Assembly: GCA_035288545.1 (NCBI GenBank)
Contig: DATEAB010000045.1
Coordinates: 1,329 to 65,328 of the forward strand
Direction of reading: 5' to 3'
From: an archaeon
GTDB lineage: Archaea > Aenigmatarchaeota > Aenigmatarchaeia > CG10238-14 > SCSR01
DNA length: 64,000 bases
The position numbers were made by a program, and so were the translations under genes. Under the pieces are notes generated by a model. The model made no database searches, was not told the origin of the DNA, and saw only the letters and a list, made by a program, of their open reading frames with translations. Positions within the stretch are counted from its first letter, which is position 1. Each line of letters starts with the position of its first letter. Below, in pieces: positions 1 through 64,000 of this stretch.

Positions 1-581
1 CTAAAGCTAAATACGATGCAGAAGTCGCAGAACTTTGGTTTGGAAGCGACGTCGCACCAGGAAATTTTGCATGGGTCGTGCCTGAGAGCGAAACTGTTGC
101 ACGTGTGGGACTGATGACGAACGATCATCCACGCGCTTTTTTTGAGAAGTTTTTCGAAAAGCGAATCGGCTATCCGCTTGCTGAAGTAAATGGCAACATT
201 ACCGACCGCTTGGGCGACACTATCCGTTACGGCCTCATAGAGAAATCTGTTGCAGACCATGTTTTGCTTGTCGGAGATGCGGCAGCTCAGGTCAAACCCT
301 TCAGTGCAGGTGGCCTTGTATACGGTCAGATCGGCGCTAGTTACGCCGGAGATGCGATTGTCAGAGCTCTGCAGGAAAACAATTTTTCTGAGAAGTTTCT
401 GATGGAAAATTACGAGAAGAAATGGAAGACGGAGCTTGGCAAAGGAATTAAGAAGGGTTTGATGTTCAAGAAAATTTTCGAGAAGATTCAAGACAGACCA
501 GTTCTTTTCAGCTTGATGCGCAAGACCGGAATCGCTAACTTTGCGGCTTTCTTCGACGCTGACTTCATCGGTAAAGATTGA
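1..581 (+). CDS. Geranylgeranyl reductase family FAD-dependent oxidoreductase (5' truncated by window edge)
   Basis: Frame is open from nt 3. Translation ...AEVAELWFGSDVAPGNFAWVVPE...LLVGDAAAQVKPFSAGGLVYG matches the GGR / digeranylgeranylglycerophospholipid reductase signature. The track's 78..581 begins at an internal GTG. Confidence 0.6.
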   Translation, partial: KAKYDAEVAELWFGSDVAPGNFAWVVPESETVARVGLMTNDHPRAFFEKFFEKRIGYPLAEVNGNITDRLGDTIRYGLIEKSVADHVLLVGDAAAQVKPFSAGGLVYGQIGASYAGDAIVRALQENNFSEKFLMENYEKKWKTELGKGIKKGLMFKKIFEKIQDRPVLFSLMRKTGIANFAAFFDADFIGKD

Positions 582-930
582 GAGTTGCAAGCTTGAACGC
601 TTTCAGCGACAACAGCGCGCATTTCAGCCTGACAGCAGTAACTTCAATTCCCAAAATCTTCAACACGTCATCTTTCTGCAAAGTCTTCAGCTCTTCAATT
701 GTCTTTCCCTTGATAAAATCAGCAAGCAGATCAGCTGACGCCTGAGAAATGCTGCACCCCTCGCCGGAGTATTTCACATCAAAAACTCTTCCCTCTTCTA
801 TTTTCAGTTGCATCTTTATCCTGTCTCCGCAAATCGGATTCATGTCCTCGGCTTCCGCGTTTGCTCCTTTCAATTCTCCAAAATTTCTAGGATTTTTATA
901 ACGATCGATTATTTGTTCTGTATAAAGCAT
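565..930 (-). CDS. sufU: SufU/IscU-type Fe-S cluster scaffold protein
   Basis: NPICGDRIKMQL...EGEGCSISQASADLL...LKCALLSLKAF gives the three conserved Cys plus the SufU-type insertion. Lies directly downstream of sufS. Start placed at internal MLYTEQ (ATG 930, GAGGA upstream); the track's longer start at 969 would overlap sufS by 25 nt. Confidence 0.72.
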   Translation of the reverse strand: MLYTEQIIDRYKNPRNFGELKGANAEAEDMNPICGDRIKMQLKIEEGRVFDVKYSGEGCSISQASADLLADFIKGKTIEELKTLQKDDVLKILGIEVTAVRLKCALLSLKAFKLATLNLYR

Positions 931-943
931 TCGAAGTTCTTCC

Positions 944-2176
944 TCAGCCAAGCCGGAACACCTCTGCAACTTTCTTCAGTCCATTTACAAATGCATCGAT
1001 CTCTTCCTTTGTGTTGTAAATGTAGAAACTGGCGCGCGTAACATCGCTAACACCCAATCTTTTCAACAGAGGCTCGGCACACATGCGACCAGAACGAACG
1101 GCAATTCCCTCTCTGTTCAGAATATCAGCGACATCATGTGGATGAACGCCATCAAAAACAAACGAAATGACGCCACCGCGAATTTCCAAATCATGAGGAC
1201 CGAAAATTTTTATTCTTTTCACATTTTCCATTTCGTCCAGTGCGTATTTGGTCAATTCTTTTTCATGTTTTTGCACATTTTCCATTCCAATTTTATTCAA
1301 GTAATCAATTGCTGCACCAAGTCCAACAGCAGACGCAACGTCAGGAGTTCCTGCCTCCCATTTCCATGGCGCTTCGTTCCACTTTGCTTCATGCATCGAC
1401 ACCTGTTTGTTCATCTCCCCACCATACATGAACGGCTCGAGCATTTCTTGCACTTCTTTTTTCACATAGAGGCAACCAATTCCCATCGGAGCTAGCATCT
1501 TGTGGCCACTGAATGCAAGAAAGTCGCAATTTATTTTTTGCACGTTGACAGGAATGTGAGGAATTGATTGAGCTGCATCGACAAGAAAAAGAGAATTATT
1601 TTCATGAGCAATCTTCGCAATGTTTTCTACATCGTTAATCGTTCCAACAACGTTTGACTGATGTAAAACTGTAATAAGTCCTGTTCTTTCATTTACCAGT
1701 TTGTCGTATTGCTCCATCTTCAGCGTCCCGTCATCCTTTATGTCGATAAAATTAAGCTTTCCTCCTGCATTTCGTTCCCAGAATTGCCATGGCAGTATGT
1801 TGCTGTGGTGCTCCATAATCGTCGTTATTATTTCCCTGTTTTTTCCTAACTTGTTCATCGCATACGCATGCATGACAAGATTGATTGCTTCCGTGGTGTT
1901 GCGCGTGAAAATTATTTCCTCAGTATGTTTCGCATTGATGAATTTAGCGACTTTGCTCCTTGCTTCTTCATGCATCTCCGTCGCTTCGACAGACAAGTCG
2001 TAAATCGCTCGCTGCACGTTTGAGTTTGTGCTCCTGTAATACTCCTCAATTGCTTGTATGACCTGCATGGGTTTTTGGCTGGTTGACGTCGAGTCGAGGA
2101 AAATCAAATTCTTCCCGTGCATCTTTCTTTTCAAAATAGGGAAGTCTTCCCTCAAGCTTTCGAAGTTAACGCTCAT
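944..2176 (-). CDS. sufS: Cysteine desulfurase SufS (class V aminotransferase)
   Basis: 410 aa. N-terminal LREDFPIL...IFLDSTSTSQKP, the PLP-lysine region FLAFSGHKM, and the C-terminal RSGRMCAEP catalytic Cys loop are all present. 4-nt overlap with sufD. Confidence 0.9.
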   Translation of the reverse strand: MSVNFESLREDFPILKRKMHGKNLIFLDSTSTSQKPMQVIQAIEEYYRSTNSNVQRAIYDLSVEATEMHEEARSKVAKFINAKHTEEIIFTRNTTEAINLVMHAYAMNKLGKNREIITTIMEHHSNILPWQFWERNAGGKLNFIDIKDDGTLKMEQYDKLVNERTGLITVLHQSNVVGTINDVENIAKIAHENNSLFLVDAAQSIPHIPVNVQKINCDFLAFSGHKMLAPMGIGCLYVKKEVQEMLEPFMYGGEMNKQVSMHEAKWNEAPWKWEAGTPDVASAVGLGAAIDYLNKIGMENVQKHEKELTKYALDEMENVKRIKIFGPHDLEIRGGVISFVFDGVHPHDVADILNREGIAVRSGRMCAEPLLKRLGVSDVTRASFYIYNTKEEIDAFVNGLKKVAEVFRLG

Positions 2177-3297
2177 TCCGACAACCTTTGACCAATCACT
2201 TGCTGATATCTATTTCTCACTTCATCGTTTAGTATCTTTTGCAACACTGGCTCGAAAAATCCGCTTACAATTAATTTTTCTGCTTCCTTCTCACTCAATC
2301 CTCTGCTTGTAAGGTAAAACATTTGCTCTTTGTCAAGTTGACCGATTGTCGCGCCATGCGTCGCCCGAACATCATTGGCTTCGATTTGAAGACTTGGAAT
2401 CGAATTTGCTGTCGCATTTTTATTTAAAATAAGAGTATGATCTGCAAGATATGAATCGGTTTTCTGCGCAGGTTTTTCTATTCGTATTAGACCGCGAAAG
2501 ACGGACGATGACGAATCTTTCATGACTCCTTTTGCCAAAATGTTATTTGTTGTATGCGGAACGATGTGTTGAGCGATTGTTGTGATGTCAATATGCTGTT
2601 TGCCACTGCCGAAGAAGACTGCAATATTTTCTGACTGGGCTCCCTCTCCTTCTAACTTTGTTTCAATCTTCCATCTGCTGAACTGACCGCCGAAGCATCC
2701 AAAATTCCAATCACAAACTGCATACCGTCTAAGTGCTGCTGATTTGTAAGACAGATGATAGACGTCTTGAGGAAAATCCTGGAAAGATTGAAAGTTAATT
2801 TGAGAATTCTCTGCCGCGAAAATTTCTGTTGCGTCTACAACAAATCCGTTTCCTTGCTCGTAATTTTCAAAATAATTTAACTTCGCCCCTTCCTCGAGAA
2901 CAATAATGTTGTGAATTGCTGAGTTGGTTGCCGAAATGTTTAATTTTAGAGTTGCTGATGAATTTTTCGGCAAGAACAAGAGTAAACCATCGCCAATGTT
3001 TGCGTAATGTGCCGAGATTAACTTGTCTTTATTTAGCGAAATAATCTTTCCAAGGTAATTTTTTGCAATTTCAAAATTTTTGTTTATGTTAGTTGCGATG
3101 ACAGCTTTAGAATTTGTCTCCAACTTGAAACTAATTTCTGATTTTCCTTCTAGATTTATCTGTTCCAGCTGTTTCAGAAACTTGTAATCTATGTAACGCC
3201 ACTCTTCGTCTTTCGCGGTCGGAAATTTTTGTATCTGAAATTCTTTTCTTGCATTTTCTCGAAATTCTTCTAGCCAAACATCTGATGACACAACCAT
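2173..3297 (-). CDS. sufD: Fe-S cluster assembly protein SufD
   Basis: 374 aa. C-terminal beta-helix region ANDVRATHGATIGQLDKEQMFYLTSRGLSEKEA is typical of SufB/SufD. Positioned between sufB and sufS. Confidence 0.85.
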   Translation of the reverse strand: MVVSSDVWLEEFRENARKEFQIQKFPTAKDEEWRYIDYKFLKQLEQINLEGKSEISFKLETNSKAVIATNINKNFEIAKNYLGKIISLNKDKLISAHYANIGDGLLLFLPKNSSATLKLNISATNSAIHNIIVLEEGAKLNYFENYEQGNGFVVDATEIFAAENSQINFQSFQDFPQDVYHLSYKSAALRRYAVCDWNFGCFGGQFSRWKIETKLEGEGAQSENIAVFFGSGKQHIDITTIAQHIVPHTTNNILAKGVMKDSSSSVFRGLIRIEKPAQKTDSYLADHTLILNKNATANSIPSLQIEANDVRATHGATIGQLDKEQMFYLTSRGLSEKEAEKLIVSGFFEPVLQKILNDEVRNRYQQVIGQRLSE

Positions 3298-3323
3298 CTC
3301 ATCTCACCAATTTTTTTTCAAAA

Positions 3324-4760
3324 TTAGCCAACTGATCCTTCCATTTCTATCTCAATAAGGCGGTTCATTTCGACAGCGTAATCCAGTGGCAAATGCTTTG
3401 TGAATTCCTCGATGAAGCCGCGGACAATCATAGACATAGCCTCGTTTTCCTTCAATCCTCTGCTCATCAGATAGAAAAGTTGCTCCTCGCTGATTTTTCC
3501 GACTGTTGCCTCGTGCTGTATTGTGACATCCTTTTCATCAATTTCCATGTATGGAATTGTATCGCTTGCTGACTGCTCATCGAGAATAAGCGCGTCGCAG
3601 CGAACATTGCTCTTCACTCCAGTCGCTCCTCGCCTGACCTTGACAAGCCCGCGGTATGTTGTGCGGCCTCCGTCTTTGCTGATTGATTTTGAAGTGATGA
3701 TTGATTTTGTGTTAGGTGCGAGATGGACTGCCTTAGCTCCCGAGTCGATATGCTGCCCGCGACTGGCAAACGCGACTGACAAAATCTCGCCTTTCGCTCC
3801 CTCGCCAAGCAAGAACACCGACGGATATTTCATCGTGACCTTGCTGCCGATGTTGCAGTCAATCCAAAAGACTGTCGAGTTGTCGTAGGCGAACGCCCGC
3901 TTTGTGACGAGATTGAATACATCACTGGACCAGTTTTGAATTGTCGTGTACTGGATGCGCGAGCCTGGCATCGCAATAATTTCAACCACGGCCGCATGCA
4001 ACGAATCGGTCGAATATACAGGAGCGGTGCAGCTTTCCAAATAATGGACTGACGAATTTTTCTCGGCGATGATGAGCGTGCGTTCGAACTGGCCCATGCG
4101 CGCGGCGTTTATTCTGAAATAAGCCTGAAGCGGCAGCTCAATCTTCACGCCTTCGGGAACGTAGAGAAAACTTCCGCCCGACCAGACTGCCGAGTTGAGA
4201 GCCGCGAACTTGTTGTCTGTGAAAGGAACGACAGTACTGAAAAACTTCCGCACGACGTCTTCATGCTCGCGAAGGCCAGAATCCATGTCAGTGAAAATAA
4301 CTCCCTGCTTCGTCAGCTTGTCCTGAATACTGTGATAAACCGTTTCGCTCTCGTACATCGCGCCGCTGCCTGCCAAAAATTTGCGTTCGGCCTCCGGAAT
4401 TCCGAGTCTGTCAAAAGTTTTTCGTATCGTCTCTGGAACTTCTTCCCATGTCTTCGCCTTCTTTTCTGTCGGCTTTATGTAGTAAGTGAAATCGTCAAAA
4501 TTTATTTTTGAAATGTCAGCCCCCCACACCGGCATCGGTCTTGACTTGAAGTGCTCGAATGCTTTCAGCCGAAACTCAGTCATCCACTTCGGCTCGCCTT
4601 TGATTTTAGAAATTTCCTCGACAATTTCCGCGCTAAGACCTTTAGGTGTTCTGTAAACGTACTGCTCTGGATCTTTGAAACCATACTTGCTATAATCTTT
4701 TTCTAAAAGTAATTTCTGTTTTTGCGCCGCATCTGACAAAACTTTTTCTTTACTTCCCAT
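3324..4760 (-). CDS. sufB: Fe-S cluster assembly protein SufB
   Basis: 478 aa. Conserved SufB C-terminus (...[24 protein letters not shown]...). Overlaps the sufC end by 11 nt. Confidence 0.9.
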
Positions 4761-5532
4761 TTAATTCACCAAATTCGCCATATCCCTTTGCTTCAATCTC
4801 ATCAGCCAGCGATGCATCGCCAGTCTTAACAATTTGTCCATCGACTAAAATGTGAACATAGTGCGGGCGAATGTGCTGCAGAATCCTGTTGTAATGCGTG
4901 ATTAGAAGAATTCCGCTATTGCCTTCCTCGAAAATTTTGTTCATACCATTCGCGATAATTTTCAGCGAGTCGATGTCCGCTCCCGAATCAGCTTCGTCAA
5001 TGACAGCGACCTTCGGTTTCAGCACTGCCATTTGTAAAATTTCTGCCTTCTTCTTCTCCCCTCCAGAAAATCCCTCGTTAAGGTAGCGCCGCGCGAATGT
5101 GTCGTCCATCTGCAGCATCTTCATCTTCTCGCTTAGCAGTTTGGAAAATTCCAAAATGTTGATGAACTCTTCCTTCTTCGTGTCTGGTTTGCCGCCGAAC
5201 TTCAGCGACGTGTAGGCCGTTCGCAGGAAGTTAAACACGCTGACGCCTGGCACAGCGTACGGATATTGGAACGCGAGAAAAAGACCGAGCTTCGCCCTCT
5301 CGTGCGGCTTCATTTGTAAAATGTTTTTTCCCTCGAATAGTATCTCTCCGCTCTCGATTTTGTAATTCGGATGACCCATAAGCGTCATTGCCAGCGACGA
5401 CTTGCCGCTTCCATTCGGCCCCATTAGCGCGTGGATTTCACCCCTGCTTATCGTCAAATTAATTCCTTTCAGAATTTCCTTTCCTTCAATGCTGACATGA
5501 AGATTTTTTATCTCAAGAGTCACAAATTTCAC
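4750..5532 (-). CDS. sufC: Fe-S cluster assembly ATPase SufC (ABC-type)
   Basis: 260 aa. Walker [14 protein letters not shown] signature LSGGEKKK, Walker [11 protein letters not shown]. First gene of the minus-strand suf operon. Confidence 0.9.
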
Positions 5533-5595
5533 CTATATACTATAACAGCGTTATGATTTATATATTTTAAAGACGAAAAATAATAAAAGATAATC

Positions 5596-6192
5596 ATGAA
5601 AAAATTCGAACTTCCCCCCTTGCCTTATGCTTACGATGCGCTTGAACCGCACATCTCGAAGGAAATTATGACTCTTCATCACGACAAACATCACCAGGCT
5701 TACGTTAACGGGGCAAATGCCGCGCTGGAAAAGCTGGAAAAGTCGAGAAAAGGTGAAATGGAAATTGATTACAAAGCAACTGCTCGCGATCTTAGTTTTA
5801 ACTTGGCAGGCCATAACTTGCACGCAATGTTCTGGCCAAATATGGGACCAAACAAGGGAGGAACTCCAGGAGGAAAAATTGCTGATCAGATAAACAAGGA
5901 CTTTAGCAGCTTCACTGCATTTGCAAAGGAATTCAGTTCTGTCGCGAAAACTGTGGAAGGAAATGGATGGGCTGTTCTAGCTTTTGATGTCAGCACCCAG
6001 CAGCTTTTCGTCGTGCAGCTTGAGAAGCACAACGTCGCAGCAATTCCCGGACTGCGACCGGTTCTTGTGCTTGATGTATGGGAACATGCATACTATCTCG
6101 ATTACAAAAACGATCGTGCGAAGTATGTTGACACATGGTGGAACGTCGTTAACTGGGACGATGTCGAGAAAAGATTTGCTGAAGTCGTTTAA
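5596..6192 (+). CDS. sod: Fe/Mn superoxide dismutase
   Basis: 198 aa. HHDKHHQAYVNGAN near the N-terminus and DVWEHAYYLDYKNDRAKYV near the C-terminus are the metal-binding signatures of Fe/Mn SODs. Divergent from the suf operon across an AT-rich promoter region. Confidence 0.9.
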   Translation: MKKFELPPLPYAYDALEPHISKEIMTLHHDKHHQAYVNGANAALEKLEKSRKGEMEIDYKATARDLSFNLAGHNLHAMFWPNMGPNKGGTPGGKIADQINKDFSSFTAFAKEFSSVAKTVEGNGWAVLAFDVSTQQLFVVQLEKHNVAAIPGLRPVLVLDVWEHAYYLDYKNDRAKYVDTWWNVVNWDDVEKRFAEVV

Positions 6193-6224
6193 AGTATTTT
6201 TGCCTTTACTTTCATTCTATTCAT

Positions 6225-7904
6225 ATGGAACTACTTGCCGGGAAAAATATTGCAATATTTTTCTTCGCCGCTGTAATTCTTGCAGTCAATATCTTCGTTT
6301 TCTATTCGCCGATTCTGAGATATGGCTATGCGACTGGCTGGCTAGATGCCAACGACCACACATACGCGATCAAACTGTTGTTCATTGATCCGGCTCTGTC
6401 TCTGAAATCTATTTTCTCTCTGACAACCTTGTGTGATCCTTTTCCTAAAGACGAATGCAAGCTCCTAGCCAGTAGCACAAATCCGCCGACATTTTACCTC
6501 ATCGGGGGATTGGTAAGCGCGTTGCCGATAAAGGATGTAAATGTTGGTTATGCTACAACGACTATACTTCTCTCCTTGGCATCCATTGCACTTTTTTTTA
6601 TACTTTATTCTCTAACCAAAAACTTGCTATTGAGCTTCCTGCCCTCTGCAGCGTTTGGAATCAACATAATTCTGCTTTGGGGTCTGCAACAAGGGCTCTA
6701 CACTGCTTTAATCGGCACGCTGTTCTTTCCTCTTGCAGTTTACTTTTTCTACAAATCTCTGAAGGAGCAGACAAGGAAAAATTTCGCATACCTTCTTGTG
6801 GCAATCACATTTCTGAATCTTTCAACCCTTTATTATTTAATTCCGTTTGCAATTTCTGCAGCGGTCTTGATTCTTTTCTTGACTTTACGAGATAGAACTT
6901 TCGTGAAAAATTATTTTGCTAGTTTTTTTGGAATATTCAAGGAGAAAAAATATTGGCTACTGTTGATTTTGAATTTATTTTATTTCATTCGAGCTTTTTT
7001 CGCTTTCCGTGAAGCTATTTTTAGAGGTTTTGAAGGAACTTCTATGGAAGTTCTACAGGTTGCTGCCCAGGTTAATTACGTTGGCTCGCTTGAAACATTA
7101 TTCGTGATGCTTCCTAACTTATTCTATCCATTTATGGTAATTGCAATCGTGCTTTCGGGTTACACGCTGCTAAAAATTTTGCGAAAGAAGGATCAACTTG
7201 AGTTGAATGAGTTTTCATTTTTGGTTTTGTATACTATTGGCCCTTTACTGGTTATTTATTTTCCAATTTTGATGGCAAAATATTTTCCTTCTATAAATTT
7301 CTTGACTGTTTATGTAGCTGATCATATTCTAAAGTCAATCAATCTTCTCACTCATCTCTTCCTCATCTCTTTTGCCTTTTTATTTTATTTCTTATTCAAA
7401 AAATTCGGCTCATCTCTAGGCAAGCAAATCATTCTCTACATCATGATCATCGGATTGATTTATCTGGCTTACAAATCGATTGCAAATCCTATCAACATAA
7501 TTTCTGGCGAGAACTATGAATTTGGTTATTACAGAACTCCTTCAGGTAAAATCGTTCAGGTTGGTGAATATGGCAGACTATTTGCGACTTTCATTGACAG
7601 ACAGCCTTCACTAAACGATAACAAGTATGTTGCAATGGAATTCATACGGACAGAATCACCACAAAATGCGAAAATTCTCATTATGCATCCGCAATATAGT
7701 TTTGAAAGTTTCTTTTTGCGCGACTATGAACTTATTACAAAAGCAAATACTACTGTTGAAGAATTGGATGAAATGGGGATCAACTCAAATTACGATTATG
7801 TTCTTATGTCTACGGAATTTGTCGATCTTCGAAATTATTTCATTACCAAAAATTATAATTCTGTTTATAGCAATCCGGAAATAAGCATACTGGCAAGGAC
7901 TTAA
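6225..7904 (+). CDS. Polytopic integral membrane protein, possibly a GT-C-type glycosyltransferase (unassigned)
   Basis: 559 aa with at least 10 predicted hydrophobic helices. First extracytoplasmic loop has WLDANDHTY (acidic DxD-like), as in GT-C enzymes. No specific family recognised. Confidence 0.35.
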   Translation: MELLAGKNIAIFFFAAVILAVNIFVFYSPILRYGYATGWLDANDHTYAIKLLFIDPALSLKSIFSLTTLCDPFPKDECKLLASSTNPPTFYLIGGLVSALPIKDVNVGYATTTILLSLASIALFFILYSLTKNLLLSFLPSAAFGINIILLWGLQQGLYTALIGTLFFPLAVYFFYKSLKEQTRKNFAYLLVAITFLNLSTLYYLIPFAISAAVLILFLTLRDRTFVKNYFASFFGIFKEKKYWLLLILNLFYFIRAFFAFREAIFRGFEGTSMEVLQVAAQVNYVGSLETLFVMLPNLFYPFMVIAIVLSGYTLLKILRKKDQLELNEFSFLVLYTIGPLLVIYFPILMAKYFPSINFLTVYVADHILKSINLLTHLFLISFAFLFYFLFKKFGSSLGKQIILYIMIIGLIYLAYKSIANPINIISGENYEFGYYRTPSGKIVQVGEYGRLFATFIDRQPSLNDNKYVAMEFIRTESPQNAKILIMHPQYSFESFFLRDYELITKANTTVEELDEMGINSNYDYVLMSTEFVDLRNYFITKNYNSVYSNPEISILART

Positions 7905-7906
7905 CA

Positions 7907-8218
7907 TTAAACTTTTACAAAAACATCTTTTCCTTCAATCTTCACTTCAAAGGTCTCTTGGCCTAGCCCCCAGGGAGTTTCTTTGAAGCCGTTGCCGTTC
8001 CTCACGTCGTACTTGGCTCCATGGCAGGGACAAGTGATGACGAATCCTTCCAAATCTCCGTCCGATATCGAGCATTGTTCATGAGAACAAACATCTTCAA
8101 GCGCGTAAATTTTCCCGCTGACGTTGGTAAGCATGATTTCAATTCCATTCACATCAACCTTCATCTTCCTACCTTCAGAAATCTTGTCTGTCGTCGCGAC
8201 TTTCACAAAATCTGCCAT
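7907..8218 (-). CDS. Rieske [2Fe-2S] domain protein
   Basis: 103 aa. CSHEQCS...CPCHGAKY = CxH(x15-17)CxxH Rieske cluster-binding boxes. Confidence 0.75.
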   Translation of the reverse strand: MADFVKVATTDKISEGRKMKVDVNGIEIMLTNVSGKIYALEDVCSHEQCSISDGDLEGFVITCPCHGAKYDVRNGNGFKETPWGLGQETFEVKIEGKDVFVKV

Positions 8219-8221
8219 AAA

Positions 8222-8509
8222 TTATTTCACCAATTTCTCTATTTTGTCCGCTAAATTGAAATCTTTTTCCGTCAGCCTGCCCTCGTCGTGCGTTGTCAAG
8301 TTCAGCTGCACCGTATCGTACTTGATCAGGATATCTGGATGATGATTGCTGTTTTCCGCTACAGCAGCGACTCGTGTGACGAACCACATCGCTTCAATGA
8401 AGGTTCTGAATTTGAAAACTTTCCAAATCTCTTTTCCCTTCAGCTTCCATCCTTGCAATTTTTTCAATTCTTCATTAATTTGTTTTTTTCCGTATCTCAT
8501 GAGAGCCAC
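8222..8509 (-). CDS. Pterin-4a-carbinolamine dehydratase (PCD/DCoH)
   Basis: 95 aa. FKFRTFIEAMWFVTRVAAVAENSNHHPDILIKYDTVQLNLTTHDEG matches the PCD fold signature (E...HHP...W). Confidence 0.78.
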   Translation of the reverse strand: MALMRYGKKQINEELKKLQGWKLKGKEIWKVFKFRTFIEAMWFVTRVAAVAENSNHHPDILIKYDTVQLNLTTHDEGRLTEKDFNLADKIEKLVK

Positions 8510-8615
8510 AGGTGGGAATTGAACCCACGACCTTCCGCTTACATTCCGCTCGATTTCTCGATGGGCGGGTGCTCTTTGTTGCGTTTTTTCAACGAACCAA
8601 CTGAGCTACTGTGGC
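8504..8615 (-). tRNA. tRNA with apparent insertions in the D-loop (~20 nt) and anticodon region (~19 nt); anticodon not resolved
   Basis: Minus-strand read: GCCACAG-TA-GCTCAGTTGGT[TCGTTGAAAAAACGCAACAA]AGAGC-A-CCCGCCCATCGAGAAATCGAGCGGAATGTAAGCGGA-AGGTC-GTGGGTTCAATTCCCAC-CTGTGGC-T. Acceptor, D stem, T arm and discriminator are canonical. The anticodon arm cannot be folded without removing an insert. Confidence 0.5.
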
Positions 8616-8678
8616 ATGCTGGTAATTCTATCAACAACTCTACTTTATAAATTTTGCCTTTTATTGTATTGAGGTTAA

Positions 8679-9425
8679 GTGATTAGTATGCGGGCTGAAG
8701 GCGGGAAAGGTGAGAAAAGCAAGGGGAAATTCTGCCCCAGATGCGGACGTCATGCGGAAAAGTTTTACAACAATTTGTGCAAGAACTGCTTTCCCGAAAC
8801 TATAAGTTTGGCTGAAAAATTGCCAAGCAGGTTTGCTTTGCGCCAATGCAAAAACTGCGGAAGGATTTACGTCAACGATGACTTTGGGGAAACGATTGAA
8901 GGGGCGCTTGACATATTGTTGAGGGAGCTTTTGGCAGACAAAAAAATGCAGCCGTTGCATGCGGCTAGTTATCGAATTGAAGGTCGGCTTGTGCATGTTA
9001 CGCTTGTGATGAAGGTTGACGACGTGGAGAAGATTGAGAAGAAGGATGTTGAGCTTGTCGTCAAAACCATCTTGTGCGAGCGTTGCGCACGCGAGGGAAG
9101 CGGCTACTTCCAGTCGATAATGCAGCTGCGCGCGCCGACTAAGGAACTGACGGAAGCTCTGTTTGATGATGTACAGCAGCAAATTGAACTGATGAGTCAC
9201 TACGACCAGCATGCATTTATTTCTAAAATCGAAAGAAAGAAGGAAGGACTCGACCTGTACATAGGCAGCAAGAAAGTGACGATGCAAATATCTAAAAACA
9301 TTAAAAATAAATTTAACGCTAATGTCGTCGTGTCGAGAAAACTGGCTGGAAAGAAGCAGGGGCAAAAAGTTTATAGAGACACGGTGTTAGTAAGAATAGG
9401 AGAAAAGAAAAAGGGGCGCAGGTAA
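8679..9425 (+). CDS. Nmd3-like (COG1499-type) Zn-ribbon protein
   Basis: 248 aa with four CxxC pairs (CPRCG, CKNCF, CKNCG, CERCAR) arranged as in the Nmd3 N-terminal domain. The overlapping minus-strand ORF 8661..9365 looks antisense and low-complexity. Confidence 0.42.
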   Translation: MISMRAEGGKGEKSKGKFCPRCGRHAEKFYNNLCKNCFPETISLAEKLPSRFALRQCKNCGRIYVNDDFGETIEGALDILLRELLADKKMQPLHAASYRIEGRLVHVTLVMKVDDVEKIEKKDVELVVKTILCERCAREGSGYFQSIMQLRAPTKELTEALFDDVQQQIELMSHYDQHAFISKIERKKEGLDLYIGSKKVTMQISKNIKNKFNANVVVSRKLAGKKQGQKVYRDTVLVRIGEKKKGRR

Positions 9426-9428
9426 AAA

Positions 9429-9749
9429 ATGAAAAAGAAAATGGAAATGAGTCAGGAAGAGTTTGAAGTCTCTCGCATACGCATACCGCGGCAGGGAGAG
9501 GTGCTTGGAATCATCGAGATGATGGTTGGCGGAGACAAGATGCGGGCGAGATGCGACGATGGAAATGAGCGACTCGTAAGAATTCCAGGTAGATTGAGAA
9601 AACGTGTGTGGATGAGAGAGGGTGATTTGATTTTGATTGCGCCATGGAAAGTTCAGACCAACGAGCGTGGTGATGTGGCGTTTCGTTACACTTCTACTCA
9701 GGCGAATTGGCTGAAAAGAAAAGGTTTTATAAAATCAAATATTTTCTAG
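9429..9749 (+). CDS. eif1A: Translation initiation factor aIF-1A
   Basis: 106 aa. GEVLGIIEMMVGGDKMRARCDDGNERLVRIPGRLRKRVWMREGDLILIAPW is the S1-like OB fold of eIF-1A. Confidence 0.85.
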   Translation: MKKKMEMSQEEFEVSRIRIPRQGEVLGIIEMMVGGDKMRARCDDGNERLVRIPGRLRKRVWMREGDLILIAPWKVQTNERGDVAFRYTSTQANWLKRKGFIKSNIF

Positions 9750-9767
9750 AAGCAAGGTCAATATTAA

Positions 9768-10301
9768 TTGCGAAAGGTGTTGTGCTGGATGATAGACTTC
9801 GTGAAAATTCCTGAAGAGAGAATCAAGATGCTGAAGGCCGACCCACGCATCCAGAAGAAGTTTGAGGAGCTATGCCAGTGCAAGCTGCAGTTGAATGAGC
9901 AGGAACAAGAAGTGCAGATTGAATGCGACGACGGACTGATGATGCTGAAAGCAAAGGATGTTTTGAAAGCTTTCGGCCGGGGCTTCTCCAGTGACGATGC
10001 GCTCTACCTGCTTGACGACGATTACTATCTTGAGATCATTAACATAACAGAATTTGTTGGAAAGGACAAGGATCGCGTCAAGACGATGAAAGGAAGACTT
10101 ATAGGCGCGGAGGGGCATAGTAAGAAGACAATAGAAAAAGACACGAATTGCAAAACGGCAATATATGGAAAAAGCATAAGTATTATAGGAAAGTGGGACG
10201 ACGTGCTGGCAGCAAAGAAAGTTGTTTTGCGACTTCTTTATGGAAGCAAGCATTCGACTGTTTATCGCATGCTGGAAGAGAGAAAGAAATTCAAGGGATG
10301 A
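9768..10301 (+). CDS. KH-domain RNA-binding protein, Pno1/Dim2-like
   Basis: 177 aa. RLIGAEGHSKKTIEKDTNCKTAIYGKSISIIG is a KH GxxG-type motif. Sits immediately downstream of eif1A, the usual archaeal neighbourhood for Dim2. Confidence 0.6.
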   Translation: MRKVLCWMIDFVKIPEERIKMLKADPRIQKKFEELCQCKLQLNEQEQEVQIECDDGLMMLKAKDVLKAFGRGFSSDDALYLLDDDYYLEIINITEFVGKDKDRVKTMKGRLIGAEGHSKKTIEKDTNCKTAIYGKSISIIGKWDDVLAAKKVVLRLLYGSKHSTVYRMLEERKKFKG

Positions 10302-12017
10302 ATGGGGAGAAGATTGAGACAGATGGCAGAACAAAGAGTTTTGACCGCAGAAGAAATGGCAAAGACGATGCGCGAAGTCTCTGTCGCCGAGTTCTTCGAA
10401 AAAAACAGGCACCTGCTTGGGTATGAAAACACGACGAAGGCATTGATAACAATTATCAAGGAACTTGTGGACAATTCGCTCGATGCGTGCGACGAGGCTG
10501 GCATACTTCCAGACATAAAAGTGCAGATAAAGGAAGTCGGCCCTGATCGTTTTCGAATTTCAAACGAGGACAACGGGCCTGGAGTTGTTGCAGAAAAAGT
10601 TCCTTTCGCGTTCGGCTCGCTTCTGTACGGAAGCAAGTTCCACCGCCTTCGACAGTCGAGAGGAACTCAAGGTATCGGAGTCAGCGGCGCAATACTTTAC
10701 TCGCAGCTGACGGCTGGAAAGCATGCGAAAGTTTCTGCTTCGACCGGAAAAGCACTCCATGATTTCGAGATCGGGATTGATGTTGCGAAGAACCAGCCGC
10801 ACGTTTTCTCGCACAAGGAACAGAAAAATCCTGACAACTGGCACGGGATAAGAATCGAGATGGAGGCAGAGGGGCGTTACATAGAAGGAAAGCAATCGGT
10901 CGCGGAATATCTTAAGCAGACTGCCATCGCTAACCCGCATGCGAAAATTGTTTACGACGGACCGAACGGAAAAATTAATTTTGACCGCGTGCTGAAAGAA
11001 GTTCCGAAGCAGCCGAAGGAAATTCGCCCTCATCCGTATGGAATCGAGCTCGGAATTTTGCGGAGAATGCTTGCAGGCACGAAGGCGCGAAACGTTGTCG
11101 GCTTTCTCACCTCGGAATTTTCCCGAGTAGGAAAAGGTTCGGCCGAGCAGATTTGCAAGCTTGCGAAGATTGAGTTCAGCCGCAAGGCACAAAGCCTGAC
11201 GCACGAGGAGTCAGAGCGACTGCACAAGGCGATGCAGATGGTCAAGCTCATCGCGCCGCCGACCGACGTGCTGAGTCCGATGGGGGAGCATGTCATAACC
11301 GAAGGGTTGAAGAAAGAATTGAAGGCCGATTTTTACGTTGCAATCTCCCGCTCGCCGACAGTCTATCGCGGATATCCGTTCCAGGTCGAGGTCGGAATCG
11401 CTTACGGCGGGGAACTACAGCAAGAAGGTACTGCTCAATTGTTCCGGTTTGGGAACAAAGTTCCGCTGCTTTACCATCAGAGCGACTGCGCGACTGCATC
11501 AGCGGCAACAGAAGTCAACTGGCGCTCTTACGGACTTTCGCAATCCGGAGGAGGCCTGCCTCAGGGGCCGGTCGCAATTTTAATCCACTTCGCCTCCGTG
11601 TGGGTGCCGTTCACATCAGAAGGAAAGCAGGCGATTGCGGAATATCCGGAAATCGTAAAAGAAATAAAGCTGGCACTGCAGGATGCCGGACGAAAGCTCT
11701 CGCACTTCGTCAATCAGAGAAGGCGGGCGCAGGCACAGGCAATGCGCAGGCAGATTTTCGAAAGATACATGCCGGTCGTTGCTGAGTCTCTTTCAAAACT
11801 CACGAAGAGAGACGAAAAAACTATTTTAAAGAAGTTTGAGGATGTAATAAAGAAGAGAGCAGCAATTATGGCGGAAGCAGAAAAATCTGAGGAAGAAAAT
11901 AAAGAAGGAAAGGAAGACGTCGGGGAAGTCATCGGAGAAAGTATGGTTGAGGTGGAAGAGGGTAACGAGGAAAAAAACGAGAAAGACAAGGAAAAGAAAA
12001 AAGGTGAAGAGGAATGA
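10302..12017 (+). CDS. top6B: DNA topoisomerase VI subunit B
   Basis: 571 aa. GHKL ATPase Bergerat fold (ELVDNSLDACDE...NGPGV...GTQGIGVSGA), transducer domain, and an acidic K/E-rich C-terminal tail. 4-nt overlap with top6A. Confidence 0.9.
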   Translation: MGRRLRQMAEQRVLTAEEMAKTMREVSVAEFFEKNRHLLGYENTTKALITIIKELVDNSLDACDEAGILPDIKVQIKEVGPDRFRISNEDNGPGVVAEKVPFAFGSLLYGSKFHRLRQSRGTQGIGVSGAILYSQLTAGKHAKVSASTGKALHDFEIGIDVAKNQPHVFSHKEQKNPDNWHGIRIEMEAEGRYIEGKQSVAEYLKQTAIANPHAKIVYDGPNGKINFDRVLKEVPKQPKEIRPHPYGIELGILRRMLAGTKARNVVGFLTSEFSRVGKGSAEQICKLAKIEFSRKAQSLTHEESERLHKAMQMVKLIAPPTDVLSPMGEHVITEGLKKELKADFYVAISRSPTVYRGYPFQVEVGIAYGGELQQEGTAQLFRFGNKVPLLYHQSDCATASAATEVNWRSYGLSQSGGGLPQGPVAILIHFASVWVPFTSEGKQAIAEYPEIVKEIKLALQDAGRKLSHFVNQRRRAQAQAMRRQIFERYMPVVAESLSKLTKRDEKTILKKFEDVIKKRAAIMAEAEKSEEENKEGKEDVGEVIGESMVEVEEGNEEKNEKDKEKKKGEEE

Positions 12018-13087
12018 AAGAATCTATAAAAAAACTTGAACAGCTTGGAGAAAAAGTGCTGAAAGATGTTGAGAAAGGGGAAAATCCGAATCTTGACATC
12101 CCGCTGAGAACTCTTTCAAATGTCAAGTACGACAAGAAGACTGGAATGCTGACGATTGGCGACAAGTCTGCAAAAAGATATTTCTTCAACGTCGCTCACG
12201 CCAAAAAATTCATGCAGACAATGATGGTTGCTGCTTTTACAAAGGAATTGCTTGAAGAAGGCATACATACGAGCCTCAGGGATGCGTTCTACGCACTGAA
12301 GCGAACTTTTCCTAACTCTAATGAAAACACTTTTGATGAGCAAAGCGAAAGCGATCCGATAATCGTTGATATCGAGGTCGCCCTTGACATTTTACGTGAG
12401 CAATTGCATTTGTCAGCTGACGTGCGCGGCCGCGTGGTCGGAGATGTCGTTATCGAGGACAGAGGAGACTCGGTCGACTGGTCGAAGCTCGGCTCTGGCG
12501 GCTGGAGCATGCCGTCGAATGTGGAGGAAATAAAATTCAAGAAAGTGAAGGCAGATTTCATACTTGTAATAGAGAAGAACGCAGCGTTCGAACGATTGCA
12601 TGAAGATAAATTCTGGCAAAAACACAAATGCATCTTGCTGACAACGCAAGGTCAAGCAGCTCGCGGTGTGAGAAGAGTAATTCAACGTCTTTCTTCAGAA
12701 TTCAAACTCCCGGTTTACGTTTTGACTGATATCGACTCATACGGGCTTTACATCTACTCGGTTATCAAGCGCGGGTCAATTTCACTGAGTCATGTTTCTG
12801 ATCGCCTAGGCACGCCGAACGCGAAATTCCTTGGGCTGACGATGGACGATATAGAGAAGTACGGGCTGCAGAAGTTCACCATCAAGGCGGAAGACACTGA
12901 CATAAAGCGCGCGCAGGAGCTGATGAACTACGAATGGTTCAAGAGTCCTGACTGGCAAAGACAGCTTAAGATGCTGATGCAGAAGAAGATAAAGGCGGAA
13001 CTTGAGGCGCTGTCCGGCCGCGGGCTGAAATTCATGACAGAAACTTACTTGCCTGAGAAGCTGAAGAAGAAAGAATTTCTTGACTGA
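12014..13087 (+). CDS. top6A: DNA topoisomerase VI subunit A (Spo11 family)
   Basis: 357 aa with a winged-helix catalytic-Tyr region and Toprim domain (...LVIEKNAAFERL...LLTTQGQAARGVRR...VLTDIDSYGLYI). Confidence 0.9.
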   Translation: MKESIKKLEQLGEKVLKDVEKGENPNLDIPLRTLSNVKYDKKTGMLTIGDKSAKRYFFNVAHAKKFMQTMMVAAFTKELLEEGIHTSLRDAFYALKRTFPNSNENTFDEQSESDPIIVDIEVALDILREQLHLSADVRGRVVGDVVIEDRGDSVDWSKLGSGGWSMPSNVEEIKFKKVKADFILVIEKNAAFERLHEDKFWQKHKCILLTTQGQAARGVRRVIQRLSSEFKLPVYVLTDIDSYGLYIYSVIKRGSISLSHVSDRLGTPNAKFLGLTMDDIEKYGLQKFTIKAEDTDIKRAQELMNYEWFKSPDWQRQLKMLMQKKIKAELEALSGRGLKFMTETYLPEKLKKKEFLD

Positions 13088-13142
13088 TTTGGACTGAGAA
13101 AAAACTTCAAATAAATATGCTTCTTTCTCTAAATGAGATATT

Positions 13143-13841
13143 ATGTCCAGGAAATTTAAGAAACACATTGCACTAATTCCCGCGTTCAATGAGGAGCGAA
13201 ACATCGAAGAAGTAATCCTGCATATGCGCAAGCATCCACATATCGACGTGATTGTTATTGACGACGGAAGCACTGACACAACACCTGAGATTGTGAAGAG
13301 GATGGGAGTAATTCTTGTCAGGCATGAGGTCAACAAGGGAAAGGGCGAGGCTCTCAACACAGCCTTCCGCTACATTTTGAAAAATCACCGTCGCGCAAAA
13401 TACGTCGTGCTTATTGACGCCGACCTCCAGTACCATCCCAACGATGCTTGGAAACTTTTGGAACCGCTGGAAAACGGAGAGGCAGATTTTGTCATGGGTT
13501 ATCGCAACTTCAAAAGAATGCCCTTCCGCCACGTTTTGGGAAATTTCGTATGGCGGACTTTTTTCAACACAATGTTCGGAACTGATTTCCCTGATACAAA
13601 CTGCGGATACATGGCAATGACGACTGATGCGATAAAAAAGATCGGAAGAGTTCATGGCGGTTATATAATTGAAAACTCCATGCTTGCACAGTCAGTGAGA
13701 AAGCATCTACGCGTCAAGCATGTCGGGGTGAAGGTAAGCTACAAGCACATCAGCGAAGTCCCTCGCGGCATTCGTGTTGTCGCCGGCGTGCTGATTTACA
13801 TATTTACAGAAGGATTTAAATATCGATTAGGAATTAAATAA
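13143..13841 (+). CDS. Family-2 glycosyltransferase (dolichyl-phosphate sugar synthase-like)
   Basis: 232 aa. ALIPAFNEERNIEE...VIVIDDGSTDTT...LIDADLQYHP are the GT2 DxD and acceptor motifs. Confidence 0.75.
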   Translation: MSRKFKKHIALIPAFNEERNIEEVILHMRKHPHIDVIVIDDGSTDTTPEIVKRMGVILVRHEVNKGKGEALNTAFRYILKNHRRAKYVVLIDADLQYHPNDAWKLLEPLENGEADFVMGYRNFKRMPFRHVLGNFVWRTFFNTMFGTDFPDTNCGYMAMTTDAIKKIGRVHGGYIIENSMLAQSVRKHLRVKHVGVKVSYKHISEVPRGIRVVAGVLIYIFTEGFKYRLGIK

Positions 13842-13851
13842 ATTGCTAGTC

Positions 13852-13947
13852 GGGACAGTAGCTCAACCCGGGAGAGCAACTGATGATGAATCAGCTCTAT
13901 ATCGCCTGAAGAGCGATGTGTTCGGAGTTCAAATCTCCGCTGTCCCA
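13852..13947 (+). tRNA. tRNA-Phe(GAA) with a ~22-nt insertion between the D stem and the anticodon stem
   Basis: GGGACAG-TA-GCTCAACCCGGGAGAGC-[AACTGATGATGAATCAGCTCTAT]-ATCGC-CTGAAGA-GCGAT-GTGTT-CGGAGTTCAAATCTCCG-CTGTCCC-A. The anticodon arm is a perfect stem with the classic Phe loop CUGAAGA. The insert position (about 25/26) is non-canonical. Confidence 0.75.
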
Positions 13948-14005
13948 TACTTTTAACGGGCAAAATAAAATAAGTAAATAGAAAAATGGAACGAGTTGAA
14001 AAGAA

Positions 14006-14578
14006 ATGCAGGAAAAAATTTTGGAAGGAGAATTAATTGAAAATCGCGTGATACTTTGGGATAGCGAAGCTGTCAGCATTTACGACGAGAACGGTTATGG
14101 GAAGCCGCTGCCTGAAGAAAAACCAAATCGCGTCGAACTTGAGCTGATTGAAGCAGTTTACCTTGTAGAGAAAGAGAAGTTGAAAGTTTTTGTGAAGGAA
14201 GAGGGTAAGAAAAAAAAGAAAGAAGTTGAGTTTAAAGAGTTGTTGGAGATAGGAAGCAAACAGGTGAACGAATTTCATCCGCAATTCATAGTTTTTCGCG
14301 ATTTGCGCGAGCGCGGCTACTTGGTCAAATCAGGGTTCAAGTTCGGCACCCACTTCCGATTGTACGAACGCGGTGTGAAGCTGAAAAGAGGGCCGAAGGA
14401 GGCAGGCGAGCACACAAAGGCCGTCGTGCATGCGGTTCCTGAAGAGGCTGCGTTCAGTCTTCCTGAGATGTCCCGTGCAGTGCGGCTTGCCCACAACATT
14501 CGAGCGACTTTCTGGTGGGCTGTTGTTGATCGTGAAGGCAGTGTAACGTATTACGAAATAAAGAGGCTTACTCCTTGA
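14006..14578 (+). CDS. endA: tRNA-splicing endonuclease EndA
   Basis: 190 aa. FRDLRERGYLVKSGFKFGTHFRLYERG...AVVHAV...RLAHNIRA aligns with the archaeal EndA catalytic domain (catalytic Tyr/His/Lys context). Immediately downstream of the intron-bearing tRNA-Phe. Confidence 0.85.
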   Translation: MQEKILEGELIENRVILWDSEAVSIYDENGYGKPLPEEKPNRVELELIEAVYLVEKEKLKVFVKEEGKKKKKEVEFKELLEIGSKQVNEFHPQFIVFRDLRERGYLVKSGFKFGTHFRLYERGVKLKRGPKEAGEHTKAVVHAVPEEAAFSLPEMSRAVRLAHNIRATFWWAVVDREGSVTYYEIKRLTP

Positions 14579-14585
14579 GTGATTA

Positions 14586-14942
14586 GTGTTTATTATGGGA
14601 CGAATAAAAACTACTTTTATAAAAAACCTTGCGCGCGAATTGATCGAGAAAGAGACCGAGAAATTTTCTGCTGACTACAAGAAGAACAAGGAAATTGTCA
14701 AGCAGCTCGTCGACATAAAATCCAAACGAATGAGGAACATTGTCGCTGGATACATAACTGCGCTGAAAGGAAAGGAGAAAAGAACTGCTGTTGGCGGCTG
14801 GGACTACAGGGAAAGAGGTAGCACGGGAAGGGAGGATAGAGAAGGAAGAGGAAGCGGGAGAATGGGCGGAAGAGGAGTCGGAGGAGGCCGAGGCGGAAGG
14901 AGCGACAGGGGCGAGAGAAGAGGAGGAAGAGGCAGAAGATAA
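14586..14942 (+). CDS. rps17e: Ribosomal protein S17e with a C-terminal RGG/Gly-Arg-rich extension
   Basis: The N-terminal 65 aa (MGRIKTTFIKNLARELIEKETEKFSADYKKNKEIVKQLVDIKSKRMRNIVAGYIT) match eS17. About 50 extra residues GRGSGRMGGRGVGGGRGGRSDRGERRGGRGRR follow. Confidence 0.78.
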   Translation: MFIMGRIKTTFIKNLARELIEKETEKFSADYKKNKEIVKQLVDIKSKRMRNIVAGYITALKGKEKRTAVGGWDYRERGSTGREDREGRGSGRMGGRGVGGGRGGRSDRGERRGGRGRR

Positions 14943-14982
14943 AAGATAATTATAATTCTTTAAAAGAGCAATTAATTTCTAG

Positions 14983-16125
14983 GTGTATTTTTTGAAAGGG
15001 CGTCTTCGTCTTGGTTTGAAAGGTCAGGCACAAAAAATCGATGAGTTCGCGTTTGTCCTCATGGCAGGAGTCGTCCTTATTCTCGTGCTGACGATTGCAT
15101 GGGGTTCTCTGGCCCGCGGGCCGGTTGGGGTTTCTCCTACAGAAAAAGTTCTGACAATTGCACGCGGCGACTCGAAAGATTTTACCCTGGCAATCAACGG
15201 GACGGCAATCAACGTCACGCTGCAGACAAGAGGGGAGATAGCGAATTGGATCAGCTTTGAGCAGAACAATTTCGATGTGGACGGCACGACAGAAGTGCAG
15301 GCGACCGTATTCGTGCCAAGCGACGCAGAGGAGAGGATATACGAGGGAAAGATAGACGTAATAACTGGGACAAACAAGAAGACTGTTGATGTGAGGGTGC
15401 AGATTTCCGCCACCACGGTTGCAGACGTCGTGAAGAACATTCGGTTCGGAGACTTTTCTGTCAGTTATTCCGTAGGTTCTGAGACCGCTGGGGAAAGAAG
15501 TAATTTCGAGGTTTCTCATGGATACTTCTCAGACTATCCAGCCACAGTCGTCGCGGTTTTGACTCAGGACAGGCTCGACATCACTACTGCCGGGGAAATC
15601 ATGATTGAGGTCGACCAGACGAACGACGCAGGCAATCTCATCGTCGAGTTTAACGGGCAGCAGGTCTACAACCAGCGCGCATCTCCAGGCGAGATCAGAA
15701 TTCCAGTCGACAAGTCGATGATAAAACGCTCGAACAACATCGTGCTGCGCGCGGACGTGCCAGGTTTCAGATTCTGGATGAACACAGTCTACAAAATAAA
15801 GAGCGCCTCGTTCAGCGTCGATTTCTTCGGAGTCGTGTCTAAGGACATTGAATTCAAACTCACTCAAAGCGAGCTTGATGGCTTCAAGTTCGGAAAGCTC
15901 TCATTTGCAATACGCAGATACAACCCCGCTGCAGTCAACCAGCTTGTGATAAAAATTAACGACGAGATACTCTACGACGACATACCGACAATCGCCTCAT
16001 TCTCGAAAACTTTCGGCATAGAAATTCCTCTTAACGTCGGCACAAACGAAATTTCCTTCTCAGTTCCGAAAGAGGCGTTTTATGAATTGAACAATGTGGT
16101 TCTTTCAATCGTCCGTGAAGCCTGA
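14983..16125 (+). CDS. Secreted or membrane-anchored hypothetical protein, possible class III (pilin-like) signal peptide
   Basis: 380 aa. N-terminus LKGQAQKIDEFAFVLMAGVVLILVLTIAWG has a basic stretch, G-Q, then a hydrophobic helix. No homology recognised. The antisense ORFs overlapping it are rejected. Confidence 0.4.
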   Translation: MYFLKGRLRLGLKGQAQKIDEFAFVLMAGVVLILVLTIAWGSLARGPVGVSPTEKVLTIARGDSKDFTLAINGTAINVTLQTRGEIANWISFEQNNFDVDGTTEVQATVFVPSDAEERIYEGKIDVITGTNKKTVDVRVQISATTVADVVKNIRFGDFSVSYSVGSETAGERSNFEVSHGYFSDYPATVVAVLTQDRLDITTAGEIMIEVDQTNDAGNLIVEFNGQQVYNQRASPGEIRIPVDKSMIKRSNNIVLRADVPGFRFWMNTVYKIKSASFSVDFFGVVSKDIEFKLTQSELDGFKFGKLSFAIRRYNPAAVNQLVIKINDEILYDDIPTIASFSKTFGIEIPLNVGTNEISFSVPKEAFYELNNVVLSIVREA

Positions 16126-16147
16126 AAAATTTGGAAAATTTAGTATT

Positions 16148-17017
16148 TTAAACACCAATTACAAGCCGCAGGAAATCTCGAGTCGACGTCGCGCTTCCTA
16201 AAATTCCGATTACCAGCTTCAGATAATTGTTGAAATTTCTATCGTCGGAATATTTATCAATCAGAACTAGCGCCGCGATGACCGCGACAGCCTTAACAAT
16301 TATGAATGACGCGGGACCGAACTGGCCGATGAAAAGCTTCGGAAGGAAATGCTGCTCAAGATAGCCGAAAAAATTCAACGACACGAAAGTGTTGGTAGCG
16401 TCAAACATCTGGACTGAGGCGACGACTTTGTTCGATTCTTTCCATCTGATGAAATGAAACAAAATCGGCCAGGGCGCGAAAAATGCGAGGATTAGAAAAA
16501 GAGCATTTGCGTTGAATGAAAAATTGTTTGCGTGCGCGGCCAGCAGTGCGAAGGGAATTGCTGCAAAAACAATTCCTGTCGTCGTCATTGTTTTGTAATA
16601 CGGAATCTTTCTTTTCCTTTCGATGAAAAGCGCGGCGATGAGCGTGATGAAGGTGGCTGAGAAAATTACGAAATAGATGAGAGGAGTGATGAATAGAAAG
16701 CTGAAGAAGATGTTTGCATCGACGAGGACACGCGAAGCGCTGCCGAAAATAATGAACGGAGCGATCGACATGCCGAGGCGTCTGTCGATTTTGACGTGAA
16801 GTTTGTTGAGAGCATTGTAGATAAGATAAGCTGCTATGACAAGAATCGTTGCATAAATTGTGGTGTTGATTAGATTGTAGCCTTGGTTGAGCATGATGGG
16901 ATTGACGAAATATGTTTGGAAAAAATCCTCAAGTACAGACGGCATAAATGACCTAAAAGAAATAATACCTTTCGAGTTTAAATTTAACTTATGGAAGCTT
17001 TCGCCAAGAAATTTCAC
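16148..17017 (-). CDS. Polytopic membrane protein (unassigned)
   Basis: 289 aa with about 8 hydrophobic helices. Start uncertain (MKFLGES vs internal MPSVLED). Confidence 0.4.
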   Translation of the reverse strand: MKFLGESFHKLNLNSKGIISFRSFMPSVLEDFFQTYFVNPIMLNQGYNLINTTIYATILVIAAYLIYNALNKLHVKIDRRLGMSIAPFIIFGSASRVLVDANIFFSFLFITPLIYFVIFSATFITLIAALFIERKRKIPYYKTMTTTGIVFAAIPFALLAAHANNFSFNANALFLILAFFAPWPILFHFIRWKESNKVVASVQMFDATNTFVSLNFFGYLEQHFLPKLFIGQFGPASFIIVKAVAVIAALVLIDKYSDDRNFNNYLKLVIGILGSATSTRDFLRLVIGV

Positions 17018-17959
17018 AAGAAAATCATTCCGATATTCTTTCTTTTCCTAGCAGTTTTCGTCTCTGGCTGCATCACCCTTGGCGGTGGGCCTGGCATACA
17101 ATACAAAAACGATGTGATTACTGTAGAGGATTATGTAATAACTGAAACGAATCCGATTCCTGGCAGCACCACCACGATAAAATTTTTGCTGAGGAACAAC
17201 GGCGACCGTGAAGTCCCGCGCGCGGTTGTTGATTTCTACGACACGAAGGGGCTGAAGACTAGCGTGAATTGCAAGAACGAAAACCAACTGAATGACCACT
17301 CGTGCCAGTACACCAAAATTGCTAGCTTTGACGACAGGACGTTTGAGATAACTTTCACTATTCCGAACAAGGAAGAGATAGATGTCAGAGGGGCTACGAC
17401 CTTCAACATCAATTACAAGATCGAGTACGACTACCAGGGATCGAGAAGGATAACGATTCCTGTCATCGACGACACAAGACTGAAAGAGCCGAGGACAAAA
17501 TATCAGACCGGCCAGCCGTCCGTCGGTCCGATTGTTGCTGAATTCGACCCGCCTGTCGGCAGGACAACGAAGAAAGACAGCCAAGTAATTAAGGAATATT
17601 GGGGCGTGAGGAATTCACCGTTTGAAATAAAAGTAAGTTTCAAAAACGTCGGCACAACCACTGTCGGGCAGATAAAGCCTGTCAACATTTCGGCAGGAAA
17701 GGCCACGCTTAAACTGACAGGACTTCACACGGACTCACAGAGGCGCTGCGACTTTTCAGGCACCAGCGGCACGATTTCCTCGAAGTTCGACATAACAGTC
17801 CCAGACAATCTTGTCTGCAATTTCATAGCAGATTTCAACAACGTCTGCCCGCCTACGTGCGAGAAGACCGTTGCAGTTGATGCATTGTTTTCGTACACAT
17901 ACAGCATACAGAGGTCAGAGACGTTGCAGATTACCGTGGAAAGAGTGAAAACGCAATAA
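16991..17959 (+). CDS. Secreted lipobox-containing protein (paralog of 18064..18912)
   Basis: 322 aa. Signal peptide ...FLFLAVFVSGCITLGGGPG has lipobox-like VSGC followed by a Gly-rich linker. The next gene has the same architecture. Confidence 0.5.
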   Translation: MEAFAKKFHKKIIPIFFLFLAVFVSGCITLGGGPGIQYKNDVITVEDYVITETNPIPGSTTTIKFLLRNNGDREVPRAVVDFYDTKGLKTSVNCKNENQLNDHSCQYTKIASFDDRTFEITFTIPNKEEIDVRGATTFNINYKIEYDYQGSRRITIPVIDDTRLKEPRTKYQTGQPSVGPIVAEFDPPVGRTTKKDSQVIKEYWGVRNSPFEIKVSFKNVGTTTVGQIKPVNISAGKATLKLTGLHTDSQRRCDFSGTSGTISSKFDITVPDNLVCNFIADFNNVCPPTCEKTVAVDALFSYTYSIQRSETLQITVERVKTQ

Positions 17960-18063
17960 AAAAGAACGGCTCAATGGATAAGCAACTATGCTTAAATTAT
18001 AAGCCAAAAGCGACCAAAATATAATTAATAGCAAACGACAGCGAGATGAAATGATAAGAGGAA

Positions 18064-18912
18064 ATGGCAAGAGGAAATGAAGTTATGCACAAGAAAGATT
18101 TGAAAAAACTTGCACTTCTTTTTCCAATCGTGTTTTTGGCAGGATGCATACAGCTCGGAGGCGGCGGGGCAGGCACCGGACCTGGCCTTTCTATTAATAG
18201 CTTTTCTCCGTCAGACACGCAGGTCGAACCAGGCACTACTGTTGTGCTGACTCTTATTCTCGAGAACCGCGGCAACTCTATTGCAAGAAACATACGCATC
18301 GAACTCGGCGGGTTGACCGACGACTGGCAGATTGATGGCAGAAGCAGGAGCATTCCTGACTTGGACAAGGCGGATCCCTCACGCGGAGTGAACACGGCAC
18401 CGCGCGATACTCTTGACTGGACGCTCGTTCCTCCAGGACTTTCGAACAAGCTCGATTACCAGGCAGTCGCGCAGGTGACTTACGATTACAGCACAACTCT
18501 CGACACGCTCATTCGTGCAACGTCTCAGGATTACTGGAGGACTAACAAGCCGAAGACCGGCGTTATCGGTCCGAGCAATGTCGCGACCGGCCCGATTTCC
18601 GTAACAGTCAAAGCTCCGAATTCAGTTTTCGCCGGCTCAAGCGTTCCTGTTTATTTTGAGTTCCACAACACCGCCTCAGGTCGTGTTGTCGGCCCTGCGA
18701 TTGACACGGTAAACGTGCAGATATCAGGCAGCGGAATCTCGTGCCAGAAATCTCAGGTCAAGCTGATACAAGGAAAGGACGGCTTCCTGAGGTGCGACGC
18801 GTCGACAGGCGGCGTGTCTACGTTCAAGGACTTCCGCGTGTCTATGACAGCCAGCTACGCATACCAGCTAACTTCCATCACAACGATAAGTGTTCTTCCG
18901 CGAGCTGGATAA
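18064..18912 (+). CDS. Secreted lipobox-containing protein (paralog of 16991..17959)
   Basis: 282 aa. ...LLFPIVFLAGCIQLGGGGAGTGPG has lipobox LAGC followed by the same Gly-rich linker. Confidence 0.5.
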   Translation: MARGNEVMHKKDLKKLALLFPIVFLAGCIQLGGGGAGTGPGLSINSFSPSDTQVEPGTTVVLTLILENRGNSIARNIRIELGGLTDDWQIDGRSRSIPDLDKADPSRGVNTAPRDTLDWTLVPPGLSNKLDYQAVAQVTYDYSTTLDTLIRATSQDYWRTNKPKTGVIGPSNVATGPISVTVKAPNSVFAGSSVPVYFEFHNTASGRVVGPAIDTVNVQISGSGISCQKSQVKLIQGKDGFLRCDASTGGVSTFKDFRVSMTASYAYQLTSITTISVLPRAG

Positions 18913-18920
18913 ATTTTAAG

Positions 18921-19015
18921 TGGGTCCGCAGAGAATTGAACTCTGTTCTTCACCGTGCTCCCAATGTTTCTTCCAATGTTGTGAGGGTGACGTCCTACCG
19001 GTAGACTACGGACCC
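18921..19015 (-). tRNA. tRNA, probably Val(CAC), with a ~24-nt insertion in the anticodon loop
   Basis: Minus-strand read: GGGTCCG-TA-GTCTACCGGTAGGAC-G-TCACC-CTCACA[ACATTGGAAGAAACATTGGGAGCA]C-GGTGA-AGAA-CAGAGTTCAATTCTCTG-CGGACCC-A. The TCACC/GGTGA stem encloses a 31-nt loop. The loop begins CUCACA (anticodon CAC if the intron is at 37/38). The 5' end overlaps the stop codon of the adjacent CDS by 10 nt. Confidence 0.55.
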
Positions 19016-20298
19016 TTTGCTTTCGTTTTGTCGAATTCGCTCAAGCTGCTCTGAATTTTCATTCCTGATGATTTAATTGTTGAGCTTCCGTTGAAAATAG
19101 GCTTGCCATAAACTCCATCGTATCCGGCGACAAACTTTACGTTTCCTTCGCGGATTTTCAAAATCGAGTCGGCAATTTTCTCCTGCGTCACTTTCAGCAA
19201 TTCCTCCCGCGTCACGTTCAGCAGCACGTTGAACTCATTTCCAAACCTGTTGATCAGCTTGTCCTGCTCTTCCAAAACTTTCTTCGAATACAGCTGCTCG
19301 ACGCCGAGAGTGAAGGAAATAATTTCATAAAGAGGAAGCAGGTTCTTGAAAGGTATCGCATCCTTCGGAACAAACCCTTCCGGTCTGTCCGCAAGCTGCT
19401 CCACTCGGTTGAGCACTCCAACAGTCAGCCTTCTCTTGCATCGCGGACAAATTCCATTCAATGTTTTCGTCTGATCTGGCGCGCAGCTAAACCCGCACAC
19501 GCGGTGGCCGTCGAAATGATATTTTCCGTAGTTCGGATCTGTTTCGACTGTAAACAAAAATCTTTTTTTATCTTTCTGTTTTACAGCATCAACAAAATTT
19601 TTGTAAGTAATTTCATCTTCTTTCATTTCAAAGACATTTGCCTCTCTTCCCAAACGCCAAGGATTTGCTGAGTGCGCGTCTGAATTTGAAACAAGCGTGA
19701 TTTTGTCAAGCGCGGACAGACGCCAGTTCATCGCAGGATCGCTGGACATGCCTGTTTCAACAGAAAAAATATGTTTCGTCTGATCTTTATAACATTCCTC
19801 GAGAGAGTCGAAACCAGACTTGCTGCCAAAAACTCCAAACCAGGGTGTCCATACGTGGGCTGGTGTTATCATGATGTTGCTGTCAATGCTCATCAAAATT
19901 TCCACGAACTCAGGCGAAGTAATTTTTATCATCGGTCTTCCGTCAATTTTCAAATCAACATGCTTTCCAAGCTGGTCGTTAATCTGATCTAAAATTTCGA
20001 AAGAAGGAACGTGAAACATATGATGAACTCGATGAAGTTTTCCATTCTGCTCATAATCAGTGCTCACCTCGCCTGTGATCATCCAGAAAATTTCTCCATA
20101 TTTGTAAATTCCCGTGTCGCCAATAGGTTGCAAGTTTTCTTTTAGCTCTTTCAACCATAGAGGATGAGTGCAATCGCCTGTGCCGAGAAGATTGATTCCT
20201 TTTATCTTTGCTCCTGCCTCGAGAGTTCTGACACTGAGATATTTGCTGGTTGCGCGCGAATACTTCGAATGAATTTGAAGATCAGCAATAATCTGCAT
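19006..20298 (-). CDS. PHP-family phosphoesterase with C-terminal Zn ribbon (COG1379-like)
   Basis: 430 aa. The N-terminal MQIIADLQIHSKYS is the PHP-domain His motif. C-terminal CPRCKRRL...C(x)C gives the zinc ribbon. Architecture is typical of the archaeal COG1379 family. Confidence 0.55.
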   Translation of the reverse strand: MQIIADLQIHSKYSRATSKYLSVRTLEAGAKIKGINLLGTGDCTHPLWLKELKENLQPIGDTGIYKYGEIFWMITGEVSTDYEQNGKLHRVHHMFHVPSFEILDQINDQLGKHVDLKIDGRPMIKITSPEFVEILMSIDSNIMITPAHVWTPWFGVFGSKSGFDSLEECYKDQTKHIFSVETGMSSDPAMNWRLSALDKITLVSNSDAHSANPWRLGREANVFEMKEDEITYKNFVDAVKQKDKKRFLFTVETDPNYGKYHFDGHRVCGFSCAPDQTKTLNGICPRCKRRLTVGVLNRVEQLADRPEGFVPKDAIPFKNLLPLYEIISFTLGVEQLYSKKVLEEQDKLINRFGNEFNVLLNVTREELLKVTQEKIADSILKIREGNVKFVAGYDGVYGKPIFNGSSTIKSSGMKIQSSLSEFDKTKAKGP

Positions 20299-20338
20299 GA
20301 CAAATCAATAAAGAAAATAGATGCTTAAAGTAAAGAAG

Positions 20339-20920
20339 TTAAAGCAAAAAGGTTAGCAGCGACACGCCGAGAAGGAAGATCCAGAGCCATGGCTTCCATT
20401 GAAAGACTTTGTTGCCGTCCAGCGGATTGATGGGCAGAAGGTTGAATAACGCAAGATAACTGTTTATTCGCGCTACAAAATCCAAGCCCGGGATTCCGGC
20501 CAGGCCGAAGACAAACGCAAAAAAGATGTTGACGATAGGTCCGACTGCTGATATTATACCTACTTCACTCGGCGTGAGATGCATTTCTCGATAACCCCAA
20601 CGGCCGTAGCGATAGGGCTGAATGACGACAGCGCCTGGTGCGATGAAACGGAATGGAAGCAGAAGCGTGACGAAACCTACTAGAAGTCCTTCAGGCCACA
20701 GCTTGAAGAAGGCGACGGCGTTGAATTTCATCGCCGCAAACTTGTGCGCCAGCTCGTGCAGCAAGAATGCCACAATTACCGTGATAAAGACAAGAAAAAT
20801 GTTTCCGAAATCTGGATATGCGAGGATGATTGTCAGGGAAAAAACTGCAATGATAATGTCTCTTATCTCCGTATATGAAAAAATACCAATGCGCTTTCCA
20901 GTTTCAATTTTCGTTTTCAT
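20339..20920 (-). CDS. Site-2 protease family (M50) intramembrane metalloprotease
   Basis: 193 aa, multi-TM. HELAH (HExxH) sits in a TM helix, and LLPINPLDGNKV supplies the downstream LDG motif. Confidence 0.75.
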   Translation of the reverse strand: MKTKIETGKRIGIFSYTEIRDIIIAVFSLTIILAYPDFGNIFLVFITVIVAFLLHELAHKFAAMKFNAVAFFKLWPEGLLVGFVTLLLPFRFIAPGAVVIQPYRYGRWGYREMHLTPSEVGIISAVGPIVNIFFAFVFGLAGIPGLDFVARINSYLALFNLLPINPLDGNKVFQWKPWLWIFLLGVSLLTFLL

Positions 20921-21006
20921 TTTTGTCTAATAAATAAAATGGCAAAGCAAGCTAAAATAATATTAACCATATTAGCCATGGAACTTGCTAACCTGTCAAC
21001 CTGCGA

Positions 21007-21843
21007 CTAGCCGCCGACCAGAATATACGGCAGCGCGTCCCTGACGTTCGAAACTTCCTTCACACTTATCCCGACGGTCGAGCTTATGTCCTTCTTTGTC
21101 CCGACGTATTCGTTAGTGCAGTAAAGAAACGGTCCGATGGTTTCGCAATGCCTCACAGGCTTGTACGTCGCAGCCATGCCCTGACCGGCAGGAACTAGTA
21201 AAAGAGTTCCGCCGACATCTTTTGCCGCCTGCGCCTTTTCTTCAATTCCCCCTACTTCCCCGACCGTTCCGTCCGGCTCGATTGTTCCAGTCAGAATGAC
21301 ACTGTGGTTGACGTCCTTCCCTTGCAGAACAGCTATTGTCGCGACCGTGAGGGCGGCCCCAGCAGACGGTCCTTCCAATGCCGTGACGTTGCCTGCGTCG
21401 ATTCTGTAAATCAAGTCAACCCCAGAAAGGTCAAGCCCCGTGACATTTTGCGCCACGCGCTGAGCGACTCGAATGGAGTTTTGAGTATCAACAAAAAATA
21501 CAATGTCGTTCACATCGACAAGAACCCTTCCCTTCCCGTAAACTGCCTGCACGTAAAGGTTTGTCGCAACACCATTTCCATCCTGATCAATCGCGGGAAG
21601 AATCATCGTTATTTCTTTTCCCGAAAGTACTGGGATGTTTCCATTACTGCCAGCTGTTGTTGTGGTTGTTGATGTGGATGTAGTTTGAACTTGCGATTGC
21701 GGGAACGAATTTAATGCAGGAAAAATTTCACTTCTGAAATATGCAAATAATGCAAAGCTGATGACCATTCCGAATACGAATGCAAAAATTACTGATGATC
21801 CTTTCATCTTTCTTTCTCTAATTCCTTTTCTCATTGCAACCAA
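21007..21843 (-). CDS. Membrane-anchored Lon-like S16 serine peptidase domain protein (no AAA+ module)
   Basis: 278 aa. N-terminal TM anchor and Thr-rich linker, then LEGPSAGAALTVATIAVLQGK...LTGTIEPDGTVGEVGGIEEKAQAAKDVG, which is the Lon proteolytic domain with its Ser and Lys dyad context. Confidence 0.7.
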   Translation of the reverse strand: MVAMRKGIRERKMKGSSVIFAFVFGMVISFALFAYFRSEIFPALNSFPQSQVQTTSTSTTTTTAGSNGNIPVLSGKEITMILPAIDQDGNGVATNLYVQAVYGKGRVLVDVNDIVFFVDTQNSIRVAQRVAQNVTGLDLSGVDLIYRIDAGNVTALEGPSAGAALTVATIAVLQGKDVNHSVILTGTIEPDGTVGEVGGIEEKAQAAKDVGGTLLLVPAGQGMAATYKPVRHCETIGPFLYCTNEYVGTKKDISSTVGISVKEVSNVRDALPYILVGG

Positions 21844-21989
21844 CTTCTTTTTCTTCCGGCTTTCTATATTAATAGCTTTTCCCGAATTGTAAAGCTTTCG
21901 TAGGAATTTTCCTTCATTGATATAAAAGTTTTGTGGAACAGCATTTCACAAATGCTGCACGGACAAAAATCCGCAAAAAGATAAATGTG

Positions 21990-22265
21990 CAGAAGGCGCG
22001 CCGCAAGTGGATACAGACCTCCAGAGCAGTTAACCCGCATATCCTTCTCCATCATGTATCCTTCAAGCATCAAAACAACTAACTTATCCTTGCTCGGTTC
22101 CCCGCCTAGGGAGGTTCGATAATTGCCTGACCCTGTAGGGCATGACTTCTCAGTCGGAAACACGGACTGCGCTACAGGTTTTGCATCGCCTCTTGGCTTC
22201 AGTCGAGCATGTAGGCCATTTCTCGATTAAGGTGAGGCCTAGCCACCCCGCTTAGCCCTCTGCAT
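21990..22265 (-). ncRNA. GC-rich structured RNA, candidate signal recognition particle (7S) RNA
   Basis: The interval has no credible ORF and is locally GC-rich. The minus strand reads, 5' to 3': an Alu-domain-like GGUGGCUAGGCC and CCUGUAGCGCAGUCCG, then a helix-8-like CUAGGCGGGGAACCGAGCAAGGAUAAG (GGAA tetraloop plus AGCA asymmetric loop). The ends can pair (GCAGAG/CUCUGC). Strand and ends are tentative. Confidence 0.35.
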
Positions 22266-22384
22266 TAACAATTAGCTCAAGATGGCAATTTAAAGCTTTC
22301 GAATTTCAGTAATTTGAAGAAAAAAGAAAAAGAAAAGAAAGAAATTTTAAACGCATGCTCCATTAACGCAGACTTGCTGTTACT

Positions 22385-22732
22385 TTAACCTGCCGTGCTA
22401 TTTGGGACGTTCACTTCGCTAGTATCTGTAGGACTAACGCATCCAGGATCGTCTGGATAATCGATTAGGAAATCGCCATCATCGTCCAATCCATTGTCGC
22501 AGGCAACGGTTCCAAGCTCGTTGTTGTCATGTTTGCTACTACATCCAGGATCTGATGGATAGTCTGTAAATGTGTCTCCATCGTTGTCAATTTTATCTCT
22601 ACACTGTAGAGGAGGAGCCATCACAGACGGAAATAGTGCATAGCTGACTACAAGAATTGTCGCAGTTAGGAGCAAAATACCAGCAATTGCAATTCCTTTT
22701 TTCATACTATCTTTAACAAAATTTGTTTGCAA
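22385..22732 (-). CDS. Small secreted protein with two Cys-bracketed acidic DxDxDG (calcium-binding-like) repeats
   Basis: 115 aa. Signal peptide MKKGIAIAGILLLTATILVV. The motif CRDKIDNDGDTFTDYPSDPGC is repeated as CDNGLDDDGDFLIDYPDDPGC. Confidence 0.45.
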   Translation of the reverse strand: MQTNFVKDSMKKGIAIAGILLLTATILVVSYALFPSVMAPPLQCRDKIDNDGDTFTDYPSDPGCSSKHDNNELGTVACDNGLDDDGDFLIDYPDDPGCVSPTDTSEVNVPNSTAG

Positions 22733-22750
22733 ATTATTTATAGTGGCTAT

Positions 22751-23923
22751 TTATCTCAATTTTCGAACTGACGATTCTATCCTGTCCATCGCTTCCTCAA
22801 TCTTGTCGTAGGCCGTCGCGTAGCTCATCCTAACAAAGCCCTCCCCATGTTTTCCGAACTCGGTTCCCGCAATAACGGCAACTTTTGCCTTGCTGAGCAG
22901 GAAATCCACGAATTTTTCCGACTTCATCTTCGTCTCGGTTATGTTCGGGAAGATGTAAAACGCGCCTTGCGGGATGTTCTTGAGATAAATGTTGGGAATT
23001 TGATTGATTCGCTTTGTTATTAGGCGTCTTCTTCTGTCGTACTCCTTTCTCATCTTCGCCACATACTTTCTGGAGTTCTGCAACGCGTCAACTGCGGCCA
23101 GCTGGGCGAACGTCGGAGCGGCAAGCGTCGTCGTGAGCTTGAATTCCTTCATCTCTTTTATTATTTTTTCGTTCGCAGCAGCGTATCCGACGCGGAAGCC
23201 GCACATCGCGTACGTCTTTGAGAAGCTTTGCGTCGTTATGACGTGATCAAACATCCCGTTGAGTCCCGCCATGCTGACGTGCCTTGCCTTTCCGTAAATC
23301 AGTTTCTCGTAAGCCTCATCGACCAGCGCAATTAGATTTTTCTCAATGACAATATCGGCAATTTCTTCGAGAATTTTCTTGCTCATCACAGTGCCGGTGG
23401 GGTTTGCAGGGGTGTTCAGAATCAACATCCTCGTCTTTCTCGTAATCAATTTTTTCAGATTTTCCGGATGAACTTCAAAATTGTCGCTTTCATGCAGGTT
23501 GACGGAAACGGCCTTCGCGTCTACCGCCTCGACAATCGGGCGAAAAGCAAGATAGCCCGGATCCGGTATGATCGCCTCGTCTCCGGCATCAAGCGCGACA
23601 AGCGACGAAAGCAAAATCGCCTCTTTCGATCCGCAGCAGACGATTATTTCTTCAGGGTCAGCGTCAATTTTGTTTTCTTTTTTCAATTTTTCCGCAAGCG
23701 CCTCTCTCAACTCGTGCCGACCCTGCATCGGCGAGTAGTGCGTGTACCCTTCCTCCAAAAATTTTTCAGTTGCCTTTATAACGTTAGGCGGAGCAGGAAA
23801 GTCAGGCTCGCCAGCACCGAGCGAAATTATGTCTTTTCTCGATTCTAAAATTTTCAGGCTCTGCTCAATCCGAGTGGTGCCGACAACGCCAACGCGCTTT
23901 GCAAGCCTGAAGGCCCTACGCAT
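22751..23923 (-). CDS. Class I/II aminotransferase (aspartate aminotransferase family)
   Basis: PLP-lysine motif SFSKTYAMCGFRVGY and the conserved GAGEPDFP and NPTG boxes are present. Start placed at internal MRRAFRL; the track's 36 extra N-terminal residues (to 24031) look like a spurious extension into the divergent promoter. Confidence 0.8.
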   Translation of the reverse strand: MRRAFRLAKRVGVVGTTRIEQSLKILESRKDIISLGAGEPDFPAPPNVIKATEKFLEEGYTHYSPMQGRHELREALAEKLKKENKIDADPEEIIVCCGSKEAILLSSLVALDAGDEAIIPDPGYLAFRPIVEAVDAKAVSVNLHESDNFEVHPENLKKLITRKTRMLILNTPANPTGTVMSKKILEEIADIVIEKNLIALVDEAYEKLIYGKARHVSMAGLNGMFDHVITTQSFSKTYAMCGFRVGYAAANEKIIKEMKEFKLTTTLAAPTFAQLAAVDALQNSRKYVAKMRKEYDRRRRLITKRINQIPNIYLKNIPQGAFYIFPNITETKMKSEKFVDFLLSKAKVAVIAGTEFGKHGEGFVRMSYATAYDKIEEAMDRIESSVRKLR

Positions 23924-23938
23924 AATAATTATTCTGGC

Positions 23939-25354
23939 GTGCAATATCTTAATTATAGTGAGCTCATGGGTACTAAAAACTTGCAAAATTTTTTCGATCC
24001 TCTTTCTGTCGCAATTGTCGGCGCGAGCCACGATCAGAAGAAGCTAGGCTACATCGTGCTGGAGAATTTCGTCCGCGAGAACTTTCACGGCATGCTGTTT
24101 CCTGTTAATCCCGACACGACTCCGATTCTCGGAAAGGAAGTCTATCCGAGCGTGAAAAAAATTCCGGAGAAGGTTGATCTTGCCGTTGTTATTGTGCCTG
24201 CGTTTGCCGTGTCAAAAGTTTTGAAAGAATGCGTGGAAAAGAAAATTTCAAATGTGATTGTTATCTCAAGCGGTTTTTCAGAAATTGGCGGAAGAGGAAT
24301 AGTTTTGGAACAGCGTTTGAAGAAAATTATTGAAGTTGCGAAAGGGAGGACGAGCGTCGTTGGGCCGAATTGCATCGGCGTGTTCAATCCAAAAACAAAA
24401 ATTGATACAATGTTTCTGAGCAGAGAGCGTTTGAGGAGGCCTCGCGAAGGGAATATTGCTTTCATCTCTCAATCAGGCGCCGTCGGTTCGACCGTCCTTG
24501 ATTGGCTCGCGCAGGAAGGCATTGGCATAAGCAAATTCGTTTCTTACGGAAACGGGATTGACGTGAACGAGACGGATTTCCTGGAATTTTTTGCAGACGA
24601 CAAGGACACGCATGTCGTGGCGATGTATTTGGAAGGAATGAAAGGGGAAGGGGAGGAATTTTTGCAGGCGATGAGGAAAACGACAAGCAAGAAGCCAGTT
24701 GTCGTGTTGAAGGCAGGAAAGACAGAAAAAGGGACGAAAGCAGCCGCCAGCCACACGGGAAGTCTTGCAGGAAGCGCGAGAATTTATTCTGGAGCGTTCA
24801 AGCAGACGAACACAATAGAGGCAGGAAACTGGGAAGAACTTTTCGATTTTGTTAAAACATTCAGCATGCAGCCACCGCCGAAAGGAAACAAGCTGGCAAT
24901 AATTACTGACGGCGGAGGTTTCGGAGTTCTTGCGACGGACGAAGCAGAAAGGCAGAAATTGGAATTGCCTGAACCATCGTTGATTTTGAAAAAGAAACTG
25001 CAGAGCAAAATGCCGGCACATGTCAAAACCCACAATCCGATGGATGTGACTGGAGACGCGAACATGGAAAGATATTGGTACGCGATGGAAGCCATGCTCG
25101 GCAGCAAAGAATACGACGGTGCGGTTGTCATTTCGCTCATGCAAGTTCCGACGCTCGAACCGAAGATTGTCGATGCGGTTGTCGAGATGAAAAAATTCGA
25201 GAAACCAATTCTGGTATGCGCTGTCGGGAGCGATTTCACTCAGAGAGTCGAGAGAAATTTCGAAAACAACAGAATTCCTGTTTTTCCAACGCCGGAAAGG
25301 GCCGTTCGTGCCTTCGCAGCGATGTGGAATTACAAAAAATATCTGCAAAAATAA
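23939..25354 (+). CDS. acdA: Acetate--CoA ligase (ADP-forming) alpha subunit (CoA-binding plus CoA-ligase domains)
   Basis: 471 aa. LSVAIVGASHDQKKLGYIV is the CoA-binding Rossmann motif; GPNCIGVFNP and the region of the phosphohistidine loop are present. The true start may be the internal MGTKNL at 23966. Confidence 0.8.
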   Translation: MQYLNYSELMGTKNLQNFFDPLSVAIVGASHDQKKLGYIVLENFVRENFHGMLFPVNPDTTPILGKEVYPSVKKIPEKVDLAVVIVPAFAVSKVLKECVEKKISNVIVISSGFSEIGGRGIVLEQRLKKIIEVAKGRTSVVGPNCIGVFNPKTKIDTMFLSRERLRRPREGNIAFISQSGAVGSTVLDWLAQEGIGISKFVSYGNGIDVNETDFLEFFADDKDTHVVAMYLEGMKGEGEEFLQAMRKTTSKKPVVVLKAGKTEKGTKAAASHTGSLAGSARIYSGAFKQTNTIEAGNWEELFDFVKTFSMQPPPKGNKLAIITDGGGFGVLATDEAERQKLELPEPSLILKKKLQSKMPAHVKTHNPMDVTGDANMERYWYAMEAMLGSKEYDGAVVISLMQVPTLEPKIVDAVVEMKKFEKPILVCAVGSDFTQRVERNFENNRIPVFPTPERAVRAFAAMWNYKKYLQK

Positions 25355-25807
25355 AAAACTTGTGAAAATTTTCCTGAAAATCTGAAAAAAATTTAAAATT
25401 CTGGAAAATTTCTGCGGAAAAATATTTTTTAAAAAATTTTGTCACCAAATAGTAATTCTTTGTCTCCACCAATGTTTATATACTTGGATTGTTCTTTAGT
25501 AAGACATAGGTGAAGATCAAATGTTTTATCAAATAATTGATCTGACTAATAAATCCTTTGTTTCTCTTCTTCAATGGGATGAGGGAGAGGATGAAAGTGG
25601 CGAAGAGGAAGGATGGGGGGAGGACGAGGAAGAGCTAGGGTTCGAAGACCACGAATGGTGAAACAAAAATACAGTAAGTATCGCAAAAACCGTCAAAAAT
25701 TTCATCAACATCAATTACATCATCAAAACACACTGAAAACATGCTGAAGACCCCCCTTCACTTTTTTGTTTTTTGTTTCCAGAATTTTCTTTTTCTCGCG
25801 AACCGCT

Positions 25808-25851
25808 GTCAGTTCAATGTCAGTTCAATGTCAGTTCAATGTCAGTTCAGT
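25808..25851. repeat. 11-bp direct tandem repeat (gtcagttcaat) x4
   Basis: Read directly: gtcagttcaat gtcagttcaat gtcagttcaat gtcagttcagt. Lies in a non-coding patch of atypical composition. Confidence 0.85.
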
Positions 25852-25942
25852 GAAGTTGTCACTTTGCAAGAACGAAGCTTAAATAGTACATAGAAGTCTT
25901 TATATCCCGACCAAAGTCAAAATTTCATTAGGTGAACAATGA

Positions 25943-26221
25943 ATGGTACTGTTTGAAGGTACTCTAGGACTCGGTGTTGGGTTCCTTCTAGCAGTTGCCT
26001 TTGCTGAGTATGCAAAGTTGAGACACAAGTCGGAGAAAGGTTACTCCTGGTTGGGAGTTTCCGCCGCCTTCTTCCTGTTCTCAGCAGCATTTGCAGCCCC
26101 AGCAGTAGGTTTGTACCTAGGATCGATCACCATCTTACAACAGATATTCGAACTGCTCGGATGGTTGTTCGCTCTCATAGCTGTAATCTTCGTAGCGTAC
26201 GAATCGCTTATGGAGAGATAA
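25943..26221 (+). CDS. Small 3-TM membrane protein (hypothetical)
   Basis: 92 aa made of three hydrophobic helices. No homology recognised. Coding status uncertain. Confidence 0.3.
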   Translation: MVLFEGTLGLGVGFLLAVAFAEYAKLRHKSEKGYSWLGVSAAFFLFSAAFAAPAVGLYLGSITILQQIFELLGWLFALIAVIFVAYESLMER

Positions 26222-26535
26222 GGCAGTAGGAGATAACGGTACAGCAGGGCAGCGCTAGACAGACATTACGTTAACACGTAAAAACCAATACGTTAAAACA
26301 AATCAACAAACGCTACATTAAATGATTAACTGAACAATGGCTTAGGATTTTGTAGCTTTTTTTATTCTTACTTTTACTTTTCCCCTTTTTTCCTTCCTTA
26401 CTTTCTTCATCCTCATTTTGTCACGCTTTTAAGTTTGAAGCTTCATCTATCAATTAATTAACCTAACAACTAACATTTGAACAGCGTTTGACTTGTCGGT
26501 GTGTCGAAGCCTGACGACGTGGAGTCCAGAGTGAA

Positions 26536-26823
26536 GTGCTAGAATTGCAGGGCTTTGAAGGTAGAAAACCGACCCGAGCCAGAAACCTGAAAGTGATAGA
26601 CCATCTTGGCACACTCTATGCTACATTCGACGGCAGCCACATGTGGAAGATGGACAAAGTTGCCTACGGAATCTGGCAGATGTGCGACGGTTCTCGAGAT
26701 TTTGATCAAATCACAGTCGCACTTGCGGCACGCATTGGTCACACTAACGAGGATGTCCGGCCTGTTGTAGAAGAGATTCTTACGGACTTGACAAAAATGA
26801 AGTTCATAGAATGGATAGGATGA
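26536..26823 (+). CDS. PqqD-like protein (RiPP recognition element fold), stand-alone
   Basis: 95 aa. YGIWQMCDGSRDFDQITVALAARIG...DVRPVVEEILTDLTKMKFIEWIG matches the PqqD pattern (aa-IW-L-DG-R----I---L---------DV--fl--L-----I). Confidence 0.6.
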   Translation: MLELQGFEGRKPTRARNLKVIDHLGTLYATFDGSHMWKMDKVAYGIWQMCDGSRDFDQITVALAARIGHTNEDVRPVVEEILTDLTKMKFIEWIG

Positions 26824-26901
26824 ATTTTCCAACTTTCTAATTTCTAACACAATAACTTTATTTACTGCCAAATAGAAAACTCTTTATAGTGCGTTGTAGG
26901 T

Positions 26902-29900
26902 GTGGGGGTTTTGATTAATTCCATAAAAATTTTGTTCTTTATTATTTTTCTGACTGTTATCTTTATAAATTACTTTGCTTTTCCTGTTTTGGCAACAATC
27001 AGTTTGAATGTTTCAGCTTCTCTCACTACGCAGCTAAATAAAAATATAACAATCAAAGGCTCGATAGTAAATACAACTACTTCTGACACGATAGCTGGAA
27101 TAAATGTTACTGCAGTTGTGAATGGGAGTGGCGCTTCTCAAACAACAGGAGCAGACGGAACTTTTCGTTTTAACATAACCGCTCCTAACACTCCCGGAGA
27201 AAAGTTTGTTACTATCACAACAAATTCAAGTTCTCTTCGAACTGAAACAATTCCTATTTTTGCGACCAACTTGACATCAGGAAGCATTTCTTATGTAGGA
27301 AACTTCCCGCCATTTACCAACGGCTCAAACATGACAATTAATATCACTTTGTTTAATGGTACAATACCTTTCGCAAATTATTTTCCCAACGTGAGTATTT
27401 ACAAATCAAATGGAGGAAGAATCTCTTGGGGAATTTACAATTATTCGGCCAGTACTGGCACTGGTGGATTCATCACTTTCAACGTAACAATCCCTGCTAG
27501 TGCGGAAATCGGGCAGTATGCGATTGTTGTCGAGCGTGGTGCACTGTTCACAATTTTCGAGATAAGATCGAACTACATGATGGCAGTCAGCACAATGTCG
27601 ACTGCTGATGAGAGAACGTCGAATTTTGCTCCTAGCGGCACTGTGAATGTTCTTGCAAAAGTCAGGACAACAACTGGAAATCCTACCAGTGCGACAGGCA
27701 TCTCTGCGCTGATAACTCTTCCAAACGGAACTGTGCGAAATATCTCGCTCTCCGTGCATCCGACCCTTACTGGCCAGTACAACAAAACCTTCACAGAGAC
27801 GTCTGCTTCCGGGCAATATCAAGTCGCAATTTATGCAGTTGTCGCTGGCGCTCAGCTCCAAGCCAACACAGTTTTCAGCACAAAAGTTTTTGAGGTGGAT
27901 TTGGAAATGCAGAAGAAGTTCTTCATGGAATGGGGAGGTCAGGCTGCGTTCAAAGCAGGCGGCGTGGTCGCGCTTGACATCGTTCCAATTAATATGACAG
28001 ACGACACCACGATAAACGTAGGCGGGGCGGTATGGCCTGCATGCAACACAACTTATCTCAAGATGGTTGATGTCACTTATCCCAACGGAACCTCCATCAA
28101 CAGCTCCCAACCGATTGTAGGGGTGTCTTTCTCAACAAGCCAGAGCCTGACCGACAGCGTTTGCAAAATCAATTTTACAGCCCCCGCTGTTACTGGCGCT
28201 TACGGATTGAAAGTCAATGTGACGGTCGCAGGGGTGACTGAACAGGCAGAAGGATTTTTCGCAGTTCAGAAAATTTTCCTTAAAGTTTCCCCTGTTTCAG
28301 GACTGGGCGGACAAGAGGATTTCATGTCAGTAGTTTCGCCTGGAGAAAATGTGACCCTTGATATGACGGCGTATAACCTGACAACTGAAGCTCAAATCGA
28401 CGGCACAAGCATTTCAAACATAGTTGCAAAAAGAATCGTTCCTCTTGAATTTGCAACAGGCAGCTCCGAACTGACAACGCTCAATCAGTCAGCCACAACA
28501 GGGAGCAACCCGCAAATACTTGTCCAGATTCCTTCCTCGGTCATGGGGCCTGCGATTGTCGAGATAGAGGCAAGCGTTGGAACTGAGAAAGTCATCGGTA
28601 CTGCTTTCTTCATTTCCAATTATCTTTCAGGATTTCTGTTTCCCGCTTCCGGAATGGGCGGTGAAGGCGGCGGGGATTTTGGCGGCGCGCCTTTCGCCTC
28701 CTGCTCAGGCACTCTTAGCTTCAGGGGAAATGTCAACGAAGTGAAGACAGGGACGGCTGCACAAGGAGTGAGCGTTGTAAGCATCATACAGGCGCGCGAG
28801 GAACTTACAGGCCGCGATGTCAGCGGCATGCTTTCCATTGCCGGCACTACGGCAAGCGACTCGAACGGGCAGATAACCATCAACGTCACATTCAGTCCGA
28901 GCAGCGGATACGGCTTCTCAGGTTTCTATTTCATGATTTTCAACGCAAGCTACAAAGGCAATTCCGCAGGCCTGCCGGCTGGTTTCATGTGCAAGCAACT
29001 GGACTTCTGGCCGACCATTCAGGCGATAGGAACGACACAGGAGAGCTGGCGCGTGTCGCCGACATCAGGAGTCAACGTTACAATTTCAAATGTTGCCAGA
29101 CTGAACGACAGTGCGATAATAACTAACAGGAGCTATCTCACCCTTCCAACAGTTTTCAACTTCAATCCCTCAAAAGGTGGGATGAAAGTTCTTATTCCGC
29201 AAAACATTTCTGCTCTCAACGCGACTTTCGTGCAGAGAGGAAACAACTATACAGCAGTCGACTCAAACTACGTCAGTCTTGCGATTTACCCACAGAACTT
29301 CACTTCGGGCGGCCAGGCTCTCACAGAGTGGCCCAACGGTTTCCTTGATCTCCAGCCGCGCATTACGTCTGTTGATATTGACGGGGCGTCCGATACAGGT
29401 TTCGGCGGGTTCCAGGTCGTCGGCTTCGACGCATGGATTGAGGGATGGGACTGGGGAGCGAAAGGAGCAGGTCAGACTCTCTCTTATGTAGTCGACGTCA
29501 GGGCGAATGTCAGCAAGAACGTGACGAATGCAGCTGGCGAGAATGGTATTGTGCCTGACACTGTTTTCGTACGAACTTCTGCCAGCAACAACATGACAGG
29601 ATTCACTGTCAGGATCGGAAGGCCGTGGGAAGGCGAAATGACGACACTCACAGCAGTCAACGCGACTCTGCTTTCCGACGGATGGAACCATAGCAGCAAC
29701 ACGAGCTTCGAGAGGTGGAACGTGACATTTGTCATTCCGCAGACCACGAAGAAAGGAGAGGCTCAGCTTGTCATTACGGTCAACAATTCTAACGGCCAGG
29801 AAACAGACATCGACCTTTGGTTCACGATAACAAAATACACAGTTATACTTCCCTCGGAGGAAGGTCTTGGATCTCAGCCGTCCTCTCCATTCGACGCGTA

Positions 29901-31416
29901 CTACATTCCCATGGTCGACAATGGCCAGTGCAGTGGGGGATGCGGCGGCAATACCAGTGCATACGGCTGGAACATGACATACATCAATTATACGTACGGC
30001 ATAACCTCTCGCTCGACTGGATGGAACCCATCATGGGCGGGCAAAGTCTGCGTGAAGAACCAGTTCAACGTGACTAGATATGTGCAAGCCAACCAGCTCG
30101 CCATCACGATCAATAGCAGCGTGCGCGTGGCAGTGGTCGACAACCGAACCGCTGGAGTGTACGACACTGTCATACTCAACAACACCGAGGGCAACATAAC
30201 AATTTTGAACACAACAGACATCAATTCAAGGAAGTACGGCTCGAGCGCGCTCTACTTGTGGTCGATAGAGGACTGCGGATATGTGAAGTTTGTCAACGCC
30301 TCGTCAGGCGCGCTGCCTAGCTCAGGCAACTGGGGCGGCTCTCATCAAGCCAACACCAACTTCACCATTCCTTACGTAATCACTCTTGCCAACACGCCTC
30401 AAGCGTCAGTCAACGTCAGCATAAGGTCAATTGGCAAGCAGGACGACCGCGGTTTCGGATTTGAGGGCAAGATGACAGTAGGGGACACGCCAAGAGGGAA
30501 CTACACCTCTGTGCCGGTCAACGCGACGACTGATACGAACGGCATCGCGTTTGTCGGAGTGAATGTCTCGGCAAGCGGGCGCCTTGTTGCTTTCTGGAAG
30601 ATCGACACCACAGCAGGCGACACAGACATAGCCACGATGAGCAGCGCTACATTTTTCGAGTCGAAGGCTTTCAGCACGAACGGCTACAGCGTTTTCGACC
30701 TTCCGATGAGATATGTCAATCTCACTTATGTCGCAAATTCCGGAGGCGGATACCTGGGGGCGTTCGCGGCAGCAAGCGAGCCGTGGGTGTACGCTGCGAA
30801 CGTTACAGAAACGAATGCGAATGATTTTGTCCGCGACGGCACTGCTGCGACTTATTACATTGTCTATGCTCCTAACAGGAACGCCACGAAGACATCAACA
30901 TCAACAGACCTTTCCGGCTCGGCTGCTGACTACCTCAACGCCACAACCAGCATCGGTGGAACGAGTCTGGCAGTGGCATGGATGCATCCCAACTCTTCTG
31001 CGACCGGCTCTCTACAGTTCGTATTTTTCCAGACAAGTCCGCAGGGAAACAGGCCGACGACCGTCACCACAGGGACTGAAAACATAACTGTTGCGGTGTG
31101 TGGGGAAGGATATGAAAAGCCGAACGCGCGGCCGAAGGAAGGGGCTGCAGTCAGGCTGACTGTGACAGACTGGTCTGCATTCCCGCCTTCAACTAAGAAC
31201 TTGCAGATGTATGAGATGCAGAACCACACGGCCATCGCTCTGGGCAGCTCGGCAGTGACAGGACCGAAGGGATGCGCTCTCCTCAACGTCGGCCCAGGCC
31301 AGCTCAGCACGTGGCCGTCAGCAAGCGCAGGCAAGCCTCCAGTGTTCATCGAAGGAACAGTCACCTCGGGCAGCTTGGTTGAGAGCGTGTACGTCACAGA
31401 TGTTTTCAGGATTTAA
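26902..31416 (+). CDS. Giant secreted cell-surface protein (1504 aa) rich in Asn/Thr/Ser and N-glycosylation sequons
   Basis: N-terminal signal/TM MGVLINSIKILFFIIFLTVIFINYFAFPVLA. Dozens of N-x-S/T sequons (NIT, NVT, NGS, NAT...) run throughout. No C-terminal TM segment. Probable S-layer or adhesin-type glycoprotein. Confidence 0.6.
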   Translation: MGVLINSIKILFFIIFLTVIFINYFAFPVLATISLNVSASLTTQLNKNITIKGSIVNTTTSDTIAGINVTAVVNGSGASQTTGADGTFRFNITAPNTPGEKFVTITTNSSSLRTETIPIFATNLTSGSISYVGNFPPFTNGSNMTINITLFNGTIPFANYFPNVSIYKSNGGRISWGIYNYSASTGTGGFITFNVTIPASAEIGQYAIVVERGALFTIFEIRSNYMMAVSTMSTADERTSNFAPSGTVNVLAKVRTTTGNPTSATGISALITLPNGTVRNISLSVHPTLTGQYNKTFTETSASGQYQVAIYAVVAGAQLQANTVFSTKVFEVDLEMQKKFFMEWGGQAAFKAGGVVALDIVPINMTDDTTINVGGAVWPACNTTYLKMVDVTYPNGTSINSSQPIVGVSFSTSQSLTDSVCKINFTAPAVTGAYGLKVNVTVAGVTEQAEGFFAVQKIFLKVSPVSGLGGQEDFMSVVSPGENVTLDMTAYNLTTEAQIDGTSISNIVAKRIVPLEFATGSSELTTLNQSATTGSNPQILVQIPSSVMGPAIVEIEASVGTEKVIGTAFFISNYLSGFLFPASGMGGEGGGDFGGAPFASCSGTLSFRGNVNEVKTGTAAQGVSVVSIIQAREELTGRDVSGMLSIAGTTASDSNGQITINVTFSPSSGYGFSGFYFMIFNASYKGNSAGLPAGFMCKQLDFWPTIQAIGTTQESWRVSPTSGVNVTISNVARLNDSAIITNRSYLTLPTVFNFNPSKGGMKVLIPQNISALNATFVQRGNNYTAVDSNYVSLAIYPQNFTSGGQALTEWPNGFLDLQPRITSVDIDGASDTGFGGFQVVGFDAWIEGWDWGAKGAGQTLSYVVDVRANVSKNVTNAAGENGIVPDTVFVRTSASNNMTGFTVRIGRPWEGEMTTLTAVNATLLSDGWNHSSNTSFERWNVTFVIPQTTKKGEAQLVITVNNSNGQETDIDLWFTITKYTVILPSEEGLGSQPSSPFDAYYIPMVDNGQCSGGCGGNTSAYGWNMTYINYTYGITSRSTGWNPSWAGKVCVKNQFNVTRYVQANQLAITINSSVRVAVVDNRTAGVYDTVILNNTEGNITILNTTDINSRKYGSSALYLWSIEDCGYVKFVNASSGALPSSGNWGGSHQANTNFTIPYVITLANTPQASVNVSIRSIGKQDDRGFGFEGKMTVGDTPRGNYTSVPVNATTDTNGIAFVGVNVSASGRLVAFWKIDTTAGDTDIATMSSATFFESKAFSTNGYSVFDLPMRYVNLTYVANSGGGYLGAFAAASEPWVYAANVTETNANDFVRDGTAATYYIVYAPNRNATKTSTSTDLSGSAADYLNATTSIGGTSLAVAWMHPNSSATGSLQFVFFQTSPQGNRPTTVTTGTENITVAVCGEGYEKPNARPKEGAAVRLTVTDWSAFPPSTKNLQMYEMQNHTAIALGSSAVTGPKGCALLNVGPGQLSTWPSASAGKPPVFIEGTVTSGSLVESVYVTDVFRI

Positions 31417-31502
31417 AGAAAATTAAAATAAAAATTAAATAAAATTGAAAGAAAATTAAAATTGAAACAATATAAAAAAATTAAAAATAAAAAAGTGAAA
31501 AA

Positions 31503-32918
31503 ATGGCAGGAATTGCAAACGCAAACACGGCAAAAAAGAAAAGTAACTTGAAAAATAATTTCATTTGCACTCTGGCATTTGTTTCAATGGCATTTATTTC
31601 GTTTTCAATCTTGTTTTCAATCTTATTACCGCAACAAGTTTTTGCATCAGTGACAGAAGTCACGACATCAGCTTCTGCCAGCAGAGCGACGACTGGAACG
31701 AGCGTGACGATAACAGCTTCGGTAACGGCAAGTTCGACCGAAACAACTTCAGTTAATTTTGTCTCAACCCCTTCCGGGATAACAGTCAGCGATCCTGCGG
31801 GCGGTTCCTATTCCTCAGTCGCTGTGTCCACCTCTCCCACGACTAAGACATTCACAATTTCAGCTGGCAGCGCCAACACTTACACTTATTACGTGCAGGC
31901 AGGAAGCGTTCAGTCAACTTCTGCAACAATTGTTTTCGTTGATCCTTCTGCCATTGTAGTCACAGGTGATCCGAGTTCGACCACTCAAACTAGCGGCAGC
32001 GAGTTTGACATTGAAGTTAACATGGAAAATAGTCAGTCTTCCTCGGTTACAACTTCTTATTCTCTCAATCTTCCTTCAGGTTATTCCGTTACTGCAGGCG
32101 ATGCATCTTCAGATACAATAACCCTTGGGCCAAATTCTATTGTGCAGGTGGCATGGACAATAAAAGTTGGCTCTGCATCAGGAACTATTACTTTTAAAGT
32201 TGGAAGCAATTCAAACGCGTTTTCCACTTCTGTTACTTGTAGTGATTGCGTAACAACTTCTCCGTCCTCCGTAACTGCTGAATTAAAAGCAAGTGCTTCA
32301 GTAATAGGTTCACCATACAACAGAACATTCTTTTCAATCGCTGCTGAAACGATAAAACTTATTCCTGAAACAGATTTGTCAAATACCAATTCAAGGTTTA
32401 CAGAAATATCGTTTGCAGTTAAGGAAAGAGTTACAGACGTTGTATTTTTTGTACAAGGATTTGGTTATCTTGTTAAGCCGAGTGATGCCCCGTCCGTTGA
32501 TCCAGGAAAAGTTTATCGATACATAAAAATTTTAACAACTAATCTCCCTGATGAAAAAATTAAAAACGCCACAGTAAAATTCAAAGTTGAGAAAGCATGG
32601 TTTACTGAAGAAAAAGTCGATGCTTCTACAATCGCGCTTTACCGTTATGTGAATGGAAAATGGGACAAACTGTCGACAGTTAAACTGACTGAGGATGCTA
32701 ACTTTATTTACTACCGCTCTACAATTCCAGGATTTTCATATTTCACAATCGCAGGAGAAGCCCCAACAACAACAGCAACACAACCTCAAGAAACTCAAAC
32801 TACGACAACTACACTGCCGACAGGAGTAACATTTCCAAGTGAAATAATAATTGGAATAATTATAATTTTTGTAATCGTTGTTGCTGTTCTACTGTTCATG
32901 CGAAAAAATAAAAAGTAA
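31503..32918 (+). CDS. Secreted Thr/Ser-rich surface protein with C-terminal Thr-rich linker, TM helix and basic tail (archaeosortase/PGF-CTERM-like anchor architecture)
   Basis: 471 aa. N-terminal hydrophobic signal. C-terminus TTTATQPQETQTTTTTLPTGVTFPSEIIIGIIIIFVIVVAVLLFMRKNKK. Confidence 0.55.
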   Translation: MAGIANANTAKKKSNLKNNFICTLAFVSMAFISFSILFSILLPQQVFASVTEVTTSASASRATTGTSVTITASVTASSTETTSVNFVSTPSGITVSDPAGGSYSSVAVSTSPTTKTFTISAGSANTYTYYVQAGSVQSTSATIVFVDPSAIVVTGDPSSTTQTSGSEFDIEVNMENSQSSSVTTSYSLNLPSGYSVTAGDASSDTITLGPNSIVQVAWTIKVGSASGTITFKVGSNSNAFSTSVTCSDCVTTSPSSVTAELKASASVIGSPYNRTFFSIAAETIKLIPETDLSNTNSRFTEISFAVKERVTDVVFFVQGFGYLVKPSDAPSVDPGKVYRYIKILTTNLPDEKIKNATVKFKVEKAWFTEEKVDASTIALYRYVNGKWDKLSTVKLTEDANFIYYRSTIPGFSYFTIAGEAPTTTATQPQETQTTTTTLPTGVTFPSEIIIGIIIIFVIVVAVLLFMRKNKK

Positions 32919-33031
32919 AAAATAAAATATCGATAATCCTACTTTCATGCATTTAAATTCTAAGAACTAATTTTTATCTAGGGTGTATAAAGATCATTTC
33001 AATCTGGGAAATTTTAAAAGTCGCTAAATAT

Positions 33032-33379
33032 TTGATTATTCCAGGTTTGTTTTTGTTCTATCTCAGTTTTCTTGACGTTATAGTTGCATCAATTCCTGCA
33101 GTCTTCGAGCAGGGATTCGGCGGTTCGGGCGGCGGTGGAGTTGAAGTAATAGGTATGGGATATGCTGTTTCAGTCTCTGTTACACGTCCTTATTTGTTTG
33201 ACCTAATAAGACTGCCTGTTTACGGAGGCCCGCTCGGCGACATTTCTGGAATTCATACAACTTTCTTCGCAATTCTCGGTTTCCTGCTAGTTGCATTTGT
33301 TGCTTGGGATGTTTGGTCATTGCTCAAAGGAAAAACGAGTTATACTTATGGGTCTAAATATCAATGGAGGAAGTGGTGA
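33032..33379 (+). CDS. Small membrane protein (hypothetical)
   Basis: 115 aa with two hydrophobic helices and a Gly-rich stretch GFGGSGGGGVEV. Confidence 0.3.
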   Translation: MIIPGLFLFYLSFLDVIVASIPAVFEQGFGGSGGGGVEVIGMGYAVSVSVTRPYLFDLIRLPVYGGPLGDISGIHTTFFAILGFLLVAFVAWDVWSLLKGKTSYTYGSKYQWRKW

Positions 33380-33567
33380 CAAAAACTATGGATGGAGTCA
33401 GGTTTGGAAGAAGAGGTTTTGACTGGAGAAAATTGGCGTGGGCAGTTGCACTGGCGGCGTTGCTCGGTTTCATAACAGGATTATTCACAAATTTTCACGA
33501 GGTAAGTTGGGCTGTGTTTTTCATTATTTTGTATCTTGAATACAGATTGACAATGCGACGAATCTAA
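33364..33567 (+). CDS. Small membrane protein (hypothetical)
   Basis: 67 aa with two hydrophobic helices. Overlaps the previous ORF by 16 nt. Confidence 0.25.
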   Translation: MEEVVTKTMDGVRFGRRGFDWRKLAWAVALAALLGFITGLFTNFHEVSWAVFFIILYLEYRLTMRRI

Positions 33568-33616
33568 AACATTTATATAGGAAAAAACCAAAATTAATTT
33601 ATCAAATTAGAGGGTT

Positions 33617-34315
33617 TTGATGGAGAAGAAATACAAATATATTCTTAAATTAGGAGTTCCAATTGTCATAGTATTGGCATTAGTCGGTGTTGGAGGTTTC
33701 TATCTAGGTACAACTACTGTAACTACATCGCCTCTTGAAGCATCTATTTTCTCACCGCTCCATGTTGCATTTGTTTGCGTGAGTCCTGTAAGACATCCAG
33801 GCGACCCTGACTCTGTTTTGTCGCAATACGCTGATTGTTCTCACAATGTTTACACCCGTCAGGGAATGAATATGACAAGAGATTATCTCTTCCGTCCTGG
33901 GGCAGGACTACAAGGAATTAACGTGACTAGTTTGGGAGTGACTGGAAACGGAACAGCCCCAGGTCAAACAGGAACTGACAGATGCATAGCAAACGGAACT
34001 TTAGGTGCAGCTGGTTCAGGATGCAATGATTATACCAACAATGGACTGCAACCAGCAGTCGGAAGCGTCTTTGATGTTGTCGGTGGTCCAAGCGACTTCG
34101 GAAACATTTCAATTTCCAAAGTATTTACTTGCACACAATGTACAAACACTGGAATAAACGCAACTGGACTCTACAATTCGACAACAGTCACAGCAGGCGG
34201 AGCCAACTCGACCAGCGTGGGTGGTCTCAGTCTGTTTGCGGAAGCAAACTTCACATCAGCTACACTACAGACAAATGACCAGATAAACGTAACTTGGTTC
34301 GTGTGGACCCAGTAA
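33617..34315 (+). CDS. Secreted Cys- and Gly/Thr-rich protein with N-terminal signal anchor
   Basis: 232 aa. MMEKKYKYILKLGVPIVIVLALVGVGGFYLG signal anchor, multiple N-glyco sequons, 8 Cys. Confidence 0.4.
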   Translation: MMEKKYKYILKLGVPIVIVLALVGVGGFYLGTTTVTTSPLEASIFSPLHVAFVCVSPVRHPGDPDSVLSQYADCSHNVYTRQGMNMTRDYLFRPGAGLQGINVTSLGVTGNGTAPGQTGTDRCIANGTLGAAGSGCNDYTNNGLQPAVGSVFDVVGGPSDFGNISISKVFTCTQCTNTGINATGLYNSTTVTAGGANSTSVGGLSLFAEANFTSATLQTNDQINVTWFVWTQ

Positions 34316-34380
34316 TTTAAAATTTTTCTTTGAAATTTTAAAATAGTTAAATTTATTTTCTAATTTTTCCAATAAATTAC

Positions 34381-35193
34381 TTGATAATAATGCCATTTCA
34401 AAAACGTCACATTCGATGGACTAAAGGCAAAAAACTTGATAATAAATATAGAGAAAAAATTTCAATCGCAGTGAAAAAATGGAGTGAGAATAATCCAGAA
34501 AAATTTAGGGCTATTTATGAAAAACAAAAGGGAAAACCAAAACATTCTGAAGAATTCAAGAATAAAATGAGTGAAATTAAAAAAGGAAAACATCAGTCTC
34601 CAAATACAGAATTTAAGAAAGGATATCATCAACCTGTTGAATGGATAGAAAAAATGCGACAAAAAAAGTTAGGTATGCCTTCTGATAAGAAAGGGAAAAC
34701 CTATGATGAATTATACGGTAATCAAAGAGCATTAGAAATTAAAGAAAAACAAGCAGAAAGGCATAAAAATAAGAAACTTTCAGAAACTCATCGACTAGCT
34801 ATTAGCATAGCACATAAACAAAATTTTGAAAATGAGAAATTCAAGAGTCAATGGGCAGCTAGATTTCATAGAAAACCTGGACCATCAGAGAAAAAAATGA
34901 TAGAACTGATTAATTTATTTGGCCTTCCCTTCAAATATGTCGGCAATTATAAACTCTGGATTGGCAATAAAAACCCTGACTTTGTGCATACTCAAGGTAA
35001 GAATCAAGTAATCGAGTTATTTGGGGAGTATTGGCATCAAACAAAACCTAATATAAAGTACCATCAAACTACAGAAGGAACTATGGATCATTACAAAAAG
35101 GCTGGTTATAAATGTCTTATTATTTGGAGCCAAGAAATGAAGAATCCTCAACACGTCTTGCAGAAAATAAAGGCATTTTCAGAGGCAAGCTGA
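34381..35193 (+). CDS. Homing-endonuclease-like protein: NUMOD3 DNA-binding repeats fused to a Vsr-like (PD-(D/E)xK superfamily) nuclease domain
   Basis: 270 aa, K-rich, in a very AT-rich segment. At least three NUMOD3-type repeats (KGKKLDNKYREKISIAVKK; KGKPKHSEEFKNKMSEIKKGK; KNKKLSETHRLAISIAHK). C-terminal NPDFVHTQGKNQVIELFGEYWHQ matches the Vsr motif PD-v...IfvdGcFWH. Confidence 0.6.
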   Translation: MIIMPFQKRHIRWTKGKKLDNKYREKISIAVKKWSENNPEKFRAIYEKQKGKPKHSEEFKNKMSEIKKGKHQSPNTEFKKGYHQPVEWIEKMRQKKLGMPSDKKGKTYDELYGNQRALEIKEKQAERHKNKKLSETHRLAISIAHKQNFENEKFKSQWAARFHRKPGPSEKKMIELINLFGLPFKYVGNYKLWIGNKNPDFVHTQGKNQVIELFGEYWHQTKPNIKYHQTTEGTMDHYKKAGYKCLIIWSQEMKNPQHVLQKIKAFSEAS

Positions 35194-35384
35194 ACTATCT
35201 ACTTCTCTACAATAACGCTTAAAAGGCATCTTCTACAAATTAATAATATAAAACGTTGTACAACAAATTAAACAACAACATTAATCAATAACGTTAATCA
35301 ACAACATTGTCCTTTGTCCAGAAGTGGTAAGAACTGCGAGCAGCAACGTTTGAGTAAAAGTAGAAATAGCGAGCAGCATTTGGA

Positions 35385-35642
35385 ATGAACGACGAGAACC
35401 ACTTCAAGGAAAGGATAGAGGAAATTTTAGCGAAGCATCCAGAAGGTTTATCTATAGCCGAAATTTCTCGACTTCTTGGCGCGCATAGACACACAGTTAC
35501 CAAATATATCCAATTTCTAATGGGTGCTGGAGTAATTTATCAACGCGATCTCGGCACTGTGAAATTGCATTACTTAGCAAGCAAACTCCCCGAGAAAGAA
35601 AAGCTGCTTCTTGAAAAATTAAACAGGCGGGGTAAAAAATGA
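35385..35642 (+). CDS. Small winged-HTH transcriptional regulator
   Basis: 85 aa. LSIAEISRLLGAHRHTVTKYIQFLMGAGVIYQRDLGTVKLHY is an HTH plus wing. Stop overlaps the start of the giant gene (ATGA). Confidence 0.6.
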   Translation: MNDENHFKERIEEILAKHPEGLSIAEISRLLGAHRHTVTKYIQFLMGAGVIYQRDLGTVKLHYLASKLPEKEKLLLEKLNRRGKK

Positions 35643-38600
35643 AAGTTAATAAAATTATTGCTAATAGAATTATTCTTCTTGCTGCAGTCTTCATCTCATT
35701 TTCATTAATGGGAATTTTTGTTAGTTTAATTCTCTTTGCCGAACCTGCTAAAGCAGAAGTAAGAGTTTGGAGATACAATGCTACTAATGCAAGTCTTTTT
35801 TCCGTGTTTAATAAAAGTGATGATGACACGACAACTCCACCTGCTTGGACTTCAGGATGGGACGGATCAAACGTTAGTGCTAGTTATTATGCAAACGTTT
35901 TAGGTGCTCAAGGCACTGGTATTAACGTTACTTCAGGTGGTCAGAATGACGAACCTTGGGTGAGATTTAATGTAACTATCATTCAAAACAAGTCGCAAAT
36001 TGTTTGGGTGCATGTCTCATTGACGCAGAGGAAAAATTCTTTGGCAGATGGAGGCGAAGATTGCACTTATATTATGGCTAATTATACTTCCTCTGGAGGT
36101 ACGGGACAGTGGTTTAAATTTGCCTCCGATGTCACAGGCATAACAGATACACAAAGATCCTTTAATCTTTCACGTCTGACTGACTCTGATCAGTTTGAAA
36201 ATATTACGGATGGTTATGCAACAGGAAAAAATCTACAAGTCGGTAATCTTGTAATAAGAGCAAACGGTATTAATGAAGATGCTGATGAAGGATGTGTTGT
36301 TACAAACGCTAGCGTACATGTTGGATATGACGACACTGCGCCGATATGGAGCAATGCAACGAACAATTTCACGTACGCCTATCCGAGCATAAAAACTGTT
36401 GCTGCCATGAGAGGTGAACTTATTAACATTTCTGCAAACGTGACCGATAACTACGGCGTGTTTACAGCATGGCTTTTGACAAACGAAACTGGTGGAGACA
36501 GAAACTACACGTACGACCAGCTTGCAAATTCTTCAAACTACACGATAAGAATTTTGGGTGGAGGGTCGATAATAGACCAAGCTCATAACACAACTACTGA
36601 AGGTGCGATGGTTAACTGGACTTGGCAAAACATGACAGGCGCCCCACGTGCAATCAAATGGCATATTTTTGTTAACGACACAGCAAACAACACGAACGGA
36701 ACTACTAACGGCGCGAGCGGAATCGCCGATATAGGAAACTTCACGATGTGGGGATGGGCAAACGTTACTCCTCCTAACTGGCTAAGTTCACAAATGGTGC
36801 CTGCGTCTGCAACTCCAGGCAATGTAGTTTACATACAAGTCAATGTGAGTGACGTGAACTTGACATGGCTAGAGCCAATAAATAGTTACAACGTAACTTT
36901 CTTTTACCGCCAAGAACCAGGAAATTATGTTTCACTTGGAGCCAACTGGACAAATTCTTCAGGAATTGCTGGATTTTACTGGGACACTACTGGCTTGTCA
37001 GGTGGAAGATATTTCCCTATGGCAAACATAACTCACAATGCAACTCTTTTCTACAACACAACTTATGTTCACAATAGCACAAACGGGACTATCGATCTTG
37101 CGGCAGCAGCTGTTGTTAACTACGGTAATGGTACGCTTCAAGTAGGCGTCAGCTCGAGTACAGATAGAGCACAAACTGTGAAAAGAGCACCGATCATCAA
37201 TCTTGTACAGAATCCGATAACCGCCCAAATAGTTGGCCTTTTCAAGTCATTAACAAATGCAATAAACGCCCTGACAAGCATACCTGCAATTTTTGCGCCT
37301 CTAAGACTTTCAATCATATCACCAATTTTGTCCACTCCAATTTCTAACTTTTTCACACAAGTGAAATCAATAGCTCAAGCCATAACTTCAAATTTCGTTT
37401 CTTCAAATCTCGGATATATTTCAAGATCAATAGCAAACGCAATAACAACTTCTCCTTTAACTGCAAGAATAGTTTCCTTAATAAAAATTATAACATCTCC
37501 ATTTGTTTTTGCATTTCAAACCATTGCTGGAAAAGTTTTGCAATTTCAAACATCACTCACATTAAGCGTGACGTCAACCGCTTCAAGAATATTTACAGGA
37601 GTCAGACCGATATCGAATGCAATTACATTTTCTACAATAACTGCCAGAATAACGAATTTCGGCAGAAGCCTGATTAACGCGTTATCATTTAACACAATTG
37701 CAACAAGAACTGCATCGTTCTTCAGAACAATCTCTCAGCCATTTACATTTACTACTCAAGTAACGGGCGTGTTCGCGCAGGGCGTTCAAGTTATTAACAG
37801 AGCTGTGGAACTGGCACTTTCAATAACCAATACAGCAACAAGAATTTTCACAGCGGTAACATTTCCAACACAGCAGCTTTCTTTCACAACATTAGTGCAG
37901 AGAATAACATTGCTAAACAAAGCTTTAACCAACACACTTTCATTTAACGCTCTAGCAATTAGATCAGCAACGTTTCTAAGAATTGCATCTCAATCATCCA
38001 CCTTCTTAACAAACGTTACAACTGCAATAACTATACTCACGTCACGAGTTGCTACTTTAACGATTTCTATGATAAACACAGCAACAAGAATTTTCACAGC
38101 GGTAACATTTCCAACACAGCAGCTTTCTTTCACAACATTAGTGCAGAGAATAACATTGCTAAACAAAGCTTTAACTAACGCAATATCATTTAACACAATT
38201 TCTTCCAGAATTGCGATATTTTCTCGTCAAGTTTCCCAACCCTTTGTTTTCAGTTTCGATCTTTTCACTAGAGTAATTGTTGGAGGAATTGCAGAAAGAA
38301 CTGCTGCTTTGCAAATATCATTAAGTAATTCGGCATCAGCTGTTTTAACTGCAGCACGTTTTCCAACATCAGCAATAACTACAAACACAATAGTATTAAG
38401 AACGCAACTTCTTTTCAAAGCACTTTCACAAACTCTAAACTTCTCAACAATATCGGCAAGAATACTCTCAACAACGAGAACAGTCTTCACAAACTTAACA
38501 TTCTTAACTTCGAGCATTAGGACAAGAATAGTACCAAGAGTAACAACTGCAGCGATTACGTTCTCTAACGCAATTGAAAAATCATTATTATTTGTAAGAC

Positions 38601-40153
38601 CGATAACAGCGCAAATAACTTTTGCTCAAAATGCAATAAAGCAACTTTCCTTCTTTAGAACAATCACTCAAACTATTAATTTAAATGACTTGGTTATAAG
38701 AAGTCAGCCATTTTTGAGAATTGTCACAGGAACTTTCAGATTTAATTTCGGAGCAACTGCTGTAAATCAAACTGGAACCACCACTACCACAACATCCTCT
38801 GCTGGTCCAGGCCCAGCACCAAGTGCAGGCAGTGGAGCAGGCAGTGGAGCAGGCGGTGGTGCAGCCGCTGCCCCAGGAATTCCTATCTCGATACTAGCAC
38901 CACCACCGTCATTCATTCCAACCCCAACGGTTGCAATTGACTTTACACAAATAGAAGTGCTGCAGGAAGTAGTTCCGGATCAAGCTCAAAACATATCGTT
39001 TGAAATTAAGAACAAAGTCAACACGACTCTGGGCAATGTTACTGTCACTTTCAGTGGAGTGCCTGAAGATTGGATTAAAGAAAAACTTGTTGGCAAGAGT
39101 CTTAATCCAAATGAAAAAACAGAATTCGAAATCCCCGTATCGCCATCTCGAGGCACAGGGAGTGGGGATTATCGTGTGGATATTAGTGTAAAAGCCGGAG
39201 GAGTCGTCGATAAAGGATTTTTCATAATTCGTGTCAAACCTAACGCAGGAGAAACCAACGCACCTTCTGTGACAAGGTCAGTTGTGGTGAACAGTGAGGA
39301 GAAAAAGACAACCTTCACATTAAATGTTGTAAATGTGAAAGGAACAGACACAGTAGAAGTGCAAGAAGATATACCAAAAACAATTGCGAACAGCACAAAG
39401 GAAATATTTTTTGACACTCCGCCGACAAAGATAATAAAGGACGATCCGATTGTCGAATGGCAACTCAAAAATTTCAAGAAAGGAGAGAGCAGGATCATCA
39501 AATATTCTGTTCAAAAAATTTTGGTAGATTACGCCCCGTATGTTTACTTCCCATTGAAGCAATTTAGCATATCTTCCAAATCAACATTAGAAAACTTCAA
39601 GTTGCTACTGTTTGACATTCCACCCTTCTATTCGGGACATGCGTCAATTGTTACGTTAAGAATTGAAAACTCAGATTCAAAGTCCCACAACTTCAGCTTC
39701 GCAATGGGACTTCCGGAAAAATGGAGCGTACAGCCGCAGCAGATAAACGAAATTATTGGTGACAACGAGCAAAGGGAATACAAGCTCTCTGTTTATGCTC
39801 CTTCGAGCGAACCTTCTGGAATTCGCATCATTCAGGCTCAATATGCCTGGGATGATTCAGCTGTAATAAGAGAGTATAGTGTGATTGTTTCACAAATAAT
39901 TTCATTTGACACCATAATCTACATCACCATTGTAATAATTGTAGTATCGGCAGCATATTTTGCAATAAAATCCTATATATCTTATAGAGGAACTCCAATG
40001 GAAACCTTACGAAAACTGAGAGCAATAGTAAAAAGCAGGACACCGATTCATCTAGCGCCTCATGAGCATTCCAAACAATACAGTGGCATTTTTTACGACG
40101 CGCTGTATCATTCAAAACATCTGTCGAAAAACAAAAAGGAGAATAAGTTATGA
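35639..40153 (+). CDS. Giant cell-surface protein (1504 aa) with N-terminal signal/TM, N-glycosylation sequon-rich ectodomain, internal tandem repeats, Gly/Ala/Pro linker and C-terminal TM anchor
   Basis: N-terminus MKVNKIIANRIILLAAVFISFSLMGIFVSLILFAEPAKA. Degenerate ~35-40-aa repeats span about aa 520-1010, including two exact 100-nt DNA copies. Linker GPGPAPSAGSGAGSGAGGGAAAAPG. C-terminal TM IIYITIVIIVVSAAYFAIKSYI. Confidence 0.6.
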   Translation: MKVNKIIANRIILLAAVFISFSLMGIFVSLILFAEPAKAEVRVWRYNATNASLFSVFNKSDDDTTTPPAWTSGWDGSNVSASYYANVLGAQGTGINVTSGGQNDEPWVRFNVTIIQNKSQIVWVHVSLTQRKNSLADGGEDCTYIMANYTSSGGTGQWFKFASDVTGITDTQRSFNLSRLTDSDQFENITDGYATGKNLQVGNLVIRANGINEDADEGCVVTNASVHVGYDDTAPIWSNATNNFTYAYPSIKTVAAMRGELINISANVTDNYGVFTAWLLTNETGGDRNYTYDQLANSSNYTIRILGGGSIIDQAHNTTTEGAMVNWTWQNMTGAPRAIKWHIFVNDTANNTNGTTNGASGIADIGNFTMWGWANVTPPNWLSSQMVPASATPGNVVYIQVNVSDVNLTWLEPINSYNVTFFYRQEPGNYVSLGANWTNSSGIAGFYWDTTGLSGGRYFPMANITHNATLFYNTTYVHNSTNGTIDLAAAAVVNYGNGTLQVGVSSSTDRAQTVKRAPIINLVQNPITAQIVGLFKSLTNAINALTSIPAIFAPLRLSIISPILSTPISNFFTQVKSIAQAITSNFVSSNLGYISRSIANAITTSPLTARIVSLIKIITSPFVFAFQTIAGKVLQFQTSLTLSVTSTASRIFTGVRPISNAITFSTITARITNFGRSLINALSFNTIATRTASFFRTISQPFTFTTQVTGVFAQGVQVINRAVELALSITNTATRIFTAVTFPTQQLSFTTLVQRITLLNKALTNTLSFNALAIRSATFLRIASQSSTFLTNVTTAITILTSRVATLTISMINTATRIFTAVTFPTQQLSFTTLVQRITLLNKALTNAISFNTISSRIAIFSRQVSQPFVFSFDLFTRVIVGGIAERTAALQISLSNSASAVLTAARFPTSAITTNTIVLRTQLLFKALSQTLNFSTISARILSTTRTVFTNLTFLTSSIRTRIVPRVTTAAITFSNAIEKSLLFVRPITAQITFAQNAIKQLSFFRTITQTINLNDLVIRSQPFLRIVTGTFRFNFGATAVNQTGTTTTTTSSAGPGPAPSAGSGAGSGAGGGAAAAPGIPISILAPPPSFIPTPTVAIDFTQIEVLQEVVPDQAQNISFEIKNKVNTTLGNVTVTFSGVPEDWIKEKLVGKSLNPNEKTEFEIPVSPSRGTGSGDYRVDISVKAGGVVDKGFFIIRVKPNAGETNAPSVTRSVVVNSEEKKTTFTLNVVNVKGTDTVEVQEDIPKTIANSTKEIFFDTPPTKIIKDDPIVEWQLKNFKKGESRIIKYSVQKILVDYAPYVYFPLKQFSISSKSTLENFKLLLFDIPPFYSGHASIVTLRIENSDSKSHNFSFAMGLPEKWSVQPQQINEIIGDNEQREYKLSVYAPSSEPSGIRIIQAQYAWDDSAVIREYSVIVSQIISFDTIIYITIVIIVVSAAYFAIKSYISYRGTPMETLRKLRAIVKSRTPIHLAPHEHSKQYSGIFYDALYHSKHLSKNKKENKL
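37200..38700 (+). repeat. Intragenic tandem repeat array (degenerate ~105-125-nt units; two 100-nt copies identical at 37829 and 38078)
   Basis: The string aatacagcaacaagaattttcacagcggtaacatttccaacacagcagctttctttcacaacattagtgcagagaataacattgctaaacaaagctttaac occurs twice, 249 nt apart. Flanking units share the protein pattern ...T(A/I)(T/S)RI..F.R.(I/V)SQPF.F... Confidence 0.7.
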
Positions 40154-41400
40154 GAGCTAGAAGTATTGCAATAATTTCGTTGATTTTAATTGCAATTTTG
40201 GTTTCAGCACTTTCAGATGTGTTTACTGTAAGCGCGCAAGAGAAGCTAGCCGAAATTTACACTTTAGCCTACGAGCCAGAAAAACCGGTCGTTCTTGAAA
40301 GTATTCAGTTTACAGTTGGGGTGAAGAACAATGAAAATCAATTACGAAATTACAGACTGGAACTCATAATAACGAAAGATGGAATATTCAAGGATTCGCA
40401 AGAGTTCACATTTAATTTGAAACCTGAATCAAGTACAGCATTTTCTCCAAACTATATTCCTGACGACATAAATGATTTTGATCTTATCACAAAACTTTAT
40501 GACGCAACCACTTCTCAACTTTTAGATTTGAAAACTTTGAAATTCAGAGTGGTTAGCGAAATAGGGCCATTTGATTTGGAAGTAAACGTTCCGTCTAAAT
40601 TTATAAAAGCAAACTCCATTGCACCGGTAATTCTAACTCTTTCAAATAAGGGAATCAATGGAACAGATATAAACGTCGAGATTGAATTGAAATGTGTTAA
40701 TCAAAGCAATATTAGAAGTTCATTCTTTTTCTTCATTCCAACGACCTCTGTGGAAACAAAAATAACTCCCATTCAAACTTGTGATGAGGAAGGTCCACAC
40801 GAAATATCTGCGAGCATAATACTTTTCAACAAGACATGGATATCTTCGGCCAATCAATTTTTCCTTAATAAAACTTATCAGGAACTTCTTTTTGATGTTC
40901 CAACTAAGATTAACATTAATGCCGGTGAGTCAAAAATATTCGACGTGCAAATTCGCAACACGGGAACGACCACTCTTCATAACCTAAGACTTCTCGTTTC
41001 AATAATCTCAAATAACTGGATAAAAATTTCTCCGCAAGCAGTCACCCAGTTGAATCCCGGAGAATTTTCAATATTTGTCGTAAACATAACAGTGCCAAAA
41101 GATGCATCATCACAAGAATTTCCAGTTGGAATAGCAGCGGCCGCCGACGAGTTGCTGACAAGAAAGGAGACAACTTTTAATGTGGCGGCTCTATCGGCCC
41201 TCCCGCAGATATTAAATATTTCTAGTAAAGAAACTATTCCAAAAATTGTTCTGCCAAGAATTTTAACCGATAATGCAACTTACATTCTTATCGCAGTTTT
41301 AATTTTGGTTGGCATTTTTGCATTAATAAAAACGATCGAGGTACAGCGTAGAAGCAGAAGGGAGGAAGTCGTTAGAAAGTTGAAGGATCTGATTGGTTAG
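40150..41400 (+). CDS. Secreted protein with C-terminal TM anchor (hypothetical cell-surface protein)
   Basis: 416 aa. Signal MRARSIAIISLILIAILVSALS, C-terminal TM YILIAVLILVGIFALI, then a basic tail. 4-nt overlap with the giant gene. Confidence 0.45.
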   Translation: MRARSIAIISLILIAILVSALSDVFTVSAQEKLAEIYTLAYEPEKPVVLESIQFTVGVKNNENQLRNYRLELIITKDGIFKDSQEFTFNLKPESSTAFSPNYIPDDINDFDLITKLYDATTSQLLDLKTLKFRVVSEIGPFDLEVNVPSKFIKANSIAPVILTLSNKGINGTDINVEIELKCVNQSNIRSSFFFFIPTTSVETKITPIQTCDEEGPHEISASIILFNKTWISSANQFFLNKTYQELLFDVPTKININAGESKIFDVQIRNTGTTTLHNLRLLVSIISNNWIKISPQAVTQLNPGEFSIFVVNITVPKDASSQEFPVGIAAAADELLTRKETTFNVAALSALPQILNISSKETIPKIVLPRILTDNATYILIAVLILVGIFALIKTIEVQRRSRREEVVRKLKDLIG

Positions 41401-41511
41401 TCGATTAGCTGATCAGTTGCTTGATTAGCTGATCGATTAGTTGAATTTAATTGCAGCAAAACAAAATTTAATTATGAAAAGTTTGCAGGAAAAGAAACGG
41501 GGGTAGGATGA

Positions 41512-42537
41512 GTGGGAAAGGTAATCGGAGTTTTTTCAGGAAAAGGTGGAGTTGGAAAGACGACACTCGTTGCTAATTTGGCAACTTCTCTGACGAAGAA
41601 CTTTAATAAGAAAGTCGTTGTCGTTGACAGTAATTTTTCGACAAGCCATCTCGGATTGCATTTTGGTTTGTATGAAGAGCCGAAAGTAACTCTCAGGGAC
41701 GTTATTCTTGAAAATGAGTCGTTGGTTTCAGCATTTTACATTCATCCATCCACAGGAGTGCGATTGATTCCCGCGCCCATCAGTGGTAGTCTTGACGAAG
41801 TAGTCGTGAATGGACTCGCAAATGTGGTCGAACAGCTCAAAGAAGACAACGACATTGTTATTCTTGATGCTGCGCCAGGATTAGGAAGAGAAGTTATTAC
41901 TACGATGAAATCGATTGATGAAGCCTTGATTATTGCGACTCCTGATATTCCTTCCATCACGGATGCACTCAAAACAACAAATCTAATAAAAAAAGTTAAC
42001 GACAAAATAAATATTTCTGGTGTGATAGTGAATAGAGTCAGAAATGAAAAGTATGAGCTGACGAGAAAGGAAATAGAATCTGCGTGCAATACAAATGTTG
42101 TAACTCACATACCAGAAGATTCAAAAGTTCCTGAGTCGATTGCAAAAGGGGTACCACTTATAGAGCTCCATCCCTATTCAAAAGCGAGTGTTGCTTTTGG
42201 CAGACTCGCAGCAGCAATGGTTGGTCAGACTTATGAGCCCAGAAGTTTTGTTTACGCTTTAATGAAACTTTTAGGAATTGTAAAAGAAGGGTATGTTAAG
42301 ATACCGCCGAGAATTGAAAGGCAACAGAGAGTAAAGAAAGTGCGATTGAAAAAAGACGAAGAAGAGAAACAAACAAAACAACAAAAAGAAAAAGGAAAAG
42401 GGAGAGAAAAGGAAGATGAAATGGAAGACGTAAAAAAATTACATGAAGAAGTTGAAGAATCAATAAAGAGTGACATAAAGAAAAGATTAGCGATGAAGAT
42501 AAAAGAAAAATTGAAGGAAAAGGGAGTTGGGGAATGA
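41512..42537 (+). CDS. MinD/ParA-family ATPase (TadZ/CpaE-like) with K/E-rich C-terminal tail
   Basis: GTG start 8 nt after GGGGGTAGGA. Deviant Walker A GKGGVGKTT at residues 10-18. ...IVILDAAPGLG is the Walker B region. Last ~70 aa are K/E-rich and low-complexity. Confidence 0.7.
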   Translation: MGKVIGVFSGKGGVGKTTLVANLATSLTKNFNKKVVVVDSNFSTSHLGLHFGLYEEPKVTLRDVILENESLVSAFYIHPSTGVRLIPAPISGSLDEVVVNGLANVVEQLKEDNDIVILDAAPGLGREVITTMKSIDEALIIATPDIPSITDALKTTNLIKKVNDKINISGVIVNRVRNEKYELTRKEIESACNTNVVTHIPEDSKVPESIAKGVPLIELHPYSKASVAFGRLAAAMVGQTYEPRSFVYALMKLLGIVKEGYVKIPPRIERQQRVKKVRLKKDEEEKQTKQQKEKGKGREKEDEMEDVKKLHEEVEESIKSDIKKRLAMKIKEKLKEKGVGE

Positions 42538-42927
42538 ATGACGCTTAAACAATCTGAGAAGGATGAACTTATAGAAGAACTTTTGGATGCAGTCGCCGAG
42601 CAGGTTTCCGATTTGCTTGCAAGCTCTAGCTCAGTAAAAATTAGGGGAATAAATTCTTATACTGATAAATATCTCGACAATATAATCGAAATTAAACAGA
42701 GAATTTCTGCACTAGAGACGAAAACAGAAAAAAGACTTGAAGACTTTGAAATAATTGTTAACGATTTGGAGAAACAACTTAATGAAAAGTTTCATTCGGT
42801 ACATAACGAAAGCGAGCAAGAGTACTTCAGACTCACAGATCAAATAGCGAATTTACGTGCGGCGGCCATAAAGTTAAGCAATGAGATAAAGGAAATAAAA
42901 ATTCAACTCGCTCTGCGAAGGACTTAA
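42538..42927 (+). CDS. Coiled-coil protein (hypothetical)
   Basis: 129 aa, heptad-rich (LEKQLNEK..., IKEIKIQL). Begins 1 nt after the stop of the ATPase gene. Confidence 0.35.
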   Translation: MTLKQSEKDELIEELLDAVAEQVSDLLASSSSVKIRGINSYTDKYLDNIIEIKQRISALETKTEKRLEDFEIIVNDLEKQLNEKFHSVHNESEQEYFRLTDQIANLRAAAIKLSNEIKEIKIQLALRRT

Positions 42928-42969
42928 TAAAATATTTTTACTTTATAATGCAAAACTAATTCTAATATT

Positions 42970-43377
42970 ATGAAAATTGAGAAGGCGCAAGCAGCTCTTG
43001 AATACTTGATGATAACTTCGATCGCGCTCGCAGTAATAATTCCAGTTTTTTACTACTCCTTCTTCTACTCCAGCGGTTCTGTGAATTATTCCCAGGCTCT
43101 GGACGCTGTCAACGCGATTGGAAAAGGAGCTGATTACGTTTATTCACTTGGCGTCGGGAGCAGGACAAGAATCTTGGTTTCAATCCCCAGCAACGTGATT
43201 AATTACACAATTTCAACCAAAGCTATTACATATCAAATACGCTCATCATCGGGCGCAACTTCATCGATCACAGCATTCACAAAGGCAAACATAACTGGAA
43301 CCCTTCCAACAAATCCAGGCAATTATTACATTTCCCTAAACATGACAGAACAAGGTGTTGTAATATCAGTGTCGTGA
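42970..43377 (+). CDS. Type IV pilin-like protein with class III signal peptide
   Basis: MKIEKAQAALEYLMITSIALAVIIPVFYY: basic N-region, A-Q, conserved E at +5, then a hydrophobic helix. This is the archaeal prepilin peptidase substrate pattern (QxALEYLM). Confidence 0.6.
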   Translation: MKIEKAQAALEYLMITSIALAVIIPVFYYSFFYSSGSVNYSQALDAVNAIGKGADYVYSLGVGSRTRILVSIPSNVINYTISTKAITYQIRSSSGATSSITAFTKANITGTLPTNPGNYYISLNMTEQGVVISVS

Positions 43378-43799
43378 GAAAGTTGAAGGCACAGGTAGGA
43401 GTCGAGACACTCTTTATTATTGGTTTTTTATTCATCATTCTAGTGGCAGCACTTTACATTTATTTCAGCAGAAGTTCGTCAATCGCTAACACAGAAGTAA
43501 TTCTCTCAGCAAGAAAAATTTGCAATGAATTCCAAACAAGCATAAATCAAGCAGCGTCAAGCAGCTTCGGTTTTCGAACGAAAGTTATTCTGCCAGATAA
43601 AATATTTTCAAACTCTTTGAACGTGACGGTTGACGCACAAAACAAAATAATATTTTTGAATTTGAGCTCAACTCTCTTGCTTTGTCCGTTGTCCTTTCAA
43701 AATATAACAAACGGCAACTCGTCATTCTTTTCCATACCTTCTGGCAATATTACAATTAGGACAAATGAGAGCGGGGTAGTCATCATTGAAAAAATGTGA
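43374..43799 (+). CDS. Type IV pilin-like protein with class III signal peptide
   Basis: MRKLKAQVGVETLFIIGFLFIILVAALYIYF. 4-nt overlap with the upstream pilin. Confidence 0.5.
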   Translation: MRKLKAQVGVETLFIIGFLFIILVAALYIYFSRSSSIANTEVILSARKICNEFQTSINQAASSSFGFRTKVILPDKIFSNSLNVTVDAQNKIIFLNLSSTLLLCPLSFQNITNGNSSFFSIPSGNITIRTNESGVVIIEKM

Positions 43800-44298
43800 A
43801 ATGAAATTTGAAGTCAAGAAATGTAAAGGACAAATAACGTCGACTGAATTCTTGATAGTTTCTGTAGTTCTTGTCATTCTTTTCACTTTTGCAACAAACT
43901 TTTGGAACATTGTGGCCTTCAGATTCGGCGAGAAGAGCTTCAGAAGCGGTTTGGAGCTCACCGCCCTGGACATTTCGGACATCCTCATCAACACACCTGG
44001 AACACCCGGCAACTGGCAGGACGACACTTCGAAAATATTTTCGCTTGGGATTTCGGACTCGACTCATGTCATGAATGAAAAGAAACTCATTGCATTTACA
44101 AACCTTAACTACACTCAAGCAAAAAAGGCTTTAGGCGTTCCAGCATACGACTACAAATTTAGGATTAGAACACTCAACGGGACTGTGATTTACCAGTCTG
44201 GGCTAGACCCTTCTGCAACAAGCCAAATTGTTGTCATCACTCGTTTCGTACTTTTGAAAAATGATATCATGAAAATGGAGTTTGGTGTTTGGTCGTGA
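43786..44298 (+). CDS. Type IV pilin-like protein with class III signal peptide
   Basis: ...KKCKGQITSTEFLIVSVVLVILFTFA (KGQ..E then hydrophobic). Overlaps the upstream gene. Confidence 0.5.
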   Translation: MKKCEMKFEVKKCKGQITSTEFLIVSVVLVILFTFATNFWNIVAFRFGEKSFRSGLELTALDISDILINTPGTPGNWQDDTSKIFSLGISDSTHVMNEKKLIAFTNLNYTQAKKALGVPAYDYKFRIRTLNGTVIYQSGLDPSATSQIVVITRFVLLKNDIMKMEFGVWS

Positions 44299-44747
44299 AA
44301 ATATTCAAAAATGAAAAAGGATTTTTCTTTGCTGTTGATTCGCTAATTGCTGTAGTGATAGCTTTCATCTTTATTGTTGGAGTTGTCTTTTTTGTTAATC
44401 GCGCTTCGGAAGACAAGTTTGCTAACTTGTATCTTGAGAAAGTTGCTAATGACATTCTTTTTGTGATGAATAAAAACGAAACACTGCAGAGTTTGGACAA
44501 CAATAAGATTCAAGGAGTTCTTGCAGGAGTTCTGCCGAAAAATCTAGCTGCTAACCTAAACGTAACTACTTTCAAATGCACCGACCAGAGCTGCAATACT
44601 TTCACGTACAACAACAACATAAACATTCTAACTCCTGCGAATGCTGTTGAAAGCGATGCAGTGATTGCGCGGACAGGTTTTGTGACTTTCAAAGCAGGTA
44701 AGATAGATCTTTTTGCAACTGCCGAGCTCAGGATTTGGTTGATATGA
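44289..44747 (+). CDS. Type IV pilin-like protein with class III signal peptide
   Basis: ...KNEKGFFFAVDSLIAVVIAFIFIVGVVFF. Overlaps the upstream gene. Confidence 0.45.
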   Translation: MVVKIFKNEKGFFFAVDSLIAVVIAFIFIVGVVFFVNRASEDKFANLYLEKVANDILFVMNKNETLQSLDNNKIQGVLAGVLPKNLAANLNVTTFKCTDQSCNTFTYNNNINILTPANAVESDAVIARTGFVTFKAGKIDLFATAELRIWLI

Positions 44748-45685
44748 GTGCGATTAAACTGAAGGCAAAAGGTGTTGTGTCTTCGCTCATAGTTCTGTTA
44801 AGTTTTGTCACAATTTTATCGCTTGCAATTGTTTTTTCCAACAGGAGCAGCGAGACTTCTGATATAGTTGCAAAGGGCGTCATTTCCGACAGGATTTTCT
44901 ACAAATATTCTGCATTGCAGGAGGCATTGCTGAAAATACTAAAAGGAGTTGCTGCTGATTTCGGCGGAATAAATGTCTCGACTCAGGAAAACGGTTTTAA
45001 CATCGTGACAATTGATGAAGTTCTGCCAAGAGTAACGTCTAGTTTCAAGACAGAAGCTGACAAGTTTGAAAGATTCGCAGAACAAAAAATGAATGAGACA
45101 AATCTTTTTGTCGACCTAAGCGTTACTAATTTCATCTGCGGCGCACTGACGATCAATCCGTACGGAATGAATTACACTCATTATCCTTCAGACTGTTCCA
45201 ATCAGCCAGCACAGACAAGAATTGTTTCAGACCCTGGCAATAGTTGGAATTATCTTAACAGTTATGAGTTAGTTTTTCGTCCTAATGGAGCAATTGCAAA
45301 CGCAAATCTAGTTGGATGGAACGGTCCTGGCTGCGACAAGGGAAATTTGAAACTGAATATAACAATTATTGGCACAGACACCACTTTCGGGCCGGTCGTG
45401 ACGACGACAGATCCTGCGAAAATGTGCAGATACAACGCAGATAACCTAAACTGTCCGGGAGGACTCGGCTTTATCCATGTGATTCACAACCAAAACTCCG
45501 GTGACAATGACAAAGGAGTGCTGGACGTTCAGGTACAGACTAATTGCAACGTCACGACAAGAGTCAGAATCAATTTGACAGACATTCCTGGCAAGCTCGA
45601 AGTTGTTTTTCCGGACAATCAAGCAATAAAGGTAAAAGAAACGCTATATGAAATAGAGAAGAACAGTTCGATTAGAATTTCATAA
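44735..45685 (+). CDS. Larger pilin-like protein (minor pilin or tip candidate)
   Basis: 316 aa. ...KLKAKGVVSSLIVLLSFVTILSLAIVF N-terminus. Cys- and Asn-rich C-terminal domain. Confidence 0.45.
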   Translation: MVDMSAIKLKAKGVVSSLIVLLSFVTILSLAIVFSNRSSETSDIVAKGVISDRIFYKYSALQEALLKILKGVAADFGGINVSTQENGFNIVTIDEVLPRVTSSFKTEADKFERFAEQKMNETNLFVDLSVTNFICGALTINPYGMNYTHYPSDCSNQPAQTRIVSDPGNSWNYLNSYELVFRPNGAIANANLVGWNGPGCDKGNLKLNITIIGTDTTFGPVVTTTDPAKMCRYNADNLNCPGGLGFIHVIHNQNSGDNDKGVLDVQVQTNCNVTTRVRINLTDIPGKLEVVFPDNQAIKVKETLYEIEKNSSIRIS

Positions 45686-45710
45686 AAGGAGAAAATAGAA
45701 AGGGATTGAA

Positions 45711-46739
45711 TTGGCAGGCATTTTGGATTGGTTGAGAAAAATATTTTTTGGAAGAACTGCAGAAGAAAATAAAGCAGCGACGATAGGCAGAATTCTGAGA
45801 GGAAAAAGCAGAAGAAGACTTGCAAAGAAAAAAAGAAAAAAAAAGTTAGTGAAAATCAGGGTAAGAAAAATTCCTCGACGCGTGAAAAGATTAAAACCAA
45901 AAATTAAGAAGCCACTCATAAAGTTCAGCGTAACAAGAAGGCCAAGAGCGGTGCAACAGAAGCCGCAGCAAAAACAGCAGCCAGCCCAACTATCTCAGGC
46001 AACTCCTTTGATGCAGAAAGCAATGATAGCCAAGACGTCGAAGAAGCCAGAAATTCACAAACTCCCTGAAGAGATAACACGAGAAGTGATTGTTTCTGAC
46101 ATAATGGTGAAAAATGTTTACAAGGTGAAGACAGACGATACGCTCAGTTATGTTGTTCGTCTTTTTGCTGACAAAGGAATAAGCGGCGCCCCGGTTATAC
46201 ATGACAACACTTTCGTTGGAATAATCAGCGAGAGTGACGTGTTGAAAGTAATAGGAGCTAAAGATCTGCTCAGCATAGGAGGACTCGGATTGAAACGTCT
46301 GGGGGAAATAAAAGTCGAGCAGGCGATGAACAGAAATTCAGTGACAGTCAATGAGTACACCTCTCTCGCCCAGGCTGCTGACTTGATGAACAAGTATGAC
46401 GTGACGAGGCTGCCAGTGCTTGACGAGCGGCGCAACATTGTAGGCATACTTACAAGATCAGATATAATCCGAGGAATATCGAAAGAAATTTTGTTCAGAG
46501 TTTTGAGGAGAAGGCCAGAAGAGATTGCAAAGCTGCGATTGAAAATCGAAACAGACATCGACGAGATTTTGAGAATTGTTGAGAGGAAGGGACTGATCAG
46601 CGTCGAGGAGATTCAGAAGAAACTAAACATCCCGGAAGATAAGATAGAAGAATGGGGAAAAGTTTTGGAAAAGCACGATCTTGTTGAAGTTTTCTATCCC
46701 CCTATCGGAAAGCCTGAGCTGAGAAAGAAACCGAAGTGA
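45711..46739 (+). CDS. CBS-domain pair protein with a basic N-terminal region and C-terminal winged-helix-like domain
   Basis: 342 aa. K/R-rich N-terminus, then two CBS motifs (VSDIMVKNVYKV...GISGAPVIHDN...; ...VEQAMNRNSVTVNE...RLPVLDERRNIVGILTRSDI). Confidence 0.65.
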   Translation: MAGILDWLRKIFFGRTAEENKAATIGRILRGKSRRRLAKKKRKKKLVKIRVRKIPRRVKRLKPKIKKPLIKFSVTRRPRAVQQKPQQKQQPAQLSQATPLMQKAMIAKTSKKPEIHKLPEEITREVIVSDIMVKNVYKVKTDDTLSYVVRLFADKGISGAPVIHDNTFVGIISESDVLKVIGAKDLLSIGGLGLKRLGEIKVEQAMNRNSVTVNEYTSLAQAADLMNKYDVTRLPVLDERRNIVGILTRSDIIRGISKEILFRVLRRRPEEIAKLRLKIETDIDEILRIVERKGLISVEEIQKKLNIPEDKIEEWGKVLEKHDLVEVFYPPIGKPELRKKPK

Positions 46740-46769
46740 TTTTGAAAGGCATGCAACAAGTGAATAGTT

Positions 46770-48329
46770 ATGAAAGTGAAAGATTTTGGAAAAGAAAAAG
46801 ATGAGAACAAGGTAATTGAAAAATATTTCGTGGAATCTTTCAAAGTAAAGGCAGAAGTCAATATAGAAAAATCGCTGAAGGAATTCGTGCCCGTTTACGT
46901 TTTGAAAGTTCCGGATATCGAGCCAGGAACGCTCGCATTGATGGATCTGATACGTGAAAAAATTTTGACTGAGATTTCCATAAAAACTTCCGAGCTGTTG
47001 AACCCTCGCGCGCTTGAAGAGCTGAAGGACAAATTTTTCGAACGGGGGTTCGATTTGTTAAGGAGAGAACTACCACATGCGAATGAAGATGTGTGGGAAT
47101 TTATTTCAGGTTCCCTCGTTCATGAAATGCTTGGACTTGGGAAAATCGAGCTGCTGATCAATGACGGCGAGCTTGAAGATATTGTCATCAATAATGCTGA
47201 TGAGCCCGCGTGGGTTTACCACAAGAAGTATGGATGGCTGAAAACTAATGTCTACGTTCCGAACGAGCTGCAGATTCAGAATTACGCATCAATCATCGGA
47301 CGTCGTGTAGGAAGGCAGATCACAACCCTCTCACCTCTCATGGACGCGCATTTGACGACAGGAGACAGAGTCAACGCAACACTCTTCCCTCTCAGCACCA
47401 AAGGAAACACGATCAGCATAAGAAAATTCAGAAGAAAGCCATGGGTCATTACAGACTTGCTCGAGGCACACACTCTTAGTTTCGATGTTGCGGCTTTACT
47501 TTGGTCGGCTGTTCAATATGAAATGAATACAATTGTTTCTGGTGGAACAGCAACAGGAAAAACAACTTTCCTCAATGTCCTCACACCTTTCATACCGCCG
47601 AACCAGAGAATAATCAGCATAGAGGACACTCGTGAGATCCAGCTGCCACGTTTCTTGCATTGGGTACCGCTGACAACGCGTGAGCCGAATCCGGAAGGAA
47701 AAGGCGAGATAAGCATGCTTGACTTGCTGGTCAACAGCTTGCGAATGAGACCTGACAGGATTATAGTAGGTGAGATTCGTCGTGCCGAACAGGCAGAAGT
47801 CCTATTCGAGGCAATGCACACAGGTCACAGCGTTTACGCCACGCTGCATGCAGATACTGCCGAGCAAACGTACAGGCGACTGGTGAACCCGCCGATAAAT
47901 GTTCCTATAGCTTTGCTCGAGGCGCTTCACCTGAATGTTGTGATGTTTCGTGACAGAAGACGCGGCATAAGAAGACTATTTCAAATCGCGGAAATTGTTC
48001 CGATTCCGGACATAGAAAAGGAGAGGGCGACGATAAATGTTTTGTACAAATGGCATCCTGTGCATGACAAGCTTGTAAAGCTACATGAAAGCAAGCGAAT
48101 AGTTGACGAGCTCAAGCTGCACACTGGGATGACCGACAGGGAGTTCAAGCAAGACTTGAATGACAAAGAAAAAGTTTTGAAGTGGATGCTGAAGCAAAAT
48201 ATCAGAACAATTGACGGAGTCGGGAAAGTTATTTTTGAGTATTATTTCGATCCTAGTAATGTTTTAAATGTTGTTAGGAAGAATTTGAAGCCGACTGCGA
48301 TTGTTCCACCGGATTTGCTGAAGGAATAG
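46770..48329 (+). CDS. Type II/IV secretion system ATPase (TadA/FlaI/VirB11 family)
   Basis: 519 aa. Walker A SGGTATGKTTFLNVL, Asp box, Walker B RPDRIIVGEIR, and His box HTGHSVYATLHA. Confidence 0.85.
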   Translation: MKVKDFGKEKDENKVIEKYFVESFKVKAEVNIEKSLKEFVPVYVLKVPDIEPGTLALMDLIREKILTEISIKTSELLNPRALEELKDKFFERGFDLLRRELPHANEDVWEFISGSLVHEMLGLGKIELLINDGELEDIVINNADEPAWVYHKKYGWLKTNVYVPNELQIQNYASIIGRRVGRQITTLSPLMDAHLTTGDRVNATLFPLSTKGNTISIRKFRRKPWVITDLLEAHTLSFDVAALLWSAVQYEMNTIVSGGTATGKTTFLNVLTPFIPPNQRIISIEDTREIQLPRFLHWVPLTTREPNPEGKGEISMLDLLVNSLRMRPDRIIVGEIRRAEQAEVLFEAMHTGHSVYATLHADTAEQTYRRLVNPPINVPIALLEALHLNVVMFRDRRRGIRRLFQIAEIVPIPDIEKERATINVLYKWHPVHDKLVKLHESKRIVDELKLHTGMTDREFKQDLNDKEKVLKWMLKQNIRTIDGVGKVIFEYYFDPSNVLNVVRKNLKPTAIVPPDLLKE

Positions 48330-48392
48330 TCAAAGAACAGTCGAGGAATAGTCAAAGAACAGTTAGGTCAGAAAAAATAGGAGTTGAAATAA

Positions 48393-49298
48393 TTGGCGCT
48401 GATAAAAAATATTCCATTCGTACCTTTTTCAATGTACCAAGCAGTCAGAATATCTAGAAAAATTGGCTTGATAGGAACAGGGAGTCGTGCGTCAAAACTT
48501 TTCCCAAAACTTTCGCTCTATCTTTTGCAGACAGGAATTTCATTCGAGGACAGGGAATACACGGCGATAGCAATTCTCGCGGCAATGATATGGTTCATAA
48601 TTCCTGCATCAATTTTCACAGTCCTCTACTTTTTCGTTTTGCTTCCTTCAAACTTCATTACAATTGCTCTGCTTTCATCATTCGGCCTTTCCTTCCTTTC
48701 ATTCTTTTACGTCATTTTGTTTCCGCAAGTTGTCATCACGAGAAGAATCAAAGATCTTGAGAAAAATCTTCTCTTCGCTCTTCGTCATTTGCTAATCCAA
48801 GTCCGTTCAGGAATTCCACTGTTCGACTCGATGGTTTCTGTCTCGAAAGCAGGATACGGTCTTATCTCAGAAGAGTTCGAATTCGCAGTCAAACAAATCA
48901 GCACAGGAGTTCGGGACATCGACGCGCTGGAAGAAATCGCGCTGAAGAATCCTTCTCTTTATTTCCGCCGCTCGATGTGGCAGATAACGAACGCAATACG
49001 CTCAGGAGCGGACATCGCGAACACACTCGATACCATTATTGGCAATCTTGCTAATGAGCAGAGAATTCTTGTCCGTCGTTACGGCTCGCAGCTAAACCCC
49101 CTTGCATTCATGTACATGATGATGGGAATTATTTTGCCAAGCCTCGGAATATCTCTGATGATAAGTCTCTCCTCATTTTCTGGACTCAAGGTCGAAAGAA
49201 TTTTCTTCTGGGCAATTTTAATTTTCCTTATATTTTTCAAGTTCAATTTCCTAGGTATCGTCAAAAGCCGCAGACCATCAGTGGAGGTTTACGTCTGA
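48393..49298 (+). CDS. Pilus platform membrane protein with a single T2SS-F domain (TadB-like)
   Basis: 301 aa, three TM segments. The cytoplasmic region SLYFRRSMWQITNAIRSGADIANTLDTIIGNLANEQR is typical of GspF/TadB/FlaJ domains. Confidence 0.65.
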   Translation: MALIKNIPFVPFSMYQAVRISRKIGLIGTGSRASKLFPKLSLYLLQTGISFEDREYTAIAILAAMIWFIIPASIFTVLYFFVLLPSNFITIALLSSFGLSFLSFFYVILFPQVVITRRIKDLEKNLLFALRHLLIQVRSGIPLFDSMVSVSKAGYGLISEEFEFAVKQISTGVRDIDALEEIALKNPSLYFRRSMWQITNAIRSGADIANTLDTIIGNLANEQRILVRRYGSQLNPLAFMYMMMGIILPSLGISLMISLSSFSGLKVERIFFWAILIFLIFFKFNFLGIVKSRRPSVEVYV

Positions 49299-50284
49299 TG
49301 TATCAATTCATCTATGCAATAAGCCCGAAGGGGTACAAGAAGTGGATTGACAGGTATCTTCAATACTGCGACTTCAAAATATCCACGATACGCCTGATAG
49401 GATTCTTCTTTCTGTTTGGCCTTGGCCTGAGTTTTTCGGTCAGCTTCATTTTGTTTTTGCTCAACTATGTCGACACTCTTTTATTTTTTGTAACTTGGCT
49501 GGGAATTTTTGTCACATTCGAAATTGCTACTCATGGGATTTTGGTATTCATTGCTGACAGTCGCGCTAACTTTGTAGAAGAAATACTTCCTGACGCTCTT
49601 CAAATCATTTCTGCGAACTTGCGATCGGGTCTCACACCAGACAAGGCGATACTGACATCTGCTCGACCAGAGTTCGGACCTCTCGAGAAGGAAATGAAAT
49701 TCGTTGCCAAGGAAACACTTTCAGGGCGTCCGCTCGAGGAGTCTCTCAAAGAAATCGCGAAGAAAATAAATTCCAAAATTTTAGATAAGACAATTACACT
49801 TTTGATTGAAGGAATGGCAAAGGGTGGAAGCTTAACACAGCTCCTAGACAGCATCTCAGAAGATATTCGCCAAATAAAAATCCTGCGTCGCGAAATAAAA
49901 TCATATGTAATGATGTACGGCATTTTCATATTCTTCGCAATAGTCATCGGCGCACCTCTTCTATATTCGGTCTCTACGTTTCTTGTCGAAACTATGAGCA
50001 GGTTCGGCAGTAGCATCGAGCTTCAGCAACTCTTCGAATCACAGTCATCCCTTCCAATATTCAAATCCACTGTGACAGATGTCACCCCTGACTTTTTGAT
50101 ATTGTATTCAATTCTTTCCATCTCCGTCACGGCGATTTTCGGAAGTTTGCTGATAGGTCTAATACAGGAAGGAAGCGAGAAGGCAGGAATGAAGTTCATA
50201 CCTTTGCTGCTTCCTCTTTCTTTGGCAGTGTTTTTCATCGCCCGCATTGCTCTTCAGAATTCATTCGGAACGCTAATTGTTTAA
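49298..50284 (+). CDS. Pilus platform membrane protein with a single T2SS-F domain (TadC-like)
   Basis: 328 aa. 1-nt overlap (TGATG) with the upstream gene. ISANLRSGLTPDKAILTSARPEFGPLEKEMKFVAKE is the T2SS-F domain cytoplasmic motif. Confidence 0.65.
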   Translation: MYQFIYAISPKGYKKWIDRYLQYCDFKISTIRLIGFFFLFGLGLSFSVSFILFLLNYVDTLLFFVTWLGIFVTFEIATHGILVFIADSRANFVEEILPDALQIISANLRSGLTPDKAILTSARPEFGPLEKEMKFVAKETLSGRPLEESLKEIAKKINSKILDKTITLLIEGMAKGGSLTQLLDSISEDIRQIKILRREIKSYVMMYGIFIFFAIVIGAPLLYSVSTFLVETMSRFGSSIELQQLFESQSSLPIFKSTVTDVTPDFLILYSILSISVTAIFGSLLIGLIQEGSEKAGMKFIPLLLPLSLAVFFIARIALQNSFGTLIV

Positions 50285-50409
50285 TTGGTTAGCTGAGGAA
50301 AAGATGCTGATGTGCAGTTGTACTGCAGTTGTAGTGCAATTGTGCAATCGTACAAAGTTGTATAATTTATATGCCCCTAAAACCAATTCTAAATTAAAGA
50401 GGATGTTTA

Positions 50410-50877
50410 ATGAGACTATTCGGGAAATTAAAAGGTCAAACGGCCCTTGAGTACTTGATGACGTATGGATGGGCCATCCTGATAGTTATAATAGTCGTCG
50501 GTGCGTTGTTCGCACTGGGACTTACAAAACCATGTCGATGGGTCGGAACTCAAGTTCGTGAATTCGCCGATTTCAGAGTAGAAAATCCGCGAGCAACAAC
50601 TTCTCAATTGGCATTCGACTTATCTAGCCTAAAGCCACAGACAGTAAATCTAACATCAGTAACAGTTTCTGGTGACTTGAGTGGAAACACCGTTTCGCCA
50701 ACTCTACCAGCAAGCCAGGGAACGACAGCAGTAAGATACACAGTCACGACAAGTTCTGGTTCACTAGTGACAAATGATTGCTACAATGCTGATGTTGTTA
50801 TAACTTACAACTTAGCAACAGCAGGTGGACAACAATCATTCAACACGACTGGTAAAATATCAGGAATAATATCGTAA
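50410..50877 (+). CDS. Type IV pilin (probable major pilin) with class III signal peptide
   Basis: MRLFGKLKGQTALEYLMTYGWAILIVIIVVGALFALG gives the canonical KG/QxALEYLM pattern. 155 aa with a Thr/Ser-rich globular part. Confidence 0.65.
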   Translation: MRLFGKLKGQTALEYLMTYGWAILIVIIVVGALFALGLTKPCRWVGTQVREFADFRVENPRATTSQLAFDLSSLKPQTVNLTSVTVSGDLSGNTVSPTLPASQGTTAVRYTVTTSSGSLVTNDCYNADVVITYNLATAGGQQSFNTTGKISGIIS

Positions 50878-50987
50878 GACGATAACAATCAACTTTGAGA
50901 ATTTTTTGCTTTCCATAACTAACTTCTTCAATTTTTCTATTGTTATTAGTAAATTTTTGAGAATCTTTATTTAAAAATAAAAAATCG

Positions 50988-51119
50988 TGCAGGGGGCGAG
51001 ATTCGAACTCACGAACGGACTAACCGACAGCGTTTCTTATTTCATCTTTTCATCAAAGCTCAAATTTCTGTTTTGAAAACTTGAGCGCTGCCCCTTTGAC
51101 CAGACTTGGGTACCCCTGC
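50988..51119 (-). tRNA. tRNA-Leu(CAA), class II, with a ~46-nt intron at the canonical 37/38 position
   Basis: Minus-strand read: GCAGGGG-TA-CCCAAGTCTGGTCAAAGGGG-CAGCG-CUCAAG[46 nt]A-CGCTG-TCGGTTAGTCCGTTC (variable arm)-GTGAGTTCGAATCTCGC-CCCCTGC-A. The anticodon loop reads CU-CAA-G before the intron. Confidence 0.72.
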
Positions 51120-51873
51120 GTGAATCATAGTAAGATTCTGGGTTTATAAAACCCTTTAAAATTTTAATTCTTTCATTTAAGGTAGTTTTTGGTGGAACAT
51201 AACCGAACTTTTTCCATATAGATACTTTTGTTTGATGGACAGGATTTTTTGTGCCGATTAAATTTAACCATTTTTGAATGGAACTTTTTTCATTAATTTC
51301 AAAAATATAAACAGGATTTTTATCATTTTTCCAATTAAAAGGACTTGGATTGGAATGTTTTATTCCAATATTCTTAGATAAAAACTTAATATCATCAATA
51401 AGTCTTTTCGAAATACATGCTATTCGTATTCTTGGTCTTACATGAAAACTACTTTTTCTTTTTGGATTCGGATCCCTCATAAAATAAATCGAACCATCTG
51501 TATCAAAAATTCCTCTTAACAATGGAATAAAATATTTTTTATTTCTTTTAAACTTGTCTGGAATGAAGGTTCGCGATGCTTTTTCGCCTTGTAACATTCC
51601 TAGTTCTAAAAATTGTTTAATTATTTCTTTTTTATATATTCCAACCCCATAAGTTCTCCAATATAAAAAAGATCTCGGCTGTAAATCTATTTTCAATTCT
51701 TTTCTAATCAAAGGTGCTAGATGATTATCATAATATTTCTTATCTTCTGTTAAGTTACCTGTAATAAAAAGATTTTTTCCATTAGATTGTATCCACCCAT
51801 CTCCAATAATAGATCCACAAATTTCGCTAATTCCTCTTGTGATTTTCATATTTTTATTTTGCACAGTATTCAA
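51037..51873 (-). CDS. LAGLIDADG homing endonuclease (double-motif, I-DmoI-like)
   Basis: 278 aa, very AT-rich. Two motifs, ICGSIIGDGWI and LLRGIFDTDGSI. The ORF continues on the same strand through the 5' exon of tRNA-Leu, and its stop lies inside the tRNA intron. Confidence 0.7.
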   Translation of the reverse strand: MNTVQNKNMKITRGISEICGSIIGDGWIQSNGKNLFITGNLTEDKKYYDNHLAPLIRKELKIDLQPRSFLYWRTYGVGIYKKEIIKQFLELGMLQGEKASRTFIPDKFKRNKKYFIPLLRGIFDTDGSIYFMRDPNPKRKSSFHVRPRIRIACISKRLIDDIKFLSKNIGIKHSNPSPFNWKNDKNPVYIFEINEKSSIQKWLNLIGTKNPVHQTKVSIWKKFGYVPPKTTLNERIKILKGFINPESYYDSRRGTQVWSKGQRSSFQNRNLSFDEKMK

Positions 51874-51917
51874 GATAAGTTTATCGTTAAAAATTTAAGA
51901 AAAAGACTTTTCACAAT

Positions 51918-52646
51918 CTATTGTTTCTGCTCTGTTTTGACTTCAGCATTCATTTCATCAGAGCTCATCTGATCGAGCTCTTCCTTCAACTTGTCAATCT
52001 GCGAACGCAAGTCAGTAATCATTCCGTGCAATCCTTCGTCTCCGCCAGATTCTTCAGTCCATTGCTGCTCTTCATTCTCAGGCTCAACCAATCCTGTCGG
52101 TCTAACGAATTCAGAATCAAGATCGACAATGCGCGCCTCGACTTTCTGCACAGCCGCTTCCAGCACTCGCAAGTTCTCTGCTTTCACCCTCTCCATCTCG
52201 CTGAACATCGCGAACGCGTTTTTCACTTTCGTCACGGTCTGCTTCAAATCAGAAATTGTGTGCAAAATATTCTTGTAACGGTCGAGCTTCACAAAAAGAG
52301 GAACGTCAGGAATTTCTCCGCCAGATTTTTTCGTTGCTGGTGCTTGCGTCGTGGCTGTCCATGTGGTTGCTTTCGAGATGTTTGGCGTTTGCAATGCTTC
52401 CACTTTCGGCAACGGCGAGGGCATTGAAAATTGCTGATTCGCCCATTCGTTCGGATTTTCGGAAAGAGCCGCCGTTTCTTTAGTCCACTGATCAATCGCT
52501 GAAGGAGGCTCCATTTTAGAAACTGTCACGTCGGAAGGTTCAATCGCTTCCTTAATCTGCTGTATGTCCTCCCACTCTTTGCTCGCTTCTTCCTTCTTTC
52601 TACCAAAAAAGCCCATGTTATCAATAATTATTTTCTTTTTCAGCAA
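51918..52646 (-). CDS. Hypothetical protein with C-terminal coiled coil and acidic tail
   Basis: 242 aa. Heptad-rich C-terminal 80 aa (RVLEAAVQKVEARIVDLD...ITDLRSQIDKLKEELDQMSS). No confident family assignment. Confidence 0.35.
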   Translation of the reverse strand: MLKKKIIIDNMGFFGRKKEEASKEWEDIQQIKEAIEPSDVTVSKMEPPSAIDQWTKETAALSENPNEWANQQFSMPSPLPKVEALQTPNISKATTWTATTQAPATKKSGGEIPDVPLFVKLDRYKNILHTISDLKQTVTKVKNAFAMFSEMERVKAENLRVLEAAVQKVEARIVDLDSEFVRPTGLVEPENEEQQWTEESGGDEGLHGMITDLRSQIDKLKEELDQMSSDEMNAEVKTEQKQ

Positions 52647-52653
52647 ATAAAAG

Positions 52654-53076
52654 CTATCTAGGACTTCCTTTATCCATCAAATGATGAGTTTTTCTTATTA
52701 TGAAACCCCTAGATTCCAATAGCCTAATAGAAGCCTCATTAGTTTTTTCTACATGTGCATATCTTAAAGGAATTGCAAGTTCGTCTGCTTTTCCCTCAAA
52801 TTTATCGATGAGTTTGGTTCCTATCTCTTTTCTCCTGTAACTCTCTGCAACAGCCAGTTTCCCGAAATATGCTTTGAATGCCCCATCACACTCTCCAAAA
52901 ATATTACCAACTATTTTTCCATCAACTTCAGCCACAAAGCAGAAACCTTTGTTTCTTTCAATATATCTTCTGAATGCGTCCGCTGTGAAGTAAGATTGTA
53001 CAAGATTCGTGTCTTCTAGCAGTTTTGAAATTCCTTGGTAATCCGGTGCTTGAGTTTCACGTATGATAACTTCCAC
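52654..53076 (-). CDS. GNAT family N-acetyltransferase
   Basis: 140 aa. VAEVDGKIVGNIFG...LAVAESYRRKEIGTKLI are acetyl-CoA-binding motifs A/B. Confidence 0.7.
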   Translation of the reverse strand: MEVIIRETQAPDYQGISKLLEDTNLVQSYFTADAFRRYIERNKGFCFVAEVDGKIVGNIFGECDGAFKAYFGKLAVAESYRRKEIGTKLIDKFEGKADELAIPLRYAHVEKTNEASIRLLESRGFIIRKTHHLMDKGSPR

Positions 53077-53121
53077 TTCATTCGCCTGGCAGAATTTTTA
53101 ATAATCAAATTTAAATAAACG

Positions 53122-53233
53122 TGCGCCAGCCGGGATTTTCAGGGCGAACCTTTTGAACCCGGGTCTCGGCCGTGGCAGGGTTCTACTGCCATTATCTGGC
53201 ATCCGTATCTTAACCAGGCTGGACTACTGGCGC
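53122..53233 (-). tRNA. tRNA with expanded D-loop, ~16-nt insertion in the anticodon region and ~16-nt insertion in the T-loop; anticodon not resolved
   Basis: Minus-strand read: GCGCCAG-TA-GTCC-AGCCTGGTTAAGATAC-GGAT-G-CCAGATAATGGCAGTAGAACCCTGCCACGGCCGAGAC-CCGGG-TTCAAAAGGTTCGCCCTGAAAAT-CCCGG-CTGGCGC-A. Acceptor and T stems are perfect. The T loop is 23 nt instead of 7 and reduces to TTCAAAT once the insert is removed. Confidence 0.5.
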
Positions 53234-53326
53234 TTCACAAAACGCACGCTAAAATTGCCACAAATGCCACAAAAATTTGTTTTGTTTTGCCACTTACCAT
53301 TTTTTATTTTTGCCACGTTTTTATTT

Positions 53327-53629
53327 TTATCCGAATATGCTACCAAAGCCTTCCATAGCCTTATCTTGCTCTTCCTTTATCTTTCTAATTACTTCTTCCT
53401 TCTCCTTATCCTTTACTTCTTTCCTCAATTCTTTTGTCAGCTCTTCCGCCCCCTTCACCTGCTCGTCAGTCCCGCTAATATATATGTAATATCCTTCGCT
53501 AAAGCCGAACGACTTCGCCTCACGCCAAGTCAAGCTCGCCCTTGAAACTACATCGTCCTTCAGCAGCAGATCTTTCGCTTTCTGCAAATTCTTGCTCTCA
53601 ATCAGCAACAACGTTTCCATATTTTTCAC
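53327..53629 (-). CDS. Small hypothetical protein with K/E-rich C-terminus
   Basis: 100 aa. No family recognised. Confidence 0.3.
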   Translation of the reverse strand: MKNMETLLLIESKNLQKAKDLLLKDDVVSRASLTWREAKSFGFSEGYYIYISGTDEQVKGAEELTKELRKEVKDKEKEEVIRKIKEEQDKAMEGFGSIFG

Positions 53630-53675
53630 TTCATTTCTATTCGATGTTTGACCTTTTTAAAGTTTTAAATAAATG

Positions 53676-53781
53676 AGCCTCGGAAGGGATTTGAACCCTT
53701 GACCTTCTGCTTACGAAGCAGTTGAGCTCACAATTTTTTCCATTTTTTGTGATTTGCTCTACCGAACTGAGCTACCGAGGC
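53676..53781 (-). tRNA. tRNA-Thr(CGT) with a ~31-nt insertion between the D stem and the anticodon stem
   Basis: Minus-strand read: GCCTCGG-TA-GCTCAGTTCGGTAGAGC-[AAATCACAAAAAATGGAAAAAATTGTGAGCTC]-A-ACTGC-TTCGTAA-GCAGA-AGGTC-AAGGGTTCAAATCCCTT-CCGAGGC-T. The insert carries an internal inverted repeat TCACAA/TTGTGA and ends with a GAGCTC duplication of the D-stem junction. Confidence 0.62.
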
Positions 53782-53895
53782 AAATTTTCTCTGAACTCGT
53801 TGGAACTATATTAGTCAGAAAAGACAATATAATATTAATAGTGATTTTCTAGTGGTAAAACCAGCGAAACATGCCGGTGAAAGCGGGGACAAGTA

Positions 53896-54903
53896 ATGCA
53901 GGAAGCGCAACTTTGGCATAAGGAGCGCAACGGGGTTCGATGCGAGCTTTGTGCAAGAAAATGTTTCATAGCAAAGGACAAGTTCGGCTATTGCTTGGTT
54001 CGAAAGAATGTCGACAACAAGCTTTACACAACAAATTTCGGAAAGATCCAGGACATTTCCTTTGACGCAGTCGAAAAACGGCCGCTGTTTCATTTTTTTC
54101 CAGCTAGCACCAACATGAGCTTGACAATTCCTGGCGACAATTTTCCGACCACGGACATAACGCAGCTTTACAAGGACAGAAAGCAGGAAGCGACAGTCGG
54201 GAAGGACTACACACCAGAAAATATCGTATCGATGGCAGAGGACAAGGGGGTCTTCGGCATAAGCTTCTCCGCCGCGGAACCGTTCATGCAGTTCGAATTC
54301 GCATATCGCGTGGCAAAGCTTTCCCATCGCAGCAATATAAAAAATATTCTTGTCACGAACGGCTTCACGACCGAAGAGGCCGTGAAAAAAATCGCGAAAT
54401 TTATTGACGCGGTTGTCATCAACCTCAAAGCCTCGCTCGACCCGGAATTCTATTCAAAATTTTTGGACGTCCATGACGTGAGGCCAATTTACGACATCAT
54501 AAAGCAGTTCAAAAAACAGCGCGTGCACATCGAAATCACAAACACGATAGTTCCGCAGGTTGGCGACAACACCGACCAGTGCAAAAAGGTTGCTGAGTGG
54601 ATTAACGCCGAGATAGGTTCTGAATTTCCAGTCCACATCATGCAGTTCCACTACGACCCTAAGCTTGCCGACATACCTATGACACCTGTTTCGACTTTGG
54701 AGAGATGCATAGAAGTCACAAACAACGCGGGAATCCGCTACGTTTACATCGGAGGAGTGCCAAAGCACGAAATGCAAAACACGATTTGTTACAATTGCCG
54801 GGAGCCTCTTGTCATTCGCGAGGGAAGCAAGGTGAAAAAAGTCCATTTGTCGAAAGACAGATGCCCGAATTGCGGACTGAGAATCAACATGATTGTCGAA
54901 TAA
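53896..54903 (+). CDS. PflA/AmmeMemoRadiSam-like protein lacking the canonical radical-SAM CxxxCxxC cluster motif
   Basis: 335 aa. N-terminal WHKERNGVRCELCARKCFIAKDKFGYCLVRKN...AVEKRPLFHFFPAS mirrors the COG1180 N-terminus (...iEKKPLyHFlPGS...). The expected GCNxxCxxCQN that follows is replaced by TNMSLTIPGDNFP, with no Cys. C-terminal Zn ribbon CYNCREP...CPNCG. Confidence 0.5.
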   Translation: MQEAQLWHKERNGVRCELCARKCFIAKDKFGYCLVRKNVDNKLYTTNFGKIQDISFDAVEKRPLFHFFPASTNMSLTIPGDNFPTTDITQLYKDRKQEATVGKDYTPENIVSMAEDKGVFGISFSAAEPFMQFEFAYRVAKLSHRSNIKNILVTNGFTTEEAVKKIAKFIDAVVINLKASLDPEFYSKFLDVHDVRPIYDIIKQFKKQRVHIEITNTIVPQVGDNTDQCKKVAEWINAEIGSEFPVHIMQFHYDPKLADIPMTPVSTLERCIEVTNNAGIRYVYIGGVPKHEMQNTICYNCREPLVIREGSKVKKVHLSKDRCPNCGLRINMIVE

Positions 54904-54968
54904 AAAGTAAAGAGTAGAGAGTAAGAAAGAACAGAAAAAAATAAAAGTTTAAGTGCGTTAAACTCTTT

Positions 54969-55934
54969 ATGTTCATTGTGAGGAATTTTTTTCCGACTGA
55001 AACAATTGCAGAGCAAAATGAAACTATTTCAATTTTTGCGTTCGCCGTTTTTTCCATTATCTTCCTGACTTTCTTCGTCGCCGTCGCATATGCGCAAGTC
55101 CAATTCTACGGAGTAAATGTTGATATCGACGACAAGCACAAATCGACAGTCCAGATGACGATAACATTTTCGCAGCCGGTGAAGGAATTCAATTTCACAA
55201 TCATCGGGAGCATCCAAAAATTCGGAGTGAACAGCACTTCAGGGTCGCAAAACTGTATTTTGAAGGTCACTGGTATCACCGTCATCAGCTGCAAGCTGAA
55301 TTTGACTCAGGAAAAGCGAACGATTATTCTTTCGTTCGAAACTTTTGATTTTGTGAAGGATCTTGACGGGAAGTTTTTCCTCGACACCGACTTTTCTCTG
55401 ACCAGAAACATCGAGCAGCTTTCCATGACAGTCCGTTTGCCTGAAGGAAAAGGCATTGTTTCTGAGGATGTACCGAACAGAATTTCGTTCCCTGAAGTGG
55501 CAAACATCATCAGCGACGGCCGTCACATTATCGTGAACTGGCGCTTCACTCAAACTCCTGCTACCCAGCCACTCAAGTTCCAGGTCCTCTACGAAACAAT
55601 CATTCTGCCGCCTCTCTTCGACATCCGCATTCGTTACGCCATCATCGCAGGTGCCGCGATAGGCCTCGTGTCGACATTTGTCTATCTCCGCTACTTCAGG
55701 AAGCCTGAGAAGCTCATCCTTTCCGTGCTTGACGAGTACGAGAGGAAGATTTTCGACCTCATAGTGGCTGCCGGAGGCACGGTCAACCAGAAGAAGATCG
55801 TTCAGGAAACCAATCTGAGCAAGGCCAAGGTCAGCCGCGTCGTCAAGAGCCTGGTTGGCAGGGGCGTGATCGAGGTCGAACGCATGGGCAGGACAAACAA
55901 GCTGAAAGTTCTAAAAAGGAAGTTCATGATGTAA
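54969..55934 (+). CDS. Membrane-anchored one-component regulator: secreted N-terminal domain, single TM, cytoplasmic winged HTH
   Basis: 321 aa. Signal/TM at residues 20-42, ~200-aa extracytoplasmic domain, TM AIIAGAAIGLVSTFVYL. C-terminus YERKIFDLIVAAGGTVNQKKIVQETNLSKAKVSRVVKSLVGRGVIEVERMG is a MarR/TrmB-type wHTH. Confidence 0.5.
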   Translation: MFIVRNFFPTETIAEQNETISIFAFAVFSIIFLTFFVAVAYAQVQFYGVNVDIDDKHKSTVQMTITFSQPVKEFNFTIIGSIQKFGVNSTSGSQNCILKVTGITVISCKLNLTQEKRTIILSFETFDFVKDLDGKFFLDTDFSLTRNIEQLSMTVRLPEGKGIVSEDVPNRISFPEVANIISDGRHIIVNWRFTQTPATQPLKFQVLYETIILPPLFDIRIRYAIIAGAAIGLVSTFVYLRYFRKPEKLILSVLDEYERKIFDLIVAAGGTVNQKKIVQETNLSKAKVSRVVKSLVGRGVIEVERMGRTNKLKVLKRKFMM

Positions 55935-56113
55935 CTTTTGAAGAAACGAAATAAACGGCGTCGGTTTATCGAGTTGTCTATGGGATTAATGATTTTTTGA
56001 AACTAGATTTTTAGAAGCACATATTTTAAAATATATTTAAAATTTGATACTTCGCAGCTAGAACCCTTCGTCGTCGTTGTCCTGTCTTCGTCCGTCTCAT
56101 CATTCTAAAGCTT

Positions 56114-56545
56114 ATGTGCCAATGTTGCCAAATAAAATTAATGAAGAAGTCCAGAGTGGCTGGAAAGGTGAAAAAGATAATGGCGGTTGACGTGCTTGCA
56201 CTGATCCTTGTGTCCGTTGCCTTGGGTGCCTTCGGCCAGATGTTCATGAAACTGGGGTTGAAGGAAAAGCCGATCGACCTGACGCAGCTTGCCTCTCTCA
56301 AGCTCTTCGACACGCTCTTTCAAAGGTATGTCTTCATCGGCGTCGTGCTTTACCTGATCGCTGTAATGCTATGGTTCGTCGTCCTTTCAAAAGCCGAGCT
56401 CAGCTTTGCCTATCCTCTCATATCTATTGCTTACATCATCACAGCCTTTATGGCGTATTTCGTCTTCGGCGAGCGCATTTCCGTATTCCGCTGGCTTGGC
56501 ATACTGCTTATTCTCGGCGGCGTTTTCCTCATTACCCGGGGCTGA
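56114..56545 (+). CDS. EamA/SMR-like 4-TM small transporter (DMT superfamily half-unit)
   Basis: 143 aa. Four hydrophobic helices with conserved charged residues in TM1 and TM3, as in EamA domains. True start probably internal (MKKSRVAG or MAVDVLAL). Confidence 0.5.
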   Translation: MCQCCQIKLMKKSRVAGKVKKIMAVDVLALILVSVALGAFGQMFMKLGLKEKPIDLTQLASLKLFDTLFQRYVFIGVVLYLIAVMLWFVVLSKAELSFAYPLISIAYIITAFMAYFVFGERISVFRWLGILLILGGVFLITRG

Positions 56546-56800
56546 AAGCTGGTTCTGGTCAGTTTTTGATCGTTTCAAGACAGTTTCAAGGCGGTTTTGA
56601 AGTTTTTGAGGATTGCAACATGAAAAGTTATTCCAAGCTTTATTTTTTAGTTTAGAGACTTATTTTGACCTTAGAAACAATTAGCAACTTTATTCCAGCT
56701 ACTAGCAACTATTAGAAGCGTTCAATCACACTCAGAAAATAGTTCGTAAATTGTTTCAAGGAGTTTTTATATCCTATTAAATAGAAATAGATAATAAGAA

Positions 56801-56843
56801 AACCCGAGTATCCTTATCCTACGGGCTATATTACACTCGGGTT
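56801..56843. promoter_or_regulatory. 9-bp perfect inverted repeat (AACCCGAGT...ACTCGGGTT) about 50 nt upstream of the surface-protein gene
   Basis: aacccgagtatccttatcctacgggctatattacactcgggtt, read directly. Lies between an AT-rich putative promoter and the RBS (AGAGGG) of the 56891 gene. Confidence 0.4.
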
Positions 56844-56890
56844 AAAATGCCTGTGGGATATGGAGAAAGCCAAAAAGAGGGTTAATAAAA

Positions 56891-59197
56891 ATGAAAATGA
56901 AATTCGACTATGAAAAGACAATTGCAGGATTCATGGCTGCATTGTTAGCTACAACGCCAATTGCGTTCGCAGCTGCTAATGTCGGCACTGCCTTCAGCAC
57001 GCTCGGTACCAACGGTTCCTTGGATGCTGTGGTGGTCGTCGGTTCAGGTGCTGCTGCCTCGGACGTAGCTGGTGCTGTAGACATAGCGGCAAGAATGGCA
57101 GAACTATCCTACACAAAGACATCCACTACTGGTGGTTCTGACGTTAACGGGCTCTCAAAGGATGGAGTGACACTCTGTACTCAGGCAACACCTGAGACAA
57201 ACTGTCAATTGATTGACGGTACAAACGCATTCCCATCTTCAGGAGTCGTTAAGACGTTCCATTACACAGGACTCAAAGACGCCTCATTCGGATGGAGAGG
57301 TGACGATTACGACATCAGGGAACAGGTCGACGTCTCGGCAGTAACGATGAGACACAGCTGGTCATCCAGCGATATCAACGGTACTCCGAAGATGCAGATT
57401 GACTCTGGAGACGTCATCTACGAATGGGTTGCTGAAGAGCTCCTGAACGGAACTGGTTCAAGCGGTTCGAAGAACTACACGTATCCGGTTTACATAACGA
57501 TGCTAGGCAAAACATTTGCCATAGTGTCAACAAACGCGGATAACAGCTTCACTGCCTTGTCCGGTTCGATTGGAACAGCGACAGCTACCAGCGGTGTTAC
57601 ATACGGTGACTACACAGTCTATTCAGACCTAGCAAAGGACAATTCCTGGGCTAGAATAATAATCAAAGACGCCAATGGCAACACAGTCGACACTAAGGTC
57701 ACAAACGAGGGAGACTCGTATGACTCTAGCACGCTCGGCTTGACAGTAAAAGTTACAGATGTTAGAGCCCTTGACGATGGTACTGTAGTTGGTACAGACG
57801 TTACCTTTGGTCCGAAGGGAACGACTGAACACAGATTCGATACTTCAGCTGATACAACCTCAACAGGAACTGAATCAGACAGATTCCCAGGTGAAACAGA
57901 TTGGGGTATTAGAACAGGTTCAGGATTCTTCCCGGCAGGAACTGCTGGAAGCATTCCAGTCAATTCCAAGATCCAGGTAGTCTATCAGCCAACTAATACA
58001 AAGTACCTCAAGCAAGGTGAGAAGCTCGTGTTACCGAACACTTACGCGGAACTCGGCTATCTCGGCTACAACACTGACAAATTCGCCACAATAACAATAA
58101 GAACAGTTACTTCCCAGACCGCATACAACTATTCGGCTGACACTCAGTCGTTCGGAAACCTCAACGGTTTCGCGATCGAGTCTGACGTTTCTGGCTCAAT
58201 AATTGCGAACGGTGGCAATGCCTACACAAAGGCATATGTCCTGTTCAACAGGTCTTACGGAAACGGGAATGAACCTATGTTCCCAGTATTCTTCGGTTAC
58301 TATGATCAAGGTAAGCAGAAGATACTGATTAACGGAACTGTGCAACAGAACAACACAATAACAGTGGCTGAATACGTCAGCAAGCTGATCAACGGCAATG
58401 CCCCAGCGGACAACGCCACGTACGCTTTCAAGTTAAACTATGGAAGCGTGGGTGAGAACGATTGGTACCTGAACGTTAGCGTCAATTCGACGGGTAACTT
58501 AATCAGGGTATTCGGAGCTGGAACTGTAGGTGCGTCAATAAACATGACATACCAGAACAAGACTGTGTGGGATTCCTCAACTACACCAGAGTTCCGTTTG
58601 GGAGGAACTGCTGCTTCCTCTGATCCAGAAGACGTGAAGGTTACCACAGAAGGTACCGCCGAACAGAAGGCAGGAGAAACTGTTCAGGACGTCTTGGATG
58701 ACAGTGGAATAATAGTAGTTAATGCCGACGGAAACGCCAATGGTGACAAGGTAGTTCTGAAAGTCCCATCAAAGACACTGACAAACAAAGTCTACTTCGG
58801 TAAGCTCGGTGCCACAAGCACTGGCGGAACAGTCAACGCAGTCGTCCCAGTGAAGTCTGCGGTTGCGGTTCTCGACACTGAAGTGACTGCCGCGCACAAG
58901 GCTAAGAACATGGTGGCCGTTGGAGGCCCATGCGTGAACTCCGTGGTTGCTGATCTAGCAGCTTCTGGAAAGTTCAAGTACTCATGTTCTGGCTGGCCAG
59001 GCAGGGACTTTGGTTTCATCTCTGTCCACGATGGTGGATTCACTACTGGAAAGGTAGTCGTAGTAGTTGCTGGTACTCGCGCAGCTGACACAAGGCTCGC
59101 GTCGACAGTATTCCAGCAGCAAGACTTGCTAACCGGTAGGACAGACGCCGCAGTTGAAATAACATCGGCCACAGCAGCTGGTATAACTGCAGGTTAA
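56891..59197 (+). CDS. Probable S-layer / major cell-surface glycoprotein
   Basis: 768 aa. Signal peptide MKMKFDYEKTIAGFMAALLATTPIAFAAANVG. Gly/Thr/Ser/Ala-rich with many N-x-S/T sequons. Local GC is higher with biased codon usage, consistent with high expression. Strong RBS and a downstream terminator-like hairpin. Confidence 0.45.
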   Translation: MKMKFDYEKTIAGFMAALLATTPIAFAAANVGTAFSTLGTNGSLDAVVVVGSGAAASDVAGAVDIAARMAELSYTKTSTTGGSDVNGLSKDGVTLCTQATPETNCQLIDGTNAFPSSGVVKTFHYTGLKDASFGWRGDDYDIREQVDVSAVTMRHSWSSSDINGTPKMQIDSGDVIYEWVAEELLNGTGSSGSKNYTYPVYITMLGKTFAIVSTNADNSFTALSGSIGTATATSGVTYGDYTVYSDLAKDNSWARIIIKDANGNTVDTKVTNEGDSYDSSTLGLTVKVTDVRALDDGTVVGTDVTFGPKGTTEHRFDTSADTTSTGTESDRFPGETDWGIRTGSGFFPAGTAGSIPVNSKIQVVYQPTNTKYLKQGEKLVLPNTYAELGYLGYNTDKFATITIRTVTSQTAYNYSADTQSFGNLNGFAIESDVSGSIIANGGNAYTKAYVLFNRSYGNGNEPMFPVFFGYYDQGKQKILINGTVQQNNTITVAEYVSKLINGNAPADNATYAFKLNYGSVGENDWYLNVSVNSTGNLIRVFGAGTVGASINMTYQNKTVWDSSTTPEFRLGGTAASSDPEDVKVTTEGTAEQKAGETVQDVLDDSGIIVVNADGNANGDKVVLKVPSKTLTNKVYFGKLGATSTGGTVNAVVPVKSAVAVLDTEVTAAHKAKNMVAVGGPCVNSVVADLAASGKFKYSCSGWPGRDFGFISVHDGGFTTGKVVVVVAGTRAADTRLASTVFQQQDLLTGRTDAAVEITSATAAGITAG

Positions 59198-59247
59198 ACT
59201 TCGTTTAACTGTAGCAACAGCTGGTCCTGAGAAAACACGAAAAACTT

Positions 59248-59285
59248 TTGTGGCGTAAAGCCACAACTTTCTTTCTTCTTTTTCT
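59248..59285 (+). terminator. Stem-loop followed by a T-rich tract downstream of the surface-protein gene
   Basis: ttGTGGCgtaaaGCCACaactttctttcttctttttc: 5-bp GC-rich stem, 5-nt loop, oligo-T. Confidence 0.4.
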
Positions 59286-59414
59286 AAAAATTTAATTTCA
59301 ACTTCCACGCAATTCTAAAAATCAAATCAACATCTGGCGAAAGCCATACATCTCGAAAAGGTTAAAGAGCTTTTAAGAGAAAATCATAAGAGAAATCATA
59401 AAGCGAGGGCTAAA

Positions 59415-60023
59415 ATGGCAGAGGATGAAAAAAAGAAGGTCAAGGTCAAATTCAAAGTGACAAGAAACAGGATGATAACTGCGGGATTTATAATTTCAGG
59501 AGTCGTCATTGCCTACCTGTATGCGTTGTACGTGCCGAAGCCGGTTTATTCGGTCGATTATAGAGATACGGGCGTCATCCTCAATTTCCGAGTAGACTTG
59601 AGGGAGGCAGACAAAATCCCCGTAGATCCGGGACCAGATCAGGTTTACACGGAAATCGTCAATCCGCTTGTGAAAAACATTACAATAGTTTACAAACCAA
59701 CAGGAAATGAAACAGAGGACAGGTATTACGCGATTGAAGCGTTTGAAATTACTGAAAAGATGAAACTGGGACTGTATGCAAGAAAAATAACTGATGTCGG
59801 AATAGACGCAAAACCCCTCTCGTATTTCAACAGGACGACATACGACAATCTTCCCGGAAAAATCCAGCATCCCCTCATAGCGATTGTGCATCCGATTTAC
59901 GGAAACCAGACGCGCGTCGTTTCAGCCCCAGGCCATGTCGTCTACATTGAGGCGACATCGTATCGCGACCTTGATCTTGCAGTGGTCAAATTTTTAATAT
60001 CTGCTTTAAGGATAAAATTCTAA
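59415..60023 (+). CDS. N-terminally membrane-anchored hypothetical protein
   Basis: 202 aa. K-rich N-terminus, one TM (ITAGFIISGVVIAYLYALYV), extracytoplasmic remainder. Confidence 0.35.
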   Translation: MAEDEKKKVKVKFKVTRNRMITAGFIISGVVIAYLYALYVPKPVYSVDYRDTGVILNFRVDLREADKIPVDPGPDQVYTEIVNPLVKNITIVYKPTGNETEDRYYAIEAFEITEKMKLGLYARKITDVGIDAKPLSYFNRTTYDNLPGKIQHPLIAIVHPIYGNQTRVVSAPGHVVYIEATSYRDLDLAVVKFLISALRIKF

Positions 60024-60054
60024 TTATCAATTATCAGTAGCGATGTGACGATTA

Positions 60055-61383
60055 ATGTTAGCTGAAATGTTGTTCGACGCCGAAATTTACAGGCTGACCC
60101 TTTGGACTGCCCTTCTCGTTCTTGGCATTGTCGCTTTTTGGAATCTTATTTACATCAGGGGAAGAAAAAAAGTCCTCAACGAAGTTTATTCCGACTATGA
60201 GCCTTCGGTCTCGGTGGTCATTCCGGCGTTCAACGAGCAGAAAACGATTGAAAAGACTCTCAAAAATATTTTCGATTCCGATTATCCTCCCGGCAGTCTG
60301 GAGATTCTTGTAGTAAACGACGGTTCGACTGACAAAACGGAAAAAAATGTCAAGGACTTCATCAAAAAATTCGACGCAAGGAACATTGTGAAAATCATCA
60401 ACATGAAGGCGAACGTCGGCAAGTGCGCGGCTTTGAATTTCGGAGTCGAGCACGCGAGCGGCGAGGTTGTCATAACTACCGACGCTGACACTATTTTCAA
60501 TAAAGACTCGGTAAGGAAGCTTGTCGCGGGTTTTGCCGACGAGAAGGTCGGAGCGATCGCAGGTTACTACAAGGCCAACCAGTCGCTGACGTTTTCGGAC
60601 GCAATCCGCTTTCTCAAGCACCATGACTTCAAGAAATTCAGCCACTACTTTTTGGAAAAATTCCAGAACCTCGAATATATCTTGTTCCTTTTCACGCGCA
60701 AGAGGCAGGAAATCCTCGACGCTATCATGGTAGTTCCAGGCGCAATCGGCGCGTTCAGGAAGGACGTTCTGCGAAAAATCGGTGGCTTCGACGAGAAAAT
60801 TTTAATCGAGGATTACGACATAACGCTGAAGGTCCACAAGGCAGGCTACCTAGTGAAGTGCTACAAGGACGCAGAGGCAAGCACCACTCCTCCGCAGACG
60901 TGGAAGGAACTAATCGGTCAGCGCATTCGATGGTACCGCGGCGGACTGCAAGTCATGGCAAAGCATTCCGACCTTCTACGCTCGCGCCACGGCTTCGTCT
61001 CGTTTGTTTTCGGATTTGAATATGTGAACGTAGTTCTGCAGTTCTTGATATGGTCCCTATTTTTTTCAGGAATTTTCTACAAGGTCTTTATTCTTCAAGA
61101 AAGTATTTTATTCCTGCTGATGCAGTGGATAAACAGGATCATCTCGCTTCAGTTCCAGCTCTTCGACTACATTCTTTTCGTCGCAGCAGTCCTCTTCCTC
61201 ATCGGCATGTTCGAAGCCATCCAGTCAGTCAAACTATCGCGCGCAAGCAGGAAAACTCTCCTCTTCTATCCTCTTTTAGGAATTTATGCGATGTTCCTCG
61301 GCTACGTCTGGCTCTATTCATTCCTCGCCCACGTCACTCGCAGGAAAATTTCCTATGCCGGCCGCGGATGGAAAGGCCGCTGA
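60055..61383 (+). CDS. Processive family-2 glycosyltransferase (cellulose/chitin/hyaluronan-synthase-like) with C-terminal TM helices
   Basis: 442 aa. VSVVIPAFNEQ...LVVNDGSTD (DxD), ITTDADT, and GQRIRWYRGG, the Q(R/Q)xRW motif of processive beta-glycan synthases. N-terminal TM plus 3-4 C-terminal TMs. Confidence 0.75.
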   Translation: MLAEMLFDAEIYRLTLWTALLVLGIVAFWNLIYIRGRKKVLNEVYSDYEPSVSVVIPAFNEQKTIEKTLKNIFDSDYPPGSLEILVVNDGSTDKTEKNVKDFIKKFDARNIVKIINMKANVGKCAALNFGVEHASGEVVITTDADTIFNKDSVRKLVAGFADEKVGAIAGYYKANQSLTFSDAIRFLKHHDFKKFSHYFLEKFQNLEYILFLFTRKRQEILDAIMVVPGAIGAFRKDVLRKIGGFDEKILIEDYDITLKVHKAGYLVKCYKDAEASTTPPQTWKELIGQRIRWYRGGLQVMAKHSDLLRSRHGFVSFVFGFEYVNVVLQFLIWSLFFSGIFYKVFILQESILFLLMQWINRIISLQFQLFDYILFVAAVLFLIGMFEAIQSVKLSRASRKTLLFYPLLGIYAMFLGYVWLYSFLAHVTRRKISYAGRGWKGR

Positions 61384-61401
61384 TTTTTCCAGCTAATTTT
61401 T

Positions 61402-61743
61402 TCAGAGCAGCTTCAGCTTTCTCGTAATCTTGTCAATTTTTTTCGAGTCGGCAGGCCCGATGCCAATCGCAGTTATCGTCCCTTTCTTCAGCTGCGTCTT
61501 TCCCGCGTCTCTCACCAAAAAGTTCGGCAGCCTTGCAGCCTTTATTTTTTTGCAAATGACATTGAACTCCTTCAAGTCATTCACGCGCACGACGATCTTC
61601 ATCGCCCCTTCCTTGTTCCATCTCTTTACAATTTCAGCATCAGCAGCAAAAGCAGCACCAACAGCAGCATGTGAGCAATGAGCAGCTAACTTTCCTTTTC
61701 CCCAATCCAAGTCGCGACGCACGACAATAACTTGCTTCAGCAT
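61402..61743 (-). CDS. pth2: Peptidyl-tRNA hydrolase, archaeal type (Pth2)
   Basis: 113 aa. MLKQVIVVRRDLDWGKGKLAAHCSHAAVGA...KIVVRV...DAGKTQL...TITAIGIGPA matches the Pth2 fold. Confidence 0.85.
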   Translation of the reverse strand: MLKQVIVVRRDLDWGKGKLAAHCSHAAVGAAFAADAEIVKRWNKEGAMKIVVRVNDLKEFNVICKKIKAARLPNFLVRDAGKTQLKKGTITAIGIGPADSKKIDKITRKLKLL

Positions 61744-61796
61744 ATTTCTTCTTGGGATTTTTATGAAATAAAAGCGAATTATTTAGAAGGATTTTT

Positions 61797-62141
61797 ATGC
61801 AGGAAGACGACTCAACAACTCCGGAAAATGCAGCAGAAACACAACAGCCTCAGCAGCCACAACAACCTACTCAGCATCCTCAGCAACCGCAACAGCCGCA
61901 ACAGCCACAGCAAATCAACGACGGAATGGAAAAAATAATTCTCGAGGAAATCGCAAGACGGCTCGTGGTGAAAAAGGAAGAGCTGGTCCAATTTCTCGAA
62001 GGCAAGACCGCAAATCCTGTCTCGGTTGTCAAAGACGTCACGAAAAAACTGATCAGCGAGCAGCTCGTGACGAACGTGGATCCTGTCAGCATGTCCTCAT
62101 ACGCAATCACGCAGAAAGGAATGCGAGCCGCGAAAGTGTAA
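61797..62141 (+). CDS. Hypothetical protein with Gln/Pro-rich N-terminus (QQPQQP repeats) and a small alpha-helical, possibly DNA-binding, C-terminal domain
   Basis: 114 aa. The repeats are encoded by tandem cag-cc(a/g) codon repeats at 61850-61915. Confidence 0.35.
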   Translation: MQEDDSTTPENAAETQQPQQPQQPTQHPQQPQQPQQPQQINDGMEKIILEEIARRLVVKKEELVQFLEGKTANPVSVVKDVTKKLISEQLVTNVDPVSMSSYAITQKGMRAAKV

Positions 62142-62209
62142 GTAAGGCAAATCGTCGAAAGTTAAGCTTTAAATTCTTCATAAATTATTTTATCGTAGTT
62201 TCAGTAGAC

Positions 62210-62330
62210 AGTCCCGTCGTCTAGTGGCCAAGGACATGAGGCTTTGGACTTTTGGTCACAAAGCTCTGATTGCGAGATGAAGCAGAAAGGAAGATCCCTC
62301 AAAACGTCGGTTCGAATCCGGCCGGGACTA
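62210..62330 (+). tRNA. tRNA-Gln(TTG) with a ~47-nt insertion in the anticodon loop
   Basis: AGTCCCG-TC-GTCTAGTGGCCAAGGAC-A-TGAGG-CTTTGGA-[47 nt]-CCTCA-AAAC-GTCGGTTCGAATCCGGC-CGGGACT-A. Perfect anticodon stem TGAGG/CCTCA. The loop CUUUGGA is the canonical Gln(UUG) loop. Confidence 0.65.
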
Positions 62331-62367
62331 TTTTTTATTTTTTAACTAGCAAAACAAAATTTTTACA

Positions 62368-63030
62368 ATGGCAACATCACTACTCGCTGACCTAATCAAT
62401 TTCATTCTACACATCGACCAGAGCCTCAGCGCGTTGATTCAGACTTTCGGGTTGTGGACTTACGCTATTTTGTTTGCGGTAATTTTTGCAGAGACTGGCC
62501 TTGTCGTGGCTCCTTTCTTTCCCGGCGACTCCCTCCTTTTCGTCGCTGGCACTTTCGCTGCCCAGAGTTCGTTGGATATCATGTGGCTGTTCATTGCGCT
62601 TTCGGCCGCTGCGATTGCTGGGGACACTGCAAACTATTGGTTAGGACATTACCTCGGTCCGAAAGTTTTCACGAAGCAGAAGTCGCGATTCTTCAAGAAG
62701 GAATATTTGCAGAGGGCGCGCGAGTTTTACAAGAAGCACGGAGGCAAGACAATTATCATCGCGCGTTTCGTGCCGATCATCCGCACGTTCGCCCCGTTCG
62801 TCGCAGGCATAGGCGAGATGAGCTACAGAAAATTCTTGACATACAACGTCGTCGGAGGAATCGCGTGGGTCGCTATATTTCTCTTCGCCGGCTATTATTT
62901 CGGCACTCTTCAGGTCGTCCGCGACAATCTCTCAGTCGCGATCATCCTCATCATCGTCGTCTCTCTCATCCCAGTGATTCTGGAAGTCGTCAGGGAAAAA
63001 AGAAAAATAAAATCAAAGAAAAAGAAGTGA
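62368..63030 (+). CDS. DedA/SNARE-associated (TVP38/TMEM64) family membrane protein
   Basis: 220 aa. ...GHYLGPKVF...FYKKHGGKTIIIARFVPIIRTFAPFVAGIGEMSYRKF... is the DedA signature. Confidence 0.75.
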   Translation: MATSLLADLINFILHIDQSLSALIQTFGLWTYAILFAVIFAETGLVVAPFFPGDSLLFVAGTFAAQSSLDIMWLFIALSAAAIAGDTANYWLGHYLGPKVFTKQKSRFFKKEYLQRAREFYKKHGGKTIIIARFVPIIRTFAPFVAGIGEMSYRKFLTYNVVGGIAWVAIFLFAGYYFGTLQVVRDNLSVAIILIIVVSLIPVILEVVREKRKIKSKKKK

Positions 63031-63037
63031 AATAATT

Positions 63038-63724
63038 ATGAAGTGCAGCACGATTATACAAAACGCGAGAAAGCAAAAAAGAAAGCTGCTTACGCTGGCA
63101 GAGTCGCAGACGATTTTGCAGCGGCACAAGATTCCTTTCGTGAAAAATATTTTGGTGAAATACGAGGAGGACGCGATCAACGCAGCGAAGAAGATCGGTT
63201 TTCCTGTCGCACTCAAGGTCGTGTCGCCGGACATCACGCACAAGACCGAGTTCGGGGCGGTGCAGCTGAACTTGCGCAACGAGGCAGAGGTCTTGCTTGC
63301 ATTTAGAAAAATCGTTCACTCGATAAAAAAGAGGCGGAGAGATGTGAGAATTTCTGGCTTCCTTGTGCAGCAGATGGTGGGCGGCGCGGAAGTTTTGGTC
63401 GGAGGAAAGAAGGATTTGCAGTTCGGACAGACGCTGGCGTTCGGGGCGGGCGGCGTGTTTGTCGAAGTTTACGACGACGTCTCATTCCGTGTCGTGCCGA
63501 TAACGAAGAAGGACGCGAGGGAAATGATCGAGGAAGTGAAGGCGTACAAAATTTTGCACGGCTACCGCGGCAGACATTACGACTTGGCTGCGCTGGAAAA
63601 AATCCTGCTGCACACATCGGAACTTTTGGAAAAGCATCAGGACATCGTCGAGCTCGACATCAATCCGATTTTCGTCGGAGCGAAGGGCGCAGTCGCAGTC
63701 GACGCGAGGATTGCAATAAGTTAA
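63038..63724 (+). CDS. acdB: Acetate--CoA ligase (ADP-forming) beta subunit (ATP-grasp domain)
   Basis: 228 aa. ...LAESQTILQRHKIPFVK...INAAKKIGFPVALKVVSPDITHKTEFGAVQLNL...GGAEVLVGG is the ATP-grasp fold of the ACD beta subunit. The alpha subunit lies 38 kb upstream. Confidence 0.75.
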   Translation: MKCSTIIQNARKQKRKLLTLAESQTILQRHKIPFVKNILVKYEEDAINAAKKIGFPVALKVVSPDITHKTEFGAVQLNLRNEAEVLLAFRKIVHSIKKRRRDVRISGFLVQQMVGGAEVLVGGKKDLQFGQTLAFGAGGVFVEVYDDVSFRVVPITKKDAREMIEEVKAYKILHGYRGRHYDLAALEKILLHTSELLEKHQDIVELDINPIFVGAKGAVAVDARIAIS

Positions 63725-63733
63725 TTTTTCGTT

Positions 63734-64000
63734 ATGCAAGATTGGAAAGGTCATTTAATTTTCGGACTGCTGCTTACGATCGCTTGGATCAGCGGAATTT
63801 ATTTTTTCGGAATTTTTTCTCTCACGTTCGAAACTGCACTTCTTCTCGTTGCCGTCGTGATGTTTGCGAGCTTGTTTCCAGACATCGACCTGCGAGAGTC
63901 GAAGATTCGCGACTGGTTTTCTCTTGCAGTTTCTGCAATTGTTTCCGCAGTCTACATCTTCACCTATCGCGACACGTGGTACTACGGTCTTGCCTACTTC
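63734..64000 (+). CDS. Membrane-bound metal-dependent hydrolase-like protein (YdjM/DUF457-like), 3' truncated by window edge
   Basis: MQDWKGHLIFGLLLTIAWISGIYFFG...FASLFPDIDLRESKIRDW: His at the N-terminus, multiple TM helices, and a PDxD motif. Confidence 0.45.
   Translation, partial: MQDWKGHLIFGLLLTIAWISGIYFFGIFSLTFETALLLVAVVMFASLFPDIDLRESKIRDWFSLAVSAIVSAVYIFTYRDTWYYGLAYF

Follow-up and report, generated by a model that had tools for sequence, protein, structure and literature searches.

A predicted type IV pilus module conserved across DPANN archaea and related to the Epd/Tad branch

The window, i.e. the whole 64,000-nt stretch of DNA analysed, carries 15 plus-strand ORFs (g1–g15) between positions 35385 and 50877, in agreement with gene calls made independently on identical public contigs. 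Nearly all domain assignments of the initial annotation were borne out by profile searches. The features are listed below; a slash marks the prepilin cleavage site.

35385..35642, plus strand: g1, 85-aa winged-HTH protein; doubtful member of the pilus system
35639..40153, plus strand: g2, predicted 1504-aa membrane-anchored surface glycoprotein; doubtful member of the pilus system
40150..41400, plus strand: g3, predicted 416-aa secreted Ig-like (NEW3/CARDB-like) protein with C-terminal TM anchor; doubtful member of the pilus system
41512..42537, plus strand: g4, archaeal MinD/ParA-family ATPase; candidate positioning or regulatory accessory
42538..42927, plus strand: g5, 129-aa charged, probably coiled-coil cytoplasmic protein, abutting g4
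42970..43377, plus strand: g6, minor pilin, family p6, 135 aa; site KA/QAALEYL
43374..43799, plus strand: g7, minor pilin, family p7, 141 aa; site KA/QVGVETL
43801..44298, plus strand: g8, minor pilin, family p8, 165 aa (ATG 43801); site KG/QITSTEF
44289..44747, plus strand: g9, minor pilin, family p9, 152 aa; site KG/FFFAVD
44744..45685, plus strand: g10, largest conserved minor pilin, family p10, 313 aa (ATG 44744); site KG/VVSSL
45711..46739, plus strand: g11, basic disordered N-terminus, CBS pair, long helix and C-terminal winged-helix "W" domain
46530..46736, plus strand: W domain of g11 (aa ~274-342)
46770..48329, plus strand: g12, VirB11/PilB-family assembly ATPase, 519 aa
48393..49298, plus strand: g13, platform protein A, one T2SSF domain; N-terminal half of ArlJ/PilC-type platforms
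49298..50284, plus strand: g14, platform protein B, one T2SSF domain; C-terminal half of ArlJ/PilC-type platforms
50313..50372, plus strand: candidate control region of the pilin gene, with tandem repeats and a TATA-like box
50410..50877, plus strand: g15, probable major pilin, 155 aa; site KG/QTALEYLMTYGWA

The genes are tightly spaced. The g1/g2 and g2/g3 junctions are 4-nt overlaps, a 111-nt gap separates g3 from g4, g4 and g5 abut (0 nt), and 42 nt lie between g5 and g6. Further downstream g6/g7 overlap by 4 nt, g7/g8 are either 1 nt apart (ATG 43801) or overlap by 14 nt (TTG 43786, giving a g8 of 170 aa), g8/g9 overlap by 10 nt and g9/g10 by 4 nt (ATG 44744); the starts at ATG 43801 and ATG 44744, as called on the public contigs, are the likely ones. 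Gaps of 25, 30 and 63 nt follow g10, g11 and g12, respectively, g13/g14 overlap by 1 nt and g14 is separated from g15 by 125 nt. Since the intergenic stretches of the block contain TATA-like boxes and repeats, their pattern suggests at least four transcription units, namely g1–g3, g4–g5, g6–g14 and g15. Thus, of the packed, operon-like set of 15 co-oriented genes originally described, the ORFs and their orientation stand, but the block is probably not one operon.

The class III cleavage sites of g6–g10 and g15 are conserved family by family in alignments, upholding the earlier call of pilin-like genes with class III signal peptides. The p6 logo (64 loci) displays [KR][GA]/Q in 85%, E at +5 in 85% and Y at +6 in 81%, p7 (61 loci) has Q at +1 in 84% and E at +5 in 85%, and p8 (54 loci) combines Q at +1 (83%) with an acidic residue at +6 (D 83%). 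The p9 family, with the logo G/F.F[ST]LD, is hypervariable in size, ranging from ~130 aa to more than 1600 aa. Its relatives in loci L001, L058 and L070 contain VWA and Laminin_G_3 modules, while g9 is a bare version without these vWA/LamG adhesin modules. Family p10 (26 loci) reads K G/[VIL].F[TS] with no conserved acidic residue; g10 itself has none at +5 or +6, and its ectodomain is Cys-rich. Four of the six pilins bear the EppA/Flp-type signature [KR][GA]/Q...E[YF]. The conserved sites of the locus agree with the EppA-substrate signature, +1 Gln and +5 Glu, and with the Epd sites KGQV and KGQI (PMC4371748). A search for a prepilin peptidase found none within the 64-kb window.

The pilin g15 contains the prepilin motif G/XXXXEY, read as KG/QTALEY. 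In its family (61 loci) Q at +1 reaches 96% and E at +5 94%, and MTYGW is invariant. The AF2 model (pLDDT 86.8) consists of a helix (8-35) followed by a beta-sandwich, and its top fold matches are the solved structures of archaeal type IV pilins 6NAV, 8FK7 and 8Q30. The earlier call of g15 as probable major pilin is credible. Upstream of the gene lie three tandem copies of TGCARTTGTR with 11-nt spacing (50313-50344), a motif with 6 matches in the window vs 0.65 expected, as well as the TATA-like sequence TATAATTTATAT at 50361-50372.

The ATPase g12 (T2SSE, E 3e-35) scored 277 bits against the FlaI model (cut-off 550) and 200 against the TadA model (cut-off 373). Its best full-length match among solved structures is afGspE with 244 bits over residues 13-500, N- and C-terminal domains included, followed by FlaI (194) and CpaF (175). 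The enzyme displays a CpaF-type loop, TREPNPEGKG, and the corresponding TRxPNxEGxG occurs in 21 of the 21 DPANN ATPases examined, two residues longer than in afGspE and FlaI. Across 292 core columns g12 is 37% identical to CpaF, while afGspE and FlaI each reach 33% to CpaF. A four-point comparison without an Epd reference places the DPANN ATPases outside afGspE+FlaI and yields nothing finer. As evidenced by the score far under the FlaI cut-off and by the loop, g12 was rejected as FlaI. The closest relatives of the ATPase, at 57-73% identity, come from Aenigmatarchaeota-like MAGs, so that the small-genome, possibly host-dependent archaeon envisaged earlier is a member of the DPANN.

The platform is encoded by two genes. 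The protein g13 (T2SSF, E 3e-16) matched positions 11-249 of 555 of an ArlJ model and g14 (T2SSF, E 1e-16) positions 193-464 of 465, and the two are 24% identical over 148 aa. A separate g13-type gene lies downstream of the ATPase in 75 loci, and A followed by B as separate ORFs is found in 70; the split is therefore real and not a frameshift of one gene.

Directly upstream of the motor, g11 combines a CBS pair (E 2e-30) with the W domain. Its AF2 model (pLDDT 81.8) shows the CBS pair, a helix and a winged helix, and the fold matches are adenine-nucleotide- or SAM-binding CBS proteins. The W domain, present in 970 clusters, adjoins the ATPase gene in 67-73 of 80 loci and lies directly upstream of it in 67, with a spacing of mostly -4 to +5 nt; hence the CBS protein is a regular part of these loci, contrary to the earlier view. 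Fusion partners of W vary between CBS, the Aenigmatarchaeota-type partner, coiled coils, degenerate KaiC-like domains, TM segments and, in one relative (L004), MinD. The domain gives weak TrmB/MarR/HTH matches, the N-terminal regions of many W proteins are strongly basic, and the most conserved residues, EEW..ILE and YP..G.P, include the wing. Among the accessory genes of the DPANN pilus module, that of the W protein is the best conserved across loci, and in most cases its translation is coupled to that of the ATPase. We predict g11 to be a regulatory partner of the ATPase.

The MinD/ParA-family protein g4 has a deviant Walker A motif (GKGGVGKT) and a charged C-terminal extension of ~90 aa. 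It scored 203 bits against TIGR01969 minD_arch (cut-off 201.75) and only 43 bits against the CpaE homologue model, and the TadZ N-terminal domain is absent. Only 3 of the 80 related loci have a MinD gene at a distance of up to 10 kb from the ATPase. The enzyme is an ordinary archaeal MinD rather than the TadZ-like pilus component first proposed; it is 32% identical to the MinD part of the MinD::W fusion in L004. Profile searches with g5 gave weak matches to coiled-coil families only.

The upstream genes g1–g3 are of a different kind. The small protein g1 matches several HTH families with E 1e-5 to 1e-6, among them HTH_IclR, RPA_C and HTH_23 with E 1e-5 to 4e-6. The giant g2 is built from an N-terminal hydrophobic signal, a sequon-rich part, ~26 copies of 20-aa periodic repeats at ~aa 520-1050 (periodicity 20/40/80 aa), a linker of G/A/P/S, one or more NEW3 Ig-like domains and a TM segment at the C-terminus; it has 47 N-glycosylation sequons, and one NEW3/NPCBM_assoc domain was matched (E 7e-10). 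Lacking a class III signal, it was ruled out as a pilin. It is a near-orphan with 2 partial homologues in 5.8e9 proteins, and no pilus genes were found on the contig of its partial homologue. The NPCBM_assoc match of g3 is weak and under the cut-off (E 8e-5). None of g1, g2, g3 and g5 has a homologue in the 80 related loci, and in the closest relative (L001) genes for MCM and aIF2-beta occupy the place of g1–g5. The 27-35 kb region upstream of the block contains further unrelated surface proteins, so surface genes simply cluster in this part of the window. In these comparisons g1–g3 show no link to pili, and they may form a separate cell-surface unit of regulator, giant glycoprotein and Ig-like membrane protein that merely adjoins the pilus genes. 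Their inclusion in the pilus system by the initial annotation is therefore not sustained.

By contrast with the 15-gene block as a whole, g6–g15 (42970-50877) constitute a ten-gene module that recurs in the same order, p6-p7-p8-p9-(p10)-W-ATPase-A-B-pilin, in ~70 of 80 DPANN loci from Aenigmatarchaeota, Iainarchaeota, Woese-, Pace-, Nano-, Nanohalo-, Micr- and Parvarchaeota. The W-to-ATPase and A-to-B junctions, mostly -4 to +5 nt, are typical of operons. Judged by gene order, only these ten genes are one predicted conserved machine. Pilus clusters of this kind are shared by almost all DPANN archaea, tiny organisms that probably depend on a host.

The architecture is already known from the literature. 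Type IV pilus loci of DPANN (cluster 2) were described by Hamm et al. 2024 (PMC11291902) and Makarova et al. 2019 (PMC6393860). The accessible text of PMC11291902 reports loci with a CpaF-like ATPase, TadC-like platform genes and an adjacent cytoplasmic gene that are conserved across Nanohalo-, Woese-, Pace-, Nano- and Aenigmarchaeota. That text does not define an ordered set of five minor pilins, a W domain or separate halves of the platform. These loci match g11–g14, with the same order in 80 loci. The nanohaloarchaeal "coiled-coil protein" beside the ATPase is probably a W-domain protein (winged helix plus coiled coil, as in L072). The window differs in that the fusion partner of W is a CBS pair and not a coiled coil and in that MinD and a separate coiled-coil gene lie upstream.

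[quoted passage not shown] The published clade 1/System 1 model comprises two TadC genes, at least five minor pilins, MinD and adhesins (PMC4858521; bioRxiv 10.64898/2026.04.22.720090), and System 1 is reported in DPANN. On the other hand, the Epd pilin of Methanococcus maripaludis has ~60-70 aa without a globular domain, whereas g15 has 155 aa with a beta-sandwich; EppA is absent from the 64-kb window, and a W/CBS protein is not described for Epd. With bacterial Tad/Flp systems (T4cP) the locus shares the split platform, a single ATPase with the TRxPNxEGxG loop, the G/XXXXEY motif (KG/QTALEY) and a MinD/ParA-family partner. However, the window is without secretin and TadD, g4 has the score of an archaeal MinD and no TadZ N-terminal domain, g12 is under the TadA cut-off and the pilin is long. 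The bacterial gene order is tadA-tadB-tadC. TadB aligns with the platform C-half and TadC with the N-half (Denise et al.), opposite to the N-half then C-half order of the window. The proposed Tad/Epd resemblance thus holds for the split platform, the +1 Gln/+5 Glu-Tyr motif, the CpaF-type loop and the MinD-family ATPase.

System 2 (clade 2; H. volcanii PilB3/PilC3-PilA and A. fulgidus GspE2, PDB 2OAP) includes the best structural match of g12, and for it MinD use has been proposed and large adhesin-like genes are frequent. Nevertheless, the g12 core is about equally near to afGspE (40%) and FlaI (39%), which share 45% identity between them; the DPANN ATPases fall outside that pair, afGspE is without the CpaF-type loop, and PilA-type pilins are without +1 Gln. 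By analogy, not sequence homology, the five minor pilins with one lacking an acidic residue are like the bacterial T4P/T2SS tip complexes (GspH-K), and p9 with vWA or LamG in relatives, though bare here, is like bacterial pilins carrying vWA modules.

We propose, with a probability of roughly 80%, that g6–g15 encode a type IV pilus machine conserved across DPANN and belonging to an Epd/Tad-related branch, most likely serving adhesion to a host cell or surface, a role suggested by analogy. The locus is thus a fresh example of an already known system, as DPANN loci and Epd/Tad-like architectures were published earlier. If the homology to type IV pili already studied is a guide, the prepilins would be cleaved after [KR][GA] by a peptidase whose gene lies elsewhere, and the five minor pilins would form a priming or tip complex, with p10, without acidic residue, as the likely cap and p9 as the position at which vWA or LamG modules are added in relatives. 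The hexameric ATPase g12 would dock on a g13/g14 heterodimer and drive polymerisation of g15 into a filament. The W domain would dock g11 on the motor, and its CBS pair would sense adenine-nucleotide (or SAM) status and couple pilus assembly to it, while g4 and g5 may position or license the machine.

A motility function is extremely improbable. The best NCBIfam matches of the ATPase and platform proteins are FlaI and ArlJ models, yet their scores are far under the cut-offs (277 vs 550 for FlaI, 20-25 vs 400-550 for ArlJ), the platform is split into two genes, the pilins have +1 Gln sites and no scanned ORF of the window contains ArlH, ArlF/G, ArlC/D/E/X or archaellin domains. Domain content, scores and sites together confirm the earlier view of a type IV pilus system and not an archaellum. 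The machine may instead be real with a main role other than adhesion, i.e. as a retractile filament that takes up DNA or nutrients from the host or as a short pseudopilus that exports proteins. Type IV filaments of the superfamily serve DNA uptake and secretion, import of DNA or nutrients has been proposed for DPANN pili (PMC9563170), CpaF, the single Tad ATPase, drives both extension and retraction according to the accessible text of PMC11300603, and the likeness of the minor pilins to tip complexes would fit. We nevertheless consider this unlikely, as the vWA and LamG modules on p9 of relatives indicate binding, attachment to surfaces is the function of the one Epd pilus that has been studied, and a DNA-binding or ComEC-like component is absent from the locus. 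The tight packing and common orientation of all 15 genes, in turn, could mean a single host-attachment apparatus, with g2 (and g1, g3) as dedicated adhesin and MinD as TadZ equivalent. Because g9 is bare, an adhesin could conceivably be provided in trans; large adhesin-like and S-layer-like proteins are frequent in System 2 and clade 1 loci, and L004 fuses MinD to W. This seems rather improbable, however, given the missing homologues of g1, g2, g3 and g5, the MCM and aIF2-beta genes of L001, the near-orphan g2 and the unrelated surface proteins upstream; TATA-like boxes in the 111-nt and 42-nt gaps suggest separate transcription.

For the W family, including g11, a role as pilus-operon transcription factors, with sensor and DNA-binding winged helix, in place of motor-binding adaptors is possible but doubtful. 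The winged-helix fold with its TrmB/MarR/HTH matches and the basic N-terminal regions are consistent with it. Type Ia ParA proteins use an HTH for autoregulation, and such an arrangement could explain the MinD::W fusion. Yet W genes are translationally coupled to the ATPase in most of the 67 loci, the conserved residues include the wing, and a scaffold would better account for the fusion of W with TM segments, long coiled coils and degenerate KaiC-like (ArlH-like) domains.

Fifteen co-oriented genes on the plus strand (g1-g15, 35385-50877) had been read in the initial annotation as one operon-like adhesive pilus system, and the ORFs and their spacing were confirmed. Identical contigs in public metagenomes (ENA ERZ28563625, scaffold ANAN16-1_SAMN03842437..., and Logan SRR3989342/44) carry the same gene calls. 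The window comes from an archaeal chromosome and includes genes for an archaeal SRP RNA, intron-containing tRNAs, Suf, SOD and topoisomerase VI. Pfam and NCBIfam searches upheld the domain assignments of the block.

Genes of the 35385-50877 block, all on the plus strand.
g1, wHTH protein (Pfam/NCBIfam)
g2, 1504-aa protein with a NEW3 Ig-like domain (Pfam/NCBIfam)
g3, protein with a weak NEW3/CARDB-like match (Pfam/NCBIfam)
g4, archaeal MinD (TIGR01969, 203 bits, cut-off 201.75)
g5, charged protein with coiled-coil-type matches only
g6-g10, minor pilins of families p6-p10
g11, CBS pair (Pfam/NCBIfam), ending in the W domain
g12, T2SSE ATPase (PF00437, E 3e-35)
g13, platform protein A, one T2SSF domain (PF00482, E 3e-16)
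g14, platform protein B, one T2SSF domain (PF00482, E 1e-16)
g15, pilin of family P15

Orientation and packing are operon-like, but at least four transcription units are probable because TATA-like boxes and local repeats lie upstream of g1 and in the g3-g4 (111 nt), g5-g6 (42 nt) and g14-g15 (125 nt) gaps. The GATTAGCTGATC repeats of the g3-g4 gap are not enriched elsewhere in the window. Just upstream of g15 and its TATA-like box (50361-50372), three tandem copies of TGCARTTGTR with 11-nt spacing (50313-50344) form a candidate operator; the motif occurs six times in the window against 0.65 expected.

Relatives of the g12 ATPase with 50-73% identity were found at 80 loci in DPANN MAGs, spanning Aenigmatarchaeota-like genomes (the closest), Iainarchaeota and Woese-, Pace-, Nano-, Nanohalo-, Micr- and Parvarchaeota. 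Gene order across these loci, obtained by tblastn and iterated HMM searches, follows a canonical pattern. Two small pilins (p6, p7) are followed by p8, p9, usually p10, and a W gene, recognized by a conserved domain of about 60 aa at its end or start; then come the ATPase, platform A (~296 aa), platform B (~327 aa) and often P15 (~150 aa). The order of g6-g15 is identical. W lies upstream of the ATPase in 67 loci, mostly at -4 to +5 nt, and platform A lies downstream of it in 75. In 70 loci A is followed by B as a separate ORF, mostly at -4, -1 or +1 nt, and the junctions between module genes are of operon type. The window locus is a complete new copy of a module common to the DPANN lineages sampled, and we assign a probability of about 0.8 to g6-g15 being its core pilus module. 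Synteny with relatives covers g6-g15, whereas tblastn and iterated HMM searches of the 80 loci turned up no homologue of g1, g2, g3 or g5. The first pilin gene of L001, the closest relative, comes directly after genes for MCM and aIF2-beta. Locus L080 carries two modules, and L038 has another ATPase and platform, encoded on the minus strand.

The two platform proteins match different halves of ArlJ-type platforms, g13 the N-terminal and g14 the C-terminal one, and share 24% identity over 148 residues. Two adjacent single-T2SSF platform genes are one of the features by which Epd-like, clade 1 or System 1 loci are recognized. An assembly frameshift splitting one platform gene is ruled out because A and B are separate ORFs in the same order in 70 related loci, so the two single-domain proteins of the initial annotation are genuine. 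Neither protein has a sequence match among solved structures.

A secretion ATPase, T2SSF platform proteins and subunits with class III signal peptides together identify the system as a type IV filament (TFF), and an archaellum was rejected as its identity. The g12 ATPase scores 277 bits against the FlaI model NF058587 (cut-off 550), ArlJ models give 20-25 bits (cut-offs 400-550) and the platform is split; ArlH, ArlF/G and archaellin domains were absent from the window ORFs scanned. Alignments of g12 to FlaI, CpaF and A. fulgidus GspE2 (afGspE) show Walker A, Walker B, Asp and His boxes in GGTATGKTT, RPDRIIVGEIR and TGHSVYATLHA. Among solved structures, afGspE is the best full-length match (244 bits), followed by FlaI (194) and CpaF (175). 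Over 292 shared core columns g12 is 40% identical to afGspE, 39% to FlaI and 37% to CpaF, while afGspE and FlaI share 45% and CpaF is 33% identical to either. A four-point test grouped the DPANN ATPases with CpaF against afGspE with FlaI in 200 of 200 bootstrap resamplings, which places them outside the afGspE+FlaI group and shows only that. As in the NJ analysis, its references were solely afGspE, FlaI and CpaF, transcribed from PDB alignments. All 21 DPANN ATPases examined carry a TR[EQ]PNPEGKG loop whose CpaF counterpart is TRPPNLEGSG and which, like that of CpaF, is two residues longer than the loop of afGspE and FlaI.

Measured against bacterial Tad/Flp systems, g12 stays below the cut-off of the TadA model TIGR03819 (200 bits against 373), and with its 37% core identity to CpaF it is related to the TadA/CpaF family, not a member of it. 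The 15 ORFs and the scanned flanking ORFs encode no secretin RcpA/CpaC or outer-membrane accessories, as expected in an archaeon. The split platform and the CpaF loop recall Tad, and the G/XXXXEY motif (here and below a slash marks the cleavage site) is present, but g15, which carries it, is long. The g4 protein, taken earlier as TadZ-like, is a typical archaeal MinD: its P-loop stands right at the start, its C-terminal tail is charged, and it lacks the N-terminal receiver-like domain of TadZ/CpaE and scores 203 bits with minD_arch against 43 with the CpaE homologue model.

Each pilin family was aligned on its predicted cleavage site, and all six window proteins fit the signature of their family. 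In P15 this is [KR]G/Q[AST]A[LMI]E[YF]LMTYGWA, where position +1 is Gln in 96% of sequences and position +5 is Glu in 94%. Families p6 and p7 share [KR][GA]/Q...E[YF]L; p8 has /Q.FS.D, p9 G/F.F[ST]LD, and p10 KG/[VIL].F[TS] without an acidic residue. Class III signal peptides on the pilin-like genes are borne out by this conservation, and no class III ORF beyond the six was found in the window. A Gln at +1 with an acidic residue at +5 occurs in g15 (KG/QTALE), g6 (KA/QAALE) and g7 (KA/QVGVE), while the acidic residue of g8 (KG/QITSTE) is at +6 and g9 and g10 lack the +1 Gln. The g15 site KG/QTALEY fits the Flp pattern G/XXXXEY, and the motif is seen in g6 as KA/QAALEY; mature Flp pilins are short, however, and g15 is long. 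Gln at +1 with Glu at +5 marks the substrates of EppA, Epd pilins are cleaved at RAQI, KGQV, KGQL and KGQI, and PibD substrates lack the Gln (PMC4371748). By this measure EppA-type sites are present on window pilins.

From an alignment of 69 sequences, AlphaFold2 predicted for g15 (pLDDT 86.8) an N-terminal helix (residues 8-35) and a beta-sandwich. The three solved structures that match this model best are all archaeal type IV pilins, namely 6NAV (S. islandicus pilus), 8FK7 (P. calidifontis) and 8Q30 (S. acidocaldarius Aap); a sequence search of solved structures with g15 gave no match. Because of this modelled fold and its matches, g15 is a credible major pilin, in agreement with the initial annotation and with its P15 signature. 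Some P15 homologues are named "UPF0333 family" by one source. A short major pilin of about 60-70 aa without a globular domain is absent from the window.

The most variable subunit is p9, which ranges from ~130 to >1600 aa and carries vWA and LamG modules in relatives. The window version (g9, 152 aa) is bare. Judged by their domains, the giant forms are likely to be pilus-borne adhesins of the organisms concerned.

Giant modular p9 pilins of related loci (900-1633 aa, vWA).
L001, 4362-7064
L058, 1774-6675
L070, 1802-6253, also LamG-type

No A24 prepilin peptidase was found in the window by a TM scan and Pfam search of multi-TM ORFs or by tblastn with DPANN A24-like proteins, and EppA, the dedicated large peptidase, is likewise absent from it. 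Only seven loci, all nanohaloarchaeal, have A24-like genes adjoining the W gene, in divergent orientation. The proteins match Peptidase_A24 weakly (Pfam 22.3 bits, cut-off 26.5) and contain D..TTDVPD and GGADAF motifs and an inserted soluble region.

A24-like genes of nanohaloarchaeal loci.
L037, L038, L049, L051, L060, L072 and L074, about 8-9 kb, minus strand, ~300 aa, multi-TM

In L013 the pilus module is followed, after a few genes, by one (14112-14966, minus strand) for a presenilin/signal-peptide-peptidase-like membrane protein with YD...GGGD...PAL motifs, judged by eye.

The CBS protein g11 had been considered foreign to described loci. This is incorrect because g11 carries W, the most conserved accessory of the module, and represents its version in this lineage. 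Outside Aenigmatarchaeota-like genomes g11 is conserved only at residues about 278-340, the W domain. An AF2 model of residues 120-342 (pLDDT 81.8) shows a CBS pair, a long helix and a winged helix, the last being W. Its consensus is T.D.L...G..S..E.A..L......IEEW..ILE...L....YP..G.P, and it occurs in at least 970 clusters (50% identity) of a library of 1.84 billion proteins. It matches no Pfam family of its own, giving weak HTH matches only, and a live alternative is that W binds DNA rather than docking onto the motor.

What W is joined to varies by lineage. Of 74 locus proteins, 12 have a CBS pair as partner, as do 21 among the best 144 matches from the library. Nanohaloarchaeota have a long coiled coil instead, for example in L072, and these are probably the "coiled-coil proteins" beside CpaF of PMC11291902, equated by description, not by sequence. 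Some Woesearchaeota have TM segments. The Iainarchaeota locus L069 has two degenerate KaiC-like domains (DUF7504/KaiC) without an evident Walker A, together with C2H2 zinc fingers. In L004 (1-633, on a contig cut at its 5' end) a MinD/ParA domain, 32% identical to g4 (E 8e-25), is fused to W directly upstream of the pilus ATPase; such fusions are rare, since no other was found among the 144 best W-domain proteins.

W proteins of Iainarchaeota type (600-825 aa).
L069, 7545-10022
L070, 7424-9886
L027, L020 and L034

From these fusions we infer that W may dock regulatory modules on the pilus motor. Through it, Aenigmatarchaeota-like genomes, the window among them, would plug in a CBS pair, Nanohaloarchaeota a coiled coil, one Iainarchaeota locus degenerate KaiC/ArlH-like domains and one relative MinD. 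A fold search with the g11 model returned CBS proteins only, and the structural neighbours of its CBS pair are adenine-nucleotide, SAM or c-di-AMP sensors. Pilus assembly or retraction in this organism might then be gated by adenine-nucleotide status, which would link the attachment organelle of a host-dependent cell directly to its supply of energy or nucleotides. The full proposal, in which every Epd/Tad-related pilus ATPase of DPANN has W as its docking partner, inputs are lineage-specific and adenine nucleotides act as the gate here, is tentative, and we consider the odds to be against it.

To our knowledge, neither genetics nor structural work has yet dissected a DPANN pilus, and type IV pili are leading candidates for how these ultrasmall archaea find and hold their hosts. 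The module provides a testable parts list: five minor pilins in a set order whose cleavage signatures differ, a variable p9 adhesin slot, a split platform, a beta-sandwich major pilin and a conserved winged-helix ATPase partner carrying lineage-specific sensor domains. Clade 1/System 1, reported for methanogens, Thermococcales and DPANN, comprises an ATPase, two TadC genes, at least five minor pilins, MinD, EppA and adhesins (PMC4858521; bioRxiv 10.64898/2026.04.22.720090). The window locus has in common with Epd/System 1 the two single-T2SSF platform genes and the +1 Gln/+5 acidic sites; it differs from Epd/Flp, where pilins are short, in its long g15 (155 aa with a beta-sandwich). The CpaF-type loop, split platform and prepilin motif fit the Epd/Tad side of the published tree (PMC6668835). 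Both the Epd-Tad relationship (PMC6668835) and conserved CpaF/TadC loci across DPANN (PMC11291902) have been described before; what the present comparison adds is the signatures of the minor pilins in their order, p9 as the adhesin slot, and W together with the fusions particular to each lineage, CBS in the window among them. Among archaeal systems, that of DPANN could stand nearer to bacterial Tad than methanogen Epd does, because it has the CpaF loop, the G/XXXXEY site, the split platform and a MinD partner in common with Tad; we hold this more weakly than the docking of W.

The initial interpretation of all fifteen genes as one apparatus is partly supported, and its weaker part is the 5' end. 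MinD is encoded within 10 kb of the ATPase in only 3 of the 80 loci and, by gene content, is not conserved in the module. Published clade 1/System 1 models expect a FleN/MinD partner, often encoded elsewhere. A role for MinD in the pilus system is plausible because g4 adjoins the module here and one MinD::W fusion exists; that g4-g5 are accessories of the pilus has, in our estimate, somewhat less than an even chance.

The giant glycoprotein g2 has a hydrophobic N-terminal signal, a G/A/P/S linker, Ig-like domains and a C-terminal TM anchor with a short tail. It contains 47 sequons, 38 of them within the first 500 residues, and a 20-aa repeat, [ILF][ST]F.T...R.....R, occurs about 26 times. Its proposed function as pilus adhesin finds no support: relatives of the pilus module lack it, and among 5.8 billion proteins only two homologues were found, both partial, and no pilus genes share a contig with the better of them (42% over residues 231-493). 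Further surface proteins are encoded between positions 27 and 35 kb of the window, upstream of the block, and the most fitting reading of g1-g3 is thus an adjacent surface unit. That they are parts of the pilus system is improbable, and g2 should not be counted in the apparatus without further evidence. The other 1504-aa ORF (26902-31416) was considered as a paralogue of g2 and rejected, as the two show no similarity. Local G+C of the 26902-31416 ORF, whose protein is sequon-rich, is 0.50-0.51 against 0.35-0.41 in the pilus locus.

Features of the window outside g1-g15.
6225-7904, plus strand, 559-aa protein with ~10 predicted TM segments and no Pfam match
8504-8615, minus strand, intron-containing tRNA
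18920-19015, minus strand, intron-containing tRNA
26902-34315, surface-protein cluster: 1504-aa sequon-rich, 471-aa Ser/Thr-rich with C-terminal TM, and 232-aa proteins
34381-35193, plus strand, NUMOD3-containing protein
50987-51119, minus strand, tRNA-Leu(CAA), anticodon loop interrupted by a 46-nt intron
51037-51873, minus strand, LAGLIDADG_3 protein
56891-59197, plus strand, 768-aa protein with an S_layer_C domain (E 2e-20)
62210-62330, plus strand, intron-containing tRNA

The 3' boundary of the locus is marked by the tRNA-Leu(CAA) gene, which is convergent with g15 and lies 110 nt downstream of it. It was missed by default ARAGORN and by the Rfam gathering search, found by eye and confirmed with aragorn -i. 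A default tRNA scan of the window reported none; the other intron-containing tRNAs come from aragorn -i, which gave Val(CAC) and Gln(TTG) with introns of 24 and 48 nt, respectively, and from Rfam tRNA matches at 62210 and 8504. Two homing-endonuclease-like ORFs flank the g1-g15 block: the NUMOD3-containing one just upstream of g1, and the LAGLIDADG_3 one, whose 3' end runs into the tRNA-Leu gene over its 5' exon and intron. Further downstream, the 768-aa protein with the S_layer_C domain is probably the S-layer protein, and its gene is followed by genes for GT2 glycosyltransferase and membrane proteins.

Follow-up and report, generated by a model that had tools for sequence, protein, structure and literature searches.

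How is a giant surface protein produced alongside an archaeal pilus, and what is it built to do? The question is raised by a locus in which a gene for a small winged helix-turn-helix (wHTH) protein overlaps the gene for a 1504-aa surface protein, the two opening an archaeal type IV filament cluster of ~15 kb, of the sort that has a split platform protein and a MinD ATPase. Large adhesin-like proteins are known in archaeal pilus clusters, and their expression and non-Ig parts are little understood. The reading that we favor, at a probability of roughly 0.6 for the explanation as a whole, is that of a regulator-headed filament cluster within the window (the entire 64-kb stretch of DNA analyzed). 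The wHTH protein would set transcription, translation would be coupled through the overlap, the giant protein would be a glycoprotein carrying its head on a helical stalk, and a patch within the stalk would record gene conversion. The genes of the cluster lie in this order:

35385..35642, + strand: 85-aa winged helix-turn-helix protein, first gene of the cluster (Pfam RPA_C, HTH_IclR)
35639..35642, + strand: ATGA stop/start overlap of the wHTH gene and the giant gene (read from the sequence)
35639..40153, + strand: 1504-aa type I membrane-anchored surface protein (ORF, hydropathy, composition)
40150..41400, + strand: 416-aa membrane protein with a NEW3/CARDB-like domain and a C-terminal TM segment (Pfam profile match)
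41512..42537, + strand: archaeal MinD-type ATPase (TIGR01969, 203 bits, cut-off 201.75)
42538..42927, + strand: 129-aa predicted coiled-coil protein (weak coiled-coil Pfam matches only)
42970..45685, + strand: five consecutive pilin-like genes with class III-type N-termini (read from translations)
45711..46739, + strand: CBS-domain protein (profile match)
46770..48329, + strand: FlaI/TadA-type secretion ATPase (NF058587, 2.7e-82; TIGR03819, 7.2e-59; Pfam T2SSE)
48393..50284, + strand: two T2SSF/FlaJ-like platform genes, a split platform (PF00482 in both)

The proposal of the first-pass annotation that the giant gene leads a pilus operon is borne out by the profile matches to type IV filament genes downstream. 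The cluster has both the VirB11/FlaI-family ATPase and the platform split into two T2SSF genes (48393-49298 and 49298-50284, PF00482 in each) of system 1, or Epd-like, filament clusters. The score of the secretion ATPase falls under the equivalog cut-off of NF058587, and it is thus not itself an archaellum FlaI. The N-termini of the pilin-like proteins (KAQAALEYL, KAQVGVETL, KGQITSTEFL, KGFFFAVDSL, and KGVVSSLIVL) show K-[AG]-Q/F/V ahead of a hydrophobic stretch, and Pfam Class_IIIsignal matches these genes weakly (E 0.04, below its cut-off). Overlaps of 4 nt are the norm all along the operon; at 40150-40153, for example, an ATGA joins the stop of the giant gene to the start of the 416-aa NEW3 gene. 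When genome contigs were scanned with the MinD protein in search of synteny, the only matches were five distant bacterial MinD loci. Just upstream of the wHTH gene lies a NUMOD3 homing-endonuclease-like gene, as is also the case at metagenome loci L017 and L018.

Genes for wHTH proteins of this family usually have, directly downstream, a gene whose large product is secreted or anchored in the membrane, often with a 4-nt overlap. The family comprises at least 417 protein clusters at E ≤ 1e-5, and 49 metagenome loci with members were recovered. At about 41 of these loci the junction with the downstream gene could be compared: 19 overlap by 4 nt and ~28 lie within 8 nt, with GAGG or GGTG upstream. 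Hydrophobic segments start 35 of 42 downstream products, 19 of which have at least 790 aa. The small ORFs upstream of giant genes in L008, L011, L013, and L014 share 43-51% identity with the 85-aa protein, and in L013 and L014 the overlap is as in the window. Locus L011 encodes a wHTH protein (44% identity), a 3015-aa repeat protein, a 433-aa NEW3 protein 38% identical to the 416-aa protein, MinD, the ATPase, and two T2SSF proteins, and a 124-aa gene occupies the position of the 129-aa coiled-coil gene. The 416-aa NEW3 protein is a conserved partner of the giant gene, and a giant gene followed by a NEW3-protein gene also occurs in L013. The pairing of a wHTH gene with a large surface-protein gene is therefore a conserved trait of a large family and not a one-off. 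Both ORFs and the ATGA coupling described in the first-pass annotation stand. Calling the coupling unusual, as had been done, needs qualifying, since 4-nt overlaps are the norm in this operon and the pairing is a family trait. The cargo behind the wHTH gene differs between relatives: in L017 a wHTH protein 72% identical to that of the window is followed by a 1169-aa Ig-repeat protein of another kind, with no pilus genes nearby. The association of the pair with pilus genes is thus partial; in the subfamily that shares the C-terminal region of the giant protein, a NEW3 protein, MinD, and pilus genes are found downstream recurrently.

The giant protein itself is divided as follows:

35639..35758, + strand: putative signal peptide or N-terminal TM segment, aa 1-40 (hydropathy maximum of 2.57, aa 11-29)
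35759..37153, + strand: sequon-rich extracellular head, aa 41-505 (sequon count)
37154..38758, + strand: array of ~25 units of 20 aa, aa 506-1040 (autocorrelation, self-built HMM)
38759..38938, + strand: uncharged Thr/Ser, then Gly/Ala/Pro linker, aa 1041-1100 (composition)
38939..39898, + strand: membrane-proximal Ig-like region with NEW3/NPCBM_assoc domains, aa 1101-1420 (Pfam PF10633)
39899..39970, + strand: C-terminal transmembrane anchor, aa 1421-1444 (hydropathy peak 2.50)
39971..40153, + strand: 60-aa basic cytoplasmic tail and stop codon (read from the sequence)

This layout supports the large membrane-anchored surface protein that had been proposed, with its Gly/Ala/Pro linker and a hydrophobic segment at either end. 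The N-terminal segment, in which hydrophobic aa 3-37 are followed by AKA/EV, is probably a cleaved signal peptide; the C-terminal one spans aa 1414-1449. Sorting by the PGF-CTERM/archaeosortase route finds no counterpart in this protein, which has no PGF motif and no NCBIfam match and continues for 60 residues after the TM helix. The protein had been described as dense in N-x-S/T sequons. This holds for aa 41-505 only (38 observed, 9.9 +/- 2.7 in shuffles) and fails elsewhere, the repeat array having 3 where 8.0 are expected. Within the head, aa 231-493 share 42% identity with protein P0002 and 32% with P0003, while aa 38-230 match the downstream protein of L021 at 1.2e-15 and resemble the N-terminus of P0053. 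The linker consists of A20 G18 P17 T15 S12 % with zero charged residues, and its DNA includes a 12-nt tandem repeat, GCAGGCAGTGGA, present 3.3 times at 38825-38864. Two stretches match PF10633 (39.3 bits with the full-length protein as query, 42.9 bits with a C-terminal fragment, cut-off 24.4), and the NEW3 region matches the giant proteins of L030, L031, and L048 at 1e-63 to 1e-67. A variant of the same length, HLC39882.1, is named "NEW3 domain-containing protein" by NCBI. Another 1504-aa ORF in the window, at 26902-31416, was considered as a paralogue of the giant and rejected, the two being unrelated in a sequence check.

The basic unit of the array is 20 aa long with Arg at positions 11 and 17, repeated ~25 times over aa 520-1035, with higher-order periods of 40-aa pairs and four-unit blocks of ~82 aa. 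The array is strongly cationic (K+R 45, D+E 6). The first-pass annotation had recognized the array and counted ~14 repeats of 35-40 aa, a number that fits the level of the 40-aa pairs and not the basic unit. With a 20-aa HMM derived from relatives, just four units of the window protein were detected, so the unit count depends on the self-built HMM, autocorrelation, and a manual register. Neither Pfam nor NCBIfam nor the natural proteins in PDB gave a match to the array.

Searches for relatives of the repeat yielded 108 proteins at E ≤ 1e-3, 33 of them at E ≤ 1e-10, comprising giant archaeal surface proteins, a secreted GH5-like enzyme with the repeat as a spacer (P0040), and tailed-virus proteins; the best is from Bathyarchaeia. 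All keep the 20-aa period, with DNA repeats spaced by multiples of 60 nt, in arrays of ~170 to ~1500 residues. Pfam gave no match over the arrays of these relatives, and in one of them (P0010) precomputed Pfam data place a Beta_helix domain elsewhere in the protein. A homologue search with the repeat alignment returned only two proteins, swamped by low-complexity word matches. The tailed-virus proteins (PHROG 23524 and 12240, function unknown, and LamG-containing "virion structural proteins") share the 20-aa unit and the R-x5-R spacing. One viral member sits between capsid and head-completion genes, and IMG/VR contains a 62% relative. Among INPHARED phages, tblastn with a viral-type member gave no match, which may be due to low-complexity filtering. 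Unlike the window array, which is strongly cationic, the viral repeats carry Asp at unit position 6 and are acidic or neutral, in proteins that have neither a signal peptide nor a TM anchor. Judged by these sequences, common ancestry of the viral and archaeal repeats is probable, as opposed to convergence of a simple repeat.

The predicted fold of the repeat leans toward an alpha-helical hairpin, with one amphipathic helix per unit and helices paired into 40-aa hairpins. In the unit profile the hydrophobic moment is greatest at 100-110 degrees, and an S/T/N-D cap is present. A profile search of PDB matched only designed helical repeat proteins (DHR14, E 3.7e-19), and a second AlphaFold run, on 55 sequences, modeled 17-residue helices with 2-3-residue turns (pLDDT 62, pTM 0.24). 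Foldseek of the second model against PDB gave no usable match (E >4). DHR14 (PDB 5h7c, 5cwh) is like the repeat in its 40-aa helix-turn-helix period, its hydrophobic spacing, and its S/T-D helix cap, but it is computer-designed, and the match is therefore a resemblance of pattern and not of ancestry. Natural alpha-solenoid families (HEAT, TPR, Sel1, Arm) had no Pfam match over aa 506-1040, and the window repeat differs from them in its two conserved Arg per unit and in being extracellular.

It is possible, if rather unlikely, that the array instead forms a beta-hairpin or beta-solenoid fiber, perhaps trimeric like viral fiber shafts. Its composition is rich in Ser and in the beta-branched residues Thr, Ile, and Val, which counts against the helical reading. 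The first AlphaFold run gave beta hairpins, with alternating 4- and 8-10-residue strands at a 20-aa period over most of the array, and relatives of the repeat belong to tailed-virus structural modules, where trimeric beta fibers are common and a monomer prediction would score such a fold poorly. However, the strand region of that run has pLDDT <57 and its only blocks above 60 were helical, whereas the deeper alignment gave all helices at higher confidence. The hydrophobic moment does not peak at 160-180 degrees, the PDB profile search found only helical repeat designs, and Pfam has no beta-helix or pentapeptide-repeat match in the window protein. The beta-solenoid or Ig-like repeats guessed at earlier are thus disfavored by the moment, the DHR14 match, and the deeper AlphaFold run.

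With a helical stalk, the giant would be a type I membrane glycoprotein in which, after removal of the signal peptide, the N-glycosylated head (aa 41-505) lies farthest from the cell. The ~25 cationic repeats of 20 aa would form a long stalk bearing the head, and below the stalk would follow a flexible Thr/Gly/Ala/Pro linker, the NEW3 Ig-like domains, the TM helix, and the 60-aa cytoplasmic tail. It may act as an adhesin or spacer in concert with the pilus machinery and the 416-aa NEW3 protein; the architecture and the neighborhood suggest the adhesin role. We consider it unlikely that the giant is a structural envelope component, S-layer-like or sheath-forming, placed beside the pilus genes incidentally or for envelope remodeling around the filament. 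In L017, L023, L034, and L049 the wHTH gene does precede large glycoproteins of quite another sort, away from any pilus genes, and adhesin-like TFF proteins resembling S-layer proteins are noted in one report (10.64898/2026.04.22.720090). Yet the window has a separate S-layer-like candidate in the 1504-aa ORF at 26902-31416, a NEW3 protein, MinD, and pilus genes stand next to the giant repeatedly in its own subfamily, and the use of the repeat as a spacer in P0040 suits a stalk module better than a lattice.

The 85-aa protein at the head of the cluster matches Pfam RPA_C (27.8 bits, cut-off 22.6) and HTH_IclR (25.4 bits, cut-off 22), both pointing to a wHTH fold, and an NCBIfam search gave no named family. 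At the junction, AAAAAATGAAAG, the ATG of the giant gene at 35639 overlaps the TGA stop of the wHTH gene at 35640-35642, and a Shine-Dalgarno-like run, GGCGGGG, is located 7-13 nt upstream of the giant-gene start. Upstream of the wHTH gene we identified a candidate control region:

35235..35312, + strand: putative promoter and operator (TATA-like AAATTAATAATATAAAA, then AACGTTGTACAACAA, then two copies of CAACAACATT)

AACGTT occurs three times between 35253 and 35351, and in related loci repeats of the TACAA-N-TGTACAA type directly follow AATTTAATATA. The motifs, found by eye and by k-mer enrichment, differ between wHTH subgroups: of the 42 upstream regions, 15 contain TGTACA (1.8 expected) and 10 contain AACGTT (1.9 expected). 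The fold class and these motifs lead us to infer DNA binding and autoregulation. The wHTH protein would bind the repeated or palindromic motifs abutting the TATA box of its own promoter and would thereby set transcription of its own gene and of the cargo gene. The position of the motifs after the TATA box suggests repression. The ATGA overlap, with the Shine-Dalgarno-like sequence inside the wHTH frame, would tie translation of the cargo to that of the regulator.

That the small wHTH protein is not the transcription factor of the operon, and is a remnant of a mobile cassette or has some other partner, seems clearly improbable. Cargo genes are exchanged behind a conserved wHTH gene, the NUMOD3 gene mentioned above adjoins it in the window, L017, and L018, and some sources name family members transposase or Fic. 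Against this, a search of 2.9 million viral contigs turned up no family member, members occur on contigs of up to 840 kb, the 85-aa protein has a wHTH fold only, and repeated motifs adjoin the TATA box in the upstream regions.

The wHTH family may serve as a genomic flag for giant surface-protein genes in uncultured archaea and as an entry point to their regulation. A bolder reading, which we offer only tentatively, sees a lineage-wide expression cassette in the combination of wHTH gene, start overlap, and conserved N-terminal leader (G-[KR]-K-S-L-A-K-[IV]-S with a hydrophobic core). Uncultured archaea, among them Bathyarchaeia and Aenigmarchaeota, would use it to express interchangeable giant surface proteins, and the 20-aa Arg-ladder stalk would be a module exchanged between these and tailed-virus virion proteins. 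If true, the stalk would be an undescribed fold family with which cells and viruses alike keep a binding head at a fixed distance. More than 100 very large "hypothetical" proteins would gain an annotation from a family model and a solved structure of the 20-aa repeat.

Two stretches of the array are identical in their DNA:

37832..37929, + strand: exact 98-nt repeat, copy 1 (longest exact internal repeat)
38078..38175, + strand: exact 98-nt repeat, copy 2 (offset 246 nt, 82 codons)

The first-pass annotation had reported 100 nt at 37829 and 38078; the exact repeat is confirmed, at 98 nt and with a first copy that starts 3 nt later. An exact repeat of this length is much longer than chance would produce in 64 kb. 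At 93% identity the match runs on to 131 nt, and outside this patch the two 246-nt blocks share only 6-14 of 30 nt per window. Identity limited to a sharply bounded patch of 98-131 nt in diverged blocks fits gene conversion and not fresh tandem duplication, and the patch looks like a recent conversion tract between two four-unit blocks.

A contingency locus, in which 82-aa blocks would be gained and lost through RadA or slippage so that antigenicity or length varies within the population, is very doubtful. Its appeal lies in the two identical tracts, 246 nt apart and in frame, in a roughly tenfold range of array length among homologues (~9 to ~78 units), and in patches of 85-89% identity in other members of the repeat family. 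Five variants of the giant from separate assemblies (contigs of 75.0, 65.8, 45.2, 45.2, and 45.4 kb) are nevertheless all 1504 aa long and differ only at residues 242, 455, and 1219, outside the array, which is identical in all five. The identity is confined to a patch and does not cover whole blocks. The offset is a multiple of three within the coding region, so that unequal exchange would alter length and shift neither frame nor promoter spacing; it cannot switch the gene off. The phase-variable adhesin suggested earlier, a tempting reading, is now unsupported. That the repeat is an artefact of short-read metagenome assembly, in which repeats are error-prone, is scarcely credible, given the same 1504-aa product in five assemblies of differing contigs, an intact reading frame, and a 98-nt repeat shorter than a typical read.

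Among known systems, the cluster is closest in content to the archaeal type IV filament loci of "system 1", or clade 1 (Epd-like), for which accessory MinD and large adhesin-like proteins are described (Makarova et al. 2016, PMC4858521; bioRxiv 10.64898/2026.04.22.720090). In common with these it has a FlaI/TadA-type ATPase, two platform genes, several pilin-like genes, a FleN/MinD ATPase, and large secreted proteins. It differs in that no dedicated prepilin peptidase was recognized among the ORFs of the window cluster. The adhesins described for those systems have DUF2341/PilY-like or multi-Ig domains, whereas the window giant has a 20-aa repeat stalk without a Pfam model. A wHTH gene overlapping the first structural gene was not found by term search in either paper ("wHTH" 0 times in PMC4858521). 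The giant also resembles archaeal membrane proteins with NEW3/NPCBM-associated (PF10633) and CARDB-type Ig-like domains: its C-terminal third and the 416-aa protein both match PF10633, and both proteins have a TM helix toward the C-terminal end. These domains cover only ~150 of 1504 residues, and the NCBI name is silent on the head and the array.

For the putative regulator, the nearest counterpart is EarA, which regulates the archaellum in Euryarchaeota by binding short repeated TACATA promoter sites upstream of the BRE and activates (PMC5512572, PMC10665913). Compared by function only, the wHTH protein would, like EarA, be a small transcription factor dedicated to a type IV filament operon with short repeated promoter sites. 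In Thermococcus strains earA is a separate transcription unit (PMC10665913), whereas in the window the wHTH gene overlaps the first structural gene and the motifs follow the TATA box.

The window is archaeal and contains an archaeal SRP RNA (21990-22262). The ORF listing places a small winged helix-turn-helix (wHTH) gene at the head of a pilus cluster, followed by the gene of a giant surface protein:

35385-35642 (+), wHTH gene, 85 aa
35639-40153 (+), giant protein gene, 1504 aa

Their junction reads GGCGGGGTAAAAAATGAAAG: the wHTH stop (TGA) and the giant-gene start (ATG) fall within the same 4 nt, and the sequence 7-13 nt 5' of that start is rich in purines. Both ORFs and the ATGA overlap are therefore as the first-pass annotation described them. 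The same annotation called the coupling unusual, which it is not within this cluster: the giant ORF overlaps the following gene by another ATGA (40150-40153, with AAGGAG ahead of it), and most remaining junctions are overlaps as well. That following gene encodes a 416-aa NEW3 membrane protein; a 20-nt unit, CTGATCGGTTAGTTGATTAG, occurs 2.8 times across its stop codon (41389-41444), and an AT-rich, TATA-like stretch separates these repeats from the MinD start (GTG 41512). Together they may serve as a promoter or operator inside the cluster. Across the surface-protein and pilin genes (32001-46000), G+C is 0.355-0.406 vs 0.42-0.51 in most of the window; amino-acid composition or a horizontal origin could account for this. 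Two Rfam tRNA matches, at 8504-8615 (-), 112 nt, and 62210-62330 (+), 121 nt, presumably contain introns; ARAGORN reported no tRNA.

Architecture of the giant protein
aa 3-37, hydrophobic segment, then AKA/EV, read as a signal peptide (hydropathy peak 2.57)
aa 41-505, sequon-rich head (38 N-x-S/T sequons vs 9.9 +/- 2.7 in shuffles)
aa 506-1040, repeat array (T 16, I 12, S 11, A 10, L 10, F 9, R 7%; K+R 45, D+E 6)
aa 1041-1100, Thr/Ser, then Gly/Ala/Pro linker (zero charged residues)
aa 1101-1420, Ig-like region with two NEW3/NPCBM_assoc stretches (39-43 bits, cut-off 24.4)
aa about 1421-1444, TM helix (hydropathy peak 2.50)
aa 1445-1504, basic tail of 60 residues

The linker and the hydrophobic segments at both ends agree with the earlier description, and the sequon density it ascribed to the protein belongs to the head and not to the array, where 3 N-x-S/T sequons occur vs 8 expected. 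A PGF-CTERM sorting signal was ruled out because the C-terminal tail is too long. Another ORF (26902-31416, +) is also exactly 1504 aa long; it has a signal peptide, many sequons and a higher G+C of about 0.51, and probably encodes an S-layer-like protein. Kinship with the giant protein was rejected (best BLASTP E 2.2), and the equal length appears to be a coincidence. A PqqD-like 95-aa gene lies 5' of this ORF, and a PqqD-like gene is also found upstream in two related metagenome loci, L011 and L017.

Autocorrelation of the giant protein peaks at 40, 20 and 80 residues, and a self-trained HMM resolves about 19-22 units of 20 aa (residues 525-1030), set, by their register, in four-unit blocks of 20+20+20+22-25 aa, about 82 aa each. 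The array was originally read as about 14 repeats of 35-40 aa; the repetition is real, with its 40-residue peak, and the unit is 20 aa. Because the blocks are about 82 aa long, the longest exact internal DNA repeat recurs at an offset of 246 nt. This repeat, first reported as two identical 100-nt stretches at 37829 and 38078, measures 98 nt, starts at 37832 in the first copy and at the reported position in the second (37832-37929 and 38078-38175), and lengthens to 131 nt at 93% identity. When the two 246-nt blocks are compared in 30-nt windows, identity is 30/30 within the patch and 6-14/30 elsewhere. Such a patch had raised two possibilities, an assembly artefact and phase or antigenic variation by repeat number. 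The 90% cluster of the giant protein comprises five members from separate assemblies whose contigs differ in length; each is 1504 aa, and they differ at residues 242, 455 and 1219 only and have an invariant array. This argues against an artefact and, at consensus level, against common copy-number variants. Phase or antigenic variation by repeat number finds no support.

The first-pass annotation also proposed a homologue search. The whole protein, searched against 5.8 billion proteins, matched only itself and two others, P0002 and P0003, over residues 200-500 alone; an exhaustive HMMER search limited to the repeat region recovered 108 relatives at E<=1e-3, of which 33 reach E<=1e-10. All share the 20-aa period, and DNA repeats in their genes are spaced by multiples of 60 nt. 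The array, in the giant protein and in nine relatives alike, lies outside every Pfam and NCBIfam model. The profile of 561 units from relatives is S-[LI]-[STN]-[LIF]-[STN]-D-[IVA]-[VA]-[TS]-R-[LVI]-x-[ST]-[FLI]-[FLI]-R-[TS]; either of its two Arg positions is occupied by Arg in 86% of units. The relatives form three groups. The first comprises very large proteins whose N-terminus is hydrophobic and which have a C-terminal TM (among them P0004, 3254 aa, Bathyarchaeia; P0005, 3015 aa; P0006, 3023 aa); their arrays extend to about 1500 residues. TM-less proteins, often with LamG domains, match PHROGs of unknown function or "virion structural protein"; P0111, a member of this group, is encoded between the capsid gene and the head-completion genes of a tailed virus, and a 62% relative occurs in IMG/VR. 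Finally, a secreted 812-aa protein (P0040) joins about nine repeats to a GH5-type glycoside hydrolase-like domain, read from sequence motifs with no profile search behind it; this combination suggests that the repeat can serve as a generic extracellular spacer module. In a Bathyarchaeia contig (L008), an 837-aa ORF (143-2656) consisting nearly entirely of 20-aa repeats, with a C-terminal TM, lies directly 5' of and overlaps a 3254-aa repeat-protein gene (2653-12417); the two genes share a 219-nt stretch at 85% identity, and a wHTH gene occurs 4 kb downstream, amid many small ORFs.

The evidence on the fold of the repeats is in conflict. The structure prediction suggested at first pass gave two disagreeing AlphaFold runs. 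In the first (541 residues, 20 sequences; pLDDT 46), the initial 130 residues were helical, the sole blocks above 60, and the remainder formed beta hairpins. The second (aa 640-890, 55 sequences; pLDDT 62, pTM 0.24) was all helices of 16-18 residues with 2-3-residue turns between them and a few fused pairs, and its model had no Foldseek match in the PDB below E 4. A PDB profile search returned designed helical repeat proteins only (DHR14; 5h7c, E 3.7e-19; 5cwh), a pattern resemblance and not ancestry. The hydrophobic moment of the unit profile is 1.0-1.24 at 100-110 degrees vs 0.05-0.73 at 160-180 degrees, and its S/T/N-D motif falls at the expected place of a helix cap. We consider a stalk of 40-aa alpha-helical hairpins the likelier form, at roughly 60%, and would give a beta fibre about one chance in four.

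The wHTH gene belongs to a wider family. When metagenome contigs were scanned with a degenerate pattern from the wHTH alignment, 49 loci emerged; a search at protein level yielded 417 clusters (E<=1e-5), with source labels including Bathyarchaeia and Aenigmarchaeota and certain contigs of up to 840 kb. No family member turned up in viral contigs. In about 41 loci the junction could be read: 19 have the 4-nt overlap, and in about 28 the two genes are no more than 8 nt apart, usually with GAGG or GGTG ahead. A hydrophobic N-terminal segment is present in 35/42 downstream products, 19 products reach at least 790 aa (many further ones end at a contig edge), and only part of them contain the 20-aa repeat. 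At L017, the wHTH is 72% identical to that of the window and the two upstream genes are in common; its cargo is an unrelated 1169-aa Ig-repeat protein, and pilus genes are absent. The conserved unit is thus a wHTH paired with a large secreted protein, and the cargo varies.

The neighbourhood is conserved in other loci. L011 (JGI Ga0315280_10000390) starts with an 86-aa wHTH (44% identity), a 5-nt gap and a 3015-aa repeat protein, followed by a 433-aa NEW3 protein (38% identity to the 416-aa protein), MinD, ATPase and two T2SSF genes. L013 has a small ORF, a 4-nt overlap, a 3023-aa protein, a 419-aa NEW3 protein and MinD, and in L014 a 73-aa wHTH gene overlaps that of a 1723-aa repeat protein. 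Pilus genes flank the wHTH in a different order in L029, L033, L055 and L057. In at least 12 related loci the wHTH is likewise preceded by a counterpart of the window's 232-aa membrane glycoprotein-like gene (33617-34315, +; 28-84% identity); the 270-aa gene that separates the two (34381-35193, +), with a homing-endonuclease-like NUMOD3 motif, is restricted to the window, L015, L017 and L018. Large wHTH-downstream proteins (L013, L022, L026, L030-L033, L048, L055, L064; P0004-P0008) share a leader, G-[KR]-K-S-L-[AI]-K-[IV]-S, directly N-terminal of the hydrophobic core, which may mark a distinct signal-peptide class; the giant protein has a degenerate form, NKIIANRIILL. One 272-kb contig (Ga0315285_10000008) carries two wHTH copies about 40 kb apart (L034, L036), followed after gaps of 190-350 nt, with no overlap, by an ORF of >3200 aa and one of 437 aa.

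Many regions upstream of the wHTH have AATTTAATATA, then directly TACAAC-N-TGTACAA-type repeats. TGTACA occurs in 15/42 upstream regions vs 1.8 expected and AACGTT in 10/42 vs 1.9; other subgroups have different palindromes, e.g., ATCACTAGTGA and CACCATTGTT...AACAATGGTG. The window's counterpart elements are at 35235-35312. The position of the motifs, at or after the TATA box, suggests that the wHTH may repress its own expression.

Archaeal type IV filament systems in which the platform is split over two genes and which include MinD and large adhesin-like proteins are described by Makarova et al. (2016, PMC4858521) and in a preprint of 2026 (10.64898/2026.04.22.720090), and the window's cluster fits this kind. 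Term searches of both papers turned up neither a wHTH leader gene with such an overlap nor a stalk built of 20-aa repeats. The cassette of wHTH and cargo and the family of 20-aa repeats are both general and, in the sources checked, apparently undescribed. By function, the nearest analogue of the wHTH would be EarA, a small regulator dedicated to an operon of this type, whose sites lie 5' of the BRE (PMC5512572, PMC10665913). The pairing of a wHTH with a giant repeat gene is real, and the locus is a variation on already known archaeal type IV filament clusters.

What the first reader, a model, noticed from the sequence alone, without database searches (positions are those of the whole stretch)
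50988..51873. LAGLIDADG homing-endonuclease ORF reads on the same strand through the 5' exon of tRNA-Leu(CAA) and terminates inside the tRNA intron
The 278-aa double-motif LAGLIDADG gene (very AT-rich) overlaps the first ~83 nt of the tRNA, and its stop codon (51037-51039) lies within the 46-nt anticodon-loop intron. This suggests either co-transcription with tRNA-mediated 3' processing or a homing element that has inserted against a tRNA gene. Free-standing HEs abutting intron-bearing tRNAs could be relevant to intron mobility in this lineage.
Basis: seen in the sequence. Interest (0 to 1): 0.65.

Follow-up and report, generated by a model that had tools for sequence, protein, structure and literature searches.

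The report
Homing endonuclease gene wedged against tRNA-Leu
A selfish DNA-cutting-enzyme gene sits between the promoter and the start of a leucine tRNA gene in a tiny (DPANN) archaeon; its run-on into the tRNA is incidental, but its relatives lie at the edges of specific tRNA genes far more often than chance, which I found described nowhere.

Summary
A 270-aa (ATG 51849; 278 aa from TTG 51873) double-motif LAGLIDADG ORF on the minus strand runs 83 nt into an intron-bearing tRNA-Leu(CAA) (51119-50988) and stops in the 46-nt intron.

The overlap is incidental. All three frames are stop-free through the GC-rich 5' exon, and all first stop in the AT-rich intron. In homologues the tail differs in length (0-27 aa) and frame, and it is predicted disordered.

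What is conserved is the juxtaposition. All six independent close homologues with context abut tRNA-Leu(CAA). Of 37 species representatives carrying the same intron type (most titled Aenigmatarchaeota), 35 lack the gene. Empty sites put a ~750-780-nt cassette between the tRNA's TATA box and +1, and it carries a second TATA-like element in its last codons.

In the wider family (≥2,000 cluster representatives), endonuclease clades track particular tRNAs (Leu, Arg, Thr, Ser, Ile, Met). Several loci keep broken resident tRNA-Leu fragments beside a complete, different tRNA-Leu linked to the endonuclease.

Best reading: a free-standing homing endonuclease specialised on a tRNA gene edge. The canonical intron does not depend on it. 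The cleavage site and the transcription pattern remain untested.

The parts
51037..51849 (-). LAGLIDADG homing-endonuclease ORF from the ATG (270 aa). The mechanical ORF starts at TTG 51873 (278 aa). The conserved, folded part is about 51849-51124.
   Evidence: ORF list. Pfam LAGLIDADG_3. Homologues start at this ATG. AF2 pLDDT is high up to residue ~250 of the 278-aa ORF. Foldseek best hits are an intein-associated homing endonuclease (TliVMA intein), I-Tsp061I, PI-PfuI and I-DmoI.
51037..51119 (-). Read-through tail of the ORF (last ~27 codons plus stop) encoded by the tRNA 5' exon and intron. Not a conserved part of the protein.
   Evidence: Tails differ in length and frame among homologues. 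pLDDT is below 50 for residues 252-278. All three frames are open across the exon.
51793..51810 (-). LAGLIDADG motif 1 (IIGDGW), with an invariant acidic residue.
   Evidence: G24, D25 and G26 are invariant in the alignment. Coordinates.
51490..51507 (-). LAGLIDADG motif 2 (FDTDGS), with an invariant acidic residue.
   Evidence: F123, D124, T125, D126 and G127 are invariant. Coordinates.
51887..51896 (-). Upstream BRE/TATA-like element AAATTTTTAA. It lies 21 nt after the stop of the upstream gene, resembles the native tRNA-Leu promoter of endonuclease-free relatives, and is now placed to drive the endonuclease gene.
   Evidence: PWM score 7.4 against an endonuclease-minus median of 6.9. Similar to the L058 empty-site promoter.
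51859..51874 (-). Conserved 5' element of the cassette, CTTGAATACTGTGCAA, between the TATA and the ATG. It contains the spurious TTG 'start'.
   Evidence: Conserved as CTTGAATATTGTACAA in L001, L003, L004 and L011.
51142..51154 (-). TATA-like element GGGTTTTATAAAC embedded in the codons for K-G-F-I-N. It ends 26 nt before tRNA +1, the native promoter distance.
   Evidence: PWM score 5.8; only 0.7% of positions in the ORF score as high. The family-wide enrichment of such elements is shown.
51080..51119 (-). tRNA-Leu(CAA) 5' exon (acceptor, D arm, anticodon stem 5' strand, CUCAAG).
   Evidence: ARAGORN in intron mode, own scanner, fold.
51034..51079 (-). 46-nt intron at 37/38 in the anticodon loop (ARAGORN places it at 51036-51081; an AG/AA repeat makes the boundary ambiguous). 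It contains an anticodon complement UUUGAGC followed by UUGA and AGAUGA boxes.
   Evidence: The same intron type occurs in 37 tRNA-Leu(CAA) loci of archaeal species representatives, most titled Aenigmatarchaeota.
50988..51033 (-). tRNA-Leu(CAA) 3' exon (anticodon stem 3' strand, long variable arm, T arm, acceptor, discriminator A). No encoded CCA.
50973..50985 (-). T-rich run (TTTTTTATTTTT) just after the tRNA. Likely the shared transcription terminator.
   Evidence: Sequence. That oligo-T acts as an archaeal terminator is general knowledge, so the role is inferred.
51918..52646 (-). Conserved upstream neighbour gene (242 aa, no Pfam family). In endonuclease-free relatives its stop lies only 28-51 nt before tRNA-Leu +1.

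Best explanation
The ORF is a free-standing (not intron- or intein-borne) monomeric LAGLIDADG homing-endonuclease gene. It belongs to a compact selfish cassette of about 750-780 nt lodged in the chromosome of a probable Aenigmatarchaeota (DPANN) archaeon. The cassette occupies the short spacer between the BRE/TATA box of the tRNA-Leu(CAA) gene and the tRNA's first nucleotide.

**Shown**
- The endonuclease is intact and keeps both catalytic motifs.
- Its gene is present or absent at exactly this site among related genomes.
- Its conserved coding sequence runs to within 0-10 nt of tRNA +1.
- The ORF has no stop of its own, so it runs into the tRNA until a stop turns up, here in the AT-rich intron.

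**Inferred**
- A native-type tRNA TATA box left upstream of the cassette (in some loci a cassette-borne TATA 23-29 nt before the ATG) transcribes the endonuclease as a leaderless or short-leader mRNA.
- A second TATA-like element built into the last codons (..L-K-G-F-I-N..) restarts transcription at the tRNA, so the host keeps its only tRNA-Leu(CAA). Any read-through transcript could also yield tRNA through normal end-processing.
- The enzyme cuts endonuclease-free tRNA-Leu(CAA) loci, either at the spacer/+1 junction or inside the tRNA near the anticodon. Repair from an occupied allele then copies the cassette in, sometimes together with the linked tRNA.

The 27-residue tRNA-encoded tail has no function.
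For: **Enzyme**
- Pfam LAGLIDADG_3.
- Invariant GDG and FDTDG motifs.
- AF2 model with pLDDT 84 and pTM 0.83. It matches an intein-associated homing endonuclease (TliVMA intein), I-Tsp061I, PI-PfuI and I-DmoI and gives weak sequence hits to PI-PfuI and I-Tsp061I.

**Tail is incidental**
- Homologues end at ..ILKGxINPxSFY. Read-through is 0 aa (L003), 5 aa (L004, L005), 14 aa (L011), 17 aa (L001) and 27 aa (window), in three different frames.
- Residues 252-278 have pLDDT below 50.
- All frames are open across the exon.

**Conserved linkage**
- L001/2, L003, L004, L005-7, L011 and L025 all abut tRNA-Leu(CAA).

**Empty sites**
- 35 of 37 loci with the same tRNA and intron lack the gene. Most of these records are titled Aenigmatarchaeota.
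- The gap from the upstream gene's stop to tRNA +1 is 28-51 nt in 13 empty loci, against 798 nt here.
- L003 and L052 share 88-93% identical flanks. In L003 a 777-nt cassette replaces the 23-nt TATA-to-+1 spacer, with the left junction right after the native TATA.
- L005 against L013, L039 and L051 gives the same picture.

**Promoters**
- The 33 empty-site promoters give the motif AACTTTTATA, ending at -25..-29 in most of them.
- The window's internal element scores 5.8 at -26 (top 0.7% of the ORF) and its upstream element 7.4.
- In 19 of 36 endonuclease>tRNA loci the element at -22..-32 is in the top 10% of same-ORF windows.
- Most ORFs contain 2-6 T5-T6 runs.

**Family-wide pattern**
- 26 of 66 endonuclease ORFs have an abutting same-strand tRNA, against 6 of 202 other ORFs (p=5e-13).
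- Endonuclease clades match tRNA identity and arrangement.

**Displacement of resident tRNA genes**
- Orphan tRNA-Leu fragments lie beside a complete, different tRNA-Leu in L004/L064, L067, L069 and L095.

**Composition**
- GC is 0.28-0.31 in the cassette against about 0.43 for the host.
Against: - No cleavage assay or transcript data exist, so nuclease activity, target site and transcription units are all inferred.
- The internal TATA-like element is strong only in the window. It is weak in L003, L004 and L011, and AT-rich coding sequence yields such matches fairly easily.
- No very close endonuclease-free relative of the window's own genome was found. The best, L047, matches at the DNA level mainly in the tRNA (82% over 154 nt). 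The window's insertion junction is therefore inferred from more distant empty sites.
- The tRNA exons of the L003 (occupied) and L052 (empty) alleles are identical, which leaves unclear how the occupied allele escapes cutting if the target lies in the tRNA body.
- Vertical inheritance with repeated loss could produce part of the patchy distribution.
- L001/L063 and L004/L064 may be re-assemblies of the same samples, so they are not fully independent.
Confidence: 0.75

Rival explanations
1. The overlap is functional. Endonuclease and tRNA form one obligatory co-transcript. The tRNA serves as the 3' processing signal of the mRNA: RNase P cleavage at tRNA +1 releases the tRNA and trims the mRNA. 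Because that removes the stop codon, it may throttle endonuclease expression.
For: - The two genes are on the same strand with no stop or terminator between them, and the only strong T-run follows the tRNA.
- A native-type TATA lies upstream of the endonuclease gene.
- In five of six close loci the stop lies inside the tRNA.
Against: - The position and frame of the stop are not conserved, and L003 stops 8 nt before the tRNA.
- A TATA-like element sits at the native distance from +1 within the last codons, and this is enriched family-wide.
- T5-T6 runs inside most ORFs would attenuate read-through.
- Other clades place the endonuclease downstream of, or convergent with, the tRNA.
Confidence: 0.2
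2. Collaborative homing with the anticodon-loop intron. The free-standing endonuclease cuts intron-less tRNA-Leu(CAA) at the 37/38 intron insertion site, and the adjacent intron and endonuclease spread together, as for F-CphI and the psbA intron of cyanophages.
For: - The endonuclease lies about 40 bp from the intron site.
- Breakpoints of orphan resident tRNA fragments cluster at the anticodon loop and intron in L004, L069 and L095.
- The precedent is in PMC6083498.
Against: - The same intron is present in 35 endonuclease-free species representatives.
- A sister endonuclease clade abuts intron-less 84-nt tRNA-Leu(CAA) genes.
- No intron-less tRNA-Leu(CAA) allele was seen among the Aenigmatarchaeota loci, but the scan pattern required the intron, so such alleles could not have been retrieved.
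Confidence: 0.08
3. A domesticated LAGLIDADG protein acting as a DNA-binding regulator or maturation factor, as WhiA or the mitochondrial maturases do. It would control tRNA-Leu(CAA) transcription from within its promoter region and be inherited vertically.
For: - Its position in the promoter region is fixed.
- There is a conserved element between the TATA and the ATG.
- The fold also matches the LAGLIDADG domain of WhiA (ranks 42-48).
- The ORFs are intact across many lineages.
Against: - It is absent from 35 of 37 related species representatives.
- It is present or absent between genomes with ~90% identical flanks.
- Both catalytic acidic residues are invariant.
- Its composition looks foreign.
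- Broken resident tRNA genes lie next to it.
Confidence: 0.07
4. Chance juxtaposition or an annotation artefact: an unrelated ORF that merely happens to lie next to a tRNA.
For: A stop-free run through a GC-rich tRNA exon is expected by chance.
Against: - Six of six close homologues lie at the same place.
- The family-wide enrichment has p=5e-13.
- Endonuclease clades match their tRNA partners.
Confidence: 0.01

Closest known systems
Free-standing homing endonucleases of T-even phages, especially SegB in the T4 tRNA gene cluster (PMC2330249)
   Same: - The endonuclease gene stands alone, not inside an intron or intein, next to tRNA genes.
- It shows presence/absence polymorphism between related genomes.
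- The expected mechanism is the same: cleavage of the endonuclease-free locus, then gene conversion that carries the endonuclease gene and flanking markers.
   Different: - SegB is a GIY-YIG enzyme of a phage. This one is a LAGLIDADG enzyme in a cellular archaeal chromosome.
- Here the gene occupies the TATA-to-+1 spacer of a single essential tRNA gene, overlaps the tRNA promoter and 5' end, and comes in clades each tied to one tRNA species.
- Cleavage has been demonstrated for SegB and not here.
Archaeal intron-encoded LAGLIDADG endonucleases (I-DmoI, I-Tsp061I, I-PorI) in rRNA bulge-helix-bulge introns
   Same: - Same monomeric two-domain LAGLIDADG fold (Foldseek E 6e-9 to 1e-6).
- Archaeal host.
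- Target is a stable-RNA gene.
   Different: - Sequence identity is only 16-18%.
- There are about 50 extra C-terminal residues (helices up to residue ~250).
- The ORF is not inside the intron. It starts 730 nt upstream of the tRNA, and only its unconserved tail reaches the intron.
F-CphI / psbA intron 'collaborative homing' in cyanophage S-PM2 (PMC6083498)
   Same: A free-standing endonuclease gene lies directly beside an intron-containing gene. In principle the intron could interrupt the recognition site.
   Different: - The canonical tRNA-Leu intron is widespread without the endonuclease, and some clades abut intron-less tRNAs.
- Only non-canonical introns at 30-32 show a tentative link.
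- The enzyme family differs (Endo VII-like against LAGLIDADG).
Mitochondrial endonuclease-gene insertions that bring a replacement copy of part of the host gene and leave the resident end as a pseudogene (e.g. Allomyces atp6; recalled from memory, not checked here)
   Same: In L004, L067, L069 and L095 a complete tRNA-Leu linked to the endonuclease sits beside orphaned fragments of a different, resident tRNA-Leu.
   Different: - The target is a tRNA gene in an archaeal chromosome.
- The window's own locus shows a clean insertion with no orphan fragments.

Membership tests
LAGLIDADG homing endonuclease (monomeric, two-motif) | Two LAGLIDADG motifs, each with a conserved acidic residue at the end of the motif helix | tested here: met
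   IIGDGW and FDTDGS are present. G24/D25/G26 and D124/T125/D126/G127 are invariant in 13 sequences.
LAGLIDADG homing endonuclease (monomeric, two-motif) | Profile match to a LAGLIDADG family | tested here: met
   Pfam PF14528 LAGLIDADG_3, E=8.8e-08, 32.7 bits against a cut-off of 22.5.
LAGLIDADG homing endonuclease (monomeric, two-motif) | Tandem alpha-beta-beta-alpha-beta-beta-alpha fold | tested here: met
   AF2 pLDDT 84, pTM 0.83. Foldseek matches the TliVMA intein endonuclease, I-Tsp061I, PI-PfuI, I-DmoI and I-SceI with probability 1.00.
LAGLIDADG homing endonuclease (monomeric, two-motif) | Site-specific double-strand cleavage of a long (about 20 bp) target | not testable with these tools
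   Needs recombinant protein and substrate DNA.
Mobile (homing) endonuclease gene | Presence/absence polymorphism at one defined site, with intact empty-site alleles in related genomes | tested here: met
   35 of 37 tRNA-Leu(CAA) loci are empty. L003 against L052 shows 88-93% identical flanks and a 777-nt cassette in place of a 23-nt spacer. L005 against L013/L039/L051 agrees.
Mobile (homing) endonuclease gene | The enzyme cleaves the empty site and not the occupied one | not testable with these tools
   The target site could not be deduced. The candidates are the spacer/+1 junction and the anticodon region.
Archaeal intron-encoded endonuclease (ORF inside a bulge-helix-bulge intron) | The ORF lies within the intron of the stable-RNA gene | tested here: not met
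   The ORF starts 730 nt upstream of tRNA +1. The intron is 46 nt and holds only the last 14 codons plus the stop. Endonuclease-free alleles carry the same intron.
Collaborative homing (free-standing endonuclease plus adjacent endonuclease-less intron) | The intron co-occurs with the endonuclease, and endonuclease-free alleles lack the intron | tested here: not met
   The canonical intron is present in 35 endonuclease-free loci, and intron-less tRNA-Leu(CAA) genes carry an endonuclease in a sister clade. For the extra intron at 31/32 there is only one matched pair, L003/L052.
Archaeal intron-containing tRNA-Leu(CAA) | Cloverleaf with 7-bp acceptor, T arm, long variable arm and anticodon CAA | tested here: met
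   ARAGORN in intron mode, own scanner, MFE fold at -42.5 kcal/mol with z=-3.1.
Archaeal intron-containing tRNA-Leu(CAA) | Canonical bulge-helix-bulge motif at the splice sites | tested here: inconclusive
   The MFE structure extends the anticodon stem by pairing GCUCAAGUUUU with AAAUUUGAGC and shows no canonical 3-4-3 motif. Relaxed motifs are known in archaea (general knowledge).

The most novel reading that the evidence does not exclude
This LAGLIDADG family would be a lineage of tRNA-gene parasites of small-genome archaea.
- Each clade cuts one particular tRNA gene.
- Each clade travels with its own promoter-compatible end and, at least sometimes, with a linked cut-resistant copy of that tRNA. 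This would be a natural 'cleave-and-rescue' arrangement that overwrites resident tRNA genes and leaves orphan halves.
- Non-canonical introns at positions 30-32 (and perhaps others) would be selected because they split the recognition site.

If so, endonuclease pressure would be one driver of the unusual abundance and odd positions of tRNA introns, and of horizontal replacement of tRNA genes, in these archaea.
Probability: 0.25. Interest if true: 0.85.

Novelty: new variant of a known kind. Interest (0 to 1): 0.62.

Why it matters
In archaea, homing endonucleases are known mainly from rRNA introns and inteins. Free-standing ones are a phage speciality.

This case is a chromosomal, free-standing LAGLIDADG gene sitting in the roughly 25-nt gap between a tRNA gene's TATA box and its first base, and the host apparently keeps the tRNA. 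It suggests a compact way for a selfish gene to exploit the most conserved, best-expressed loci of a reduced genome. It would borrow one promoter and carry a replacement promoter within its own last codons.

The family-wide match between endonuclease clade and tRNA partner, and the broken resident tRNA genes beside some copies, make three questions directly testable:
- how tRNA genes are exchanged between uncultivated archaea;
- whether endonuclease attack favours the gain of odd tRNA introns;
- whether these enzymes offer new natural specificities for 20-bp tRNA-gene targets.

For annotation, it explains a recurring 'ORF overlaps tRNA' conflict, and it shows that intron-bearing tRNAs here are missed by default tools.

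Tried and rejected

- Default ARAGORN and Rfam at gathering and at E-value thresholds do not report tRNA-Leu. Intron mode was needed.
- ARAGORN's anticodon calls for multi-intron tRNAs were wrong. L008-10/L080 were called 'Lys' or 'Gln' but read by eye as tRNA-Leu(CAA).
- A second 'tRNA-Leu' call in L001 (613-720) is another tRNA type with no long variable arm.

**Searches that gave little**
- Viral contigs gave only six weak partial relatives, so there is no evidence for a viral vector.
- Literature searches found no description of free-standing LAGLIDADG genes beside archaeal tRNA genes.
- NCBIfam gave nothing meaningful.

**Analyses that failed or were flawed**
- I tried to deduce the recognition site from junction alignments. 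The spacers are too variable, the exons of L003 and L052 are identical, and no answer came out.
- A +1-anchored promoter alignment was too blurred. A one-occurrence-per-sequence motif search was used instead.
- In the NJ tree the window's own protein was mistranslated through an off-by-one, so its branch should be ignored.
- No close endonuclease-free relative of the window's own genome was found.

**Idea considered and rejected**
- That the ORF sits in a second intron or in a split or permuted tRNA. The tRNA is complete and contiguous apart from the 46-nt intron.

**Idea only partly followed**
- That the intron is a C/D-box-like guide for wobble C34. The loci were retrieved with a pattern that already demanded the boxes, so they cannot test it.
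Full report
**1. The observation**

The minus strand carries an ORF at 51873..51037 (278 aa from TTG). Homologues and gene callers start at the ATG at 51849 (270 aa; P0001). The ORF matches Pfam LAGLIDADG_3 (E=8.8e-08). Its two motifs are IIGDGW (51793-51810) and FDTDGS (51490-51507).

Default ARAGORN and Rfam do not report a tRNA here. ARAGORN in intron mode finds tRNA-Leu(CAA) at c[50987,51119] with a 46-nt anticodon-loop intron. My own T-arm/acceptor scanner gives 50988-51119, and the precursor folds as a cloverleaf with a long variable arm.

- 5' exon: 51119-51080
- intron: 51079-51034 (boundary ambiguous by 2 nt)
- 3' exon: 51033-50988

The ORF overlaps the first 83 nt of the tRNA, and its TAA (51039-51037) lies in the intron. 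GC falls to 0.30 in 51-52 kb, against about 0.40-0.43 on either side.

**2. The tail is incidental**

All three reading frames are stop-free through the 40-nt GC-rich 5' exon. They first stop at tRNA nt 60, 67 and 83, all inside the AT-rich intron. Any ORF entering this tRNA from upstream would end in the intron.

In the alignment of 12 homologues (40-72% identity for all but the most distant), conservation ends at ..ILKGxINPxSFY. The DNA of their loci shows where each ORF stops:

| Locus | Stop position | Read-through tail |
|---|---|---|
| L003 | 8 nt before the tRNA | 0 aa |
| L004, L005 | 15 nt into the tRNA | 5 aa |
| L011 | 45 nt into the tRNA | 14 aa |
| L001 | 52 nt into the tRNA | 17 aa |
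| window | 83 nt into the tRNA | 27 aa |

Three different frames are used across these loci. The AlphaFold model (pLDDT 84, pTM 0.83) is confident up to about residue 250 and falls below 50 for residues 252-278. Foldseek places the fold with archaeal intron and intein LAGLIDADG enzymes: the TliVMA intein endonuclease, I-Tsp061I, PI-PfuI and I-DmoI.

**3. The juxtaposition is conserved**

Every close homologue with genomic context has its ORF end at or in the 5' end of a same-strand, intron-bearing tRNA-Leu(CAA). These are L001/L002, L003, L004, L005-7 and L011.

I scanned one genome per species for the intron's signature (CTCAAG..TTGAGYNTTGA..AGATGA). It returned 37 tRNA-Leu(CAA) loci from archaeal records, most of them titled Candidatus Aenigmatarchaeota. 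This, together with the archaeal SRP RNA in the window, places the window in that DPANN phylum.

Only two of the 37 carry an endonuclease at that position. One is L056, the same contig as L006. The other is L025, whose endonuclease is only 27% identical. The canonical intron is therefore common without the endonuclease.

**4. The insertion site**

The 242-aa gene upstream of the endonuclease (51918-52646) is the usual upstream neighbour of tRNA-Leu in this phylum. In 13 empty loci its stop lies 28-51 nt before tRNA +1. In the window the distance is 798 nt.

Empty-site promoters share a BRE/TATA motif (AACTTTTATA) ending at -25..-29 in most of them.

L003 (occupied) and L052 (empty) have 88-93% identical flanks and identical tRNA exons. 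In L003 a 777-nt cassette replaces the 23-nt spacer GTTAGAAAAATATTCTTCTACAT. The left junction lies directly after the native TATA (AATTTTATATTA) and the right junction at tRNA +1.

L005 compared with L013, L039 and L051 shows the same: the native GGTTTTTA stays upstream of the endonuclease gene.

In the window, the sequence after the upstream gene's stop (..GTCTTTTTCTTAAATTTTTAACGAT..) resembles the empty-site promoter of L058 and scores 7.4 on the promoter matrix.

The cassettes of six loci align from a TATA-like element plus a conserved CTTGAATATTGTACAA, 23-29 nt before the ATG, all the way to tRNA +1.

**5. Keeping the tRNA expressed (inference)**

The last conserved codons (L-K-G-F-I-N; GGGTTTTATAAAC, 51142-51154) form a TATA-like element ending 26 nt before tRNA +1. 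It scores 5.8, against an empty-site median of 6.9, and only 0.7% of positions in the ORF score as high.

The corresponding element is weaker in L001, L005, L003 and L011, and poor in L004. Across 36 endonuclease>tRNA loci of several clades, however, 19 have an element at -22..-32 that falls in the top 10% of windows from the same ORF.

Most of the ORFs contain 2-6 T5-T6 runs. These would weaken read-through from upstream.

I therefore favour two promoters: one, captured or cassette-borne, for the endonuclease, and one embedded in its last codons for the tRNA. Co-transcription may occur as well. None of this has been measured.

**6. The wider family**

A profile of the 13 sequences finds 202 cluster representatives at E≤1e-30 and 2,017 at E≤1e-10. 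The metagenome scan confirmed 425 relatives, and 80 loci were kept.

With a strict scanner, 26 of 66 endonuclease ORFs have a same-strand tRNA 5' end within -130..+70 nt of the ORF end, against 6 of 202 other ORFs (p=5e-13). ARAGORN adds more cases. In many of them the stop codon is the tRNA's own U8-A9-G10, read as TAG.

Reading the tRNAs by eye and building a tree shows clades tied to one partner and one arrangement:
- Leu(CAA) downstream, with or without introns;
- Leu(CAA) upstream;
- Leu(UAA);
- Arg(TCG);
- Thr(GGT), Ser and Trp;
- Ile;
- convergent Met.

This is what one expects if each clade recognises a particular tRNA gene. It also argues against the anticodon-loop intron being essential, because eight loci abut intron-less 84-nt tRNA-Leu(CAA) genes.

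**7. Signs that the tRNA body is attacked or replaced**

- **L004 and L064.** The endonuclease plus a complete tRNA-Leu (acceptor GCGGGAG, intron at 30/31) lies between a 15-nt 5' fragment (GCAGGGATAGCCAAG) and a 3' fragment (intron tail plus 3' exon ending TCCCTGCA) of a different tRNA-Leu. The two acceptor halves of those fragments are complementary to each other.
- **L095.** A complete multi-intron tRNA-Leu and the endonuclease are followed at once by a resident tRNA-Leu running from the anticodon loop to its 3' end.
- **L069 and L067.** Orphan 3' halves of a different acceptor type follow the endonuclease stop codon.

The breakpoints cluster around the anticodon loop and intron.

Twelve endonuclease-linked tRNA-Leu(CAA) genes carry a non-canonical intron at 30/31 or 31/32. 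None of the ~35 empty Aenigmatarchaeota alleles does. This comparison is not phylogenetically controlled. The window, L001, L005, L011 and L025 have only the canonical intron.

The target could therefore be the spacer/+1 junction, which the insertion itself destroys, or the anticodon region. I could not decide between them.

**8. Comparison with known systems**

- **Fold.** By fold it is a member of the monomeric LAGLIDADG endonucleases.
- **Not intron-encoded.** It is not an intron-encoded enzyme; this was tested and not met.
- **Closest analogue by lifestyle.** The closest are the free-standing endonucleases of T-even phages, notably SegB in the T4 tRNA cluster (PMC2330249).
- **Collaborative homing.** The F-CphI/psbA model (PMC6083498) does not fit the canonical intron.
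- **Precedent.** I found no description of free-standing LAGLIDADG genes at archaeal tRNA gene edges.

**9. Verdict**

The 'reads through the tRNA and stops in the intron' aspect is a by-product. The underlying element is a mobile, free-standing LAGLIDADG gene specialised on the promoter-proximal edge of tRNA-Leu(CAA), and it belongs to a sizeable family associated with tRNA genes.

I rate it a new variant of a known kind, with interest 0.62. The cleave-and-rescue and intron-immunity reading is the most novel one not excluded (probability about 0.25).

Noticed in passing
window 51034-51079 (-); also L001, L003, L005, L013-L058: The tRNA-Leu(CAA) intron has a conserved layout: an anticodon complement (UUGAGC), one nt, UUGA, 3-6 nt, AGAUGA, then NAUAAGAAA. 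The fifth nucleotide upstream of the UUGA box pairs with wobble C34. L004's intron has true CUGA and UGAUGA boxes. This looks like a half-size C/D-box-type guide for 2'-O-methylation of C34, as in the Haloferax tRNA-Trp intron (from memory). The loci were retrieved with a pattern that demanded these boxes, so the conservation is not an independent test.
   Followed up: partly
window 8504-8615 (-), 62210-62330 (+), 13852-13947 (+), 53676-53781 (-), 18920-19015 (-): Most other tRNA genes called in the window appear to carry introns. One (8504-8615) seems to have two, a 21-nt insert in the D-loop region and a 25-nt insert in the anticodon region. Default tRNA finders miss all of them. Rfam reports only two.
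   Followed up: partly
L003 5764-5795, compared with L052: The occupied allele has an extra 32-nt insert (CATTCTGAGAAACACTCTCGGGTGGAGCGAAA) at tRNA position 31/32 and a canonical intron 5 nt longer. The empty allele of a ~90% identical genome has neither. The endonuclease and the extra intron therefore differ together between these two alleles.
   Followed up: partly
L069 3748-3935; L095 1073-1225: These tRNA-Leu genes or fragments carry three or more inserts each, in the D loop, at 30-32, at 37/38, in the variable arm and in the T loop. That is an extreme intron load for a single tRNA gene.
   Followed up: no
Many family loci, e.g. L071, L072, L076, L077, L084, L085, L093, L127, L136: The endonuclease ORF ends exactly 9-10 nt into the tRNA. 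It uses the tRNA's conserved U8-A9-G10 as its TAG stop codon.
   Followed up: partly
window 21990-22262 (-): Archaeal SRP RNA (Rfam RF01857, 111.8 bits). This confirms an archaeal chromosome.
   Followed up: no
window 49298-50877 (+): A T2SSF-family membrane protein (49298-50284) is followed by a small protein whose N-terminus looks like a class III signal peptide, as in archaeal type IV pilins (50410-50877; my reading, Pfam finds nothing). They are convergent with the tRNA-Leu.
   Followed up: no
window 32000-43000 (+): A GC-poor stretch (0.34-0.40) encodes a 1,504-aa and a 416-aa protein with NPCBM_assoc/NEW3 domains, then a ParA/MinD-type ATPase. Genes with the same Pfam families lie downstream of the endonuclease locus in L001, which suggests conserved wider synteny.
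   Followed up: partly
window 51859-51874 (-); L001, L003, L004, L011: A conserved element CTTGAATATTGTACAA, containing the palindrome TTGTACAA, lies between the TATA and the endonuclease ATG. It could be an operator for autoregulation or part of the cassette end. Its function is unknown.
   Followed up: no
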